A DNA stretch of 54,560 nt, from the NCBI GenBank assembly GCA_001929475.1, contig LXFE01002012.1:1-54560 (forward strand), written 5' to 3'. How positions within the stretch are numbered: the stretch's first letter is position 1; each line of letters starts with the position of its first letter. This document shows, piece by piece, positions 1 to 54,560 of the stretch. Origin of the DNA: Neolecta irregularis DAH-3. Its lineage: Eukaryota. The notes beneath the pieces are model-generated. The model made no database searches. It was not told where the DNA came from and saw only the letters and a program-made list of their open reading frames with translations. Position numbers and translations under genes: made by a program.

Positions 1-204
1 TTTACGTTTTTTTTTGGCGAGGTGTCGCGTAAAGGGGGGTGTCGCTTAAATCGGTGTTGAGCTTAACCACTAGCACCTCTGACAACATCAAATTCAACTG
101 ATAAATTATTAGCTTTGTAAAAGTATCGCTATTATTCGCAGCAATTACTCAGGAAGTCTTGTCAACTCTCTGTTGTAGTGGCAACAGCTTTTTGCGTGTT
201 TCAA

Positions 205-921
205 ATGCACGATCTTAGCTCTCAATTCACTGCTCTAAGCATATCCTATATTTCCAAGAGAAATACGAAATCTCCAGCCTCTTTTCGAAAATCCCTAAAG
301 AAACTCAAGAGCAACAACTTCCACGCTCGACGCCTTGATAGATCTAACCATGCCAGCAATTTAGTCACTCCACATATTCCATTTCAGGCTGCATACATTC
401 ATATTCTTTCCAAAAGCCAACTGTCAGTGCTCTATAGCTTTAATCCAAAGGGGAAGGAAACAAAAGATCATCTTCATCAAAATGGTGAAATGTTCTCTCA
501 TCCAGTAACTGCATATATCTATCGCCAAGCAATCAAAGATATTACTGGTCGTTTGGCACCTGCTTGGGTCGTCAAATCAATTACATCTCAGCCCATTTTT
601 CATCAAAAAGAACAGATACTACGAGCTGCCATCATTCTTATCTCAAGACATTCGAAAGGGAATTATAAACTTGAATATCTCGTCTTCACCGCCGTTTTCA
701 TTTCAGCCAAACTCTTCAGTCCATCGCAGGAGTACCTGTCCATATCTTTGGACCTTTGGAGTAGAGTTACAAGGTCTAGCACAAAAACAATTTTTCGCTG
801 GGAAATAGCTTTCTTAAGAGACATAGATTGGAACCTACACATTTCAAGAGAGAAGTGGATTGTCTGGGAAGAATCATGGAAAAGATTGGAAAGCTATGCT
901 GAGCCATTACTGACGGGTTGA
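205..921 (+). CDS. Divergent intronless cyclin-fold protein (Pho85-cyclin/Pcl/Clg1-like)
   Basis: ATG at 205 (the ORF track starts at an upstream GTG). C-terminal VFTAVFISAKLFSP...WSRVT...IFRWEIAFLRDIDWNLHISREKW matches the cyclin-box end (W..E..FL..IDW.L.I). Confidence 0.75.
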   Translation: MHDLSSQFTALSISYISKRNTKSPASFRKSLKKLKSNNFHARRLDRSNHASNLVTPHIPFQAAYIHILSKSQLSVLYSFNPKGKETKDHLHQNGEMFSHPVTAYIYRQAIKDITGRLAPAWVVKSITSQPIFHQKEQILRAAIILISRHSKGNYKLEYLVFTAVFISAKLFSPSQEYLSISLDLWSRVTRSSTKTIFRWEIAFLRDIDWNLHISREKWIVWEESWKRLESYAEPLLTG

Positions 922-1412
922 AAGTTTTGTGTCAAGTTGATGCCGGCTGATGATGACGTCTAAGAAGACAAAGCTGCTTGTATTGAGTCAATTCCGTATC
1001 TTGAGTAAAATCAAATCCTACCTGTATCGTTTAAGCCGGTGATTAAATTTGCTGATATTTCGCCAGTATTTTTGTGTATTTCATTTCATCCAAATTTTAG
1101 AGAGTTCCGGTACTGATAGAAAACCACGAGGTTGAGACTACAAGAACCAGTCTATAATTTAACCTCTAAGGATTTATGATATATATGTATACCGATAATA
1201 TACATACTTGCTGCGTCCCTTATAGGTCCTATATTTGCTGCTCCTGTATTAATTTGATCTATACATCTCTCTACACAAATACCTCCCTCTTTATTCCTAT
1301 ACCTTGTTAATATATTATACAATTGTGAGATTGTAAACCTATAGACAGTCAACTTTATCGCTATCTTTGAACACTGGAAGACAACTGTGACGAAGTAATC
1401 GAAACTCTAACT

Positions 1413-2468
1413 ATGTCTGACCTACCCGATTATGTCTATTGCGACAATTGTCAAAAGCCTTTTATGCGAAGCGCAATGATTCTTCATACGCCTACATGTC
1501 AAAAACCATCAAAAGCAGAATCAGTCGGAAAGTCACCTGTCAAGGTTGATGATGACAAAGAAATGTCTCGATCAGATTCAAAAGGTTCCAACATGAAGAG
1601 GAAATTTTCTCAAGGTATGTACAGTCAATCGAAAACGAGATTTACTTGAGGCTCAGATTCGATTGCATCATCGTCAGCTCCGCCTAAAAAACATCCCTCT
1701 GGATCCAATCTTGCAACTGCACGCAAAGCCCCACAAGAGAAAGATGACAAGAAGGAGGAGTTCAAGAAAGAGAGGAAAGAGATTGAACAAAAGCTCATTG
1801 CTGAGAAGACTAAAAAGAAAAAAGCCAAGAAGTCGGCTCCCACAAAGCCTAAGGGTATTACTACTATTAGAAAACTACGCTGAATTTGTTATAGAGAAAG
1901 GACCAGTTGATGTTGAACGTCAATGCGGTGTTCCTTTACCGGCAGGGGGGATGTGTGCGCGATCTCTTACGTGCAAGACACATTCGATGGGAGCAAAACG
2001 GGCTGTCATGGGACGGTCCATGCCTTACGATCAACTGCTTGCTCAGTATCAGCGTAAGAACCAAGCTAAGCAAGCTGCTATCGCAAGTAATTCATATTCT
2101 CTGGTCTTCACATTCTGACACAGCAAGATGCGAGTAGACCGCCTCCAGTGCCAGTATTCGATGAATATGAATCTGCACCTCAGGCTGTTGATTCTGACGA
2201 CGAGGTCGCGCTAGTGATGGAGGCTATAGCAAAATCTAACGCTAAACCCCTTGAACGGAAGGTTATTGTTCCTGTACGGCGCAGACGAAATTTCTTTAGA
2301 ACAAGAGAAATGTTTGCTGGAGCAATGAGCCTTCAAAGCAACACTGTACAGTCTACACTATTTGCACAATTTATACCGTTCACGATGAATAAAATTGATC
2401 CGAACGCACAAGCCACGAAGGGCGGCTCTCAGTCACAGACAAACGGGACTAAAACCGAAGGAAAATAA
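1413..2468 (+). CDS. SGF73: SAGA DUB-module subunit Sgf73/ataxin-7 (3 introns)
   Basis: N-terminal CDNC...HTPTC zinc finger and SCA7 domain [37 protein letters not shown]. Intron 1 is 1615-1656 (GTATGT..CAG). Confidence 0.92.
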
Positions 2469-2706
2469 GGAGGTCATTTGGGTCTTGGTGTTCTTCATTG
2501 CATTTTCGAACCTTGTGTACAATATGGCATGCCTTTTGTAGTTAATATATGTAACACCGTCCCTCGAGGAGAGTCTAATCATTCAAGTTCGAAAAATTGG
2601 GGTGTTTGTTTACCTTTCCACTGGAAAATCCCATTCTTCAACTAAACACCATCCATCTCCATTCAAGTTGTTACATATTTCCATCACCTTCTACGGCTTC
2701 CTAAAT

Positions 2707-4042
2707 ATGTCAGTCCGATCCCTTGAATCGCGCCTAAAGAATTTGACGGTCGATGAAAATGGCCCTGTAAAGACTGTCCAGCATTCGAAAATCCAGCAGC
2801 AGCAGCCTGCTCGGGTTTGTCACCTCGGTTTAATCAACCGACTAATCATCTGTATAGCCCCAATCAACCCGCCATCCTCTGCTTAAACTTGCAATTCACA
2901 ATCAATCTCAAGCAGCCCATATCACCTCCGTTAATGCATCACAAAAGACCCAATGGCGATCCTCGCAGGTACCCCTTACGCAGAAAAGCCCGAATACTAG
3001 ATCTCAGAAAAAAAGGCCGGAAGACCCAGATAATGAGAGATCAGTGTCTTCTGCACCAAACGAGTATCATTTGAGTATGTTTGAAATTGGAAAACCTCTC
3101 GGAAAGGGAAAATTTGGGAGAGTATATCTAGCCCAGGAACGACGATCCGGTTTCATCTGTGCTTTGAAAGTCCTCTATAAGAATGAATTGATGCAGAGTA
3201 AAGTCGAAAAGCAAGTTCGAAGAGAAATAGAAATTCAGTCCAACCTCCGGTGATTGAACACCTGAATTGACTTTACTGATTAGTTTCTAGGCACCCGAAT
3301 ATTCTTCGGCTATACGGTCACTTTCACGACGATAAGAGAGTCTTTCTCATTTTGGAGTTTGCTGGCCAGGGTGAATTATACAAAATTCTTCGAAAGAAAA
3401 GGCGATTCTCCGAGCAGATTGCTGCAAGTGTATGCAATGGTGCTGCGGAGGATTTAGCTTATATTTTCTAGTATATCTTTCAAATGGCCAATGCTTTATC
3501 CTATCTTCATAAGAAACACGTTATTCATCGAGATATCAAGCCTGAAAATATTCTCGTGGGTCTCAATGGCGAAATCAAGATCTCTGATTTTGGATGGAGT
3601 GTTCATGCCCCAAACTCTCGGTATTTTGATTCTGGTAGTGGAAAGCATTAATAGATCAGGAGGAATACTCTCTGCGGAACCCTCGACTATCTCCCGCCAG
3701 AAATGGTCGAAGGGCGAGAGCACAATGACAAGGTTGATCTTTGGTCTCTCGGTGTTCTGGCGTACGAATTTCTCGTAGGAAACCCGCCGTTTGAAGACCT
3801 TGCTGGGCACAATGCCACGTACAAGCGCATTGCAAAGGTTGATTTACGCATACCAGACTTTGTCAGTCCGGAAGCTAAAGATTTAATTACGAAAGTATAT
3901 TATTTACAGAGTATTTATCTATTGACCAAGCTAGTTACTTCAACATAATCCGGAGAAAAGACTTGCTCTCGATCAGATAGCCTTTCACCCATGGATCATT
4001 AAGCATAGAGAAGCCATGGCAAAAAGACTCTCCGAGCATTAA
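2707..4042 (+). CDS. ark1: Aurora kinase (Ark1/Ipl1), 5 introns
   Basis: [83 protein letters not shown]. Stop TAA at 4040-4042. Confidence 0.97.
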
Positions 4043-5348
4043 GATACGGCATCTCTCTTTTCATCATTGTGAGCATTGGGTTATAATGTGTTGGTATTCA
4101 CAAATAATGAAGCTTTGTCTACTTGTTTGAGTTATCCCGTATATAATCAACGCAGATGCTTTGCATATTGAAATATCGAGATCTCCATGCTGAATGCCAT
4201 CTGCCAGGCGGAGATGGTATTGTCACTCATTGGAGGTGTAAATTGCCGAACACATCAACTTGATTCAAGTGTTTCCTGAACCTGAACTAGCATACAGCAT
4301 TATACTCTCAATCTTAGACTGGGCAGTCAACACACTTCAGGTGAGTATACTCTCGGTTCAAGTACATTGGTATCTTATGATACACCGTCCTTCCAATTGG
4401 ATATGGACAAAGAATACTTACCATGTAAATATATGCCGCTCCCCCTGCTGTTGATCATTCTCTGCTATTAATCTATACAGAGATGCATGAAGATTGTGCT
4501 CTTAAACCCATAATTACGCATCATGGAATAGACTAAGTGACCATTCTTTTTGAGGAACTGTTAGTTATTGCCATCAACAGAGAGGATATTAGGGTCAATA
4601 TCTTAGAAAGGTAAATGAGCAGTCAGTCCGGAAAAGTCAAACTTTTCTCAAGTGCTTATATTTTGTCAAGAACTGAATATTCAATTCCGGGACTGTGTTT
4701 CGCAGGACTGTGTTTCGACAAAGTCCTGCAGAACGATTCATAAAAAATCTAAATGACACAAATGACAGAAGAAGAAACTAGAATGAAGCGCTTGACTGAC
4801 ATAATCATCGAGATGTCGGGGGATAACACAGAATGTCACCCAAGACCCAGTTTGAAAAGTTTGGATTGCAGAAAGATAATTTCTTTTTTTAAAAATTGGT
4901 TTATGATAGACGGTATCTCAGATTTTAAACACGAGGACAGGGATATATTATCCCATAAGCCCTTGCCTGTCTTTGCCACCGTGAGAGTTGAAGAATGAGC
5001 CTGTTAAGCGAGACCTTCTATTTCATTTTCGGATTTGAGATCATCGAAGCATGCGGTATGTTTGCAGCCCATATATTGCACAGCCTTGACCAAACGTCAG
5101 ACACAATGTATTATTTCCATTTGAGGTAGGCTTCGAGATTGTACTCTCATAATCAGGATCAGAAGAGACTCTCGAATCCTCGATTCACCATATTTGTGCA
5201 AACTCTGTGATATGATTCCGAGCGGGTGACAAGAGAAATGCGACAAATGAGTTTTTCCAAAGTTACCGGAGCCTAAACGAAAGAGTGTACAGGCTAAATT
5301 CAGAGTTTGATCTTTTGTTTTCTTTATAGCACGCCGCCTCATGCTTTG

Positions 5349-6213
5349 CTAATAGATTTCGTCAAACGGCCTTGTATCGTGGAAGCAGGAATCAAAGACT
5401 TGTTCAATGGTCCGAGAAGCCTCTTCGTCAGACTTACAATTAGGGTTGTTTCTGAGGGCTTGAAAAGCTCTCCGTTTCACGCAATTCTGTTCTCTTGTTA
5501 ATATAATTCATTTGTTCAGTCGTGCCTGATGCTGCTTCACAAAGCTCACCTGTTTTCGTTCGAAAAACTCCCGCGACCATTTACATTCCCCACTTAGCGT
5601 CATGGCACGGATCTATTTTTGTCAAGGTTACTCGTTATCGGCAATTTAAATACCTCCGAACAAGCATGATGCTTTAAATTCCCCCAGTCTACGTGAAATC
5701 GACACATGTCATATACATGCATCATTTCGTGAACAAGGGTATCTTCCATATGCCTTTTCCCGAATATTTTATTCTGGCATAAGACTATTCCAGCCTGCGG
5801 AACGATCCCCCCAGCCTGACGTCCAGCGCACGGGACACATTTAAGTCTATCAAGCGTAATTGGACATTGAATTCTGTCAAGATTCTGCATCATAAAGATT
5901 ACGGCGGGGGCTAGGGGTATTAGTATATTAGCAGAGAGGTCTCCGCACAAGTTTTGAGAGCTTGATTTCTCCATTTTTCGCAGCGCTCCTTTTTTGCAAA
6001 ATAGAATTTCCTGTCGGCAAATTCCTGATATTCCTGCTTCTCTGCTTCTGTCAAGCCGATATTGAGAAGGTATTTGAACGATTTTGTCCAATAGTTGAAA
6101 TCTGCCTGTTCTTGGGGTGTCACTGGCTTTGGTACAAAGCGATCATCGGTGGTCTCCGGTGATTGCGGTGCATGCGGTTCGTCAGTGAATGGCGCGGGGT
6201 CCGCTATGGACAT
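5349..6213 (-). CDS. ATP23: Mitochondrial inner membrane protease Atp23 (M76), 3 introns
   Basis: HEXXH motif EDTLVHEMMHVYD, HHACSEIRA, and C-terminal QHQNCVKRRA...FDSCFHDTRPFDEIY*. Confidence 0.95.
5487..5525 (-). other. Probable GC-AG intron (39 nt) in ATP23
   Basis: CAG|GCACGA...AACAG|AAT. It contains an in-frame TGA, and splicing keeps the conserved KQHQ-x-CVKRRA. Confidence 0.7.
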
Positions 6214-7043
6214 TTCTCTATAGAGTTTCGCTGATATATGTAGTCGTTGAAGTTTGTGGTTGTGATGAAGAAAACATAATTACAATAAAAATAGGTTTAT
6301 CTCATTTTAACTTCTCCCTGTCGGCATATTGGATATTCGATTGAGATGAGGCTCTTCCTCATCAAATAATATTTTCTTTGCTTACTAGGCCGGTATATAA
6401 TTAAACAGAATGATAAATAATCATTCTATTGCTTTTCTGAAATGACGCAGGCTGGGACTGAGCAGACGATAGCTTCTCAATATCTTCACGTCGCCTAGTA
6501 ATTCCAGAGATTGCTGCTATAGGAGTTTCTTTAATTTTCCGATGATGCGATATGAAACGACAGAGCCTGAACTGGATCTGCTCTTATAACGTGGACAGGG
6601 AGTGAAATTGTGTGTAACAAGCTCCAAGTCCTATCATCTCAAACAACTCCTGAATTCGACGGAGAGGGTAGACTTGGAATCGATGAAAGAGTGATAGTAA
6701 ACCCATAAAAACAAGTGGCTTCGTCTTGAATAATCTGTACACTGCATCATTACTAGTTCAACAATGGAATTGTTGGGAAATTATTGCCCTGAAACTGTAC
6801 TTATAATAACGGAAAATGATACTGGGCACTGGAAGGTAATTTGTCACATTAACAGGGCAAAATAACATGCTTTGAAATCAAAAATACGAATTTTGAAAAT
6901 ATTTATTATAAAATCAACATCTAAACAATGTCGCCGATGTAAGTCTAACTAAATGGAATTGCCTATGCGTTGTCAATAATCTCCTTACTAATATAGGAAA
7001 AAATACTGTATTCGACCCACATAATAGTCATTAGTGGATCAAG

Positions 7044-7953
7044 TCAAGAACATGGGAAGTAGAGGACTTGACCCGCAAGTATGGATCCCCAGTCCTTGAT
7101 ACCCTTGTTCATCGAAAGAAATAATTGTTCATGGATAAAGACACCAAGAGTGTTCGCGATATTCAGGACAGTATCGCCTAGGAAGTTACTCCCTGTGATC
7201 CGCAAACATTGACACACCCTGTACGGCAGTATACTTTTGACGGCAAGGTGAGCATGGCAAGTATATCAGTTCATCCGGGGTAATGAAATTCCAGTTTTTG
7301 ACGTCCGGGTTGTATACATAAAAGTCAAATTCATTGATTGCGACATAACGGCTTTCGGCAATTGCTATGACGCCATCACCTAGAATTTAGTATTCTCGTT
7401 TTAGATTATGCCACCTACCATGTTTCACTTTGTAACCCTGAAGACACGGCGAGCATGGAAGGTTGATAACTTGGCCCACGCTGACGAACTTCCAATTGTG
7501 CACAGTTGGGTTCAATAAGGAAAATAACAACTGATCGATTGGAATACGAAACAACTGGTGAATACTGAAGACATTATCATCTAGCACATCAGCGTCCTTG
7601 TTCCGCAAGATATTGACTTACTTTGCTGGACAGTGTAATTCTGGGTACAGATTGATGGTGTGACAACAGGAGCAGGGCTGGAGCAGGGGAAATTCAATAC
7701 CTGTCCTGGAATAATATTGTTCCAGTCTGGTACGGTTGGATTGAGGCTTGTGAATTCGTCGTGAGAATTTGTTAACCCAAGTGCAGCGGTAATGATAGTA
7801 ACAGTTTCACCTAAGCTTTAGTCTCTTAAACCATCAAGATATTGGCTCACCCTGCTTTACAGTGACCTCTTGCGTACAGTTTAAGGAAGAAGCGTTCGAA
7901 TCAGCAGTAGTCAATGTGAAGAAAAGCGCAAGGAGACAAAGTAGGAACCGCAT
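7044..7953 (-). CDS. Secreted protein with four fungal-type LysM domains (~249 aa, 4 introns)
   Basis: Signal peptide MRFLLCLLALFFTLTTA, then four repeats of C..Y.V..GD.V..I......F...NP.V.NW..I..GQ...LPC. Introns at 7811-7850, 7581-7621, 7380-7418 and 7178-7217. Largely missed by the ORF track. Confidence 0.9.
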
Positions 7954-7986
7954 AGTGGTGCTCTCTCATAGAGCTGGCAGGAGCTC

Positions 7987-7994
7987 TTTATATA
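7987..7994 (-). promoter_or_regulatory. TATA box of the LysM gene
   Basis: TATATAAA on the minus strand about 35 bp upstream of the ATG at 7953. Confidence 0.55.
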
Positions 7995-8405
7995 CCGGAG
8001 CATTGTCATGTTTGTTTTCTCTTTAAAAGACGAGGCTGAGTTCGGGGACACGCTCTTCCGACGATTAGGCAAGTTTAGTGCTTAAAAAGACGCGCTATGC
8101 CAGTAGTTGGCAAAGTTACTATAAGGATGCTCGAGCCGCTTTATGACTCAATCGAGGCTGGGAGAATAAAGCGGACTAATAGTTTCCGTGGCGAGGCAAA
8201 TAGTGTCCGCGCCGGTAAATGGCATCTAGACAAGCAAAGTACAAGATGAGTACACAGCTTGCTCTATGGCCCTGCATAATGAACCCTGCAGTTGTTTCTG
8301 ATTCGGTTTCTCCATTTGCTAGTCCCTGCTTCGGAATCGGCCGTTATTTTGCCAACAATCACTCTTGCCATCTGGCATCTGCATTTAAGCCCGACAAAGC
8401 CTGTT

Positions 8406-8476
8406 TGAACCTGTTCAGAAGCGATAGTTTCTTAAATTAACTGGTGTTTTCCCGTCTGAACCTGTTCAGAAGCGAT
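8406..8476. repeat. Direct repeat of a 20-bp self-palindromic unit
   Basis: TGAACCTGTTCAGAAGCGAT at 8406-8425 and 8457-8476. Core is TGAAC-CT-GTTCA. Confidence 0.85.
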
Positions 8477-8580
8477 CGTTTGGTCAATCGGTTGGTATTT
8501 TTGTTGGCTTCTTTCTAATTGGTCCGCAATCAATCTTCGCCCTTGGGATTACCTCCGCCTAAGGACTGCTTACTAAAGTA

Positions 8581-8980
8581 TGTGTGAGCGTTAGGTGTCC
8601 GGACTTACCGCTCAGGAGGCTTAGGTTGAAGAATACGATAGTAAACCCTTTGATACAGGCAACTACGGATGGTATTGCTTCTGTTCCTGCCTGGTCGCTA
8701 GTCAAGCTAGGCGCTACTTATATACTATAAAGAATGGGCGTGACGTCTCCTCTGATATCCGGTGCCTCTCCCTCAGACACCTTGGGTGGCAACGATTGTG
8801 ACAGCCCAACCTTTGCTTGTGGTACTGCTTGCCATCGTCGGTCCCCTTTGTCTGGAGTCTCCGTCCCCGGGTCGAACCCGATGGGAGAGCCTTGGTGGTT
8901 TTGGCTGGGGTATACCAGTGCCTTCTGATCATAGGGCACTATTGCGTCCCCCACACTTGCCTTCGTTCACTGACAACACA
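8581..8980 (-). mobile_element. Possible solo LTR (retrotransposon relic)
   Basis: About 400 bp, GC-richer than its flanks, bounded by TG...CA with imperfect inverted ends (TGTGAGCG / CACTGACA). Internal TATATAAG on the minus strand (8717-8724). No clean target-site duplication. Confidence 0.4.
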
Positions 8981-9527
8981 ATTACGGCCTGTGTAACGCG
9001 CCCGCAAACTTCTTTTTTCAATTGGTTACTTTACTTTTGCCAAACTTGAGTACATATACTAGGTTAAAAGGCTTGCGCTAATGCCGTGGTGTTAGTGCGA
9101 GGCTCTTCGATCTTTCAAAGTGGGGGTTTATTTTTCTATTTTGGAATGGGATAATCAATAGAGTCAATATTCTTGCCACCTTTCACCATGTTAAACAAAC
9201 TGGAGACAAGTCAGCCGACGGGTTTATTTGTGATATTCCTCGTGCAGCTTTTGCTCATTTTCTACACTTATCACTACCCAGATGAACGTAAAGCATAGCC
9301 CTTTTGAGTTGGCATTACAAATTGTCTAATTCCCATTTATTATATGAGTCTCAGGTTATTTCGGATTATTTGATATAATGTATGCATATATCGCACATGT
9401 TAATTTGAAATCGCTATGAAGTTGACTCGACAGACTATTCTTGAGATCTTGTTCCTTTTTTGGCCTTCTCCCAAAATATATCCGACAAACCAGAGTGGCG
9501 GCTTCGTACGAGAAGCAAAGACGAAAA

Positions 9528-10961
9528 ATGAAGGCTGCGAAAAAATCTCTAGTTATAGTTATTAAACTAGGTAATTGTGTCTGGATAGCCACCACTTGAC
9601 AATTGAAGGAACATCTTCAATCTGCGATGAGACAAGTCATGCACCCCTTATTTCGAATCTTTCGAATATAGTTGAAACTGTTGTCAAATTGAGAAAAGAA
9701 GGACACAAGGTAGTGATTGTGTCATCAGGAGGGATTGGAATGGGTCTGCGAAGAATGGATCTCGATAAGAGACCAAAGAGACTGCCCGCTGTACAGGTAG
9801 AATGTAGCAACCTTGAAAGACTGGTCTAACTTTACAAGGCAATCGCAGCTATCGGGCAATCACGATTAATGGCTTTATACGATGATCTATTCGAACACCT
9901 AAGACAACCAGTTGCTCAAATACTGTTGACCAGAAACGACATAGCCGATGTATTCTCATTACCGCACTTCACAGCTGATCAATAAAGAGAACACAATATC
10001 TCAATGCCGCAAACACGCTTAATGAACTCTTGCAAATGGGAGTTGTCCCGATCGTTAACGAAAACGATACAATTGCGGTCAGTGTATGAATATGCATTGT
10101 TGAGATTTTTTGACCACTAGGAAATCAAATTTGGCGATAATGATACGCTATCTGCACTCACCTCCGGAATGGTCAACGCTGATTATCTCTTTCTGATGAC
10201 AGATGTTGATTGTTTGTATACTTCAAATCCCAGAAAAGATCCCAATGCGAAGCCCATTCAAGTTGTTCATGACATCAGTCAACTGAAAGCTGACGGTTTG
10301 CCTTCTATAACCGCTACAAAGCTGACGTACAGTAACTTCGTCCGGAAGTCGTGTAGGAACTGGAGGAATGGTCACGAAAATCATTGCTGCAGAATTGGCA
10401 ACGTCAGTAGGAGTTACAACGGTCATTGCACGAGGCTCAGAGCCGCAAAACATCTTCGAAATAGTCGACTACATTTCTAAGCAAAGTTCAAGGCCAGATG
10501 TACCATTAGCAGTGGAACCAAATTTCGTAGGAGAACCACCTTTACATACATGCTTCGTTCCAAAGCCCAAGAGTATTGGCGATCGAGGTTTCTGGTTAAG
10601 TCATGGCCTTTCTCCTCGTGGAAAGATATTTGTCGATAAAGGCGCTTACCATGCATTATCAAGAACTGAAAGAGCCGCTTTACTTCCTTCTGGAATACTT
10701 CAGGTTGAGGGTTCGTTTTCCGCTCAACAAGCAGTTGATCTGTTCGTTTCTCGACGACTAGAAAATGGGAATGTCGAACCTTTAAATCCAATTTCGTTTG
10801 GGAGAGCATTGGTCAATTATTCTTCGATTGAGATCAACAAAATAAAGGGATTGAAAAGTTCTTTGATTGAGAGTGTGCTCTCCTATGCAGATAGTGATTG
10901 TGTTGCATATCGTGAGAATATTGCAATTAAAAATATTTTTCCTTTGGATGAAATAACCTAG
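9528..10961 (+). CDS. PRO1: Glutamate 5-kinase with PUA domain (5 introns)
   Basis: [60 protein letters not shown], and a PUA domain. Confidence 0.97.
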
Positions 10962-11282
10962 TAAATCCCCGGTGTTTGGGATTTTTATCCAAGGTGTTTG
11001 GTAAAGATAGCATGAATAGTAACTACTCCAAAAATACAGACTGGTCATCTCAATTAACGGACTATATAGAGCTATTTCTGAACGGAAAAGAATGTTATTC
11101 GAGAGTAGTCTAGAACAAAACACATATACATACACGTATGCAACCACTGGTTGAGATCCCGTCAGTTACAACCCGTTGTAAGATTCGCTAGACTGGAAGA
11201 TATCGAGTGTGCTTTTAGTATACGAGAAAAGGGGAAGACAACCTCCGTCTTATAAATGCTGATGAAAGGAAATGAATAATTT

Positions 11283-12363
11283 TTACGGTTGATTATGACG
11301 TTTGTCTTGAGTAGAAGGTTCTTCTGGATTTAAAGCAGGCTGTGCTTGCGGGTCGAGATTCTCCATGGGAGCGTCATCCATTTTCTCGTCGAGTTGGAAA
11401 GGGATACCGTTGTTAGAAGCTGAACTATTGATATTTTTAGGAGCTGTATCTTTGGTCCTGTCATCGCCGGTTTGTTGAGATTCATCGTTATCTTTCATCT
11501 GGATATCGGATTCGTCCTTCTCTCTAGAGGTTCCGGAACTAGGATTGTTTGGTTCACTTACATGACGAGTAGATGTCTGATTAGCATCTTCATTTTGGTT
11601 CACCTGTTCATCCCCTTCTTCAGATTCTTTCTTAAGTCGTCGCTGTTCATCTTCTTCATCTATGATCTGATCTTTAGCTCGAACGATTTGTTCGTCTATC
11701 TGATCGTCTTCGTCCGAACTTAGTTTCCAAGGGAGATAGTACAACCTTGGTTCAGCCTTTGTCTGGATAAAGTGGGCCTGGTGGAGCAATTGCGAATGCC
11801 GAGTTTGCATCTATCGTATTTATTAGCGTGTTCATCTTGAATAGAAAGACTTACGATTCCTTTTTCCATTTTCTGTTCGCTCAAGAGGACTTCTCGATTC
11901 ACCTCCCGTCGTTTTTCATCATTCTGCTCTTTCTCTTTTTGAGCCAGTTCCTCTTTTTCGCGCTGCAATCTTTCAGCCAATTTAGCTTCTATTTCTGCGC
12001 GACGGTTTGCTCCAGCCTTAGCTTTCGTAGAACTCGATTCCCTCTGAATCTTCCCTAAAGTTCCCAAAAGGTTGCCGAACATTTTCTGTCCCCGTTTTCT
12101 CTCATCTGCACCATCGAAGATAGAACTTCTCCGACGGGATGAGGCGTGTTCGGTGGAAGGTGCCAAACGAGGCCGTTTAGAATCCGGAGAATTAGTTGAC
12201 AAACGTCGTTTTTGGGTAGATGACTCTTTAGAGAATCCAGTGCCTTGCTCTCCTGCTGACCGAGAAATCGTTGAAGGGACGATAACGCTTGACGCAACAA
12301 TGGTTCTAGAATTATCAATAGGCTATTTCGCCAGGGCGATCTGTACGGGCCAGAGTGATTCAT
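11283..12363 (-). CDS. Pinin/SDK/memA domain protein (2 introns)
   Basis: DERKRGQKMFGNLLGTL, RRAEIEAK and AHFIQTKAEPRLYYLPWKL are pinin-domain motifs. Confidence 0.88.
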
Positions 12364-13730
12364 GCCTTAATATATAGAAGCCGGAGATGATACAACGAGG
12401 CAGTATCGTAGAAAAAGAAGATTTTTGAAAGCAATAATGCAACTATAGTCAGTGGGCAAGGTAGTTTCCGGAAGGATGAGTGAATCTCGGCGGTAGAGTA
12501 GTTGGGAGAAGGGAAGCAGTCACCACCAAGAAATGTTACCTACCAATCAACAATTGAGAACCTACAGACTTTTGAAAGAGCATTCGTTTCATATACACAA
12601 ATTAAGCTAGTGATACCAATGAATTGAGTGCGATAAAATGTGCAAATGTGCCATCGCATGATTGTGAGTATCAAGCTAGCGGTCCTTAATGTAGTGTAAC
12701 TTCTGAGTGGTAATGTAAGGATATACCTTTGGTATATCTTTTCCAATGCAGCAAGTGGCACGCAATATTGTGAGCCTTTCATTTTGTGTACATAAAGCAG
12801 AAGATGGGAGAAACCTGGTGTATGCTCACTATCTCAGACTAGGTATATCCCCATACAAAGCTCACTATTGTAGACTAGTATGCTACAAATCCTGGGTTTA
12901 TTTGTCCACTGTCGAGATTCTTACGGGGATGTATGTGATAATAACAACTCGTATACCAATACAGAATGAAGCCTGGTGCGCTAGATGCGCGCGTGCCTCA
13001 AATTTCCTATACGCTCTGTCAATCAGACCTCTGCTTCCTACAGGCGCGATTCAGCCTGTACTGCCGTGTGGGGCGGTGTGGACTTGGTAGTCCCCACAGA
13101 TCCTCAGACAAACTAGTGAATAAAGATTCATTCATATTCTTCTTCAGGGGAACGCTTCGTCGCGCCTTCTCACCCTCAATTGTTTCTATCTGGTCAAAGA
13201 TCGTGCGGCACAACACGCTGCAAAGAAAGTCTCCGGTAGTATAATTGTTTTGTCCGCCTTTCATTATTGTGTCATCGCTACACATGTCTTTATGCTCAGT
13301 GAGAGCCTGGTATCTTATCTCTATTTCCAACTTGAAACCCCTCTAAATCTGAATGAATGATAGGGTTTCCGGAACGTGAAACAATCTGATGAAGAAGTCC
13401 GATGTTTCTGCCTCTGGGTCTTGCGCTATGAAACCTTACTGGAAATTGCAAAAGTTTAAGTCAGATATAACGCGTCTCACGATAACTGCCATCTGAGGTA
13501 TTTTTATCCAAAATTAGTGTTATTTGAAGATAGAAAAGGAGGACACTTCGCTGTGCTGTCTTCATTCAATCTTTACCCGCCCGAAAAGTCTTTTTTACCT
13601 TTGAGGTTTGTCTTCAGTCACTCTGCTGATCTCGTAGGGTGCTTTTATTCATTACTTTTTCCTTTGAGGTTAATGTCTTGAGTAAGGAGATGTACTTACT
13701 ATCCAGCCGGCCTCTTCCAAACTTATCACT

Positions 13731-15537
13731 ATGCGTTATTCGCTTCTTTCTTTGAGCCTTCCAGTAGTATTCGGAGCACCTATAAAGACTGTCTCTTACC
13801 ACACGCAACTGGATTTTGGTATATGTGGTGATGTGAATCCTAAGATCATTTACACACTTAATCTTGATGTTAATGCTGGAAACACGTTTGAGCCAGAATC
13901 TTTGCAAGATTTTCCTCAATCTCCTGCAGGAGATATTGGACAAATCGTCTACTCCATCTGTCGGAAACTCGATAAAATATGCCAGGCGTCCAAAATAACC
14001 CTCGACATCTGTCAAGCTGCAGGACAGGCAGCCTCGAAAGCACCGATTGGTCAATTTCAAGCTGATGCTTTTAACGGAGTTTGGGAATCTTCTGTTCAGG
14101 GGGGAATATCTACTGAGACCTTAAAAGGCGGCATCGCTTTGGAAGGAAAACTCACTGCACGAAGCGAAAATTTAGAGCGTACGAACAGGTCGGTTCAGCT
14201 GATCCTAACGACGTTTAGCAAAGTCTGAACCAGGCGAAGATGATGCCTGTTCGGCTGATGATGAAGGACACGGCGGTGTTTCCAGCGGAAACGGTAATGG
14301 TATCCGAGATCCAGCGAAAACGATTCCACCCGTTGAGTCTCCCGGCGGCTTGAGTAGTGCGTCCACTGGATTTAGAGGTCCTAATGACTTTTAGCAAAGT
14401 CTGACCCAGGCCAAGACGATGACTGTTCGGATGATGATGATGAAGGACACAAAGGTGATGTTCCCATTGGAAACGGTACCGGTAGTATACCGAGTCCCGG
14501 GGAGACGGCCTCAGCTGCTCAGTCTCCGGGCGGCTCAGGTGTTGCGTTTCCTGGTCAACGTAAGAATAGCTAACGGGGTTTAGGGAAACCTGGGTTAGAC
14601 AGACAAAACACAGGCGCTGGCTCCAGCAAGCTCGATTTAGGCACCTGTACCGATGCCACTATTCGGTTTGGCATGGGCTTTCCCAATTTCCCGGCCCAAG
14701 AGTTTAGGTACAAGGCTAATAACACCGGAGAGTGTGTCATTCAACAATCGGTTATGACTAACTTGTAAGGTTTCCGCATGATGCTGCATTGAGGGCTCGT
14801 GTTATTATGGAATTCATCTGCGATACATTGGTGAACAATTGCAATGCTCCTCAACAGTCGAAACTGGCTTGCGATCAGATTGTGTGCGAATCCCGTTTAA
14901 ATTCGCAGCGCTAACTTTGCAGAAAGGAGATTATAGCTAAGGACCTTCCGTTGACAGGGGCTATAGCAGATGATTTTAACCGGGGCCTCGGATTCGATGT
15001 ATGCTGAACCTTAACTTCTCTAAATTTTCGCAGACAAATTTTGCTGCTATCAAAACCGATGCAGAATCGGTGGCAACAACAGTAATCAACGGGGAAACTG
15101 TCTTCCTTTTGCCGTTGGATCCGAAATGCAAAGATCCAACAATCTTATATGGTGCTGGGCTAGGTGGTCGATCATCAACTGAATTTTCTTTTAAGGCGAA
15201 TAATTCACTGTGCGCTTCTTCTCGGTAGTTAATTGATACCCTAGATTCTTCGGCGGAACTGCCTTCAATGCCGAAATCGTCGGTCGTGCCATTTGTGATG
15301 GCTTTCAAAATAACTGTGGGCTAAAGCTGACTCAAGAAGCTTGTAGTAATTTTGCGTATGATCTCGGTTGGTTTATTACCTAACTGAAGGAACTCGGATG
15401 ATCTCAAATCTAAGGCGAAAAGTCCTATATTCGCCGATATTTGGAATAAGAGATTCAATTTAACAGTAATTGATTGCTGTTACAGTCGGCTGATGATTTA
15501 GTCTGACTTTGCGCACTCGGTCCAAAAGCCATTATAG
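13731..15537 (+). CDS. Secreted protein A with three copies of a Cys-containing fungal domain and a Gly/Asp linker (~9 introns)
   Basis: Signal peptide MRYSLLSLSLPVVFG, then three repeats of LD.G.C.D..I.F..G......F...N...F.H.......I..FIC..L...C.....C......AD.FN. Spliced model is in frame through to TAG at 15535-15537. Confidence 0.8.
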
Positions 15538-16240
15538 GGTAGTTGGGCAATTTTATGAAGGCCCACTGAATATTTTGATGCGGAGTTATAGGTTTGATTC
15601 TGTATGTCCTTGTTATCGATGTTTTCCTGCCCCCCTGCCGGCAGCGTGAATAATGGTTCCTTTTCATCGAATAAGAGAGCGCGAGATACTATTGCCTCAC
15701 TGAAATTGATTAGCAGAAGTTCTGATTCATCGCGGCTGGTCTTTTGGCTTAGCTGTTTCCGTGGAAAATATCCATTTGATATAGGATTTGGAAGTCCTGC
15801 TTAGACTCAGGCTATATGATGTGTGCAGCCCCCCAGTTTCTCCAAAGAAGGATATGCCGGGAAAAATCTAGGAGACCCATATATTCTTCCAGAATTATTG
15901 CCATTTCTGAACCAAGTAGATGGTTGAATAGATCGTTTGAATATAATTAAGTTCGTTGTATCCCCAATTTTGCAAGCAGTTTCTCAATTGCGATTATTCC
16001 AGAGTCCATGAACGAATAAAATATAGAAGGAAGAGAGAGGTGTGACTGCCAAACTCCTTTCTCAATCTTTTCGCGTTTATAGTCGCGTGACAGCGTGTCA
16101 AAAGTCTTCTCTTATTTGGACTTGGGGATCTCTAGTCTAAGAGAGGCTAAGATTTCGATAGATTGAACCCTTCCATGCATTGGGGGAGGTGGCATTGTGA
16201 ATGAAGGTGAAACCCGTCTGCATGCCGTAAGGGCGTGTGC

Positions 16241-16380
16241 CCTAGGAAGCCCTTTTTACCTATCTCAGGCGAGTCGGCAGGACGCAAAGAAAATCCGTCG
16301 AAGATNNNNNNNNNNCCTAGGAAGCCCTTTTTACCTATCTCAGGCGAGTCGGCAGGACGCAAAGAAAATCCGTCGAAGAT
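16241..16380. other. Scaffold gap (10 N at 16306-16315) flanked by an exact 65-bp duplication; assembly artefact
   Basis: 16241-16305 is identical to 16316-16380 on either side of the N run. Confidence 0.85.
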
Positions 16381-16722
16381 CCGCCTTCAAACCCGAGATC
16401 CTGCGCCCCATGCACCAGCTCGCACTTCCTGTTTTGATGGAATATTTGGTATGTTCGACGACAACACGAATTACATCCCCTTTAGTTATATGCGATTTGC
16501 CTGGCTCGCTGCAAGAACTAGAAGGCTAGCATGATTATGGGGGGATTTTCTGGGTGGACTTTTGCACTAAGAAGGACTGTCCCGATAGGAAAACCCCATT
16601 TGCGTCTCACGATGCCGAAATGGCTAGAGTCTCCTGGCCGAATTACTCATCGAGTTTGGCCTGTTCATGGGAGAAAGCTGTCTTGAGCCCTCTCACCTCT
16701 TCACTCGCTCTCTCTCATACTA

Positions 16723-18223
16723 ATGCGGCTTCAGTTTTCTGGAATCATATTAAGTACTTTTCTTTTCTTCGGAACATCAGTTGGTCTAGATGATGAGCAA
16801 CAGGTGTCCCTCGATCTGGGTACTTGCAATGACACAAACCCTTCCATTGAATGGGGAGTCTTCGATTTGACCAATGTTGAAAAGTTCAAGCCGGCCCAAC
16901 CCGCTGCATTCAACACTGAGCTTTCGTCAGATATTAGCAAGATTGATACTTTCATATGTCAAACACTGGAAACATTATGCCAAGCTTCTCAAGTGGCTCT
17001 TGATGCTTGTACAGCAGGAGTAAAGGCAGCAGCTGTTGCAACCGTTGGTGGAGCTCAAGCCGATGCCTTCAATGCGGCCTTGTATATTTCGGTATGTTGG
17101 TCTTTAATGCACTTATTAAGAATAAATAAGACCAATTTCGCTTCCCAAAGTCCAGAAGGTTCCGACTTTATTGAAACCATGGATGTTGCGTTACCTCACC
17201 GGCATCCAGGTAGGTCTAGGACGGTTGCTTCTAGTTGTTACCCCAACACTTGTTATAACGAAAATTCAATTCCAGTCATTGATCTTGGAATATGCACCGA
17301 TGTAACCATCAAGTTTGGTCCAGGGTTTGAGGGTCGCAAATCTCAGGAGTTCTCATTTCAAGCCAATAATCTCTTAGAGTATTCCTACTGTCTTCTATTA
17401 CATTGACTCTTAGTTTTCCTCATGGCACAACGTTAGATATTAGTACCATCTTGGATTTTATATGCAATACAATCGATAAATGCCAAGCAAAGGATCTTAA
17501 ATCTCTCTGCAACCAAGCTCAGTAAGACTATTCTAAATGAATAGCAAGCTGACCTTGCAGAAATTGTGTTAATTCTAAAAATCTCGGAGCTGTAGGTGCT
17601 GCGGCGGATACCTTCAACCTGGTTTTTGGGAAGAAGGTATGCCCCTTGCTTGATTTAAAAGATCCTAACGGTAACAGACGAATTATAGCGGAGTTAGCAT
17701 AAACGCATTTGATGTGGCAACAAGCGTGTCAAATGGCGTTGCTGCTATTACGGCTCTCGGAACTTGCAGCGATGCATCCCTAGTATGTGCAGCAGGATTA
17801 GAGGGTCGGTCAATGTACGAATTCGCGTTTATTCCCAGCAATCTCAAAGAGTACGTCTTTATCTCATACATCTGAACCAATATTCTAGATTTTCCCACGG
17901 AAGTTCTGACACTGGCAGTAATATTGCCCAGTTTATATGTGAGCGATTGGATAGTCAATGTGGTGTCCGATTAACTGCCGACGTCTGTCGTAATTACGTG
18001 TACGTCTTCACAAGAAAAATTATCTGACCCTATAGGAATGCTCTCGAAGGTCATATTTCAAGTAGGAAATGTTTATTTGCTGATATGTTCAACAAAGGAT
18101 TTGGAAAATTTGTAAGTATACCATTTCGAGAGGAAGTAACGTCCTTAGACGAACTATGCCGATCTTGACAACTCGAATGGAGCGCAAAATAGTTCTCTTT
18201 TGGTGAGACCGGTAAGAAATTAA
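16723..18223 (+). CDS. Secreted protein B, tandem paralog of A, three domain copies (7 introns)
   Basis: Signal peptide, then LDLGTCNDTNPSI...ADAFN, IDLGICTDVTIKFGPGFEGRKSQEFSF...ADTFN and ALGTCSDASL...GLEGRS...FSHGSS...QFICERLDSQC...ADMFN. Stop TAA at 18221-18223. Confidence 0.82.
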
Positions 18224-18699
18224 AATGAAGTAACATTTTTGCAAACATAATCAATCAGCATGTTGCCTTGCCATAATCTCCCTTGAGTCTTTTTGCGTTA
18301 ATGGAACAATTGCAAATGCTCGCAGCCACTGAAGAGCATAGTTTGCGTTGCAAGATCAAACGAAAACCAAATACAGACCGTGATTCGATGCAAAGGACAA
18401 TCAACCAAGCCTACCCAGAGAAAGTAACAGATCTAATGATCCATTTAGAAGCCTTTTCCATGTCAAAGTTCGAGTGAACACAATCGCTAATGAAAGTACT
18501 TTTCATTATCCATACAGCATTCTGGAATCCAGGGGAGGAAAGTATATTATTTTTTAAGAGAAGTTTTAGTACTGCCTTATGCCATTATATACAAATTGTG
18601 GTAAATAGTTTTGTAACATGAAATGTTGAAAAATCTTCCGGTTTGTGATTCGCAGATATGAACACGAAGCAAAGGATATTCCGGAAAAATCCATTTATA

Positions 18700-19781
18700 C
18701 TATTTCCCGATCCCAATCAAAGTTTCATCGTCGTGATCCATACTAAACGCTTCATCAGATTTAGAGGTTGGAGAACTTTGAAAGCCAACTCCGCTATTAC
18801 TCTGAGTACTGGTACGGCATACATAACCTTTCTCTCTCAGAGGAATACCAATGGCCCGAAGCCACCGACGATATATTTGAACAGTGTCTGGGCCAAAGCC
18901 GAAGAAAGCAAAAGTGATGAAAGACGTGATTGGAGATATGTAGTGGTGATCGAGCTTTGTTTTTTGATTGTTGTAAAAGGCCGTTATAGTATCCCAAAAT
19001 TCCCAATGGCATAATTCCCAACGGTACTCAGTTTTCGGATTTTTCAAGTCCTCGACTAATACAACGAAAGTGAGAGGAGTCGCATAGCACAGAATGATAA
19101 GAGACATTAAAACCAGTCGAATGAAGCGGGACTCATTCAATCCGGATCCTTGAAGGATTGAATCAACCTTTCGTCGCCGTCGAATATAACGCACGATCAA
19201 GAGAACTAATTTCATTAATCTCTTTTATCTTTGAAGAAGAGTTAACTAGAGTAGCTTGATGCGACGACGCAAAATATGGAAGGCCAGATAGATATCAATC
19301 CCACCAGGAGCCACGAGGGATAAACTGATGGCTTGCAACCATAAAGCCCATAAACGATATATCGATTTGGTTGAACAATATAATGTACTCCCATAATAAA
19401 AACCGGAGGAAATATACAAATGATTGAATCTTGAATTAATCTTCGTCTTCGAGCTTCTCGGGTCGTGAAACTCGCTGAAGCCTTCATGATATTTGCAAGG
19501 TAACGGATCAAAGCTGTAATCGAAGCGAGAATACCAATAGATTTTGCTAGAGTAATCTTGACTGCAACATCGCAATATCCGGTTCCAACCCAGGCTTCTG
19601 ACTCTAAAGGATCTGGATCGACCCAAATGATACTGTTGATGAAGGAAACCAAATTCGAGGCGATAAGCCAAAAGAGCAGACTGATAACCGGAATATTTCG
19701 ATGTTGGATATGCCAAATACCCGGGACGATACAGAGAAAAATAGCTATTCCGCAGAGAACTGTAAAGACCGTGTCGCCCAT
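18700..19781 (-). CDS. map3: STE3-family (a-factor/M-factor type) pheromone GPCR, 1 intron
   Basis: Seven TM helices with NLVSFINSIIW, GYCDVAVKI, HYIVQPNRY..YGLYGC, SGLNESRFIRL and FAFFGFG. Confidence 0.93.
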
Positions 19782-20150
19782 GGAACTAGTTTTTCAAAAG
19801 AGAGTTGGAGATTCTCCCTCCGGCATATATGCAAAAAGATCAGATTAAGACAAGGCTTGCTACTTGTCTGGTGTAGTCCTTTGGACAGTTTCTATTGGAA
19901 ACTTGTTTAGGTAATAATAGAAAGCGAAATTCCAGAAATATTTCCTTTTTGGGACTCTAATAGGCTCCGCTCTACCATATCGGTCTGAAGCAGAGACTTT
20001 GTAATCGCTGAAGACGTTGGGCTCGTAGATATAGAAAAGAAACAGGGAATGGCTTCGCCTAGACGGAAGACATCGCATGGTTAGTCCAATTTATCTCCGA
20101 GTTGGAAGAGTGTCACCTCAAAACAATGGGTTCTTACCACCTATTGAGAA

Positions 20151-21482
20151 ATGGCCTTTTTGTCAACATCAACACCGCGGAGTGAAAAATATCCTCTTTT
20201 GTTAAAAGTGGTCAAGGTTATCTCATTGGTTGTGACAGTGAATATCGCAGTATGGGCGGCAACCTTGATCGTGTTGCAATGGCATGTGTACATATCAGGC
20301 GAAAAAGAATATCCTCTGATCTTGCAAGAAATCTCTCTTCAGCCGCGATTCTTTCGTATACACTTGGGTTAAGACATGGATTTGATGCAGATCATATCAC
20401 AGCGATTGATTTGAGTACGTCTTATCAACTGGATAGATAGTGACCTAATAAGCAACTCGCAAACTCATCGCCCTCGACCAACAACCCGTTACAGTGGGCT
20501 TATTTTTCAGCCTCGGTCATTCTACAGTTGTTGCCATAGTCTGTGTCATCGTGGCAGCTACAAGTACAGCACTTGCAGATCGATTCGATACATTTGGAAC
20601 CGTAGGCGGAATTATTGGGGTCAGTGTGTCTTGCGTGTATGAATTTATGTGAATCCGAGTTTACTTATTACAAGATTCCTCTTTCTGATTGCGATTTCAA
20701 ATATTATCATCGTGCGGGGACAAATCAGACAGATGAATCGGTTATTACGAAACGAAGCGATTTACGACGATGACATTTTACTTGGAGGCGGTGGTACATG
20801 TGCAAGAACAATTAACAAAGTTTTCAACCTAATTGATGCGCCGTGGAAAATGTATCCGCGTACGGTTCTTTTTGTGGTTGGACTAATGGACTTCCAAGTT
20901 GGATTTTTGTTTGGACTGGGATTCGACACTTCTACAGAAATTGCTCTTCTTGGGATCGCATCGATAAAAGCAGCTGCGAAAACGTCTTTATGGCTTATTC
21001 TTTTTTTCCCAGCATTATTTACCTGCGGAATGTGTCTCATTGATACCACAGATGGAGCTTTGATGAGCATGGCATACAGCTCTAACTCATTTACAACAGA
21101 TCCCAGAACTCGTTTATATTATTCCATCGTGTTGACAATTCTTTCGATTTCGGTAGCCCTTGTTATTGCGTTTATCCAGCTTTTAAGCCTGATTTTGAAT
21201 GTTGCACATCCTACAGGTCGCTTTTGGGATGGTGTTGAAACGCTTGGTGATCGGTATGATATCGTCGGAGGGATAATAATTGGACTTTTTATATTTGTTG
21301 GCATACTTTCCGTGATTGGACATCGATTATGGAAGGATAAATGGTCACAGCCAACATATGCAGGCGTTTGTCAAGCGAAAAATTACCCTGAGAATGATAT
21401 GCGAAACGAACCACCAAGGATAGCAACATCGATATCAAAAGGTCGACCGTTGTCTTCTGGGGAAGAATTCCAGCCTATGTGA
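20151..21482 (+). CDS. nic1: High-affinity nickel permease (NiCoT), 4 introns
   Basis: LGLRHGFDADHI signature, FSLGHST, and GFLFGLGFDTSTE. Confidence 0.95.
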
Positions 21483-22298
21483 ATTTTGCTTTAAGATACA
21501 CGTCTTTGCAATGTCGTTGGAAGGTTGTCTTGATCGACTCAGATAAATGGTCATAGTCCGACCCAATACTTGCTGCATTCCACTCTAGACTTTCTCACAA
21601 TTGAATATATTATCTCGTTCTTAAGCTATGTTCTTGGATGTTTTAACCCGCAGACTCTTGTGTCCTTATATCTCGAGAACATTTATCCGGAGTATCTACC
21701 CAAGTTAACTCTGTGATGACATTACTAGGGAGTAATCATCAGCCCGACTATATTCTATAAGAATGTGATCTTTAGGAATTCCAAGTTCTCAGCCATCTCT
21801 CTTGAGAGTAAGTCTCTAAAACATTGTCTTTGTAAGCATATACCCTCGGGTAGAGCTTACCATTACGGAAGGAAGGCTTGTGAGGACAGCATTTCACCCC
21901 GAAACCGACGGATCATCAGAAGGTCTAATAAGACAATTATTCAGATTCTACGGACATGTGTAGATGAATCGCAGATATTTACAAGGCTTCTATTTCTGAA
22001 TTAAAGTGCATCGTTGCCCTTGGAAATGCCAAGAACTATGATATTGATAATTCCAGGTTTCCTTGTGTGATGTGTCGAACCCAGGACTTGACCTTTGCGA
22101 AGATCGCCGGGAGCTGTTAGGTGTACAAATTCGTTCGCATAAATATATACATTATGTATCGCATATGAAACATGTACCCCATGAAACTGAGCTTTCTTTC
22201 CAGCCAAAAAATGGTTGTGCAAGTCACAAAACTGGTGGAGCCGAAGATGCTGATCCAACCGGAGCGCATTCCTGTTCACCTCCACTTGCGCTATTCCC

Positions 22299-23452
22299 AT
22301 GGCATCTCCTGAGATAACCCCGTCGGCGCCTTGTCCTCCTCCAACTCCAGACAAAACCGATTATGACCAGTCTGCAGATAGTCTTCCGGTGTCCAGAGCA
22401 TACTCTACATCATCCCAACAGTTCCTGACCAAACAACTGCCCCAATCTTTTCTCACAATTCGTCCATACTTGTCGTCTTCGTCGGCTTCTTATAGCTGGA
22501 AAGTAAAGATCTGGAAGTTGTATATTACCATCTTGGATACCGCCGCAAAAGCCTCGCAAGAGGAGGGGAAAAAAGTGTGGGGTAGAGGCGAATGGTCAAG
22601 GGTTATGCGGCTTGCGAAATACAACGCTGTATGGGACGAATGTGAACAAGCCTTTGGTCAGAATGATATGGATCTAGATGTCGTCACGGCATTGTATATG
22701 TTTCTTTACAAGAGCTTCAGCTCACATCAAGAATTATGGTCTCTTTAAGACATGCAGACAATTTGCGCGATTTGCGGAAACGGATCGAGAAATACCTGGA
22801 CTTCGACACTAAACAGGAAAATCTGCGGATTAGGTCGTTAATTGAACTTTACATAATGCACGTTCTACCAAAATCGAATGACTGGGAATATGCAAGAGAA
22901 TTTATTAATACTCGGTTTTCATCTCAAGGGCAATATAAGACAGTACAATCCCAACATCTGGTCCATCATTTATAATTTATTTAGGACATCCTGAAGCGTT
23001 TGAATGAGATCGAGAATAACACGATTGCTGAAACCGCCGAGAAGATCCGTCTAGAGGAAGAAGCTCACAAACTTGAGCAGAAACAAAACAAGAAATTTCT
23101 GTTGCCACATGACTCCACGCGCAGGATTTCATTTTCAGAGACCCAGTCGGTTACTGACGACCATTCGAAAGCGGAACTGACATCGTTGTCTAAAGAATCA
23201 ACCACAACCGGATCAAAATCCTTTACACGACCTTTAACTCCATCTAAAAACCCCATGGGTCTCGTCAGTCATTTGAGACATTCGATATCTCTCTCCAACT
23301 CTGGATTCATTCGGATTATAATTTTTTTGATGGCTTTGTTCGGGGTACTGGGAAGAAAGTATATGAGGCGGAAGGCTATGGATTTCCTTAGAGTGGTATA
23401 CGGAAAGGCGATATCTACTTTGGGGATGGGTATCAGAGCGACCTATATGTAA
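22299..23452 (+). CDS. PEX26: Peroxin Pex26-like tail-anchored protein (2 introns)
   Basis: YS.SSQQFLTKQL, KVKIWKLYITIL, EEGKKVWGRGEW, ELYIMHVLPKSNDWEYAREFI, and a C-terminal TM ending TLGMGIRATYM. Confidence 0.82.
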
Positions 23453-23973
23453 GAACTTGTGTGCGATCTCCTTGGAGGATGGATATGATAATGGCGCGCT
23501 TTTGGATAAGCATATTCCGTGTATTTCCCAGGTATGAACAAGTATTGTTCAGACTTTTTAATCGACAAAGCAGAGTAATATCCAGATTTTTCCTCTATAG
23601 GCTTAACTATTCAGTGGCTTATAAACAAGATTGTGCATAGGTTATACCTTCATAGCCAGTCTTGACTTTCTCATAATCGAAATAGAATCTTGAAGTCCCT
23701 CTCACAACTCTAGGCATAAAATAATCAAAACAATGTGATTCGAAATACCGTTATACAGCATCTGACTTTCCAGATCTACCAAATCCTGCAGACTGTCATC
23801 AAAGTAGATACATGCGGTTTTCGCAAGTTCCTTGACTCGCAACTTTCGTCCTCCTAGGAATATGAGAAGTGCTGGTAATTCTTAAATCGGGCTCATAATA
23901 GCGCGTGCTCTCCGACCTTGTATGTAGAGAAAAAACTTTTAGCTGGTGAGTTGTGATCAACCTTCACCTCCGG

Positions 23974-24690
23974 ATGGATCCCTTCGAAGGCCGATTGTCA
24001 TTTCTAAACCACCTCAAACATTTAAATGCGTCGCATTCATCATCCCAAAAATGCGCCCAATTTGCTCTTCGGCATTCTGATCTAGCAGAAGACCTATTCA
24101 GCTGTATACTCGAAGAACTCGACTCGGTATGTATCTTCTACGTTTGAACTTTAATCGGTAGACACACTTGAATGTACGTGTCAACCTATTACACCTTGTC
24201 GAAACTATATTAGATAATCCAGCGTCTAAGGAAACTTTATATCCTGACCTATTTTCAACAAATGTGGAGCGAATTTTAAAGAATTGTGTTCCTGCTGAAG
24301 GCGGGAGGGTAAATTTACAAGTTGTGAAGAAAGTACTTGAGCGGATGTATGCCAAGGGATATATTGACGCATCTTTGATGGAGGGGTTACAGCGAAAGTA
24401 TCCACTATTCAAACGAAAACGAATGCATTGATCTAGTAGCGATTTTTCCGTCCACGAATTTGGGAAAGAGGAAATATTGAGGCGCTTCGAAGAGGATAGG
24501 GAGAGGGTATGTTATATGGGAGCAAAGTGAAAAACTAACAGTACAGCATAAAAGACTCAGGGAAAATATATGGCAGATTGCATCCGATATGGAGTTCGAC
24601 AGAATGTGGGAAGAGAGCGCAGACTTTGACGAGATAGACTGGGTTTACATGAGGGAAGAATTTGAAAAACTAGAATCTTCAACAGGATAG
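23974..24690 (+). CDS. CTK3: CTD kinase I gamma subunit Ctk3 (3 introns)
   Basis: MDPFEGRLSF...LNASHSSSQKCAQFALR...EDLFSCILEEL and RRFEEDRERHKRLRENIW. Confidence 0.9.
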
Positions 24691-24786
24691 ATTGTGATTA
24701 TTATATGGTTCGCCTACTTTCCCGATAAAAGGGAGCTTCAACCTCGAGGTATCCACCAGAGATGATACGATTGTTCATGACTATTA

Positions 24787-25329
24787 CTATTCCAACACTA
24801 CCTTTGCTCCCAACCCAGTCAGCGTCTCTTTCATTTTCTCCGCATCTTCCTTGACGACGCCTTCCTTTAAAATCTTTGGGGCACTCTCCACAAATTTCTT
24901 TGCTTCAACAAGATTTAGCCCCAATAAGTTCTTCACTTCGCGAATAATCTTGGCCTTTACACTAGCATCTACGGCCTCCAGTTTAACGTTAAACATTGTT
25001 TTCTCTTGGGGTTTTTCTGCTTCAGGAGCGGCTTCCACAGGCGCTGAAGCAGGAGCAGCCGCAGCTGGCAGGGCAATATCTTGAATCTTAAGTTTGATCT
25101 TCATTGTTAGATCCGAGATACAGAAAGGAATGCTTTTAGGGCGGATATGAGATTTGTGGTCTCGAGGAGCGTTAATTCCGAGATCTGGTTGACGATTGTT
25201 GTGATTTTTGCCGTAGAATTATACCGAACAGATCTTGATGTAGATCTCGGGAATCTCCTACGTAGTCAAGTTTCATATTCTAAAATGGTAAATATACCTC
25301 ACATGTCTGGATATCGAACGAAGGAGCAT
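24787..25329 (-). CDS. MRPL12: Mitochondrial ribosomal protein bL12m (L7/L12), 2 introns
   Basis: Arg-rich presequence, IVNQISELTLLET, and KAKIIREVKNLLGLNLVEAKKFVESAP. Confidence 0.95.
25099..25133 (-). other. GC-AG intron (35 nt) in bL12m
   Basis: AAA|GCATTC...CTAAC..TGAAG|ATC joins LISALK to IKLKIQD. The only GT alternative gives a 23-nt intron. Confidence 0.75.
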
Positions 25330-25638
25330 TATGTCTATCGAATTTTGTAGACTACTTTTTTGAGTGGAAATTAATCATCAACGATTCAAAAAAGGTCCCT
25401 TAATTTCGAAACACTTTGGGGGATTTTCATTACACATAACACTCTTTATGGTATTTCTATACTTCAGGATTCCTCCTTAATTGAAATGTCCCTATGTGTA
25501 GTTTTGAATTGTATATTTTCCAAGATTATGCTGTTGTGTCAAAACTTGCCTCACCCCGGTCTTCAGATTCTCAGACTATCCCCTATTCATTGATACCAAA
25601 AAGAAGAGAACAATTTTATTGAGATCGGCCAAAAAAAA

Positions 25639-26493
25639 ATGTCGACTACATTATGCATTCTTGGTTGTGGTACAATGGGGAAGGCCATCCTTTCAGGAAT
25701 TCTATCTTCAGATGATTCAACTGTCCCTTCAAACTTTATTGCATGTGTTAAACGGCCTGCTTCGAAGGATAGACTACACTCCCTGTTTCCAAAGCTCAGG
25801 ATCTTTGTAGGCGATAATGTTGCCGGTGTTAACGCTGCAGATATTGTTCTACTCGGGTATTTTTCTGAGGCTATAAGATTGCTCACAACCAGATCTAAGC
25901 CTCAAATATGTAAAGAGATATTGTCCCAAGATGGAATGAGAGAGGCTCTCGAGGGGAAACTCTTGATTTCGATCCTGGCCGGGACAAGGCTTTCGCAATT
26001 ACACGAATTATGCAACCCCTCAACCCATATAATACGCGCGATGCCAAATACGCCCACAAAGATCCGTCAAGGAATGACTGTACTCGTTCCAGATAACACC
26101 GTGACAGACCTTGAACGAGATCTTACAGAATGTATATTCAAAAACATTGGATTAGTAACATTTCTTGAGGAGAAGCATATTGATATTGCTACCGCGTTAT
26201 GTGGTTCTGGACCCGCGTTCATATGTACAATTCTCGAGGCAATGACTGATGGTGGTGTAATGATGGGTCTTCCAAGACCAATTGCACAGGAGCTTGTCGC
26301 ACAGAGTATGCAAGGAACTGCTAGAATGGTTCTTGCTGGTGAACACCCAGCACTGATCCGAGATGATGTCGCGACCCCGGGAGGCTGCACTATTGGTGGG
26401 TTGTTGGCTATGGAGGATGGGAAAATCAGGAGCACGCTTGCTAGAGCAGTGCAACAAGCAGCCATTGTAGCTGAGGAATTGGGCAGAAAGTGA
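25639..26493 (+). CDS. PRO3: Pyrroline-5-carboxylate reductase (one in-frame 36-nt intron)
   Basis: ILGCGTMG, IRAMPNTP, ATALCGSGPAF and VATPGGCTIGGL. Confidence 0.97.
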   Translation: MSTTLCILGCGTMGKAILSGILSSDDSTVPSNFIACVKRPASKDRLHSLFPKLRIFVGDNVAGVNAADIVLLGYFSEAIRLLTTRSKPQICKEILSQDGMREALEGKLLISILAGTRLSQLHELCNPSTHIIRAMPNTPTKIRQGMTVLVPDNTVTDLERDLTECIFKNIGLVTFLEEKHIDIATALCGSGPAFICTILEAMTDGGVMMGLPRPIAQELVAQSMQGTARMVLAGEHPALIRDDVATPGGCTIGGLLAMEDGKIRSTLARAVQQAAIVAEELGRK

Positions 26494-26717
26494 ACAGGAC
26501 ATTTATGGACTTTGTCAATGAATTTTATCAAAAATCAACAAATTTGGTTAGGGTTTAGTGTCAGTGACTTTTTGCAAAAACCTTTGAGTAATATTTCTGT
26601 TGGTTTCTGATGTCCATGTTCAACGAATTTTCCCAGTATCGCCTGTATCTCTATTTTGCATTGCATGTGGTTTGTGAAAATAACAGCCAATCGTACAATG
26701 ACTGCTACTCTACGCTT

Positions 26718-27242
26718 ATGACCATGTCACATCCTACCTTGCCCCTCGAATTTCATGAATTGTCCTCATCTCTACTTCCCCACCTTCGTTCTCTGAATAG
26801 AATCTTATTCCCCGTGAAATTCCCAGAGTCGTACTATAATGCCTGTCTAGCCAATCCAGACAACTGCATACTAGGTATCAATATAAATCAGTCATGCCTT
26901 TAATTAATAGTATGTTATCATGATAGATATATCGGGGTGGTACACTTCACCATGCTGGAAGATGCAGTGTACATCAATACAGTGGGCGTATTAGCTTCAT
27001 ATCGGGAAAGAGGAATTGGAACTCAACTGTTGGGTATTCCTATATCAAGAGCCGGGGATAAGACGATCACGTTACACGTTAAATCGGACGATGAAGATGT
27101 TATTGCATGGTATACTAAACGAGGATTTCGCCAAGTCGAAAGGATTAATAATTATTATCGTCGCTTGGGAAAAGATGCCGTGTTGCTGAAATGGTGCCGA
27201 AACTCAGAACTGGGGAATCGTTGTGATCAACCAACAAATTGA
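26718..27242 (+). CDS. GNAT N-acetyltransferase, Naa50/Nat5-like (1 intron)
   Basis: LNRILFPVKFPESYY, YINTVGVLASYRERGIGTQLL, ITLHVK and WYTKRGF...NYYRRL. Start is 26718 or 26724. Confidence 0.85.
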
Positions 27243-27507
27243 ACGATGTCGGATTTACACAGGCGTTATTCAGGTGATATTTGGAGATCTCCGAATAAGA
27301 GCAAACTTGACATCGTTGTTCGACACTGTCTACCAATAACTGAGGAATAGCAATTGGTAGCCCTGGTTAATTGAACATGTGCCTTTTAAGGCTGTCTTGT
27401 TTGAACTTCAAGATACGGCTAATAGCGTGTCTAAATACCATAAGGTCAATACCCAATCCGGTTTCTGAAGCATATAATACCATAAACCATTGGCCGAACA
27501 TCAATCT

Positions 27508-27590
27508 GCCGACGTAGTTCAGAGGTAGAATTCTTGCTTTGGGTTTTCTAAGTTTGCAAGAGGTCTTGGGTTCAATTCCCAACGTCGGCC
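27508..27590 (+). tRNA. tRNA-Pro(UGG) with an 11-nt intron
   Basis: Acceptor stem GCCGACG/CGTCGGC, anticodon stem CTTGC/GCAAG with TT-TGG-G then intron, T-loop TTCAATT, and a T6 Pol III terminator. Confidence 0.93.
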
Positions 27591-27968
27591 TTTTTTAAGA
27601 AAATTTCTATCTATTTTATCAAATAGATATCTATCTTTCTTGTACAACCGGGTGTTAATTTCATTGACATTATCCATACTGGTATAGAAATCAAGATGTT
27701 TCTATTTCGGATCACCGAGCATTTGAAGTATTTTAACGGTGATATATTGCATAGAAATATATGCTAATTTCAAACACAAACACTTGAAGAAACAAAGAAA
27801 AAAGAAAAGAAAAGATGCCGTGCAGAGAAAAATTCCTCCTTCAGGAAACCATATTGTTGAGAAAAAAAAAGAAAAAGAAAACCTCTTATTTCGCTAACCA
27901 GAGAAGCATTCAAGAGACAGAAGCTCTATATCGACGCTGTATGTGGAATAGAAAAATGAAGAAACCGA

Positions 27969-30615
27969 TCAATTGATGTCATTGGCGCTAGCTATTAAAG
28001 CAGCGATAGTTCCGATTCCGCCTACGAGAACACCCGCGACTCCTGTCCATATATATACGCCGACGTTTCGTTTCTTCATCGGTGGTTCAGTGAAAAGCAT
28101 CTCTTCAGTAGTGGTTGACACGTCTATGGTATCTGCTTCAAAACCTAGTTCTTCAGGTTCCCGCTTTCGTTTTCTTGAATCGATATCTGCTATTTGTTTT
28201 GGATTTTCTTGAACCTTTAGAATTCGAGGAACGTGAATGAGCTCGTTTTCATTTTCTTTTATGATATTCGGAGATATCAAGGTTTTATAGTGCTGAATGT
28301 ATGCGGTAGCTTTGCTAACGATGCTTCCATTGGTCCAAGTAGAGAAATATGTGAGGAGAGGAATCACTCGTTTCTGCAAGATTAAAATAAATTCAAAAGG
28401 AATGGGTATACTTGATGGATCGATTGGAATGCAATTCCTTCCCACGAGCACAACTGATTTAAAGATTTCTCTACAAGTGCATCATTCTAACATCAGTTAC
28501 ACTATCAAAAATGGCAATGCCTTTAAATATTGTCCAACTGACAATTCAAAGACAATTTCAGGGAGTCGAATATTCTCCCCGAAACTAATTTCGTCCCGTC
28601 GACCCAACATATTCTCTAATTTTAACTCTAGAGATTTCAAATCAGAGAACAAGAGATCCCAATGCTTTTGCAAGAACATTTCCAAGGAAACATCTCGGTC
28701 AGAGCGAATATATATATCTCGCGTTTCCCAGTAAGTAATAGCTTTCGAGATCAGACGGTCATGGCTGAGACAGTCTGAATGTTGATCATTCAGCAACGAG
28801 GCTAAATCAACGAGAACCTGCCAAGACATGCGTTCTCCATCTATTATAGAGGTGGATGGCGACAATTGAACATGTCGTGGTCTACTCATGGTATGCATCA
28901 TACCCATTCGTTGTAAACTTGGAGAGGGCGACGTTTCAGTACTCTTGGCAATGATACCGCCTTTCGAAATAGGTGATTGCTTGTCTGAACGTTGAACGTT
29001 GGGCATACTTGTTCTTCCTAGATGAACCCCGGCTCTTGATTTCCAGCCGATACTAGACGTCCGAGGCAGACTCGCAAATTTAAAGTCCAGTGGCATTGGT
29101 TCAAACGGGAGCATTGCGGAATTTGTTACTGTGTAGTTTTTCGATTGGGCTTCAATGGAACTTTGGTAGTGTGAAGATAAGCTTGAGGGCGACGAGCTCT
29201 GACGATCGGAATCTTGAAAGCTTGGTATATTTACGATCTTTTCAACTGCCGGTGTTTGACAAGATTGAGCGATTGTCTTTCCAGATGAAGAACCAGCATC
29301 GAAATGCGAATCCGGTTCAGCGAGTGCTTCATCGAAAGAGAGAAGTGCCTGAACAGACGGCATTGAATTTACCTCTTGAATACCTTGGTCCCTTATTGCG
29401 GTGACTATCCGGCGCTCCCTTGTTGCGTTGGCTATTCGAAACACTCTACTTCGCATAGGGTGTGGCGATGCAGATGCCTGGGACGAATGTAATGTCTCAT
29501 CCAGAGAGAGAAGTGCCTGAGTAGATGGCATTGAATTTGCCTCTTGAATATCTTGGTCCTTGATTGCGTTGGCCATCCGGCGCTCCCTCCTTGCATCGGC
29601 TATCCGGAACTCTCTACTTTGCGTAGGATGTGGCGATGCAGATGCCTGGGAGGTATGTGGTGTTTCATCCAAAGGGAGAAGCGCCTGAGTAGACGGCATT
29701 GAATTTGCCGCTCGAATATATTGGTCCCCGATTGCGTTGACTATCCGGCATACTCTACTTTGCGTAGAGTCTGGTGGTGCAGATACTGGGGACGTATGTG
29801 GTGTAGTGGTGCCCTCTATTTCCTTTTCTTTATCTTGTTGATTCAACTCTTCATATTCTGATTCTGTAGAGTCTCCGTCACTCACGTCTCCAGATGTTTT
29901 CTCATCGGACCTCAAAGGGGCATGGCTTGGAGAGTGGTTATCGGATGCAGAGTCTGCGCATTTGTTGAGAATTTCTAAAGAATCCCCATTGGTTGTATCA
30001 ATGTCGGGAACCTTTGACAAGGAAACTAGACAATCCGAACCTTGATGTTTTTCATCACAGGCTGGAGCATCATCGAATAGGCCGTACGAATTGGGTTTAT
30101 ATCTAACGCTCAGAAGCCATCTATCAGATAAAGTTACGGATAATATTCCAGAGACGATATTTGAACGACGTGACTTCGAGCAAGCCCTATGATGTCATAC
30201 TATCACCTTATCGCCAGAGCCGTCATACCATGGTCGCGATGGCGGATGTCTGAACCAAAGATTATGCTATCTCCAAGATGAAGAGCTGTTGGTCCCTTTA
30301 TAGCATGTCCATTTACGAATGTACCATGGGAACTGTTCATATCTCTGATGTAAACCTATCGAATGCGTTAGCTGTTTCTGGAGAAGGAGGTACTTGATTA
30401 TCCGTTTCGTCCATGAAGAAGGAAGCGTGAAATCTGGAGACTACAGCTGCTTCGTAAACAGCATTATCTTTATGGGGTAGTATATTTCTCGTGATATTTG
30501 AAGAAGCTCGCCCGACTTGAACTGGATGACCGATAGAAACGACTAGAGTCCGAAGAGGATATATATCTACGGAAACACTAGTCAGAGAGATTTTGGCTTT
30601 TCTGGATGTCGCCAT
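27969..30615 (-). CDS. FHA-domain, tail-anchored protein (Vps64/Far10/SLMAP-like architecture), ~5 introns
   Basis: FHA motifs VQVGRASS, VVSRFHA, IRDMNSSHGTFVNG and LHLGDSIIFG. Long Ser-rich middle with tandem repeats. C-terminal TM VYIWTGVAGVLVGGIGTIAALIAS. Confidence 0.82.
28487..28520 (-). other. Probable GC-AG intron (34 nt) in the FHA gene
   Basis: AAG|GCATTG...ACTGAT GTTAG|AAT bypasses the stop at 28497 and, with the next 38-nt GT-AG intron, restores frame to the TM exon. Confidence 0.55.
29330..29790 (-). repeat. Coding tandem repeat, 168-bp (56-aa) unit, ~2.7 copies
   Basis: GGCATTGAATTT recurs at 29359, 29527 and 29695. The protein repeats NSMPS.QALL..DE. Confidence 0.92.
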
Positions 30616-30905
30616 TTGGTATATCCAGGTGAAGAAATATGGGTTGAAAATAGGAAATGGCAACTGTGGAGAACCTGAAGGTATCTCTTATCCAGCCTTA
30701 TCCGGTTTTTGGGTCACCCTAATTTCAAAAGATGATAGTTTGTACAAAAGGAATGGATTTTTCAATTATAAGGCAGAATTGGAATATTCTATGAATAGAA
30801 AATTAGACGACCAACAGCTCTTCATCTTGGAGATAGCATAATCTTTTGTTCAGACATCCGCCATCGCGACCATGGTATGACGGCTCTGGCGATAAGGTGA
30901 TAGTA
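30198..30905. repeat. 97-bp inverted repeat pair (30198-30294 and 30809-30905), 96/97 identical
   Basis: GACCAACAGCTCTTCATC...GGTGATAGTA at 30809 is the reverse complement of 30198-30294 with one mismatch. Confidence 0.95.
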
Positions 30906-30964
30906 CGGATATCCTACGCACATTGACTAGGACGTAATTGGTGTCCCGGTATTATGAATACTAT

Positions 30965-31282
30965 TTACATACCATATCCTGTAACTGCCATAATCCTGTA
31001 ATTTCCATCATTAGACGACTTAATGACTCGGCCATCATCAGACAACTTTAAGGACTCGAGGCCCGAAATTACATCGGCTAGAGATTCCCTATTCTTTCCC
31101 ACAATACTAATGATTGGAGTGTCCAACCAGTTTGTAACATCATTGTCTGTATGCGTCATGACAAAGGAGATATTATTTACAAAGATATCTGCGCATTGCT
31201 CCAGTTCTCGGAGATGTAGGTCGAATGTATGTGAGCACTTTGTATTGGCTGTGCGAGCTTCTATTTGACTGGAACGGAACAA
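30965..31282 (-). CDS. Orphan ORF, 5' end unresolved
   Basis: 105-aa open frame that extends further upstream, possibly spliced to an ATG near 31359. No recognisable family. Confidence 0.35.
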   Translation of the reverse strand: MFRSSQIEARTANTKCSHTFDLHLRELEQCADIFVNNISFVMTHTDNDVTNWLDTPIISIVGKNRESLADVISGLESLKLSDDGRVIKSSNDGNYRIMAVTGYGM

Positions 31283-31426
31283 GCATTTTGGGTCTGTGAA
31301 TATGGCGAGGACTGTGTCACTCTGTGGAGGCCGTAAATACGCGATCGCCCTCCACCCATCGTAGCCTAGTCTTTGTCTGTCTTTTTAATTTATTTCGCAA
31401 TGACCAGCACACCCACACCGATATAA

Positions 31427-32036
31427 ATGGCCGCCGACTTCTCTGCACTGCCCCCCGCCCTCCTCATAAAGGTCCTCGCCCTTTATCTCTCCGCCCGCAT
31501 CTGCCACGACCTTCCGATCCCGCAGAAGCCGAAACAGCTGCTATCCGCGCTCGACCAGAAAGCCCTCATCGAGCGTCGCTTCTGGGCAAAAGCAAAGCCG
31601 GACGTGTCGCTGGAGGAATATATCGCAAGGTGCCCCTTTCCCTAAAGCTGTATTGAACCAAGGCTATACAAACACACCCAGCTCTCCGTCTCCATCCTTC
31701 TTTCGTCTGCAGTCTATCTCTCAAAACTTCCAGTCCCATTGACAGAGTGGAACATACACAGATATACACTTGCAGCCCTACGTATAGCAAGCAAAATCCT
31801 CGAGGATCGCGTGTCCGGCCACAAACTCTTCGCCTTTGTCGGGGGAGTTCGCGAAGTCGAACTATTCTGGCTAGAAATAGGCACACCCTTCTAAATTATT
31901 TGTTCTAAATGCAGGTTTTTTGTTTTTGCTCGATTTTGAGGTGAGACTCGAAGCTGACATGTTGAAAAAACAATTCGATCTAGCTACAAGTTTTGCTGAT
32001 CTCGATTTGGTCTCAGAGACTTGCGACTCGGAATGA
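31427..32036 (+). CDS. Pho85-type cyclin (Pcl8/Pcl10/Pho80-like), 2 introns
   Basis: RRFWAKAKPDVSLEEYIARLYKH, NIHRYTLAALRIASKILED and FAFVGGVREVELFWLEIGFLFLLDFEV. Introns at 31630-31662 and 31881-31914. Confidence 0.9.
31881..31914 (+). other. GC-AG intron (34 nt) in the Pcl cyclin
   Basis: ATAG|GCACAC...CTAAATGCAG|GT is required to produce the conserved LEIGFLFLLDF. Confidence 0.85.
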
Positions 32037-32557
32037 GTTCTAGAACTGTTGATATTTGGGAGTCTGGGGGTCCTTTGTTAATTCTGTTCATATACAATCC
32101 AAACACCTGCGGAAATATCCATGAAACGACATCGCTCTGGACTTGTTAACAAATCCAACTGTTGGAAATCCGGGATTCCTAAAGACAGCTTGCAATGACA
32201 CTTTAAAATGACACCGGAAATCTCCGAATAAAGTATTCCTTTGCTTTGGTTCCAAAGAATAATAAACAACCTCGTTTTCGTACCGGAGTTACACTGAAAC
32301 ACTCTGCCTCGGAAACCAACTTACTCGAATTTCAAGAATCAAATCTCGGTCTCAGTTCGCTACGGCTAATTGCTGTGCGCGGAATTCCTTGGGGATATAC
32401 TTGGACACCGGTGGTACAGATTTCCAGTCACTACAACTCGTCAACTCGTTCCAAATATTCTCTGTGGATTGTTTTCTTGAAAAGATGCAGTATAAAGAGA
32501 CCCCCCTGCTTCTATTCTTTCTCACCCTGACTCAATACCTTCTACCCGTTAACCGCT

Positions 32558-33146
32558 ATGTATGCTCCATTGTTGCTCGTTCTGCCTCTGGCTTCCGCCC
32601 AGATTTATTCGCCATGGACTACTGTCGTCGGTGCAACTGTACCCTTGCTTTTCTTCTTTTCTCCAACTGACATAATAGGTCACCTTGGGTCTTGAACCTC
32701 AGCCAACTGGAGATCCAATCCCAATTGTCATTCACCCAACTGAGATTTCCGGAAGTACTGTTTTCGTTGCAATCGGTCAATCTACCGTTGAATTTCCCAC
32801 TGAGACGTCCAATCCCACTCAAGTTTCGGAATCTCTAGTACCTCTTCCTTCGGGCACAGTATCCTCCTCCGGTTCCATCCAGTCTCGTGTCACCGGCCTC
32901 GTTAATCCATTCTCGCCCACAACGCTTTTAACACTGACAACCCCAATCTATGAAAACTTTACCGCATTCAAAAATGATTCAGTTGCTTCAAGTACCACTA
33001 CCCCATCTGCAGTAGAATCAATTTCTTCATCATCAACTCCTACCTCCACCCTTCAATTCCCGCTTAAAAATACCGCAGTGACAGCTCATACACTCTCTGC
33101 TGGACTTATCGTCGGATTAATCTTGTTCGTAGCTACATTGCTCTGA
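32558..33146 (+). CDS. Ser/Thr-rich, probably GPI-anchored cell-surface protein (1 intron)
   Basis: Signal MYAPLLLVLPLASA, S/T-rich body, and hydrophobic C-terminal tail. Confidence 0.75.
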
Positions 33147-33406
33147 TTTCATCCAGGCCGAGATTTGCGCAAGTCATGGTTGAAGAAGGGTTATGTAATG
33201 AACATTTGTTTATATACTTTGTGAGGATTCAAATGAGCAAATGTGTGGAGCAGTTTTTCAAAAGGTTTTAATAGAATTAAAGAAATGCTTGTTTATCGTG
33301 TTTTATACAGTCATTCGGGGACGTAATTGACGGATATCCGAGGGGCGGAAATACCTTTTGTAGAAACTCTAGTTCTTTTGAATTCTTTCTAGATATATAT
33401 TCCTCC

Positions 33407-34196
33407 ATGAAAATATTCGTCTTCCGAATCCTGTTCGTCTCTTTCGTGATTGCGGATTATAAAGTCACTGCGCCATGGCCCGGGAAAACTATACCACTTG
33501 AATCAACGGTTACTTTACATTGGAAAGACGACGGTTTGGCTCCATTGTTTCCTGATATCATTTCTTCTTCCCTCGCTTTGTATTCTGGTGATGAATCTAA
33601 TCCAGTAATATGTTGCTCTATAAAGATTTAATGGATAGATTGAATTATTGAGATTGAGTTCAATTGATCCGTTTAAAATGACTATATCGTTTGATTTACC
33701 CGCAGAAATAAAAGGAGGGAGTGGATTGTATAATGCCCTGTCTTTACTATTCTAACGGTATAGTTTCTTTGGGTTTACGTCAGTGACATTGACAGATACA
33801 AGCGTCACGTACACTCATCAGTTCATACTTGAACATTCGAATAAGGTTTTTAATCCGGAAACCAATAAATTTCAATCGTGGGCCTTGAAGTCTGCTTTGT
33901 CGCCATGGAAACGAGCAGTGGTTGGTCCACCTGCAAGAACCACAATGCAAAGTATTCCCCCTGATAAAATCGCCACAGCACCTACACCGAGTACTCCTGG
34001 GTCGACAATTACTGCAAAACAAGGCGGTCAAGAGCCATTGTTTCCCACGAGTAGTGTCACCAGTATTTATATTTCCTATGGTGCAGCTCCAAAGTTCCTT
34101 ACGACTTTCACCCCGAGTGTAGCCTATAGATATGGGAGTCTCCCGAATGACGCTGCTCCACAGGATATGCCCACGGGCGGGAGAAACGAGCTTTAA
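33407..34196 (+). CDS. KRE9: Kre9/Knh1-family beta-1,6-glucan protein (2 introns)
   Basis: Signal peptide, ADYKVTAP...WKDDGLAP...LALYSG, and C-terminal MQSIPPDKIAT...FPTSSV...TTFTPS...NDAAPQDMP. Confidence 0.72.
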
Positions 34197-34425
34197 GATT
34201 TTCATTGTAAAAAGTCTCCATTTGAAAAAACCAACTCGGAATGTACATAGATGAACAGAGTTGCTAGTATCGACATACTTTGTCTTCAAAGTTCTAATTC
34301 CTCATGATCGAATAAGCTTGAAAGATCTCTTGTGATAACTCCGAATTGACGATGCCACAGGGACATAAATAAAGAAAGGATCCGTGAAATATATCCAAAA
34401 ACTGTAAAACCTGATCATCGAGAGC

Positions 34426-35059
34426 TCAGAGACGGGTTTCCACCCAGTCAATCCATTCCTTCGTATCTCCGTTTGATACGCTTCCCTTGATCACGGTCCA
34501 CTCGCCCAATTCTACATCTTCTTGTTCCTTCTCACGTTCTGCCAGCTCATTAATCTCAGCCTGCAGTATTGATTCGATTTTCTCGACTGGTAGGGCAGTA
34601 AATAATTCGCTCTTATTCGCTGCCACTAGGATGCTTCGATATCTCTTCAAAGTTTGGTATAAATAATCAGATACGACTGAGATGCTTTTGGAAAAATTGG
34701 AAGAGTCCAAAAAGAATAATACTGGCGTAGTGGGTACGGTATAAGTGTCCAACTCACTTATGAGCTTTGGATGGCCGGGTATATCGATAACCTCGACCTC
34801 CCTATTTGATGATAACTTAATCAGTCCAATGTTTGGTTTCTGAGACGTTTGAGTCGGGTAGATCTTGTTGTATTGCAACTGATCCGATCAGTTCTACTGT
34901 TTCGGACGTAATTACTTGAGTAAAGAAGGCTGTCTTTCCAGAATTCGAAGGGCCTACGAGAAGGAACCTGGACTTTTTTGCGGGCCGGAGGGAATAAAAG
35001 AGGAGGAATGCAATGAATATGGCAGAGAAAAGTAGTAGAACATCTAGCACGCGAGGCAT
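34426..35059 (-). CDS. SRP102: Signal recognition particle receptor beta subunit (1 intron)
   Basis: N-terminal TM, P-loop GPSNSGKT, DIPGHPKL and LVAANKSELFTA. Confidence 0.9.
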
Positions 35060-35434
35060 TGTAGAGGTTTCAAGTCAAATCAGACCGCCTTGCCGCGGCT
35101 ACATAGAAGAATACACAATGTATATAAACAAGATTATTAGAGTTGCAGATTGAAATGCTCAACAAAAGATTGTCAAGAAAAGACGATATCAGGGCAAATG
35201 CTGTAATAAACATTGAGTTTTAACTTATCGCCCCCGAATGACAACCAGCGTGTATCCAGGAAACCTCAGGTATCTGATCCAGAAGGGTACCCCTGCGCTC
35301 TCTTTTGATAGGGGGTCGCGCGATAATACAGCTCTACTGTTAGAATTGTTACTGTCCATGAAATAAGTTGAAACACATCATCCGCATCATGGAATCATCC
35401 ATCTAGTGCTCTTTCGAATCCCGGTGGAGCAGCT

Positions 35435-35740
35435 ATGACCAATATACAAATGCGAGATATTGATGATGCTTGTAGAGAACGTTCTTTTTCTCCAAATCCT
35501 TGTCAAAAAGTCATGCTTGCATTTATTTATGAGCGAGTTTATGAAACGGTCTTAAGAGCTCGCATGAAATATTTCTTTGCTCACTTGGATGAAGATTTGA
35601 AACTTGCATATGAAACATCCTATATTCCTGCCAAGGTCATCATCTCCTTGTATATTTCTGTCGTTTCTGTTTCACGATTGATTTTGAATTATTAGACATT
35701 CATGTATCAAGTGACAATTCTGGATTTTGAAGGTAGCTGA
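35435..35740 (+). CDS. Possible small orphan gene with one intron
   Basis: ATG 35435 ORF, then AAG|GTCATC...TTAG|ACA giving TFMYQVTILDFEGS*. No known motif. Confidence 0.3.
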
Positions 35741-35897
35741 CAGAGCTGTATATTCACCAATATCGCCATGTTTGGATATTTTATAAAGCTCTAATTTATA
35801 GAAGATTACATGTGGGCAAACCTTATTATGAATACTCTACAAAGAAAACGGGATATATGCACATTCCTTTTGCCATACGTTCCCACGCTTCCAGTTT

Positions 35898-36632
35898 TCA
35901 AAGCTGCTCACACGACTGGGTTTCATCGATCCACCCATTCCAACGGTCCCACTCATATCTTGAAATATCAACTCTCCAATCTATCATTTTCAAAAAGCAG
36001 AGTTCCAAAGGGTTGATACAAAACTTTTGGAGCTCAAACATATCTGCCCAACATTCTCTCGAAAGTTTCAGTCTATCCTCAACGGGTGAGTAGATGCGAA
36101 ATGCAATATATATGGAAATACAAATAAGACTTTTGAGGTAAAGCTCGGAATAGGCTTTTCTAGGAGGGGGAAATCTTGATAGAAGAATAAGTGAGCCTCG
36201 AAGAACTTGAGGCTTGCCTCTGAAGAATGACAGAGACGTGAGCTTTTCGTAGACAACAGATGGTAGACATTGAGCAGTGATTTTATAAACTACTCGGGCA
36301 TAGACCCTCTTGTGAATGGGAGAAAGTGATCGTTGGATAAGATGGTCCCTTTCATCAGGCACTTTATAGTCGTCTAGTTCTTCTTCGATGAATTTGGTGC
36401 TGGGAAAATACCAACCATATAATTTGTAAGTAAAGACCGTAACATCAGAGCCTATAGGAGCATTGGTGTGAAGAACATGGCCGTCCACTGAACTAGGAGG
36501 TGTGCCATTGTTTGACCAGTCGCTCTCTTCGTCTGGCGTGAAAGACTGAGAAGATGAAAAAGTGAGAAGAGAGGCATTTCTTTCCCTTATAGACTCGTCA
36601 GTTGCTGAATCTTGGGTGGTTCTGCAACTCAT
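35898..36632 (-). CDS. Divergent intronless cyclin-fold protein, paralog of 205-921
   Basis: QVLRGSLILLSR...YIAFRIYSP...CWADMF...INPLELCFLKMIDWRVDISRYEW. Confidence 0.75.
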   Translation of the reverse strand: MSCRTTQDSATDESIRERNASLLTFSSSQSFTPDEESDWSNNGTPPSSVDGHVLHTNAPIGSDVTVFTYKLYGWYFPSTKFIEEELDDYKVPDERDHLIQRSLSPIHKRVYARVVYKITAQCLPSVVYEKLTSLSFFRGKPQVLRGSLILLSRFPPPRKAYSELYLKSLICISIYIAFRIYSPVEDRLKLSRECWADMFELQKFCINPLELCFLKMIDWRVDISRYEWDRWNGWIDETQSCEQL

Positions 36633-36970
36633 TCTTTAGTCTGAGATAGGTAATCTAGTATCTATGTATCAAAGGAGATTAGAAGAACATCTTGTGGTTA
36701 TTAATATGGTTTAATGTGTTTGAGCAGATGTGGCGGTAGGTGGTCAAGTCTAGGCAAGGGGATGGATGCTGTCCAAGCAATCGGAGACGAAAATTTACCT
36801 CCAAATTGTTTTCCTTGCAATAGCGAGAGTAAAACAAAATAGTTCACTAGCGCTTGAGCCAAGAAGATACAGGGACACACATTCGAGCACTAGCAAGGAT
36901 GTAAATATCATGTCGTAAATTAGGACAACTCAAACAAAGCAAGTCCCAAACGCCTCGCACCATTTCCATT

Positions 36971-37464
36971 CTATTCAGTCCCAATATCTTCATAAATATG
37001 ACCGCATGCTACGCAGACATAGAACAATGTCTTTCAATGAACGGCAATGTAGAAAACAGACGTACCATTTTAGTTTCGGCTCTCCGCGCTTGGCTTTGAA
37101 AGAAGACGGCCTCTCTGTTCTGACATTTCGGACATGTCTAGGTGTTAGATTTGACAGGACGCAGATGATGACACCTTGCGTGTGCGGGGCAATGTGGGAT
37201 CTTTCCCAATGTCTTGCGTGACGCCGGCAGTTTGTCTGCAACATGAGGCAGGGCCAGGAGTGTTGCATATACCCGACTTTGGTCATGAGTTCATTGCGGA
37301 AGACGCGGTTGCTGTCTGCGTAGACGGTATAATCGCAGTTGCGACAGCTGTACATCAGGCGTTTCTCCTGCTTGTTTTCGCGCGGATATAACAGATTGTT
37401 GCCTGGCAGTGTCAGGGAGGGAGCAGGAGCGGAAGGTACATTCTGCGCAGAAGGAGGTGGACAT
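36971..37464 (-). CDS. RPB9: RNA polymerase II subunit Rpb9 (4 introns)
   Basis: FCAECNNLLYPRE...CRNCDY, DPTLPR, CPKC...AVFFQSQ...MTLFYVCVAC. Confidence 0.96.
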
Positions 37465-37795
37465 GGGCGGGTGTAGGTGGTTTTCAGCGGCAAAGAGGCG
37501 CGGAGGCGGTGCCGAAGCCAACCCACACGCCGCCGCACGAAGGGCAGAATGGGACTAGACGGGCAGTCTCAGTCGACGGGCCCGCAGGAAAAGGACAACG
37601 CCATGCTGGATGGGTGCGCGAGGGCCTACAAGGGGCGCGGCGGGCTGCAAGACGGGAAACGCAGTGATTGCCGATCGCTGCCTGTTGCAGCCGGGGAGCC
37701 ACAACCGCCTAAAAGCGATATGTCAATTCTGCTTCCAGCAAAACTGCCAAGTACCTCAAATAGCTGCGCGACCCTGAAGCACCGCGCCTGCTCCG

Positions 37796-39159
37796 ATGCA
37801 TCTTAAAAACATCTTGAAGAAGAAGAAGTCTGCCCCCCTTTCGAGTTCGCCATCAAAGCAACAGCAGCAGATACCGCTATCATCACCAGCAAGTGCAAGT
37901 GACGATGTGGTCATGGCCGTTGTTGACTCTTCTCTGCCCGCCGAGCCCCAGCTAGACCCACAGCAGATACAACCCCAACCACGGACTCAAACACCATCGC
38001 AGCCCCAGGAAACAACCGAAATACACGTTCCCCTTCCGCGCTCGCACCAGCAGCATGGCGTGCTGACCCCAATTCACACTCCCGCCGTTGAGAAACAGAC
38101 ACCCTCCACCTTGCCCCGTCCCACAAAGGGCAAATACAACCTCGTCGATTTCAGCATCAACAGAACCCTCGGCACAGGCAGTTTTGGCAGAGTTCATCTC
38201 GTCCAGAGCAGACACAACAATCGTTTCTACGCAGTAAAGGTACATTCCCTCTTTCTCCCGTCTCTGACTCCTCCAGGTCCTCAAAAAGGTTCAGGTTATC
38301 CGTATGAAGCAGGTCGAACACACAAACGACGAGCGAGCCATGTTAAGTATGGTCAAACATCCGTTTCTCGTCTGTCTATGGGGAACCTTTCAAGATTCAA
38401 AGAACCTCTTTCTCGTCATGGATTTCATCGAGGGCGGTGAATTATTCTCACTCCTCCGGAAATCGCAACGTTTCCCAAATAGCGTCGCAAAATTCTACGC
38501 AGCAGAAGTAGCATTGGCTCTAGATTATCTGCATACTCTCGATATCATATATCGCGATCTAAAACCTGAAAATCTACTGCTAGATCGAAATGGTCACCTC
38601 AAGATCACAGATTTTGGATTTGCTAAAAAGGTGCCGGATATCACTTGGACCCTCTGTGGAACTCCAGATTACCTCGCCCCAGAAATCGTCGGTTCAAAGG
38701 GCTACAATAAATCCGTCGATTGGTGAGATTTCGCTTCCACTATACAAACTGACTTTCAGGTGGTCACTCGGCATTCTCACTTTTGAAATGCTCGCGGGCT
38801 ATCCACCCTTCTATGACGCCAATCCTATGAAATTGTACGAAAACATTCTCGAAGGGACAGTCAGATATCCACCGTACTTTGATGCCGCGGCCCGAGATCT
38901 CTTGTCAAAACTTTTGACCGCTGATCTCAGCAAACGATACGGTAACTTGGTCCGCGGAAGTCTCGATATCACGGATCACGAATGGTTCAAAGAAGTCAAT
39001 TGGGAGAAACTTGGTCGCAGAGAGATCGAAGCACCCTACGTTCCCCCTGTTCGCGCTCAAGGCGGCGATGCGAGTTGTTTCGATAGGTACCCAGAAGAGG
39101 AAGGCGAATACGGTGAAGGCGGAATTGATATGTATGGTGGTCTATTTCCAGACTGGTGA
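37796..39159 (+). CDS. pka1: cAMP-dependent protein kinase catalytic subunit (2 introns)
   Basis: [47 protein letters not shown] and FDRYPEE. Confidence 0.97.
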
Positions 39160-39413
39160 ATCCGGTGTTTTTGTTTAACGCGGATGTATATTGGTACGGG
39201 CATGTTCGACTTGATCTCCGGCTTTTGGAATGTTCAATTCGGATGCTATTTTCTGATTCGGCCAGTCAACGGTTTAATAGTTAGACTGATTTAATCAATA
39301 TTTATGTCTGGGGGTTATATACAACAAAATCGACTTTCATAATGGCAAGGATCACGATGAATCTCTTAGTTTATTGGCCAGTAAAACTGGCTGCTTATGA
39401 TATTCAAGATTAC

Positions 39414-41307
39414 CTATGGGGTACAGCGACCTGTAAAGCGGGGATATAGGCAACAGTCCCTTTCAATGTCAGCGAGGCAAATCTTATAAAACACGTACCG
39501 AATTGTATATCGATCGCACATCCAAGCCAAGAACCGCTCCAATCCCAGTCCATAACCACCATGTTCGCACGTTCCATACTTTCGTTGATCTGTAAACCAG
39601 TAATATGGTGAAGGGTCGATTCCTTCTCGGGCATATCCTCGAAATAGCTCTTCAGGCTCGCTGATCCTCATACTTGCACCGATAACCTCGCCAACTCCCG
39701 GCATCAACAAATCCGCACTCTCAGTCACGCGGTTGTCCACCTTTGATCGCTTCATATAAAAAGCTTTTAGCTCTGCAGGGAAGTGGGTTAGAAAAATGGG
39801 TCGACCAATATCGTCTGTCATTTTCCGCTCGGCTGCTTCGGCGATATCATCTCCGAATTCGTGAGGTTTACCCTCTGGGTCTCGGATATCGTTCTTTTGG
39901 AGATAATCGATCGCTTGAGCATATTTCATTCGCAGGAAGGGCCGGGAGGGTGGTTCAAAAGTTGGATTGAGTATCCTTAGCAGCTCTGATGTCTTGGAGT
40001 CTGCGAGGACATTGTCAATCGTTTGACAAATCTAATTTGAGTATCAAATGACAAGGGGTTGTTGTACCAATTCTTCTATATGCGTCAATAGTTCATCAAA
40101 GTCCAAAAACCCCAGTTCCGCCTCGACATGTGTGTACTCTGAAAGGTGCCGCCTGGTATGGCTTTTCTCAGCGCGAAAACTCTCTTGGATGCAGAAAACG
40201 TCTCCCAAGCTGGGCAAGCATGTTTCAAGATACAGTTGACTTGATTGTGTGAGGTAGGCCTGAATATTAGATAGTTTTTGACGTACGGTGATTTCACACC
40301 TTTTCGCCATAATAATTGAATTCGAATAGAGTGGATCCGCCTTCAACTTGTGTTTGCACCATGCAGGGAGGTGTAACTTCGAGTAGTCCCAGTTGCTCGA
40401 AGGCCTTTCGGAATCCTCGAAGTGTAGCAGCCCGAACTTTCAACACAGTTGAGGCAGTCTCTCCTCGAATGACGAGATGCCGGAGGTCGATAAGCGTGCT
40501 TGGGGATGTATCCGTGGAGATTCGGCTGTTGATGGCTTCTTGCTCACCGGGAGCCTTTCCTTCGAGCACAAAGTAATCCGTCGTCAACTCATGGTTGTCA
40601 GGGGCAGTCTTCCCTTGTGGAAGAGCACTGACAATCCCAAAAATTGTTATTGAGCTTTCAAGAGTAAAGGTAAGTGCATCATAAGTTTTAGCCTGCTGGT
40701 TAGTGTAATTGTAGAATGAGTCATACCAACTGACCGGTCAAAACACATTGTAAGAAACCAGTTCCGTCCCTCAGAACGATAAAAATAAGGCCTTTTTGGC
40801 TTCGTAGTCGATGGATCCAGCCAGAGACTTTGACACGAGTGTCCCGGTTAGCAACGCTTTGTCTGATTTTGATTTTTTTCGCAGCTGGTAAGGAGGAATC
40901 CTGGACAATAACAATTCTTTTAGCGTCTTCGAGGCGTCTGAGTTCATCTACTTGTGCATTTGCAGTTTTCCCTTCGTCAGTTATCCGTTTCTCCTCCGCC
41001 TTTCGTGCTTTTTTAAGATTTCCATCGGCGGTTTTTTTGGCTTTCTTCAACGCTGAAGCGGTGATTTCGATGAAATCTACCTCGCCTGCCCTTTTGATTT
41101 GTATTTTAACGTCATCACCGTGGATTTCAATGACCTTGGAGGCCGACTGGTATGGAGCTGTTCGCGAACCCGTTCCCGAGTCGTCTGAGCCGGCCACTTC
41201 GTCCACGAAACATATCTCTGATGCTTCAAATCAGAGTGGAAGGAACGGGATATACTATGGGTCCCGATATGCAGCTTCTCTGCGGCGTTGTGGAGAAGGC
41301 TAGACAT
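39414..41307 (-). CDS. DED81: Cytosolic asparagine--tRNA ligase (5 introns)
   Basis: VSGWIHRLR...[38 protein letters not shown] and [11 protein letters not shown]. Confidence 0.97.
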
Positions 41308-41619
41308 TGGGGTGGAGGTGGTGAGCAGGTGTGGTCAAGGAAGCGAGGGCAACGCGGGCTATTGGAGGACTGCACATCTCAAGAGCAGGGTTACAACTGC
41401 CAGAATGGGCAGCTGGCATTTGCAGAAGAAGGATATAGCATAGCATTGTTGATGCTGGTGTAGCTTTCTGGCAGAGAAGCGCAGATACAATGGACATGCG
41501 GTATGGCATCGCGGTAATGAAAACGGATGAGAGTGGAAGAGTGGAGGGAATAAATGGTGGAGCGGAGCAGCATCTGGCTTTATATAGGGCATATATGCGT
41601 TCTATGGGGTATATGCAAG

Positions 41620-42099
41620 CTAGACGACCTTGGACGCGAGTGACGCAATCTTTGCAAAGCCGCGGTCTCGCAGCTCGAGGGCGACGATGCCGAGTATGCG
41701 CGTGCCCAGCGGCTCGCCCTTGTCGTTGATCAAAACACACGCATTGTCATCGAAGCGCACCGTCTTGCCGTCTGGCCGCTGTGTCTCCTTTTTTGTCCGC
41801 ACCACCAGCGCATGTCGCATGTCGCCGCGCCGCACCTTTGTAGTCGTGATAGCCGCACCCTGCCCGACAATCTGTGCTACAGGCCGTGCTTTCTGCACAA
41901 CCACCGAGATGGAGTCGCCTGTAGTTTAGTATCCTGCAAATCAGCGGGGACAGCCACACCGATCCGCGCATGTGTTCCGCCGTGCAGCACCCGCACACAT
42001 TCCACCAGCACCGCGCCCTGCCCGTTAGAAGAACCCAGCGCCGCGCAGGGAGCATGCCGTGTTGTCAATCACCTTCAGACAGGACTTGAGGCCGATCAT
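41620..42099 (-). CDS. Mitochondrial ribosomal protein uL14m (2 introns)
   Basis: MIGLKSCLKVIDNTGAVLVECV...IGDSISVVVQKA and DGKTVRFDDNACVLIN...GTRI. Confidence 0.95.
42018..42057 (-). other. GC-AG intron (40 nt) in uL14m
   Basis: ACG|GCATGC...CTAACGGGCAG|GGC restores the conserved IDNTGA. Confidence 0.88.
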
Positions 42100-42199
42100 T
42101 TCTTTGAGAGGAGGTTGCGAAAAGACGCCACAATCCGCACCGGCACGTCCACCCCTCGCTAGTCCGCTCGGGGCTTTGTTGCCGCCCTTTGCCCCGTCC

Positions 42200-44186
42200 A
42201 TGGGGCCTCCCAGGTCCCTGACGCTCCAGCGCTTCTGCGAGTACGATGACATCCTTTCCGATTGTCTTGTCGATAGAATCCATTTCTGGACCAGGGCACG
42301 GCAATGCCCCGCAACCCCTGCTCATATCTGCAGGTACATAAACTCCGGTCAAACTACCATCCAAACCGCAAAATCACAGATCAAAAGATCATTTCTCTCG
42401 TGAAAGAATTCACCATCAAGCAAAAAAAGCTCTCACCGGCAGTCGAAGCGTTTGTTCTGTGCGACCCGTTTCAGAGACTTGCTGAATTTCACAAGCCTTC
42501 CAGGAATATACCCTTTTTTCTCGAAGCTCGAGGATCGCGAGAAACAGGACTTTATCCGCCATGCCCGCCAGTATTTCTCCCTCTATCTTCCTGCTTCTGG
42601 CTTCGAAATCGGAACGACTGACCGTTACATCTGGTCTTCAAAAGTCGAAGCATGTATTGTGGCAACTCGAGAATACAAAGCTGGCGACGAAATACTTCAC
42701 CTCTCCGGAACAGCACTGTCCATGACCCCCGAAGAAGAGGAGCGGTTTCAACAAGATGAACGCGACTTTAGTATTATTTATTCATCGAGGTTGGATGCAA
42801 TGTGCTTGTTTCTCGGACCTGCGCGGTTGATCAACGTATGGATTCCTCTCGGTTGCGTGAAACTCAACAATTAGCATGACTGCGAGTCAAATTGCCGCTT
42901 TTTAATCAACCACACTACCGTAACTATGCGAGTCAAACACCCAATAGCAGTTGGCGAGGAAATCACTACATTCTACGGGGATAGTTATTTTGGCAAGAAC
43001 AATGCTGATTGCCTTTGCGCTACATGTGAAAGGTACGGAGCCATTGCATTTTTAACAATTTACGAAAAGGAAAAATCAAGGTGGATATGGTCAAAATCGA
43101 GTGCAAAAGGAAGACTCGATGGATGAACAAGAAAGCTCTTTTCCCGAGACCTATTCGTCCTCATCCTCACTCACTGTATGTAATGACGCTGATTTCGACT
43201 CGGAAACACAACAATCGCGCTTTACAGCCTCGCAACTCTATCGAAGGAAATCACTTCGCAGAACAGAAAGCGGGGTCAGTCAACCCCCAATAAAGAAACA
43301 AGGTCGTAAACGCAAGCAGGCGATTTGCACCAATCCCAATTGCTATCAGAATTTTACCGATCCAGATATGAGTACAAGCTGTAAAGCCTACTGTCCTCGG
43401 TGCGACCGACACTCGATTTTGTTCGATCTTGCCTGGCCCAAACGAACCCGGAAGCTAAATGATCCCGAGCAATATGTTCCAGATCCCCGAGGGATATATC
43501 GATCCATCTCCAGAGCGGAGCTGAAACGCATTGAACAAATGCGAACCTCTGTAGATGAAGAGGAAAGCAGTGACGCGGACATTTTTGAAGATAAACTTGC
43601 CTATGAGAAAAGCCGCGAGCAACAAAGACGTCATTCTGAGCCTATACGATCTACAAGGCGAGAGACCAACGAGCCGATTCCGAAGAAATGCAAAATTGAT
43701 ACAAGAGTAAACAATACGCGTCGAAAGACCTTTACCACATCTTCTACGACAACATCATGTGTTGCTCCCATCAAACCTCGTCGGCTCAACGCTTATTCTC
43801 GTGCAAAGTCTTCTCCTCCCAAGGCTGCAGCACCGAAGCCTCTCGCAAAGGATGTCGGTAGGCTGAGTTTCAAATCCAGGACTTGTGCTTTGTCTAGTCC
43901 GGATACCATCGTGGCGTTGAAGGGTGACGATGCAGACAACGACAATTCTGACCCGGAAAATGATAGTAGCTCTCGTGTATCTTATTCGACAGTGACAAGA
44001 CCAAGCTCCATGTCCTCGAAAAACGACGCTACAGAGAAACCTCAAAGCTGTCGTAGAGCAGGCAGGAAACCCCAAGAAGCAATATCGATTGCTCGCAAAG
44101 TAAATAAGGATGTCGAAACGCGTGAGAGGCGTCAAAGTTTAAGAAACACTACCAAATCGCTGCGACCTATTTATTTGACTAGTTAA
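42200..44186 (+). CDS. set9: Histone H4K20 methyltransferase Set9 (4 introns)
   Basis: YDDILSDCLVDRIHFW, RDFSIIYSSR...LFLGPARLINHDC, GEEITTFYGDSYFGKNNADCLCATCE and CPRCDRHSILFDLAWPK. Confidence 0.94.
42296..42333 (+). other. GC-AG intron (38 nt) in set9
   Basis: AGG|GCACGG...CTCAT ATCTGCAG|GTA. No GT lies inside the segment, and 38 nt would frameshift if retained. Confidence 0.85.
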
Positions 44187-46287
44187 TTCTGAATTTACCA
44201 AGTGTAATTTTAGGCGGTAATTCATGACGCACCTGTCGCCCAGAATCCATCCCACTTTCTGATGATCGAACTTGGGTTATTGAACTCTTGTGGTTGTAGC
44301 TCACAAGGGCCGGAAAAAGGAGCACTTATCCTTAAAGAAAGCAAACGATTGATAACCATGGTGATATATTCTTGATGATGATAGAAAAAGGGGCGAAACC
44401 GCTATCCTAAATACCCGCAGAGCACGACAGCCTTATCCAATCAAAAGTGGATGGATAAAAAAAGAAAATTAAGCCCCAGTAATTCTTGGTGACTCATTAG
44501 CATTTCACATACTCCGACATCGAGGATACTCTTAGGAAAACTGGATCCAACACAGGAAACAGAACTTTTAACCATGGCAGATGAGAACAGCAGATTATGG
44601 GAATGCGCGATATAAATAGTGAGACATCGAGGGTCAAGTTGCATTGAGCGGGGTTCTTTTGGTAAAACTCCAATTTCAAGATTGCATACGACACACCTCT
44701 CTCTTCCTTGATTCATAGCTCCCCGTAGAATCTCGCCAAACAATGGTCTTTATTACAATGAATACGAACTTGTTGGTTCTATTATCGCGACGAAATGATC
44801 CACGTCCTACCTTGGATATTCCAAATAACTGCTGTTACGTTAATTCCCGAAACAATTGATTTCTTGGGGTTGATTCAAAAATCATAAACTGGAATACAAA
44901 GCGGCTGAGTCCAATATAGCCAAAGTTCAAACGATGTGAAGCGGGGGCTTGCTATAGAAATATACGAATCGCCTACCGCTAAAGTACTGGCAGTGTCAAA
45001 GCGATGGCTCCTTGGACATTGACCATTGCATTGAATCCAATGACCCTTTAACTTCGTTTGATTTTTAACCTCGTGGGAAAATCTCAAGTCAAACTTTATG
45101 GTACCGTCGAACCTGCTGATCAAACGAATGTGGCATATACGTGTGTTGAATTCGATATAATCCGATTCGTTGTATCGTGATAGTAAAATAGAAGAAATAG
45201 AAGATCCAAGCCATCTAGTCCAAATGAATCAGAGAGAACAATAACTGGATTTCTGAGCTCTGCATCAATCATCTTCATTTTTTCCAAGTGAGTCTCCCCA
45301 GTGTTCCTTGAAGGATCTACAAATAAATCCTGTGGTCTGGATTAAATCAGCTTCAGATCCTTGTTTAACCTCTAGCTATGCAAATGCATGGTGTTCAGCG
45401 GCTAGCCATAATCGGGATAAACTTTTCACTACTCCTTAATCCTGAATCAGTTGGAAAGCCAGTGTAAAAATATCAGTCTTCATCGATGCAGGAGAAGTGA
45501 AAAGAAAGTTCAGAAATAACATTCGGGAGCAAGTAAGGAAACCTCCGTTCCTCCGTTGCATTATCGAACCACTATTAGGAAGAGGAGACTTCTAAGAAAT
45601 TCAGTGGCTTGTTCGGTACATCACGAGCTCCAAATTTGAACCGATGCAAGCTATATGGAAGGTCTATGATTCACTAGTCAGCCATGTTCCCATTCTTGAC
45701 GGGCCACAGAAAACAATGCGTTCTTCGTGGCATCAATTTAGAGCGCCAAGTGTCACAGTTCCACCAGAATATTGGGAAATGCTGAACAAGGTTTTTCCTT
45801 CATTTCAGCTCATGGGAAATCGAGATTCATCGGCTCAGATCCAATTTTCCAAACTCAGCGACATTGAAATAATCACGGAATAATAGAGCTTATTAGGAAG
45901 CTTTAGTAGAACGGATATAAGACCACAAATAGGTTGTGGATGTCCAACATTTAGGGTTCACTTGTGAGTTTCAGGTGCCAAAGTTACTGAGTGTGAGTGG
46001 TCAGCTGCTCGCAACTTTCTGATGTCTGACCTCATCGTGCAGGATATGACAGATGGGAGTTTCTCCACCAACACAAGACCAGTCAAATGGAATCTGCAAG
46101 GTTAGTTAAAAAATGCCTGGTACGAGGCCTGTGGATCTGCGAATAGAGTATATCAGTGATATCACATTCATCAAGGCCAATTGCAATGGTTATGGATGAG
46201 GATGAACGTGGGTGCGGGTAAGCCCGGGACTGACGGAGGCAGCCGGGTGTGGTTGTGTAGGCGGCCGTTCCTCACACCAACCTCACA

Positions 46288-47657
46288 ATGGCCGACACCT
46301 CAACTACTACAACTGCTACTGTCCCTATAGACAAAAGCGCAGATTTCTCCCTTGCGTACTTGTCCTCCACCTCCCCTTCCTCATTCAAAGAAACCCCGAT
46401 ACTCTAACAAAGTACAAGACCGCTAGCGAGATATCCGCCAGAGTCCTCGCTTCTCTCAAAATCCTCTGCGTTGACGGCGCAAACATCCTCGAACTCTGCG
46501 CAAAGGGTGATAGCTTCCTTGAAGAGGAAACCGCAAAGGTTTACAAAGGCAAGAAGTTTGCAAAAGGTTTATCTCGCTATATCTTGTCAATTTCCGACAT
46601 AATAAGGAATCGCATTCCCAACCTGCATCTCCCCCAATCATATCGTATGCCACTTTTCACCCCTCCCGTCAGACCCCGAATCACAAACCACCATTAAAAC
46701 GGGGGATCTCCTCAAAATCTCCCTCGGTGCTCAGATTGATGGCTTTGCTGGTGTGTTGGCAGATACTTTTGTCGTCCCTGGCGATGAAGACAAAGTCACC
46801 GGACGAAGAGCTGATGTTCTGATGGCTGCTTATCTGGCAAGCGAAGCCGCAATCAGATTGATCAAACCTGGTGCAAAGAATTGGGAAATCACAGACGCTG
46901 TCAACACAATTGCAAAGGCTTTTGACTGCTCGGCTGTCGAAGGTATCGCTCTCGCTTGTAACCCTACTAATCCAAGGCATGCTCTCACACCAGCAAGAGC
47001 GTAATGTCATTGATGGCAAAAAGCAGATTATTCTGAATCCCACAGAGCCACAGCGCCGGGAGATGTCTACACACATCTTTGAAGAGGGAGAAATCTATGG
47101 TGTGGATATCCTTGTTTCTACTGCAGAGGGCAAGGTATCTTTCTTTTCTTTTCGTCAATTGCTCAGTGCCAGGTGCGAAGAGTCGAGGCTCGAACAACAG
47201 TCTTCAAAAAGGCAGATATCACCTATCTTCTCAAACTCAAAGCTTCTCGACTCGTTTTTAGCGAGATTCAGAAAAAGTTTGGAGCTTTTCCTTTCACCTT
47301 GAGATCCCTGGATGACGAGAGGAAAGCTCGAATGGGCGTTCTTGAGTGTCAACAACACGGCCTTTTACAACCTTTTGATGTATTGTATGAGAAAGACGGT
47401 AAAATATCTATAGCAACTCGTCCTGACTTGTAGGCGAATACGTTGCACAGTTTTTCAACACTATTGCTCTTACTAAAAATGGCACCGTCCGGTTGACAGG
47501 ACCCCCACCGCTTGACCTAAACAGGGTTACGTCAGAAAAGACGCTTATGGACGACAAGCTGACCACTCTGATCGCATCTTCGCTCAAGCCCTCCTCCAAG
47601 AAGAAGAACAAGAAGAATTCGGATAAAGCGACGGCCAACGGGCAGGCCAGTCGATGA
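46288..47657 (+). CDS. cdb4: Curved DNA-binding protein Cdb4 / PA2G4-Ebp1 homolog (M24 fold), 5 introns
   Basis: ANPDTLTKYKTA, GIAFPTCISPN, KISLGAQIDGF and FGAFPFTLRSL...ARMGVLEC. Confidence 0.93.
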
Positions 47658-47933
47658 GCTCCAGTCCGTTATATCAAAAGGAGAAAGTAAGATAGTCAGG
47701 CACCATATACACACTGTCGCGCAGGAATTAGAACTTGAATATAGACTTCGCGGATGTTTCTACTTGGTTCCTCGCGGATGACTTGGAGTTTGGGTTTAAG
47801 GCCTGGGCCGCCCAATACTCGCCGTCATTTCAACCTCCCACTTGTCTTTCGCATTCCTGCACATATCTTTGCATCTCTTCTCGCCAACAAATCTCTGACT
47901 ACTATCGACTGGTGTACTTTTAGAATATTCCCT

Positions 47934-49874
47934 ATGCCTTCTGATTTTGATCATCCCTCTGTTGTCCCACCAAATGTCGCATCGACGTCCCAAACTCTCA
48001 AGAGGAACACTAAACTAAAAACTCGCGCCGCTCTCAGGAGAACTCAGTCTGAAGAACCCCAGGAAATGAAAAATTCTATTCGACTCCGAACAAGACGGAA
48101 AACTGAAGTATTGGAGGACCAGAATACCTCAAACGAGTCATTGGTGTCGGACGCCGAAATTCTAGACAATATAGGGGAAAACGCTGTCGGTTCAATCTCA
48201 CCCGCAGTTTCGAGGTCCGAAACACCTATCAGTCATGTCCGCGATGATTTATACATTGACAAGGCTACGGTACCTCCTCTGGTTGTTTGTGCTGGCAAGA
48301 AACGAACACGAGACGAGACAAACAGGTCTACCGAAGGAACAACACCCCCTCCTGCTAGAGCCAAGCGCCAGAGAAAGATCAAAGTCAAGTATGACCTCTC
48401 TATGTTTCTATCAATACTACATTTTGACGCGATAGTCCACCCAAGGATCGAGGCAACCGACCAAATGGGTTTGCGGCGGTTGTTGCAGATCACATAAACG
48501 CCACCTCTGGGCCCCGATTTTTCCTCTGTTCAGGCAACGATGATATCAAAGTACGACCTATTTTTTAAAAAAGATTACCACTGACCATGCAGGATAACGA
48601 TGACTTTTGCGCTGCATGTCGAGGTCCCGGCAGGTTTATCTGCTGTGACTCTTGTCCACGGTCGTACCACGTATCCTGTATCGAACCCCCCATCGAAGAA
48701 ACAGACCTTGCTGAAAACGCATGGTTTTGCAGAGAATGTTGGGTCATGCGTCATCCGCCTGATAAACCCCCTAGGAGTATCTTTTCAGAACTCTTATTTA
48801 AAATGAACAAGAGGAATCCGGCACTTTTCGTATTACCTGATTCAATACGGAATTTCTTCCAAGGCGGTATGTTTTAAATCTGTCCACAGCTTTCTAACAT
48901 CTCCTTAGTCTCTACTGGTTCTCATGGCGAGTACGTTGATACGAGTGATTTGAAGATACTCAAGGCCAAGTTCTATCCCCATTTTTGGAAATGACGCTAA
49001 TAAACCCCAGTCGTCATGGTTTCCTTGAAGAGCCAGATCTCCTACGACTGAAAGATAAACAAGGCGACTCTATATTATGTTATAAATGTCAAATGAGCGC
49101 TGTGCACGGAGGCCGGATTATTTCCTGCGATTATTGCAGTCTGCACTGGCATCTCGATTGTCTTGATCCGCCAATGACATCGATACCTTCGCAAACTCGA
49201 AGATGGATGTGTCCTAATCACTCGGAACATTTAATCAAACGGCGACGTAAACCGAAAATAACTAGAGTCGTGGATGTGTCGTTAAATAGAGGGTTCAAGA
49301 ATAACGGGGACATTGAAATTGATAACGAAGAAGAGGATGAAGATCCTTGGGAAGACGAATTCAATGTCGACGGAGTGAGGTATAGGTTACCTGAACGAGG
49401 CATCAAGTTGGATTTCATCGAAAGAGTTCAACGGTACCTCTTTAAAATATATCTGCCCATTAATTAGAAAAAGTAGCCGAACGTCAAGCGAGCAGACGGA
49501 TACGATGAGAAGCATGCTTTCAAATCTAATCGAGTCGCGTCAAGGTTCAGTTGCGTATACTGCGAGTTCAATCGAGGAGGAACTAGAACACCGGTCTGAC
49601 CTTGAGCGACAAGTCTTGCATAACCTTGCATTGATGTCTTTTCAACCACCCGAAGAGACTCGGTCTTCCTTAAAGGTATTACTACAAGTGGCTTTGGTAA
49701 TATTCCCTCCCAGTGCACTATTAATTATCACAGAGCGAGCTTTCGGTTGACAAACCATCAGACAAATCGAGTGATATTTCATTTTCAAGCCAAGAGCGTG
49801 CCCATCTGTTGGCAGTAAAAAACTTGATACAGTTAAAAGGCGAAGACGCCTTGTTGCAATTTCTTTCATCATAG
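47934..49874 (+). CDS. Double PHD-finger protein, Rco1/Cph2-like (Rpd3S/Clr6 subunit), ~6 introns
   Basis: NDDFCAACRGPGRFICCDSCPRSYHVSC, NPALFVLP..IRNFFQGV, and a second PHD CYKC...CDYCSLHWHLDCLDPP...WMCPNH. Confidence 0.88.
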
Positions 49875-50034
49875 GTTTTCTATTTGTGTATAGCATTTTC
49901 GCGGCCCGGGGTTCGTGGTTCGTGCCCATTTTTATTGTGATAATAAAAACAAGTAATTTTCCGAATTACAAAAGAACCCGTTTTATAAACATATTAATCC
50001 ATACAATAGACTACTATTTTGACAATACCAGTGA

Positions 50035-53000
50035 TCATTCACTGACATCAGATATCTCTTCGTCCTCATTTTCTTCACTGTCAGAGCCTCCCTGAATGTA
50101 ACTGACATTAGGAGCAACACGCGCACTCCGCCGTCTTTCACTCAGAGGTAGGACAACTTCCTTGATCTTTTGCTTTCGAGGAGTTTTGCATTTTCGAGGA
50201 GTAGTACGCGTCTTTTTAATAGGATTTCCAGACCCTTCATCTGATATTTTTCTCTAGACAATGAGTTTTATATTGATCATCAAGATACTTTTTTATTCGT
50301 TCTGGATTCTAAACGCATAGTCCCGGGTAGACTCGAGAGTATATCTGGAGGCAAAAAAGACTTGCGAGCAATCTCAGCGGCAGTTGTTGAATCAGCAAGA
50401 GTTTTAAAGATATCCTTGTCAAGTTTGACTTTCTGTGGATACGTCTGCATGATCCAGCCCATTTGATCAGCCTTGCTCTTTATCAAAACTTGCGCCATAT
50501 CAGAAAGCGCGTAAATATTCTCGATCGTCAGTAATGATATGGTATCAGAGAGATACTTTGCTGTTGTCCGGCTCAATTGCATCGCAAACTTGTTTTGTGC
50601 GCTGGGCTAGATGGAAGAGCAAGGATACATTTTCAACATTGGCAACAGTTTCAAGGTAAAACGTAAAATATCTATGCCATTGGAACAACTAGACGATCGC
50701 CAGACATACCTTGAGAATTCTAGTAAATCTTGAGCGCTGTCACTGAAATCCGGATGATGAGCAAGAAGATGAACAAGGCGAGGTAAACCGAGTTCAAGAT
50801 GATGAAGTTTACGAGAACCTGGTATTAATAAAATTTAACTAAAAGCATACGGAGTTGAGCAGCTTTAGATTTTAACGATAATTTGACTTCATCGCGTAGC
50901 TCTGTCTGGGGCTCATGGGCCATTAGAAATAACAGCGTGTAATATCGAGGAGGTATTCTGTCTAGCGCAAGCGCTTTGATCAGTTTGCTGACGATTCCTT
51001 GACGCACTTGGTAGCAAGAATCCTAAAATTAACGAAGATGCAGATAATAAAACCTGAATGAGATATGCGACTTTATTAAAGTCTTGAGGGTAAATCATAT
51101 CTTCGTACTCTGCAATGCATGCAAGCTTCAAGAGACACCCTCCAGCAACTAGCCTTAAACGCGACTGACAAAAAGATCTTCAAGGTAAGTCTTGGCGTAA
51201 AAAATGCAATTTACGGGGTATCTTTATCCTTGCTAATTTCACCATTATTAGCAATAATCGACCCAAGAACTCGAAAAACAGGCAGGCCAAGTTCTTTTGC
51301 AGGAAAATCTTGATGACGTGCTCTCAAACGATTGACCAAAAATTGTACAGCAAGAATCTCTTATTAACAAAATATCACGCGGAATACATACTTTTGCTTG
51401 TGTTTCCTTGTTCAAATTTTCATCGTCTACCCATTCGGCATCGTCGCTAGTCCCACTAATTTTATTGTGAAGCAGAATCTCGCGAATGATGTATTCCGTA
51501 ATCGTATCAACATGCTGTTGCATGACTTTAGGCATGCAAAAAACAAGTTGACGTAGGACAGACATTTGCGATACGAAATACTTGTTTTCAAAAGTCAAAT
51601 CAGCCATGATATCCTATTCCTCAGTCATGGATATACATTATTTCTTACGGAGAGCAAATCGCGGGATAATTGAGTTTTTTCGTCTGTTTGTGTCAAAATG
51701 GTGATGGCATGCTTTGCTTGAGGGGCGGTTCCAGTTCTTGCAAAAATGAGCAGCGCATCAACGAGTGACTGGTCCCTGGGCAAATCTTGAGGAAATGCCC
51801 TGGCAAATCGAGCAAGCGATTGAATCGTCTCAGTTAGTGCAGAGCTAGTTGTTGAATCCTCAGATTTGGCTTCAGAGCAAAGTAGATCTGTGATATCTGT
51901 GATTGACTGTTTATAAATGGCAGGCTGACATTCAGATATTTCCTATAATTAGGGACGGTATTTACTGCATGATACCTTGAGAAAGGCATGTGCAGGTTGA
52001 TCTAGACCCGATTTTGCGTCGCGTGTAAACGCAACCAAGATGGGAATGAAGCTCTTGTTGTATGTTGTTAATGCTATCCTATTAACGATGGGAGCCCAAG
52101 TTTCTGCCATAGAGGAGGAAGCCTGCTCGATCCTTTTAAGAGCCTCTTTTTGCGCTTTTCGTACAGACTGGTAGTCGGACTGTGCGTTCATTGTTTCACG
52201 CAGCAGTTTATAGCACCGTCGATCGTGAGCGTGTGCAAATTTAAGGAGATCCTTTTCAGTTTTGACTGGATCTGGCATGGTGTTTGCCAGAAAGTGGGCG
52301 ACTTTGTTTAGATGAGTTTGAGTTTCAGCAACTTGTGAGACGCCGCCCTATTGTAAGATTATGTATAATAAATCGTACGTTGTATTTTTCGCAAAGATGG
52401 AGATATTTCAAAATGGGGGCTGACCATCTAACCGTGAGCAGGGATGGCAGGAAAAGTACTGATTCTGCTTGCGCAATACCGAGATGAAGGCTTTTGTACT
52501 CTTACTGCCGAAATGCTTCATGAGAACGAGTATCCTTTCGACTCGAGCTTTTTCGTCTAGACGGGAGGGAAGGAACCGTTCATGAAGGACATATTCGATG
52601 AATGCGTTAATTTCCGGATCGTTTACGTATATTGCATTAAAGATTGCTGAGGGAAGCCAGGCTAATTTTTCTACAGCCGCGTTTAACTCGTGCAGACTAG
52701 AAGGTATTAGATGAAAATGAAAAGTGTACATGTCCGTATAAGCCTTGTCCCATAATTTTGCAACGGAGACCATTGCGTTTTCACGTACGGGAGCAGACTT
52801 GTCCTTGCAGCGTTCTGCCAAGATTTGGAGCAGTTGGTGTGGAATTCGTTCCATTACGATTTCATAATCAAACGATCCGAGGATGTTACAGGCCGTTGCG
52901 CGTACCTTGATATCTGAATCTGCGAGTAGGGATGCTATGCCGTTTGTGAGATCTTGGACGACCTCTGGTCTGTGGACTAGGATGTCTTTTGCGCGTTCGA

Positions 53001-54092
53001 TCCATTTGATGCGGACCTGGGGGATTTTATCTTTTTTCCTGCCTTGCCAAGCGGACCAGGTTTGGGGGTACAAGTGAACCAAGTTTGTTGCTGGGTCTGC
53101 AATCATTGCACCAAGGGTATCTGTTGCAAGGGTTCGAAGATGGGGGTTTACGACGACGAGTTCATTTTCGAGCAGTGGAATGACATTCATCAAGACCGGG
53201 GGAGCTGCTTTCCATAGTTGTATTATCAGGGAATGGGCGGTATCTAGTTGCTGCAAGTCATCTTGTTCTGGGGAAGCTGATTCGTACAAGACGTCTGTAA
53301 AGTATTGGCAAATGTTTCGTTGGAGACGTTCTGCGGCACGGGAGCAAATGTGTTTAGCCATTGTGTATGCGGGGTGGAAGGAAGGATTTAGGGGGGAAGT
53401 ATTTCGCATAAACTGGCTTAGGATGACGTCTGTGATTTGTGGGGAGATTGCTTGGGCCTCGTCTACGAGCTGCTGGAGGATCTCTGTCATTAAGTGTTGT
53501 ACGTTTTTTGGGGTATGTGGGCTATGGGTTAGTTGTGTGGGGGAGGAGGAATGACTTTGCGATATCGAAAAAGAGGCGGAATGTTTCGAGGATCAAAGGG
53601 TCTGCGTTTGAGAGGTCTGTCATGAGGATGATTGTCTTTACTGTGGCGAGACTGTCGAGGAGGTAGAGGTACTGGGGGTAGTAGGGGGATTCGTGGGACT
53701 CGAGGCCCTTTAGCTGTTTGAGGAAGCAGTCGAAGATGAGCTATGGGTGAGAAAGAAGGAAAGGGGAGCGAGGTACGGCTAGCTGGTTTTCCGTAAAGGG
53801 GGCGTCTGGGGCATAGAGACGGAGGATGTCTGCGAGGCAGCAGGCGGTGTATGCTCTGACGCCTCTGTCTTTGTGGTGGAGCAGGGCATTGGCGGGGAGG
53901 TCTGCAGTGACTGCGGCGAGAGAATTGCGGGCGACGGAGTCCTGGGGCAATTGGACGAGTTCGAGGTGGAGGGCCTGGGGTGAGAGGGAGCGGGAGGAGG
54001 GAGAGTGCCTTGAGGCGTTTGAGGAGGACGGCAAGGGGGATGGGCTTTGCGGGGAGGGAGGAGAGAGGGTCGGTAAAGGATAGGGAGTGCAT
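50035..54092 (-). CDS. PDS5: Cohesin-associated protein Pds5 (~14 introns)
   Basis: LLHHKDRGVRAYTACCLADILRLYAPDAPFT, CEKYNGGV, SRLRLVAG..LLKLA and LVHLLAHHPDF. Confidence 0.95.
53975..54008 (-). other. GC-AG intron (34 nt) in PDS5
   Basis: AAG|GCACTC...CTCAC CCCAG|GCC joins LLKRLK to ALHLEL. It has no GT and is not a multiple of 3. Confidence 0.85.
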
Positions 54093-54180
54093 GGGGATGA
54101 GGAGGGGAGGAGGGAGGAGGGGAGGGGAGGGCAGGAGGGGAGGGCAGGAGGCGTGGAGGGGGAGTGATAGGAGTAGGGCC

Positions 54181-54289
54181 AGTAACAGTAGCAGTAGCAA
54201 TAGTAGTAGCAGCAGTAGTAGCAGCAGTAGCAGCAGTAGTAGCAACAGCAACAGCAACAGCAGTAGCAATAGCAATAGCAACAGCAGCA
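54181..54289. repeat. Imperfect trinucleotide microsatellite (CAG/TAG/CAA) upstream of PDS5
   Basis: About 36 triplets: agtagcagtagcaatagtagtagcagc... Confidence 0.9.
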
Positions 54290-54560
54290 AGAGACAGCCA
54301 GACGCACAACCGAGTATATGCACACACCACAACCCTAACGGGGATTTGCCAGCTAGCGCAGCCCGGGCGCACTATAAGACGGGCGGCTGCCCTGGCCGCG
54401 CCCGCTCTCGCTTTGCCCGCTGCCCTCTGTCGGCGTGCTGCGTGGTTGGCGGTTCCTGCTGTGCCACTGTCCCGCACCCGTGCCTGCCACTGTTCTCTGC
54501 TTGTGCCCCCCCCGCCACTGCCTGCCCTCCCCCGCCGCTGCCTGCAAATGTACCCAGACC

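Follow-up and report, generated by a model that had tools for sequence, protein, structure and literature searches.

In animals, plants, and fungi, about 1% of introns are ordinary U2-type GC-AG introns, whose donors usually compensate with the sequence AG|GCAAGT. Meyerozyma guilliermondii is an intron-poor yeast, and Neolecta irregularis is an intron-rich, early-diverging ascomycete. Far larger GC-AG shares have been reported in algae: 39.6% in Aureococcus anophagefferens, 22.2% in Micromonas pusilla, and 7.7% in Chlorella sp. (Iwata and Gotoh, 2011; PMC3033335), whose genomes have 66–70% G+C, a composition to which the authors tie the excess. Among fungi, M. guilliermondii is given about 6.67% major non-canonical sites, strongly above the fungal average (PMC7072748, section 3.1). 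Conservation of the 5′ site is weaker in intron-rich than in intron-poor species (Irimia, Penny and Roy, 2007, cited in PMC8476143), and Neolecta, with 4202 introns at sites in 1211 orthologs, is comparable with Pneumocystis (PMC7940399).

Here we describe seven GC-AG introns, one of them probable, in one 54.6 kb window of N. irregularis, the whole stretch of DNA analyzed, which was picked because a reader had spotted GC donors in it. Like ordinary GC-AG introns, they have a GC 5′ end, an AG 3′ end, a U2-type branch, precise removal, and enrichment of G at −1. Unlike ordinary GC-AG introns, they amount to approximately 6–8% of the introns in the window and at least 13% of transcript joints, and strong AG|GCAAGT compensation is missing at +4 to +6. 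As in the GC-AG-rich algae, the share in the window is many times the norm and, by analogy with what is proposed for those genomes, a changed U1 sequence is unneeded; in contrast to them, Neolecta is fungal and its introns measure about 36 nt, and the G+C content of the window is 0.40–0.50 (2 kb steps), so the high G+C of the algae is absent. Neolecta also resembles weak-consensus, intron-rich species in being intron-rich and in having donors that are degenerate past +4, but the weak consensus of those species lies at positions away from +2, and a raised GC share falls outside it. M. guilliermondii is likewise a fungus whose annotation holds several percent GC-AG or AT-AC sites; its figure comes from annotated gene models, whereas in the intron-rich Neolecta four GC donors are transcript-backed. 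Our literature search found no paper linking Neolecta with GC-AG introns.

Results

The seven intervals listed in a preliminary description of this DNA all begin with GC and end with AG on their respective strands when checked directly against the sequence (7/7), and both the coordinates and the donor hexamers given there proved exact. The sites are spread across 48 kb and lie in seven unrelated genes. Two read sets, contigs of run X2 and contigs of the DNA run X1, were compared over positions 24400–44300, a stretch selected to include five of the seven claimed sites. Although run X2 carries the label "DNA?", short segments kept by the X1 DNA are missing from the X2 contigs, and it therefore behaves as cDNA. 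X2 yielded 31 joints in this stretch, 15 of which are listed, and among those listed, three are readable only as GC..AG within their ambiguity.

The first of these joints falls in a Pho80-like cyclin gene (31881–31914, plus strand), where a 34 nt intron has the donor tag|GCACAC, the branch CTAAA, and a 3′ CAG. GC..AG is the sole canonical-like reading of this joint (31878→31913, 3 ambiguous letters), and the exon upstream matches Pfam PF08613 through its final residue. The second is in the gene for mitochondrial uL14, uL14m (42018–42057, minus strand; 40 nt; acg|GCATGC, branch CTAAC, 3′ CAG); the joint 42016→42057, with 2 ambiguous letters, reads CT..GC on the plus strand and hence GC..AG on the minus strand, and a downstream exon matches PF00238 positions 35–122. 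The third is in a SET-domain gene, named set9 in the preliminary description (42296–42333, plus strand; 38 nt; agg|GCACGG, branch CTCAT, 3′ CAG), in which the joint 42294→42333, also with 2 ambiguous letters, reads GC..AG and an exon farther along hits the SET domain PF00856. A fourth site, in a gene for an FHA-domain, Vps64-like protein (28487–28520, minus strand; 34 nt; aag|GCATTG, branch CTGAT, 3′ TAG), is supported on its donor side by an unbroken X2 transcript piece, 28521–30102, that stops exactly at the GC donor; the acceptor side is not directly covered. Homology supports this intron as well, in that the related protein P0276 retains SVGQYLK ahead of the junction. The public model, P0275, takes instead a GT-AG intron at 28487–28538 and is without the six residues VGQYLK; judged by this sequence comparison, public annotation has swapped a GC-AG intron for a GT-AG intron at the cost of six conserved residues.

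Two further introns are placed by homology. In ATP23 (5487–5525, minus strand; 39 nt; cag|GCACGA, branch TTAAC, 3′ CAG), Pneumocystis ATP23 proteins searched with tblastn (4/4) call for a gap of exactly 13 codons, with a stop inside it, between FVKQHQ and NCVKRRA. A textbook-like in-frame GT donor, cag|GTGAGC, lies 24 nt upstream, and its use would remove 8 conserved residues. In PDS5, the first intron (53975–54008, minus strand; 34 nt; aag|GCACTC, branch CTCAC, 3′ CAG) is GC-AG and the remaining 13 are all GT-AG. Translated after splicing, the gene start agrees at every position with residues 1–94 of the public Pds5 protein P0125, and the homologs P0126, P0127, P0130, and P0136 align over the junction LLKRLK|ALHLEL.

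The seventh intron, in the gene for mitochondrial bL12, bL12m (25099–25133, minus strand; 35 nt; aaa|GCATTC, with CTAAC 8 nt from AAG), is also placed by homology and probably uses its GC donor. A frameshift in the gene needs removal at this site, but a rival GT-AG intron of equal length (35 nt) is available at 25087–25121. Against a profile of 90 homologs, the GC model scores 214.0 bits and the GT model 211.9, and in a column that holds R, K, or Q in 90/90 homologs the GC model has K and the GT model F. The sole well-placed branch motif of the GT model is ATCAA, with a score of 1.0 compared with 6.2 for the GC model. The X2 joint at this site falls among the 16 of 31 outside the list. This GC intron has neither of the two compensating features described below (−1G and 3′ CAG). 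Separately, a 105-residue bL12m open reading frame begins within the intron, a suspected second annotation error. Removal at the GC-AG borders is therefore supported by transcript-contig joints in 3/7 cases, at the donor alone in 1/7 (the FHA gene), and by homology in 3/7: six of the seven introns are spliced out at the GC donor or have to be, and the seventh, bL12m, probably is.

Could the GC donors be artefacts, arising either from +2 bases sequenced or assembled as C in place of T, or from misdrawn introns with true GT donors nearby? The preliminary description had held that a usable GT was lacking at most of the sites, which is not the case: in-frame GT donors are present near all seven sites, 15–27 nt upstream in ATP23, the FHA gene, uL14m, the SET-domain gene, and PDS5, and the public FHA model takes one of them while bL12m has a viable GT alternative. 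However, these GT alternatives remove residues retained in homologs. The X2 contigs put the donor at the GC in four sites, which refutes the artefact reading there. The X1 contigs span all five GC sites in 24400–44300 with no base difference, and the only 2 places in 19.9 kb at which they depart from the window are away from the donors, although X1 may be the source of the assembly itself and its agreement on C at +2 would then not be independent. Artefact is, on this evidence, highly improbable.

The same upstream GT donors, in frame and 15–27 nt away in five genes, would suit GC donors selected as weak sites for regulated or inefficient splicing, with introns retained or the nearby GT taken instead, and GC-AG introns in animals are tied to alternative 5′ site choice. 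At the four transcript-backed sites, however, the X2 contigs show the GC-spliced form alone, a weak argument because contigs lose rare variants, and the host genes are unrelated housekeeping genes. We give selection for weak sites little credence.

The window holds about 85 introns if the density of joints (31 per 19.9 kb) is extended across it, or 93–109 according to a trained dynamic-programming model, so that 6–7 of approximately 85–109 introns are GC-AG. The earlier count of about 7 in about 100 thus survives with bL12m entered as probable, as does the claim that the share lies well above 1%. At a 1% rate, 7/100 has a probability of 7e-5 (95% interval of the share, 2.9–13.9%). Among the transcript joints of 24400–44300, at least 4/31 are GC-AG. 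The GC-AG introns here are real, and they represent about 1 intron in 10–15, far above the norm of about 1%.

It is nonetheless conceivable that we are looking at a local cluster in a genome with the ordinary fungal rate of about 1%. Selection favors such a reading, as it was the trait itself that brought the window up, and GT-AG averages 98.7% in fungal annotations (PMC7072748, section 3.1). At a 1% rate, however, P(≥6 of 90) is 3e-4 and P(≥4 of 31) is 2.5e-4, and the seven sites occupy seven unrelated genes over 48 kb. We consider a chance cluster quite unlikely. A genome-wide share of several percent is an extrapolation from one 54.6 kb window, and the genome-wide rate may be lower because the window was flagged for the trait and the transcript stretch was chosen around five of the seven claims.

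To place the GC donors among their neighbors, we used 30 evidence-backed GT introns, 13 + 4 of which came from public gene models mapped onto the DNA without transcripts. The earlier view that introns here are stereotyped in length and branch point is borne out. GT introns are 32–42 nt long in 28/30 cases and GC introns, bL12m included, 34–40 nt; the branch A lies 6–9 nt from the AG in 26/30 GT introns and 6–11 nt from it in the seven GC introns, whose branch motifs are of the YTNAY kind. Stereotyped length and branch placement fit recognition across a very short intron. The U12 donor consensus is ATATCC (PMC3033335), and its ATCC core is absent from all seven GC donors.

In GC and GT donors alike, positions +5 and +6 come close to random, which agrees with the earlier statement that GT donors are as degenerate as GC donors; that statement fails at +3, which is A in 25/30 GT introns (7/7 GC introns), and in that 20/30 GT donors are GTAT or GTAC. 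Of the five GT hexamers quoted in its support, GTCATT was seen and the other four were not. GC donors were said to share GCA alone, but they share GCAY together with −1G. Nor are they bare: −1G is present in 6/7 GC introns versus 9/30 GT introns (Fisher p=0.011, post hoc) and a 3′ CAG in 5/7 versus 5/30 (p=0.009, post hoc), in tests that tried four features on 7 GC introns. Farther into the intron, GC donors have +4A in 0/7, +5G in 3/7, and +6T in 0/7. Matches to CAG|GTAAGT outside +1/+2 average 3.1/7 for GC donors and 2.8/7 for GT donors, means computed with an earlier GT set of 26 introns, in which one was off register by a base. In these small numbers and post hoc, GC donors appear to be compensated at −1 and through the 3′ CAG and not at +4 to +6.

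Discussion

We think it likely that these are genuine U2-type GC-AG introns read under a short 5′ code with recognition over a fixed span, and that no change in U1, U6, or their proteins is needed. The 5′ splice-site code would amount to roughly G|G-Y-A-Y, a very short signal with almost no constraint at +5 and +6, and introns would be recognized over a fixed span of about 32–42 nt, with the branch A 23–34 nt from the 5′ end and 6–9 nt from the AG. With a signal this short, replacing T by C at +2 may cost little, and C at +2 could persist where neighboring contacts are good (−1G, +3A, 3′ CAG). The predicted outcome is a GC-AG share of several percent with U1, U6, and their proteins unchanged.

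Could the reader of the 5′ splice site itself be altered, at the U1 5′ end, the U6 ACAGAGA box, U1C, Luc7, or Prp8, such that it is blind to T or C at +2 and GC donors go uncompensated? A GC-AG share far above 1% at merely 40–50% G+C is what such a change might produce, as are GC donors that lack a near-perfect U1 match, with +4 never A and +6 never T, and +5 and +6 that are near random in both classes. However, the enrichment of −1G and 3′ CAG at GC donors is expected if ordinary machinery is still paying for C at +2. An altered U1 is also not required, since the authors who described algae with 22–40% GC-AG introns judged differences in U1 primary sequence an unlikely cause of the differing GC-AG fractions and pointed instead to U1 snRNP proteins or to modified RNA bases (PMC3033335). 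An Rfam search of the window returned one tRNA only and no snRNA gene. We regard an altered reader as unlikely.

A further proposal is that Neolecta has a co-dominant G-Y 5′ code, in which 5–10% or more of its approximately 36 nt introns are GC genome-wide owing to a change, specific to this lineage, in whatever reads or proofreads +2 (candidates are U1C, Luc7, Prp8, Prp28, and the 5′ end of U1 or a modification of it). This proposal is unlikely; if true, Neolecta would be without precedent, both among fungi and among genomes of moderate G+C, in having such a code.

The consequences are practical as well as mechanistic. If about 7% of introns are GC-AG and a gene has some four introns, about one Neolecta gene in four would carry a GC-AG intron, and gene prediction biased toward GT-AG then removes or truncates conserved protein segments, as in the Vps64-like model without VGQYLK. 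Studies of multicellularity in fungi and of how introns evolve use Neolecta as a key taxon, and errors in its proteome therefore spread into such comparisons. Frequent GC donors at moderate G+C, in short stereotyped introns, make a GC-AG excess separable from the high-G+C explanation offered for algae. The GC donors of Neolecta, a sequenced fungus free of culturable relatives, are a natural set of sites in which to ask what makes +2 dispensable.

Results

The preliminary description had claimed GC-AG introns in seven genes: ATP23 (5487-5525, minus strand, donor GCACGA), bL12m (25099-25133, minus, GCATTC), an FHA/Vps64-like gene (28487-28520, minus, GCATTG), a Pho80-like cyclin (31881-31914, plus, GCACAC), uL14m (42018-42057, minus, GCATGC), a SET-domain gene (42296-42333, plus, GCACGG) and PDS5 (53975-54008, minus, GCACTC). 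All seven segments, which are 34-40 nt long, indeed start with GC and end with AG on these strands and carry these hexamers, none of which looks like a U12-type donor. In translation, retention of any one of them introduces a stop or a frameshift, and removal yields open, protein-like joins.

For the 19.9 kb between 24400 and 44300, the window was compared with two sets of sequencing-run contigs, X1 (DNA) and X2 (labelled "DNA?"). Since the X2 contigs omit 31 short segments that X1 keeps, X2 behaves as a transcript assembly. Fifteen of the 31 joints were listed, with those of bL12m and the FHA gene falling outside this set; 12 of the 15 read GT..AG or CT..AC. At the other three, in the cyclin, SET-domain and uL14m genes, GC..AG is the sole canonical-like reading once two to three ambiguous letters are resolved. 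X1, which is possibly the source of the assembly, spans all five sites of this region without a donor difference and departs from the window in only two places, neither at a donor.

The uL14m (minus) and SET-domain (plus) genes lie head to head (42058-42300), with first exons ~100-200 bases apart, and the first intron of each is GC-AG. Single X2 contigs covering 31677-34916 and 41224-44300 carry both GT..AG and CT..AC joints and thus span neighboring genes on opposite strands, meaning that either the transcripts overlap in a highly compact genome or the contigs are chimeric.

For the FHA/Vps64-like gene, one X2 contig (record 9) aligns without a break over 28521-30102 and ends right at the proposed GC donor, with 515 further contig letters beyond. 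The public N. irregularis DAH-3 model of this gene, P0275, instead has a 52-nt GT-AG intron (28487-28538, minus) whose GT donor lies 18 nt upstream, leaving the protein without the six residues VGQYLK. Since P0276, a relative with 64% identity, keeps SVGQYLK at the junction and the transcript piece covers the VGQYLK codons, P0275 is wrong at this intron, and the GC donor is what led to the error in the annotation.

A similar choice arises in ATP23, where a strong-looking in-frame GT donor lies 24 nt upstream of the GC donor. Its use would remove eight residues kept by all four homologs found, and in each of the four a gap of exactly 13 codons, including a stop, falls between FVKQHQ and NCVKRRA. 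For PDS5, a phmmer search with one exon matched P0125, the public Pds5 protein of Neolecta irregularis DAH-3, at 99% identity over the exon; the GC-spliced product agrees with the P0125 N terminus at every letter, and alignments of four more distant homologs span the junction (LLKRLK/ALHLEL). The remaining 13 introns of the mapped PDS5 model are all GT-AG. Two are of unusual length, 132 nt (52348-52479, minus) and 49 nt (51023-51071). Directly upstream of the PDS5 start, 54094-54287 contains purine-rich GGAGG-type repeats and a ~100-base CAGTAG/AGCAAC hexamer-type array, which on the minus strand gives an extended series of leucine codons.

In bL12m, a GT-AG rival (25087-25121) has the same intron length, is shifted by 12 nt and gives a protein of equal length. 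Against a profile of 90 homologs, the GC model scores 2.1 bits above the GT model, and one alignment position, occupied by R, K or Q in each of the 90, is K under the GC model and F under the GT model. The GC model also places a CTAAC branch motif 8 nt from the AG, whereas the GT model has only ATCAA at the usual place. Counting against the GC model, its site lacks the -1G and the CAG that are features of the other six sites. We consider it quite probable that this intron is GC-AG rather than its GT-AG rival. The sole 100%-identical bL12m database entry, P0005 (105 aa; 24790-25104, minus), seems to hold the C-terminal domain only. Judging from its length and the window translation, its start codon would be an ATG within the intron; the entry resembles a bare ORF call, or else a model cut short of the N-terminal exon.

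We compared the seven GC introns with 30 GT introns (12 transcript joints, 13 from mapped PDS5, 4 from the mapped FHA gene and 1 placed by ATP23 homology). GT introns are 32-42 nt long in 28 of 30 cases, the outliers being 49 and 132 nt, and their branch A sits 6-9 nt before the AG in 26/30 and 23-34 nt into the intron in 28/30; GC introns fall in about the same ranges of length and branch placement. Most GT donors have A at +3 (25/30) and start GTAT or GTAC (20/30), with +5 and +6 near random. Matches to CAG/GTAAGT outside +1/+2 are low for both classes, at 3.1 of 7 for GC introns and 2.8 of 7 for GT introns (26 GT introns, one misregistered by a base). GC introns more often carry a -1G (6/7 versus 9/30, p = 0.011; 6/6, p = 0.003, with bL12m excluded) and a 3′ CAG (5/7 versus 5/30, p = 0.009), both comparisons being post hoc among four features tried. 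The relaxed splice code proposed in the preliminary description stands in outline. Its statement that the donors share only GCA does not, since GCAY plus -1G is shared, and neither does the supposed lack of a usable GT, as in-frame GT donors occur near all seven sites.

How frequent are such introns? Scaling 31 joints per 19.9 kb gives ~85 introns for the window, and an intron model trained on 36 evidence-backed introns gives 93-109 (27-35 in 24400-44300, versus 31 X2 joints), making the ~100 introns originally estimated a fair figure. Applied to 14 held-out PDS5 introns, the model found 11 and added five false ones; since it makes false calls, it was used for the intron count only. The GC-AG share of window introns is about 6-8% (95% interval 2.9-13.9% for 7/100). 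Selection enters in two ways, as the window was flagged for the GC-AG trait and 24400-44300 was chosen to hold five claimed sites. At a true rate of 1%, the probability of at least 4 of 31 is 2.5e-4 and that of 7 of 100 is 7e-5. The excess in the window is real and beyond chance.

Further GC candidates from the trained model were rejected: 41719-41768 encodes the L14 motif, 33125-33156 and 33250-33282 are spanned by one X2 contig without a joint, and 12323-12365 joins upstream non-coding sequence. Within a gene for a STE3-type pheromone receptor (18703-19793, minus; two long exons matching PF02076 positions 1-169 and 169-292), GT-AG 19206-19246 was preferred to the GC candidate 19222-19262; the Pfam STE3 match continues through ASSYS. 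The GT-AG intron, which fits the Pfam ends, has an unusual GTTAAC donor with T at +3.

The 54,560 bases of the window have a G+C content of 40-50%, and an Rfam search of them found no family besides tRNA-Ser, represented by a tRNA-Ser (GCT) gene between protein-coding genes (27508-27590, plus). A 10-base N run (16306-16315) is presumably a scaffold gap. Since codon bias is almost absent, gene finding by codon statistics failed. Codon usage ranked the true frame top in 16 of 32 long ORFs, and the mean signal was 0.074 bits per codon in the coding frame versus 0.02-0.04 in the other five. A dicodon model was overfitted, the 22 to 351 predictions of Viterbi runs captured 3-9 of the 15 introns already known, and ORF-pair linking and local scans gave too much noise (for PDS5 at threshold 8, 9 of 28 predictions were true).

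Discussion

The seven introns are ordinary U2-type introns. With a very short donor code and intron definition over a small, constant span, as proposed here for this organism, C at +2 would be tolerated, more so when accompanied by -1G, +3A and a CAG acceptor. For algae with 22-40% GC-AG introns, the authors considered differences in U1 primary sequence an unlikely cause of the variation in GC-AG fraction and pointed to RNA base modifications or to proteins of the U1 snRNP (PMC3033335).

The Neolecta window joins lineages with many GC-AG introns but is unusual in coming from a fungus with moderate G+C; GC-AG abundance has been reported for high-G+C algae (PMC3033335). Fungal annotations are described as 98.7% GT-AG on average, with Meyerozyma guilliermondii, at ~6.67% major non-canonical sites, named as strongly above the fungal average (PMC7072748). 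N. irregularis is an early-diverging ascomycete, described as intron-rich (PMC7940399); the closest relatives of its ATP23 are from Pneumocystis (43-52% identity). The N. irregularis genome paper (PMC5309816) uses none of the words intron, splice and splicing in its main text and defers annotation to Supplementary Methods, and titles and abstract openings on Taphrinomycotina and GC-AG yielded nothing on genome-wide GC-AG frequency. Since we found no literature pairing Neolecta with GC-AG, supplements, where intron statistics may reside, aside, GC-AG abundance looks unreported for this lineage.

Given the weak frame separation by codon usage, composition-based gene finders should do poorly on the Neolecta genome. 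As the FHA/Vps64-like model P0275 illustrates, GC-AG donors carry a direct cost for public gene models.
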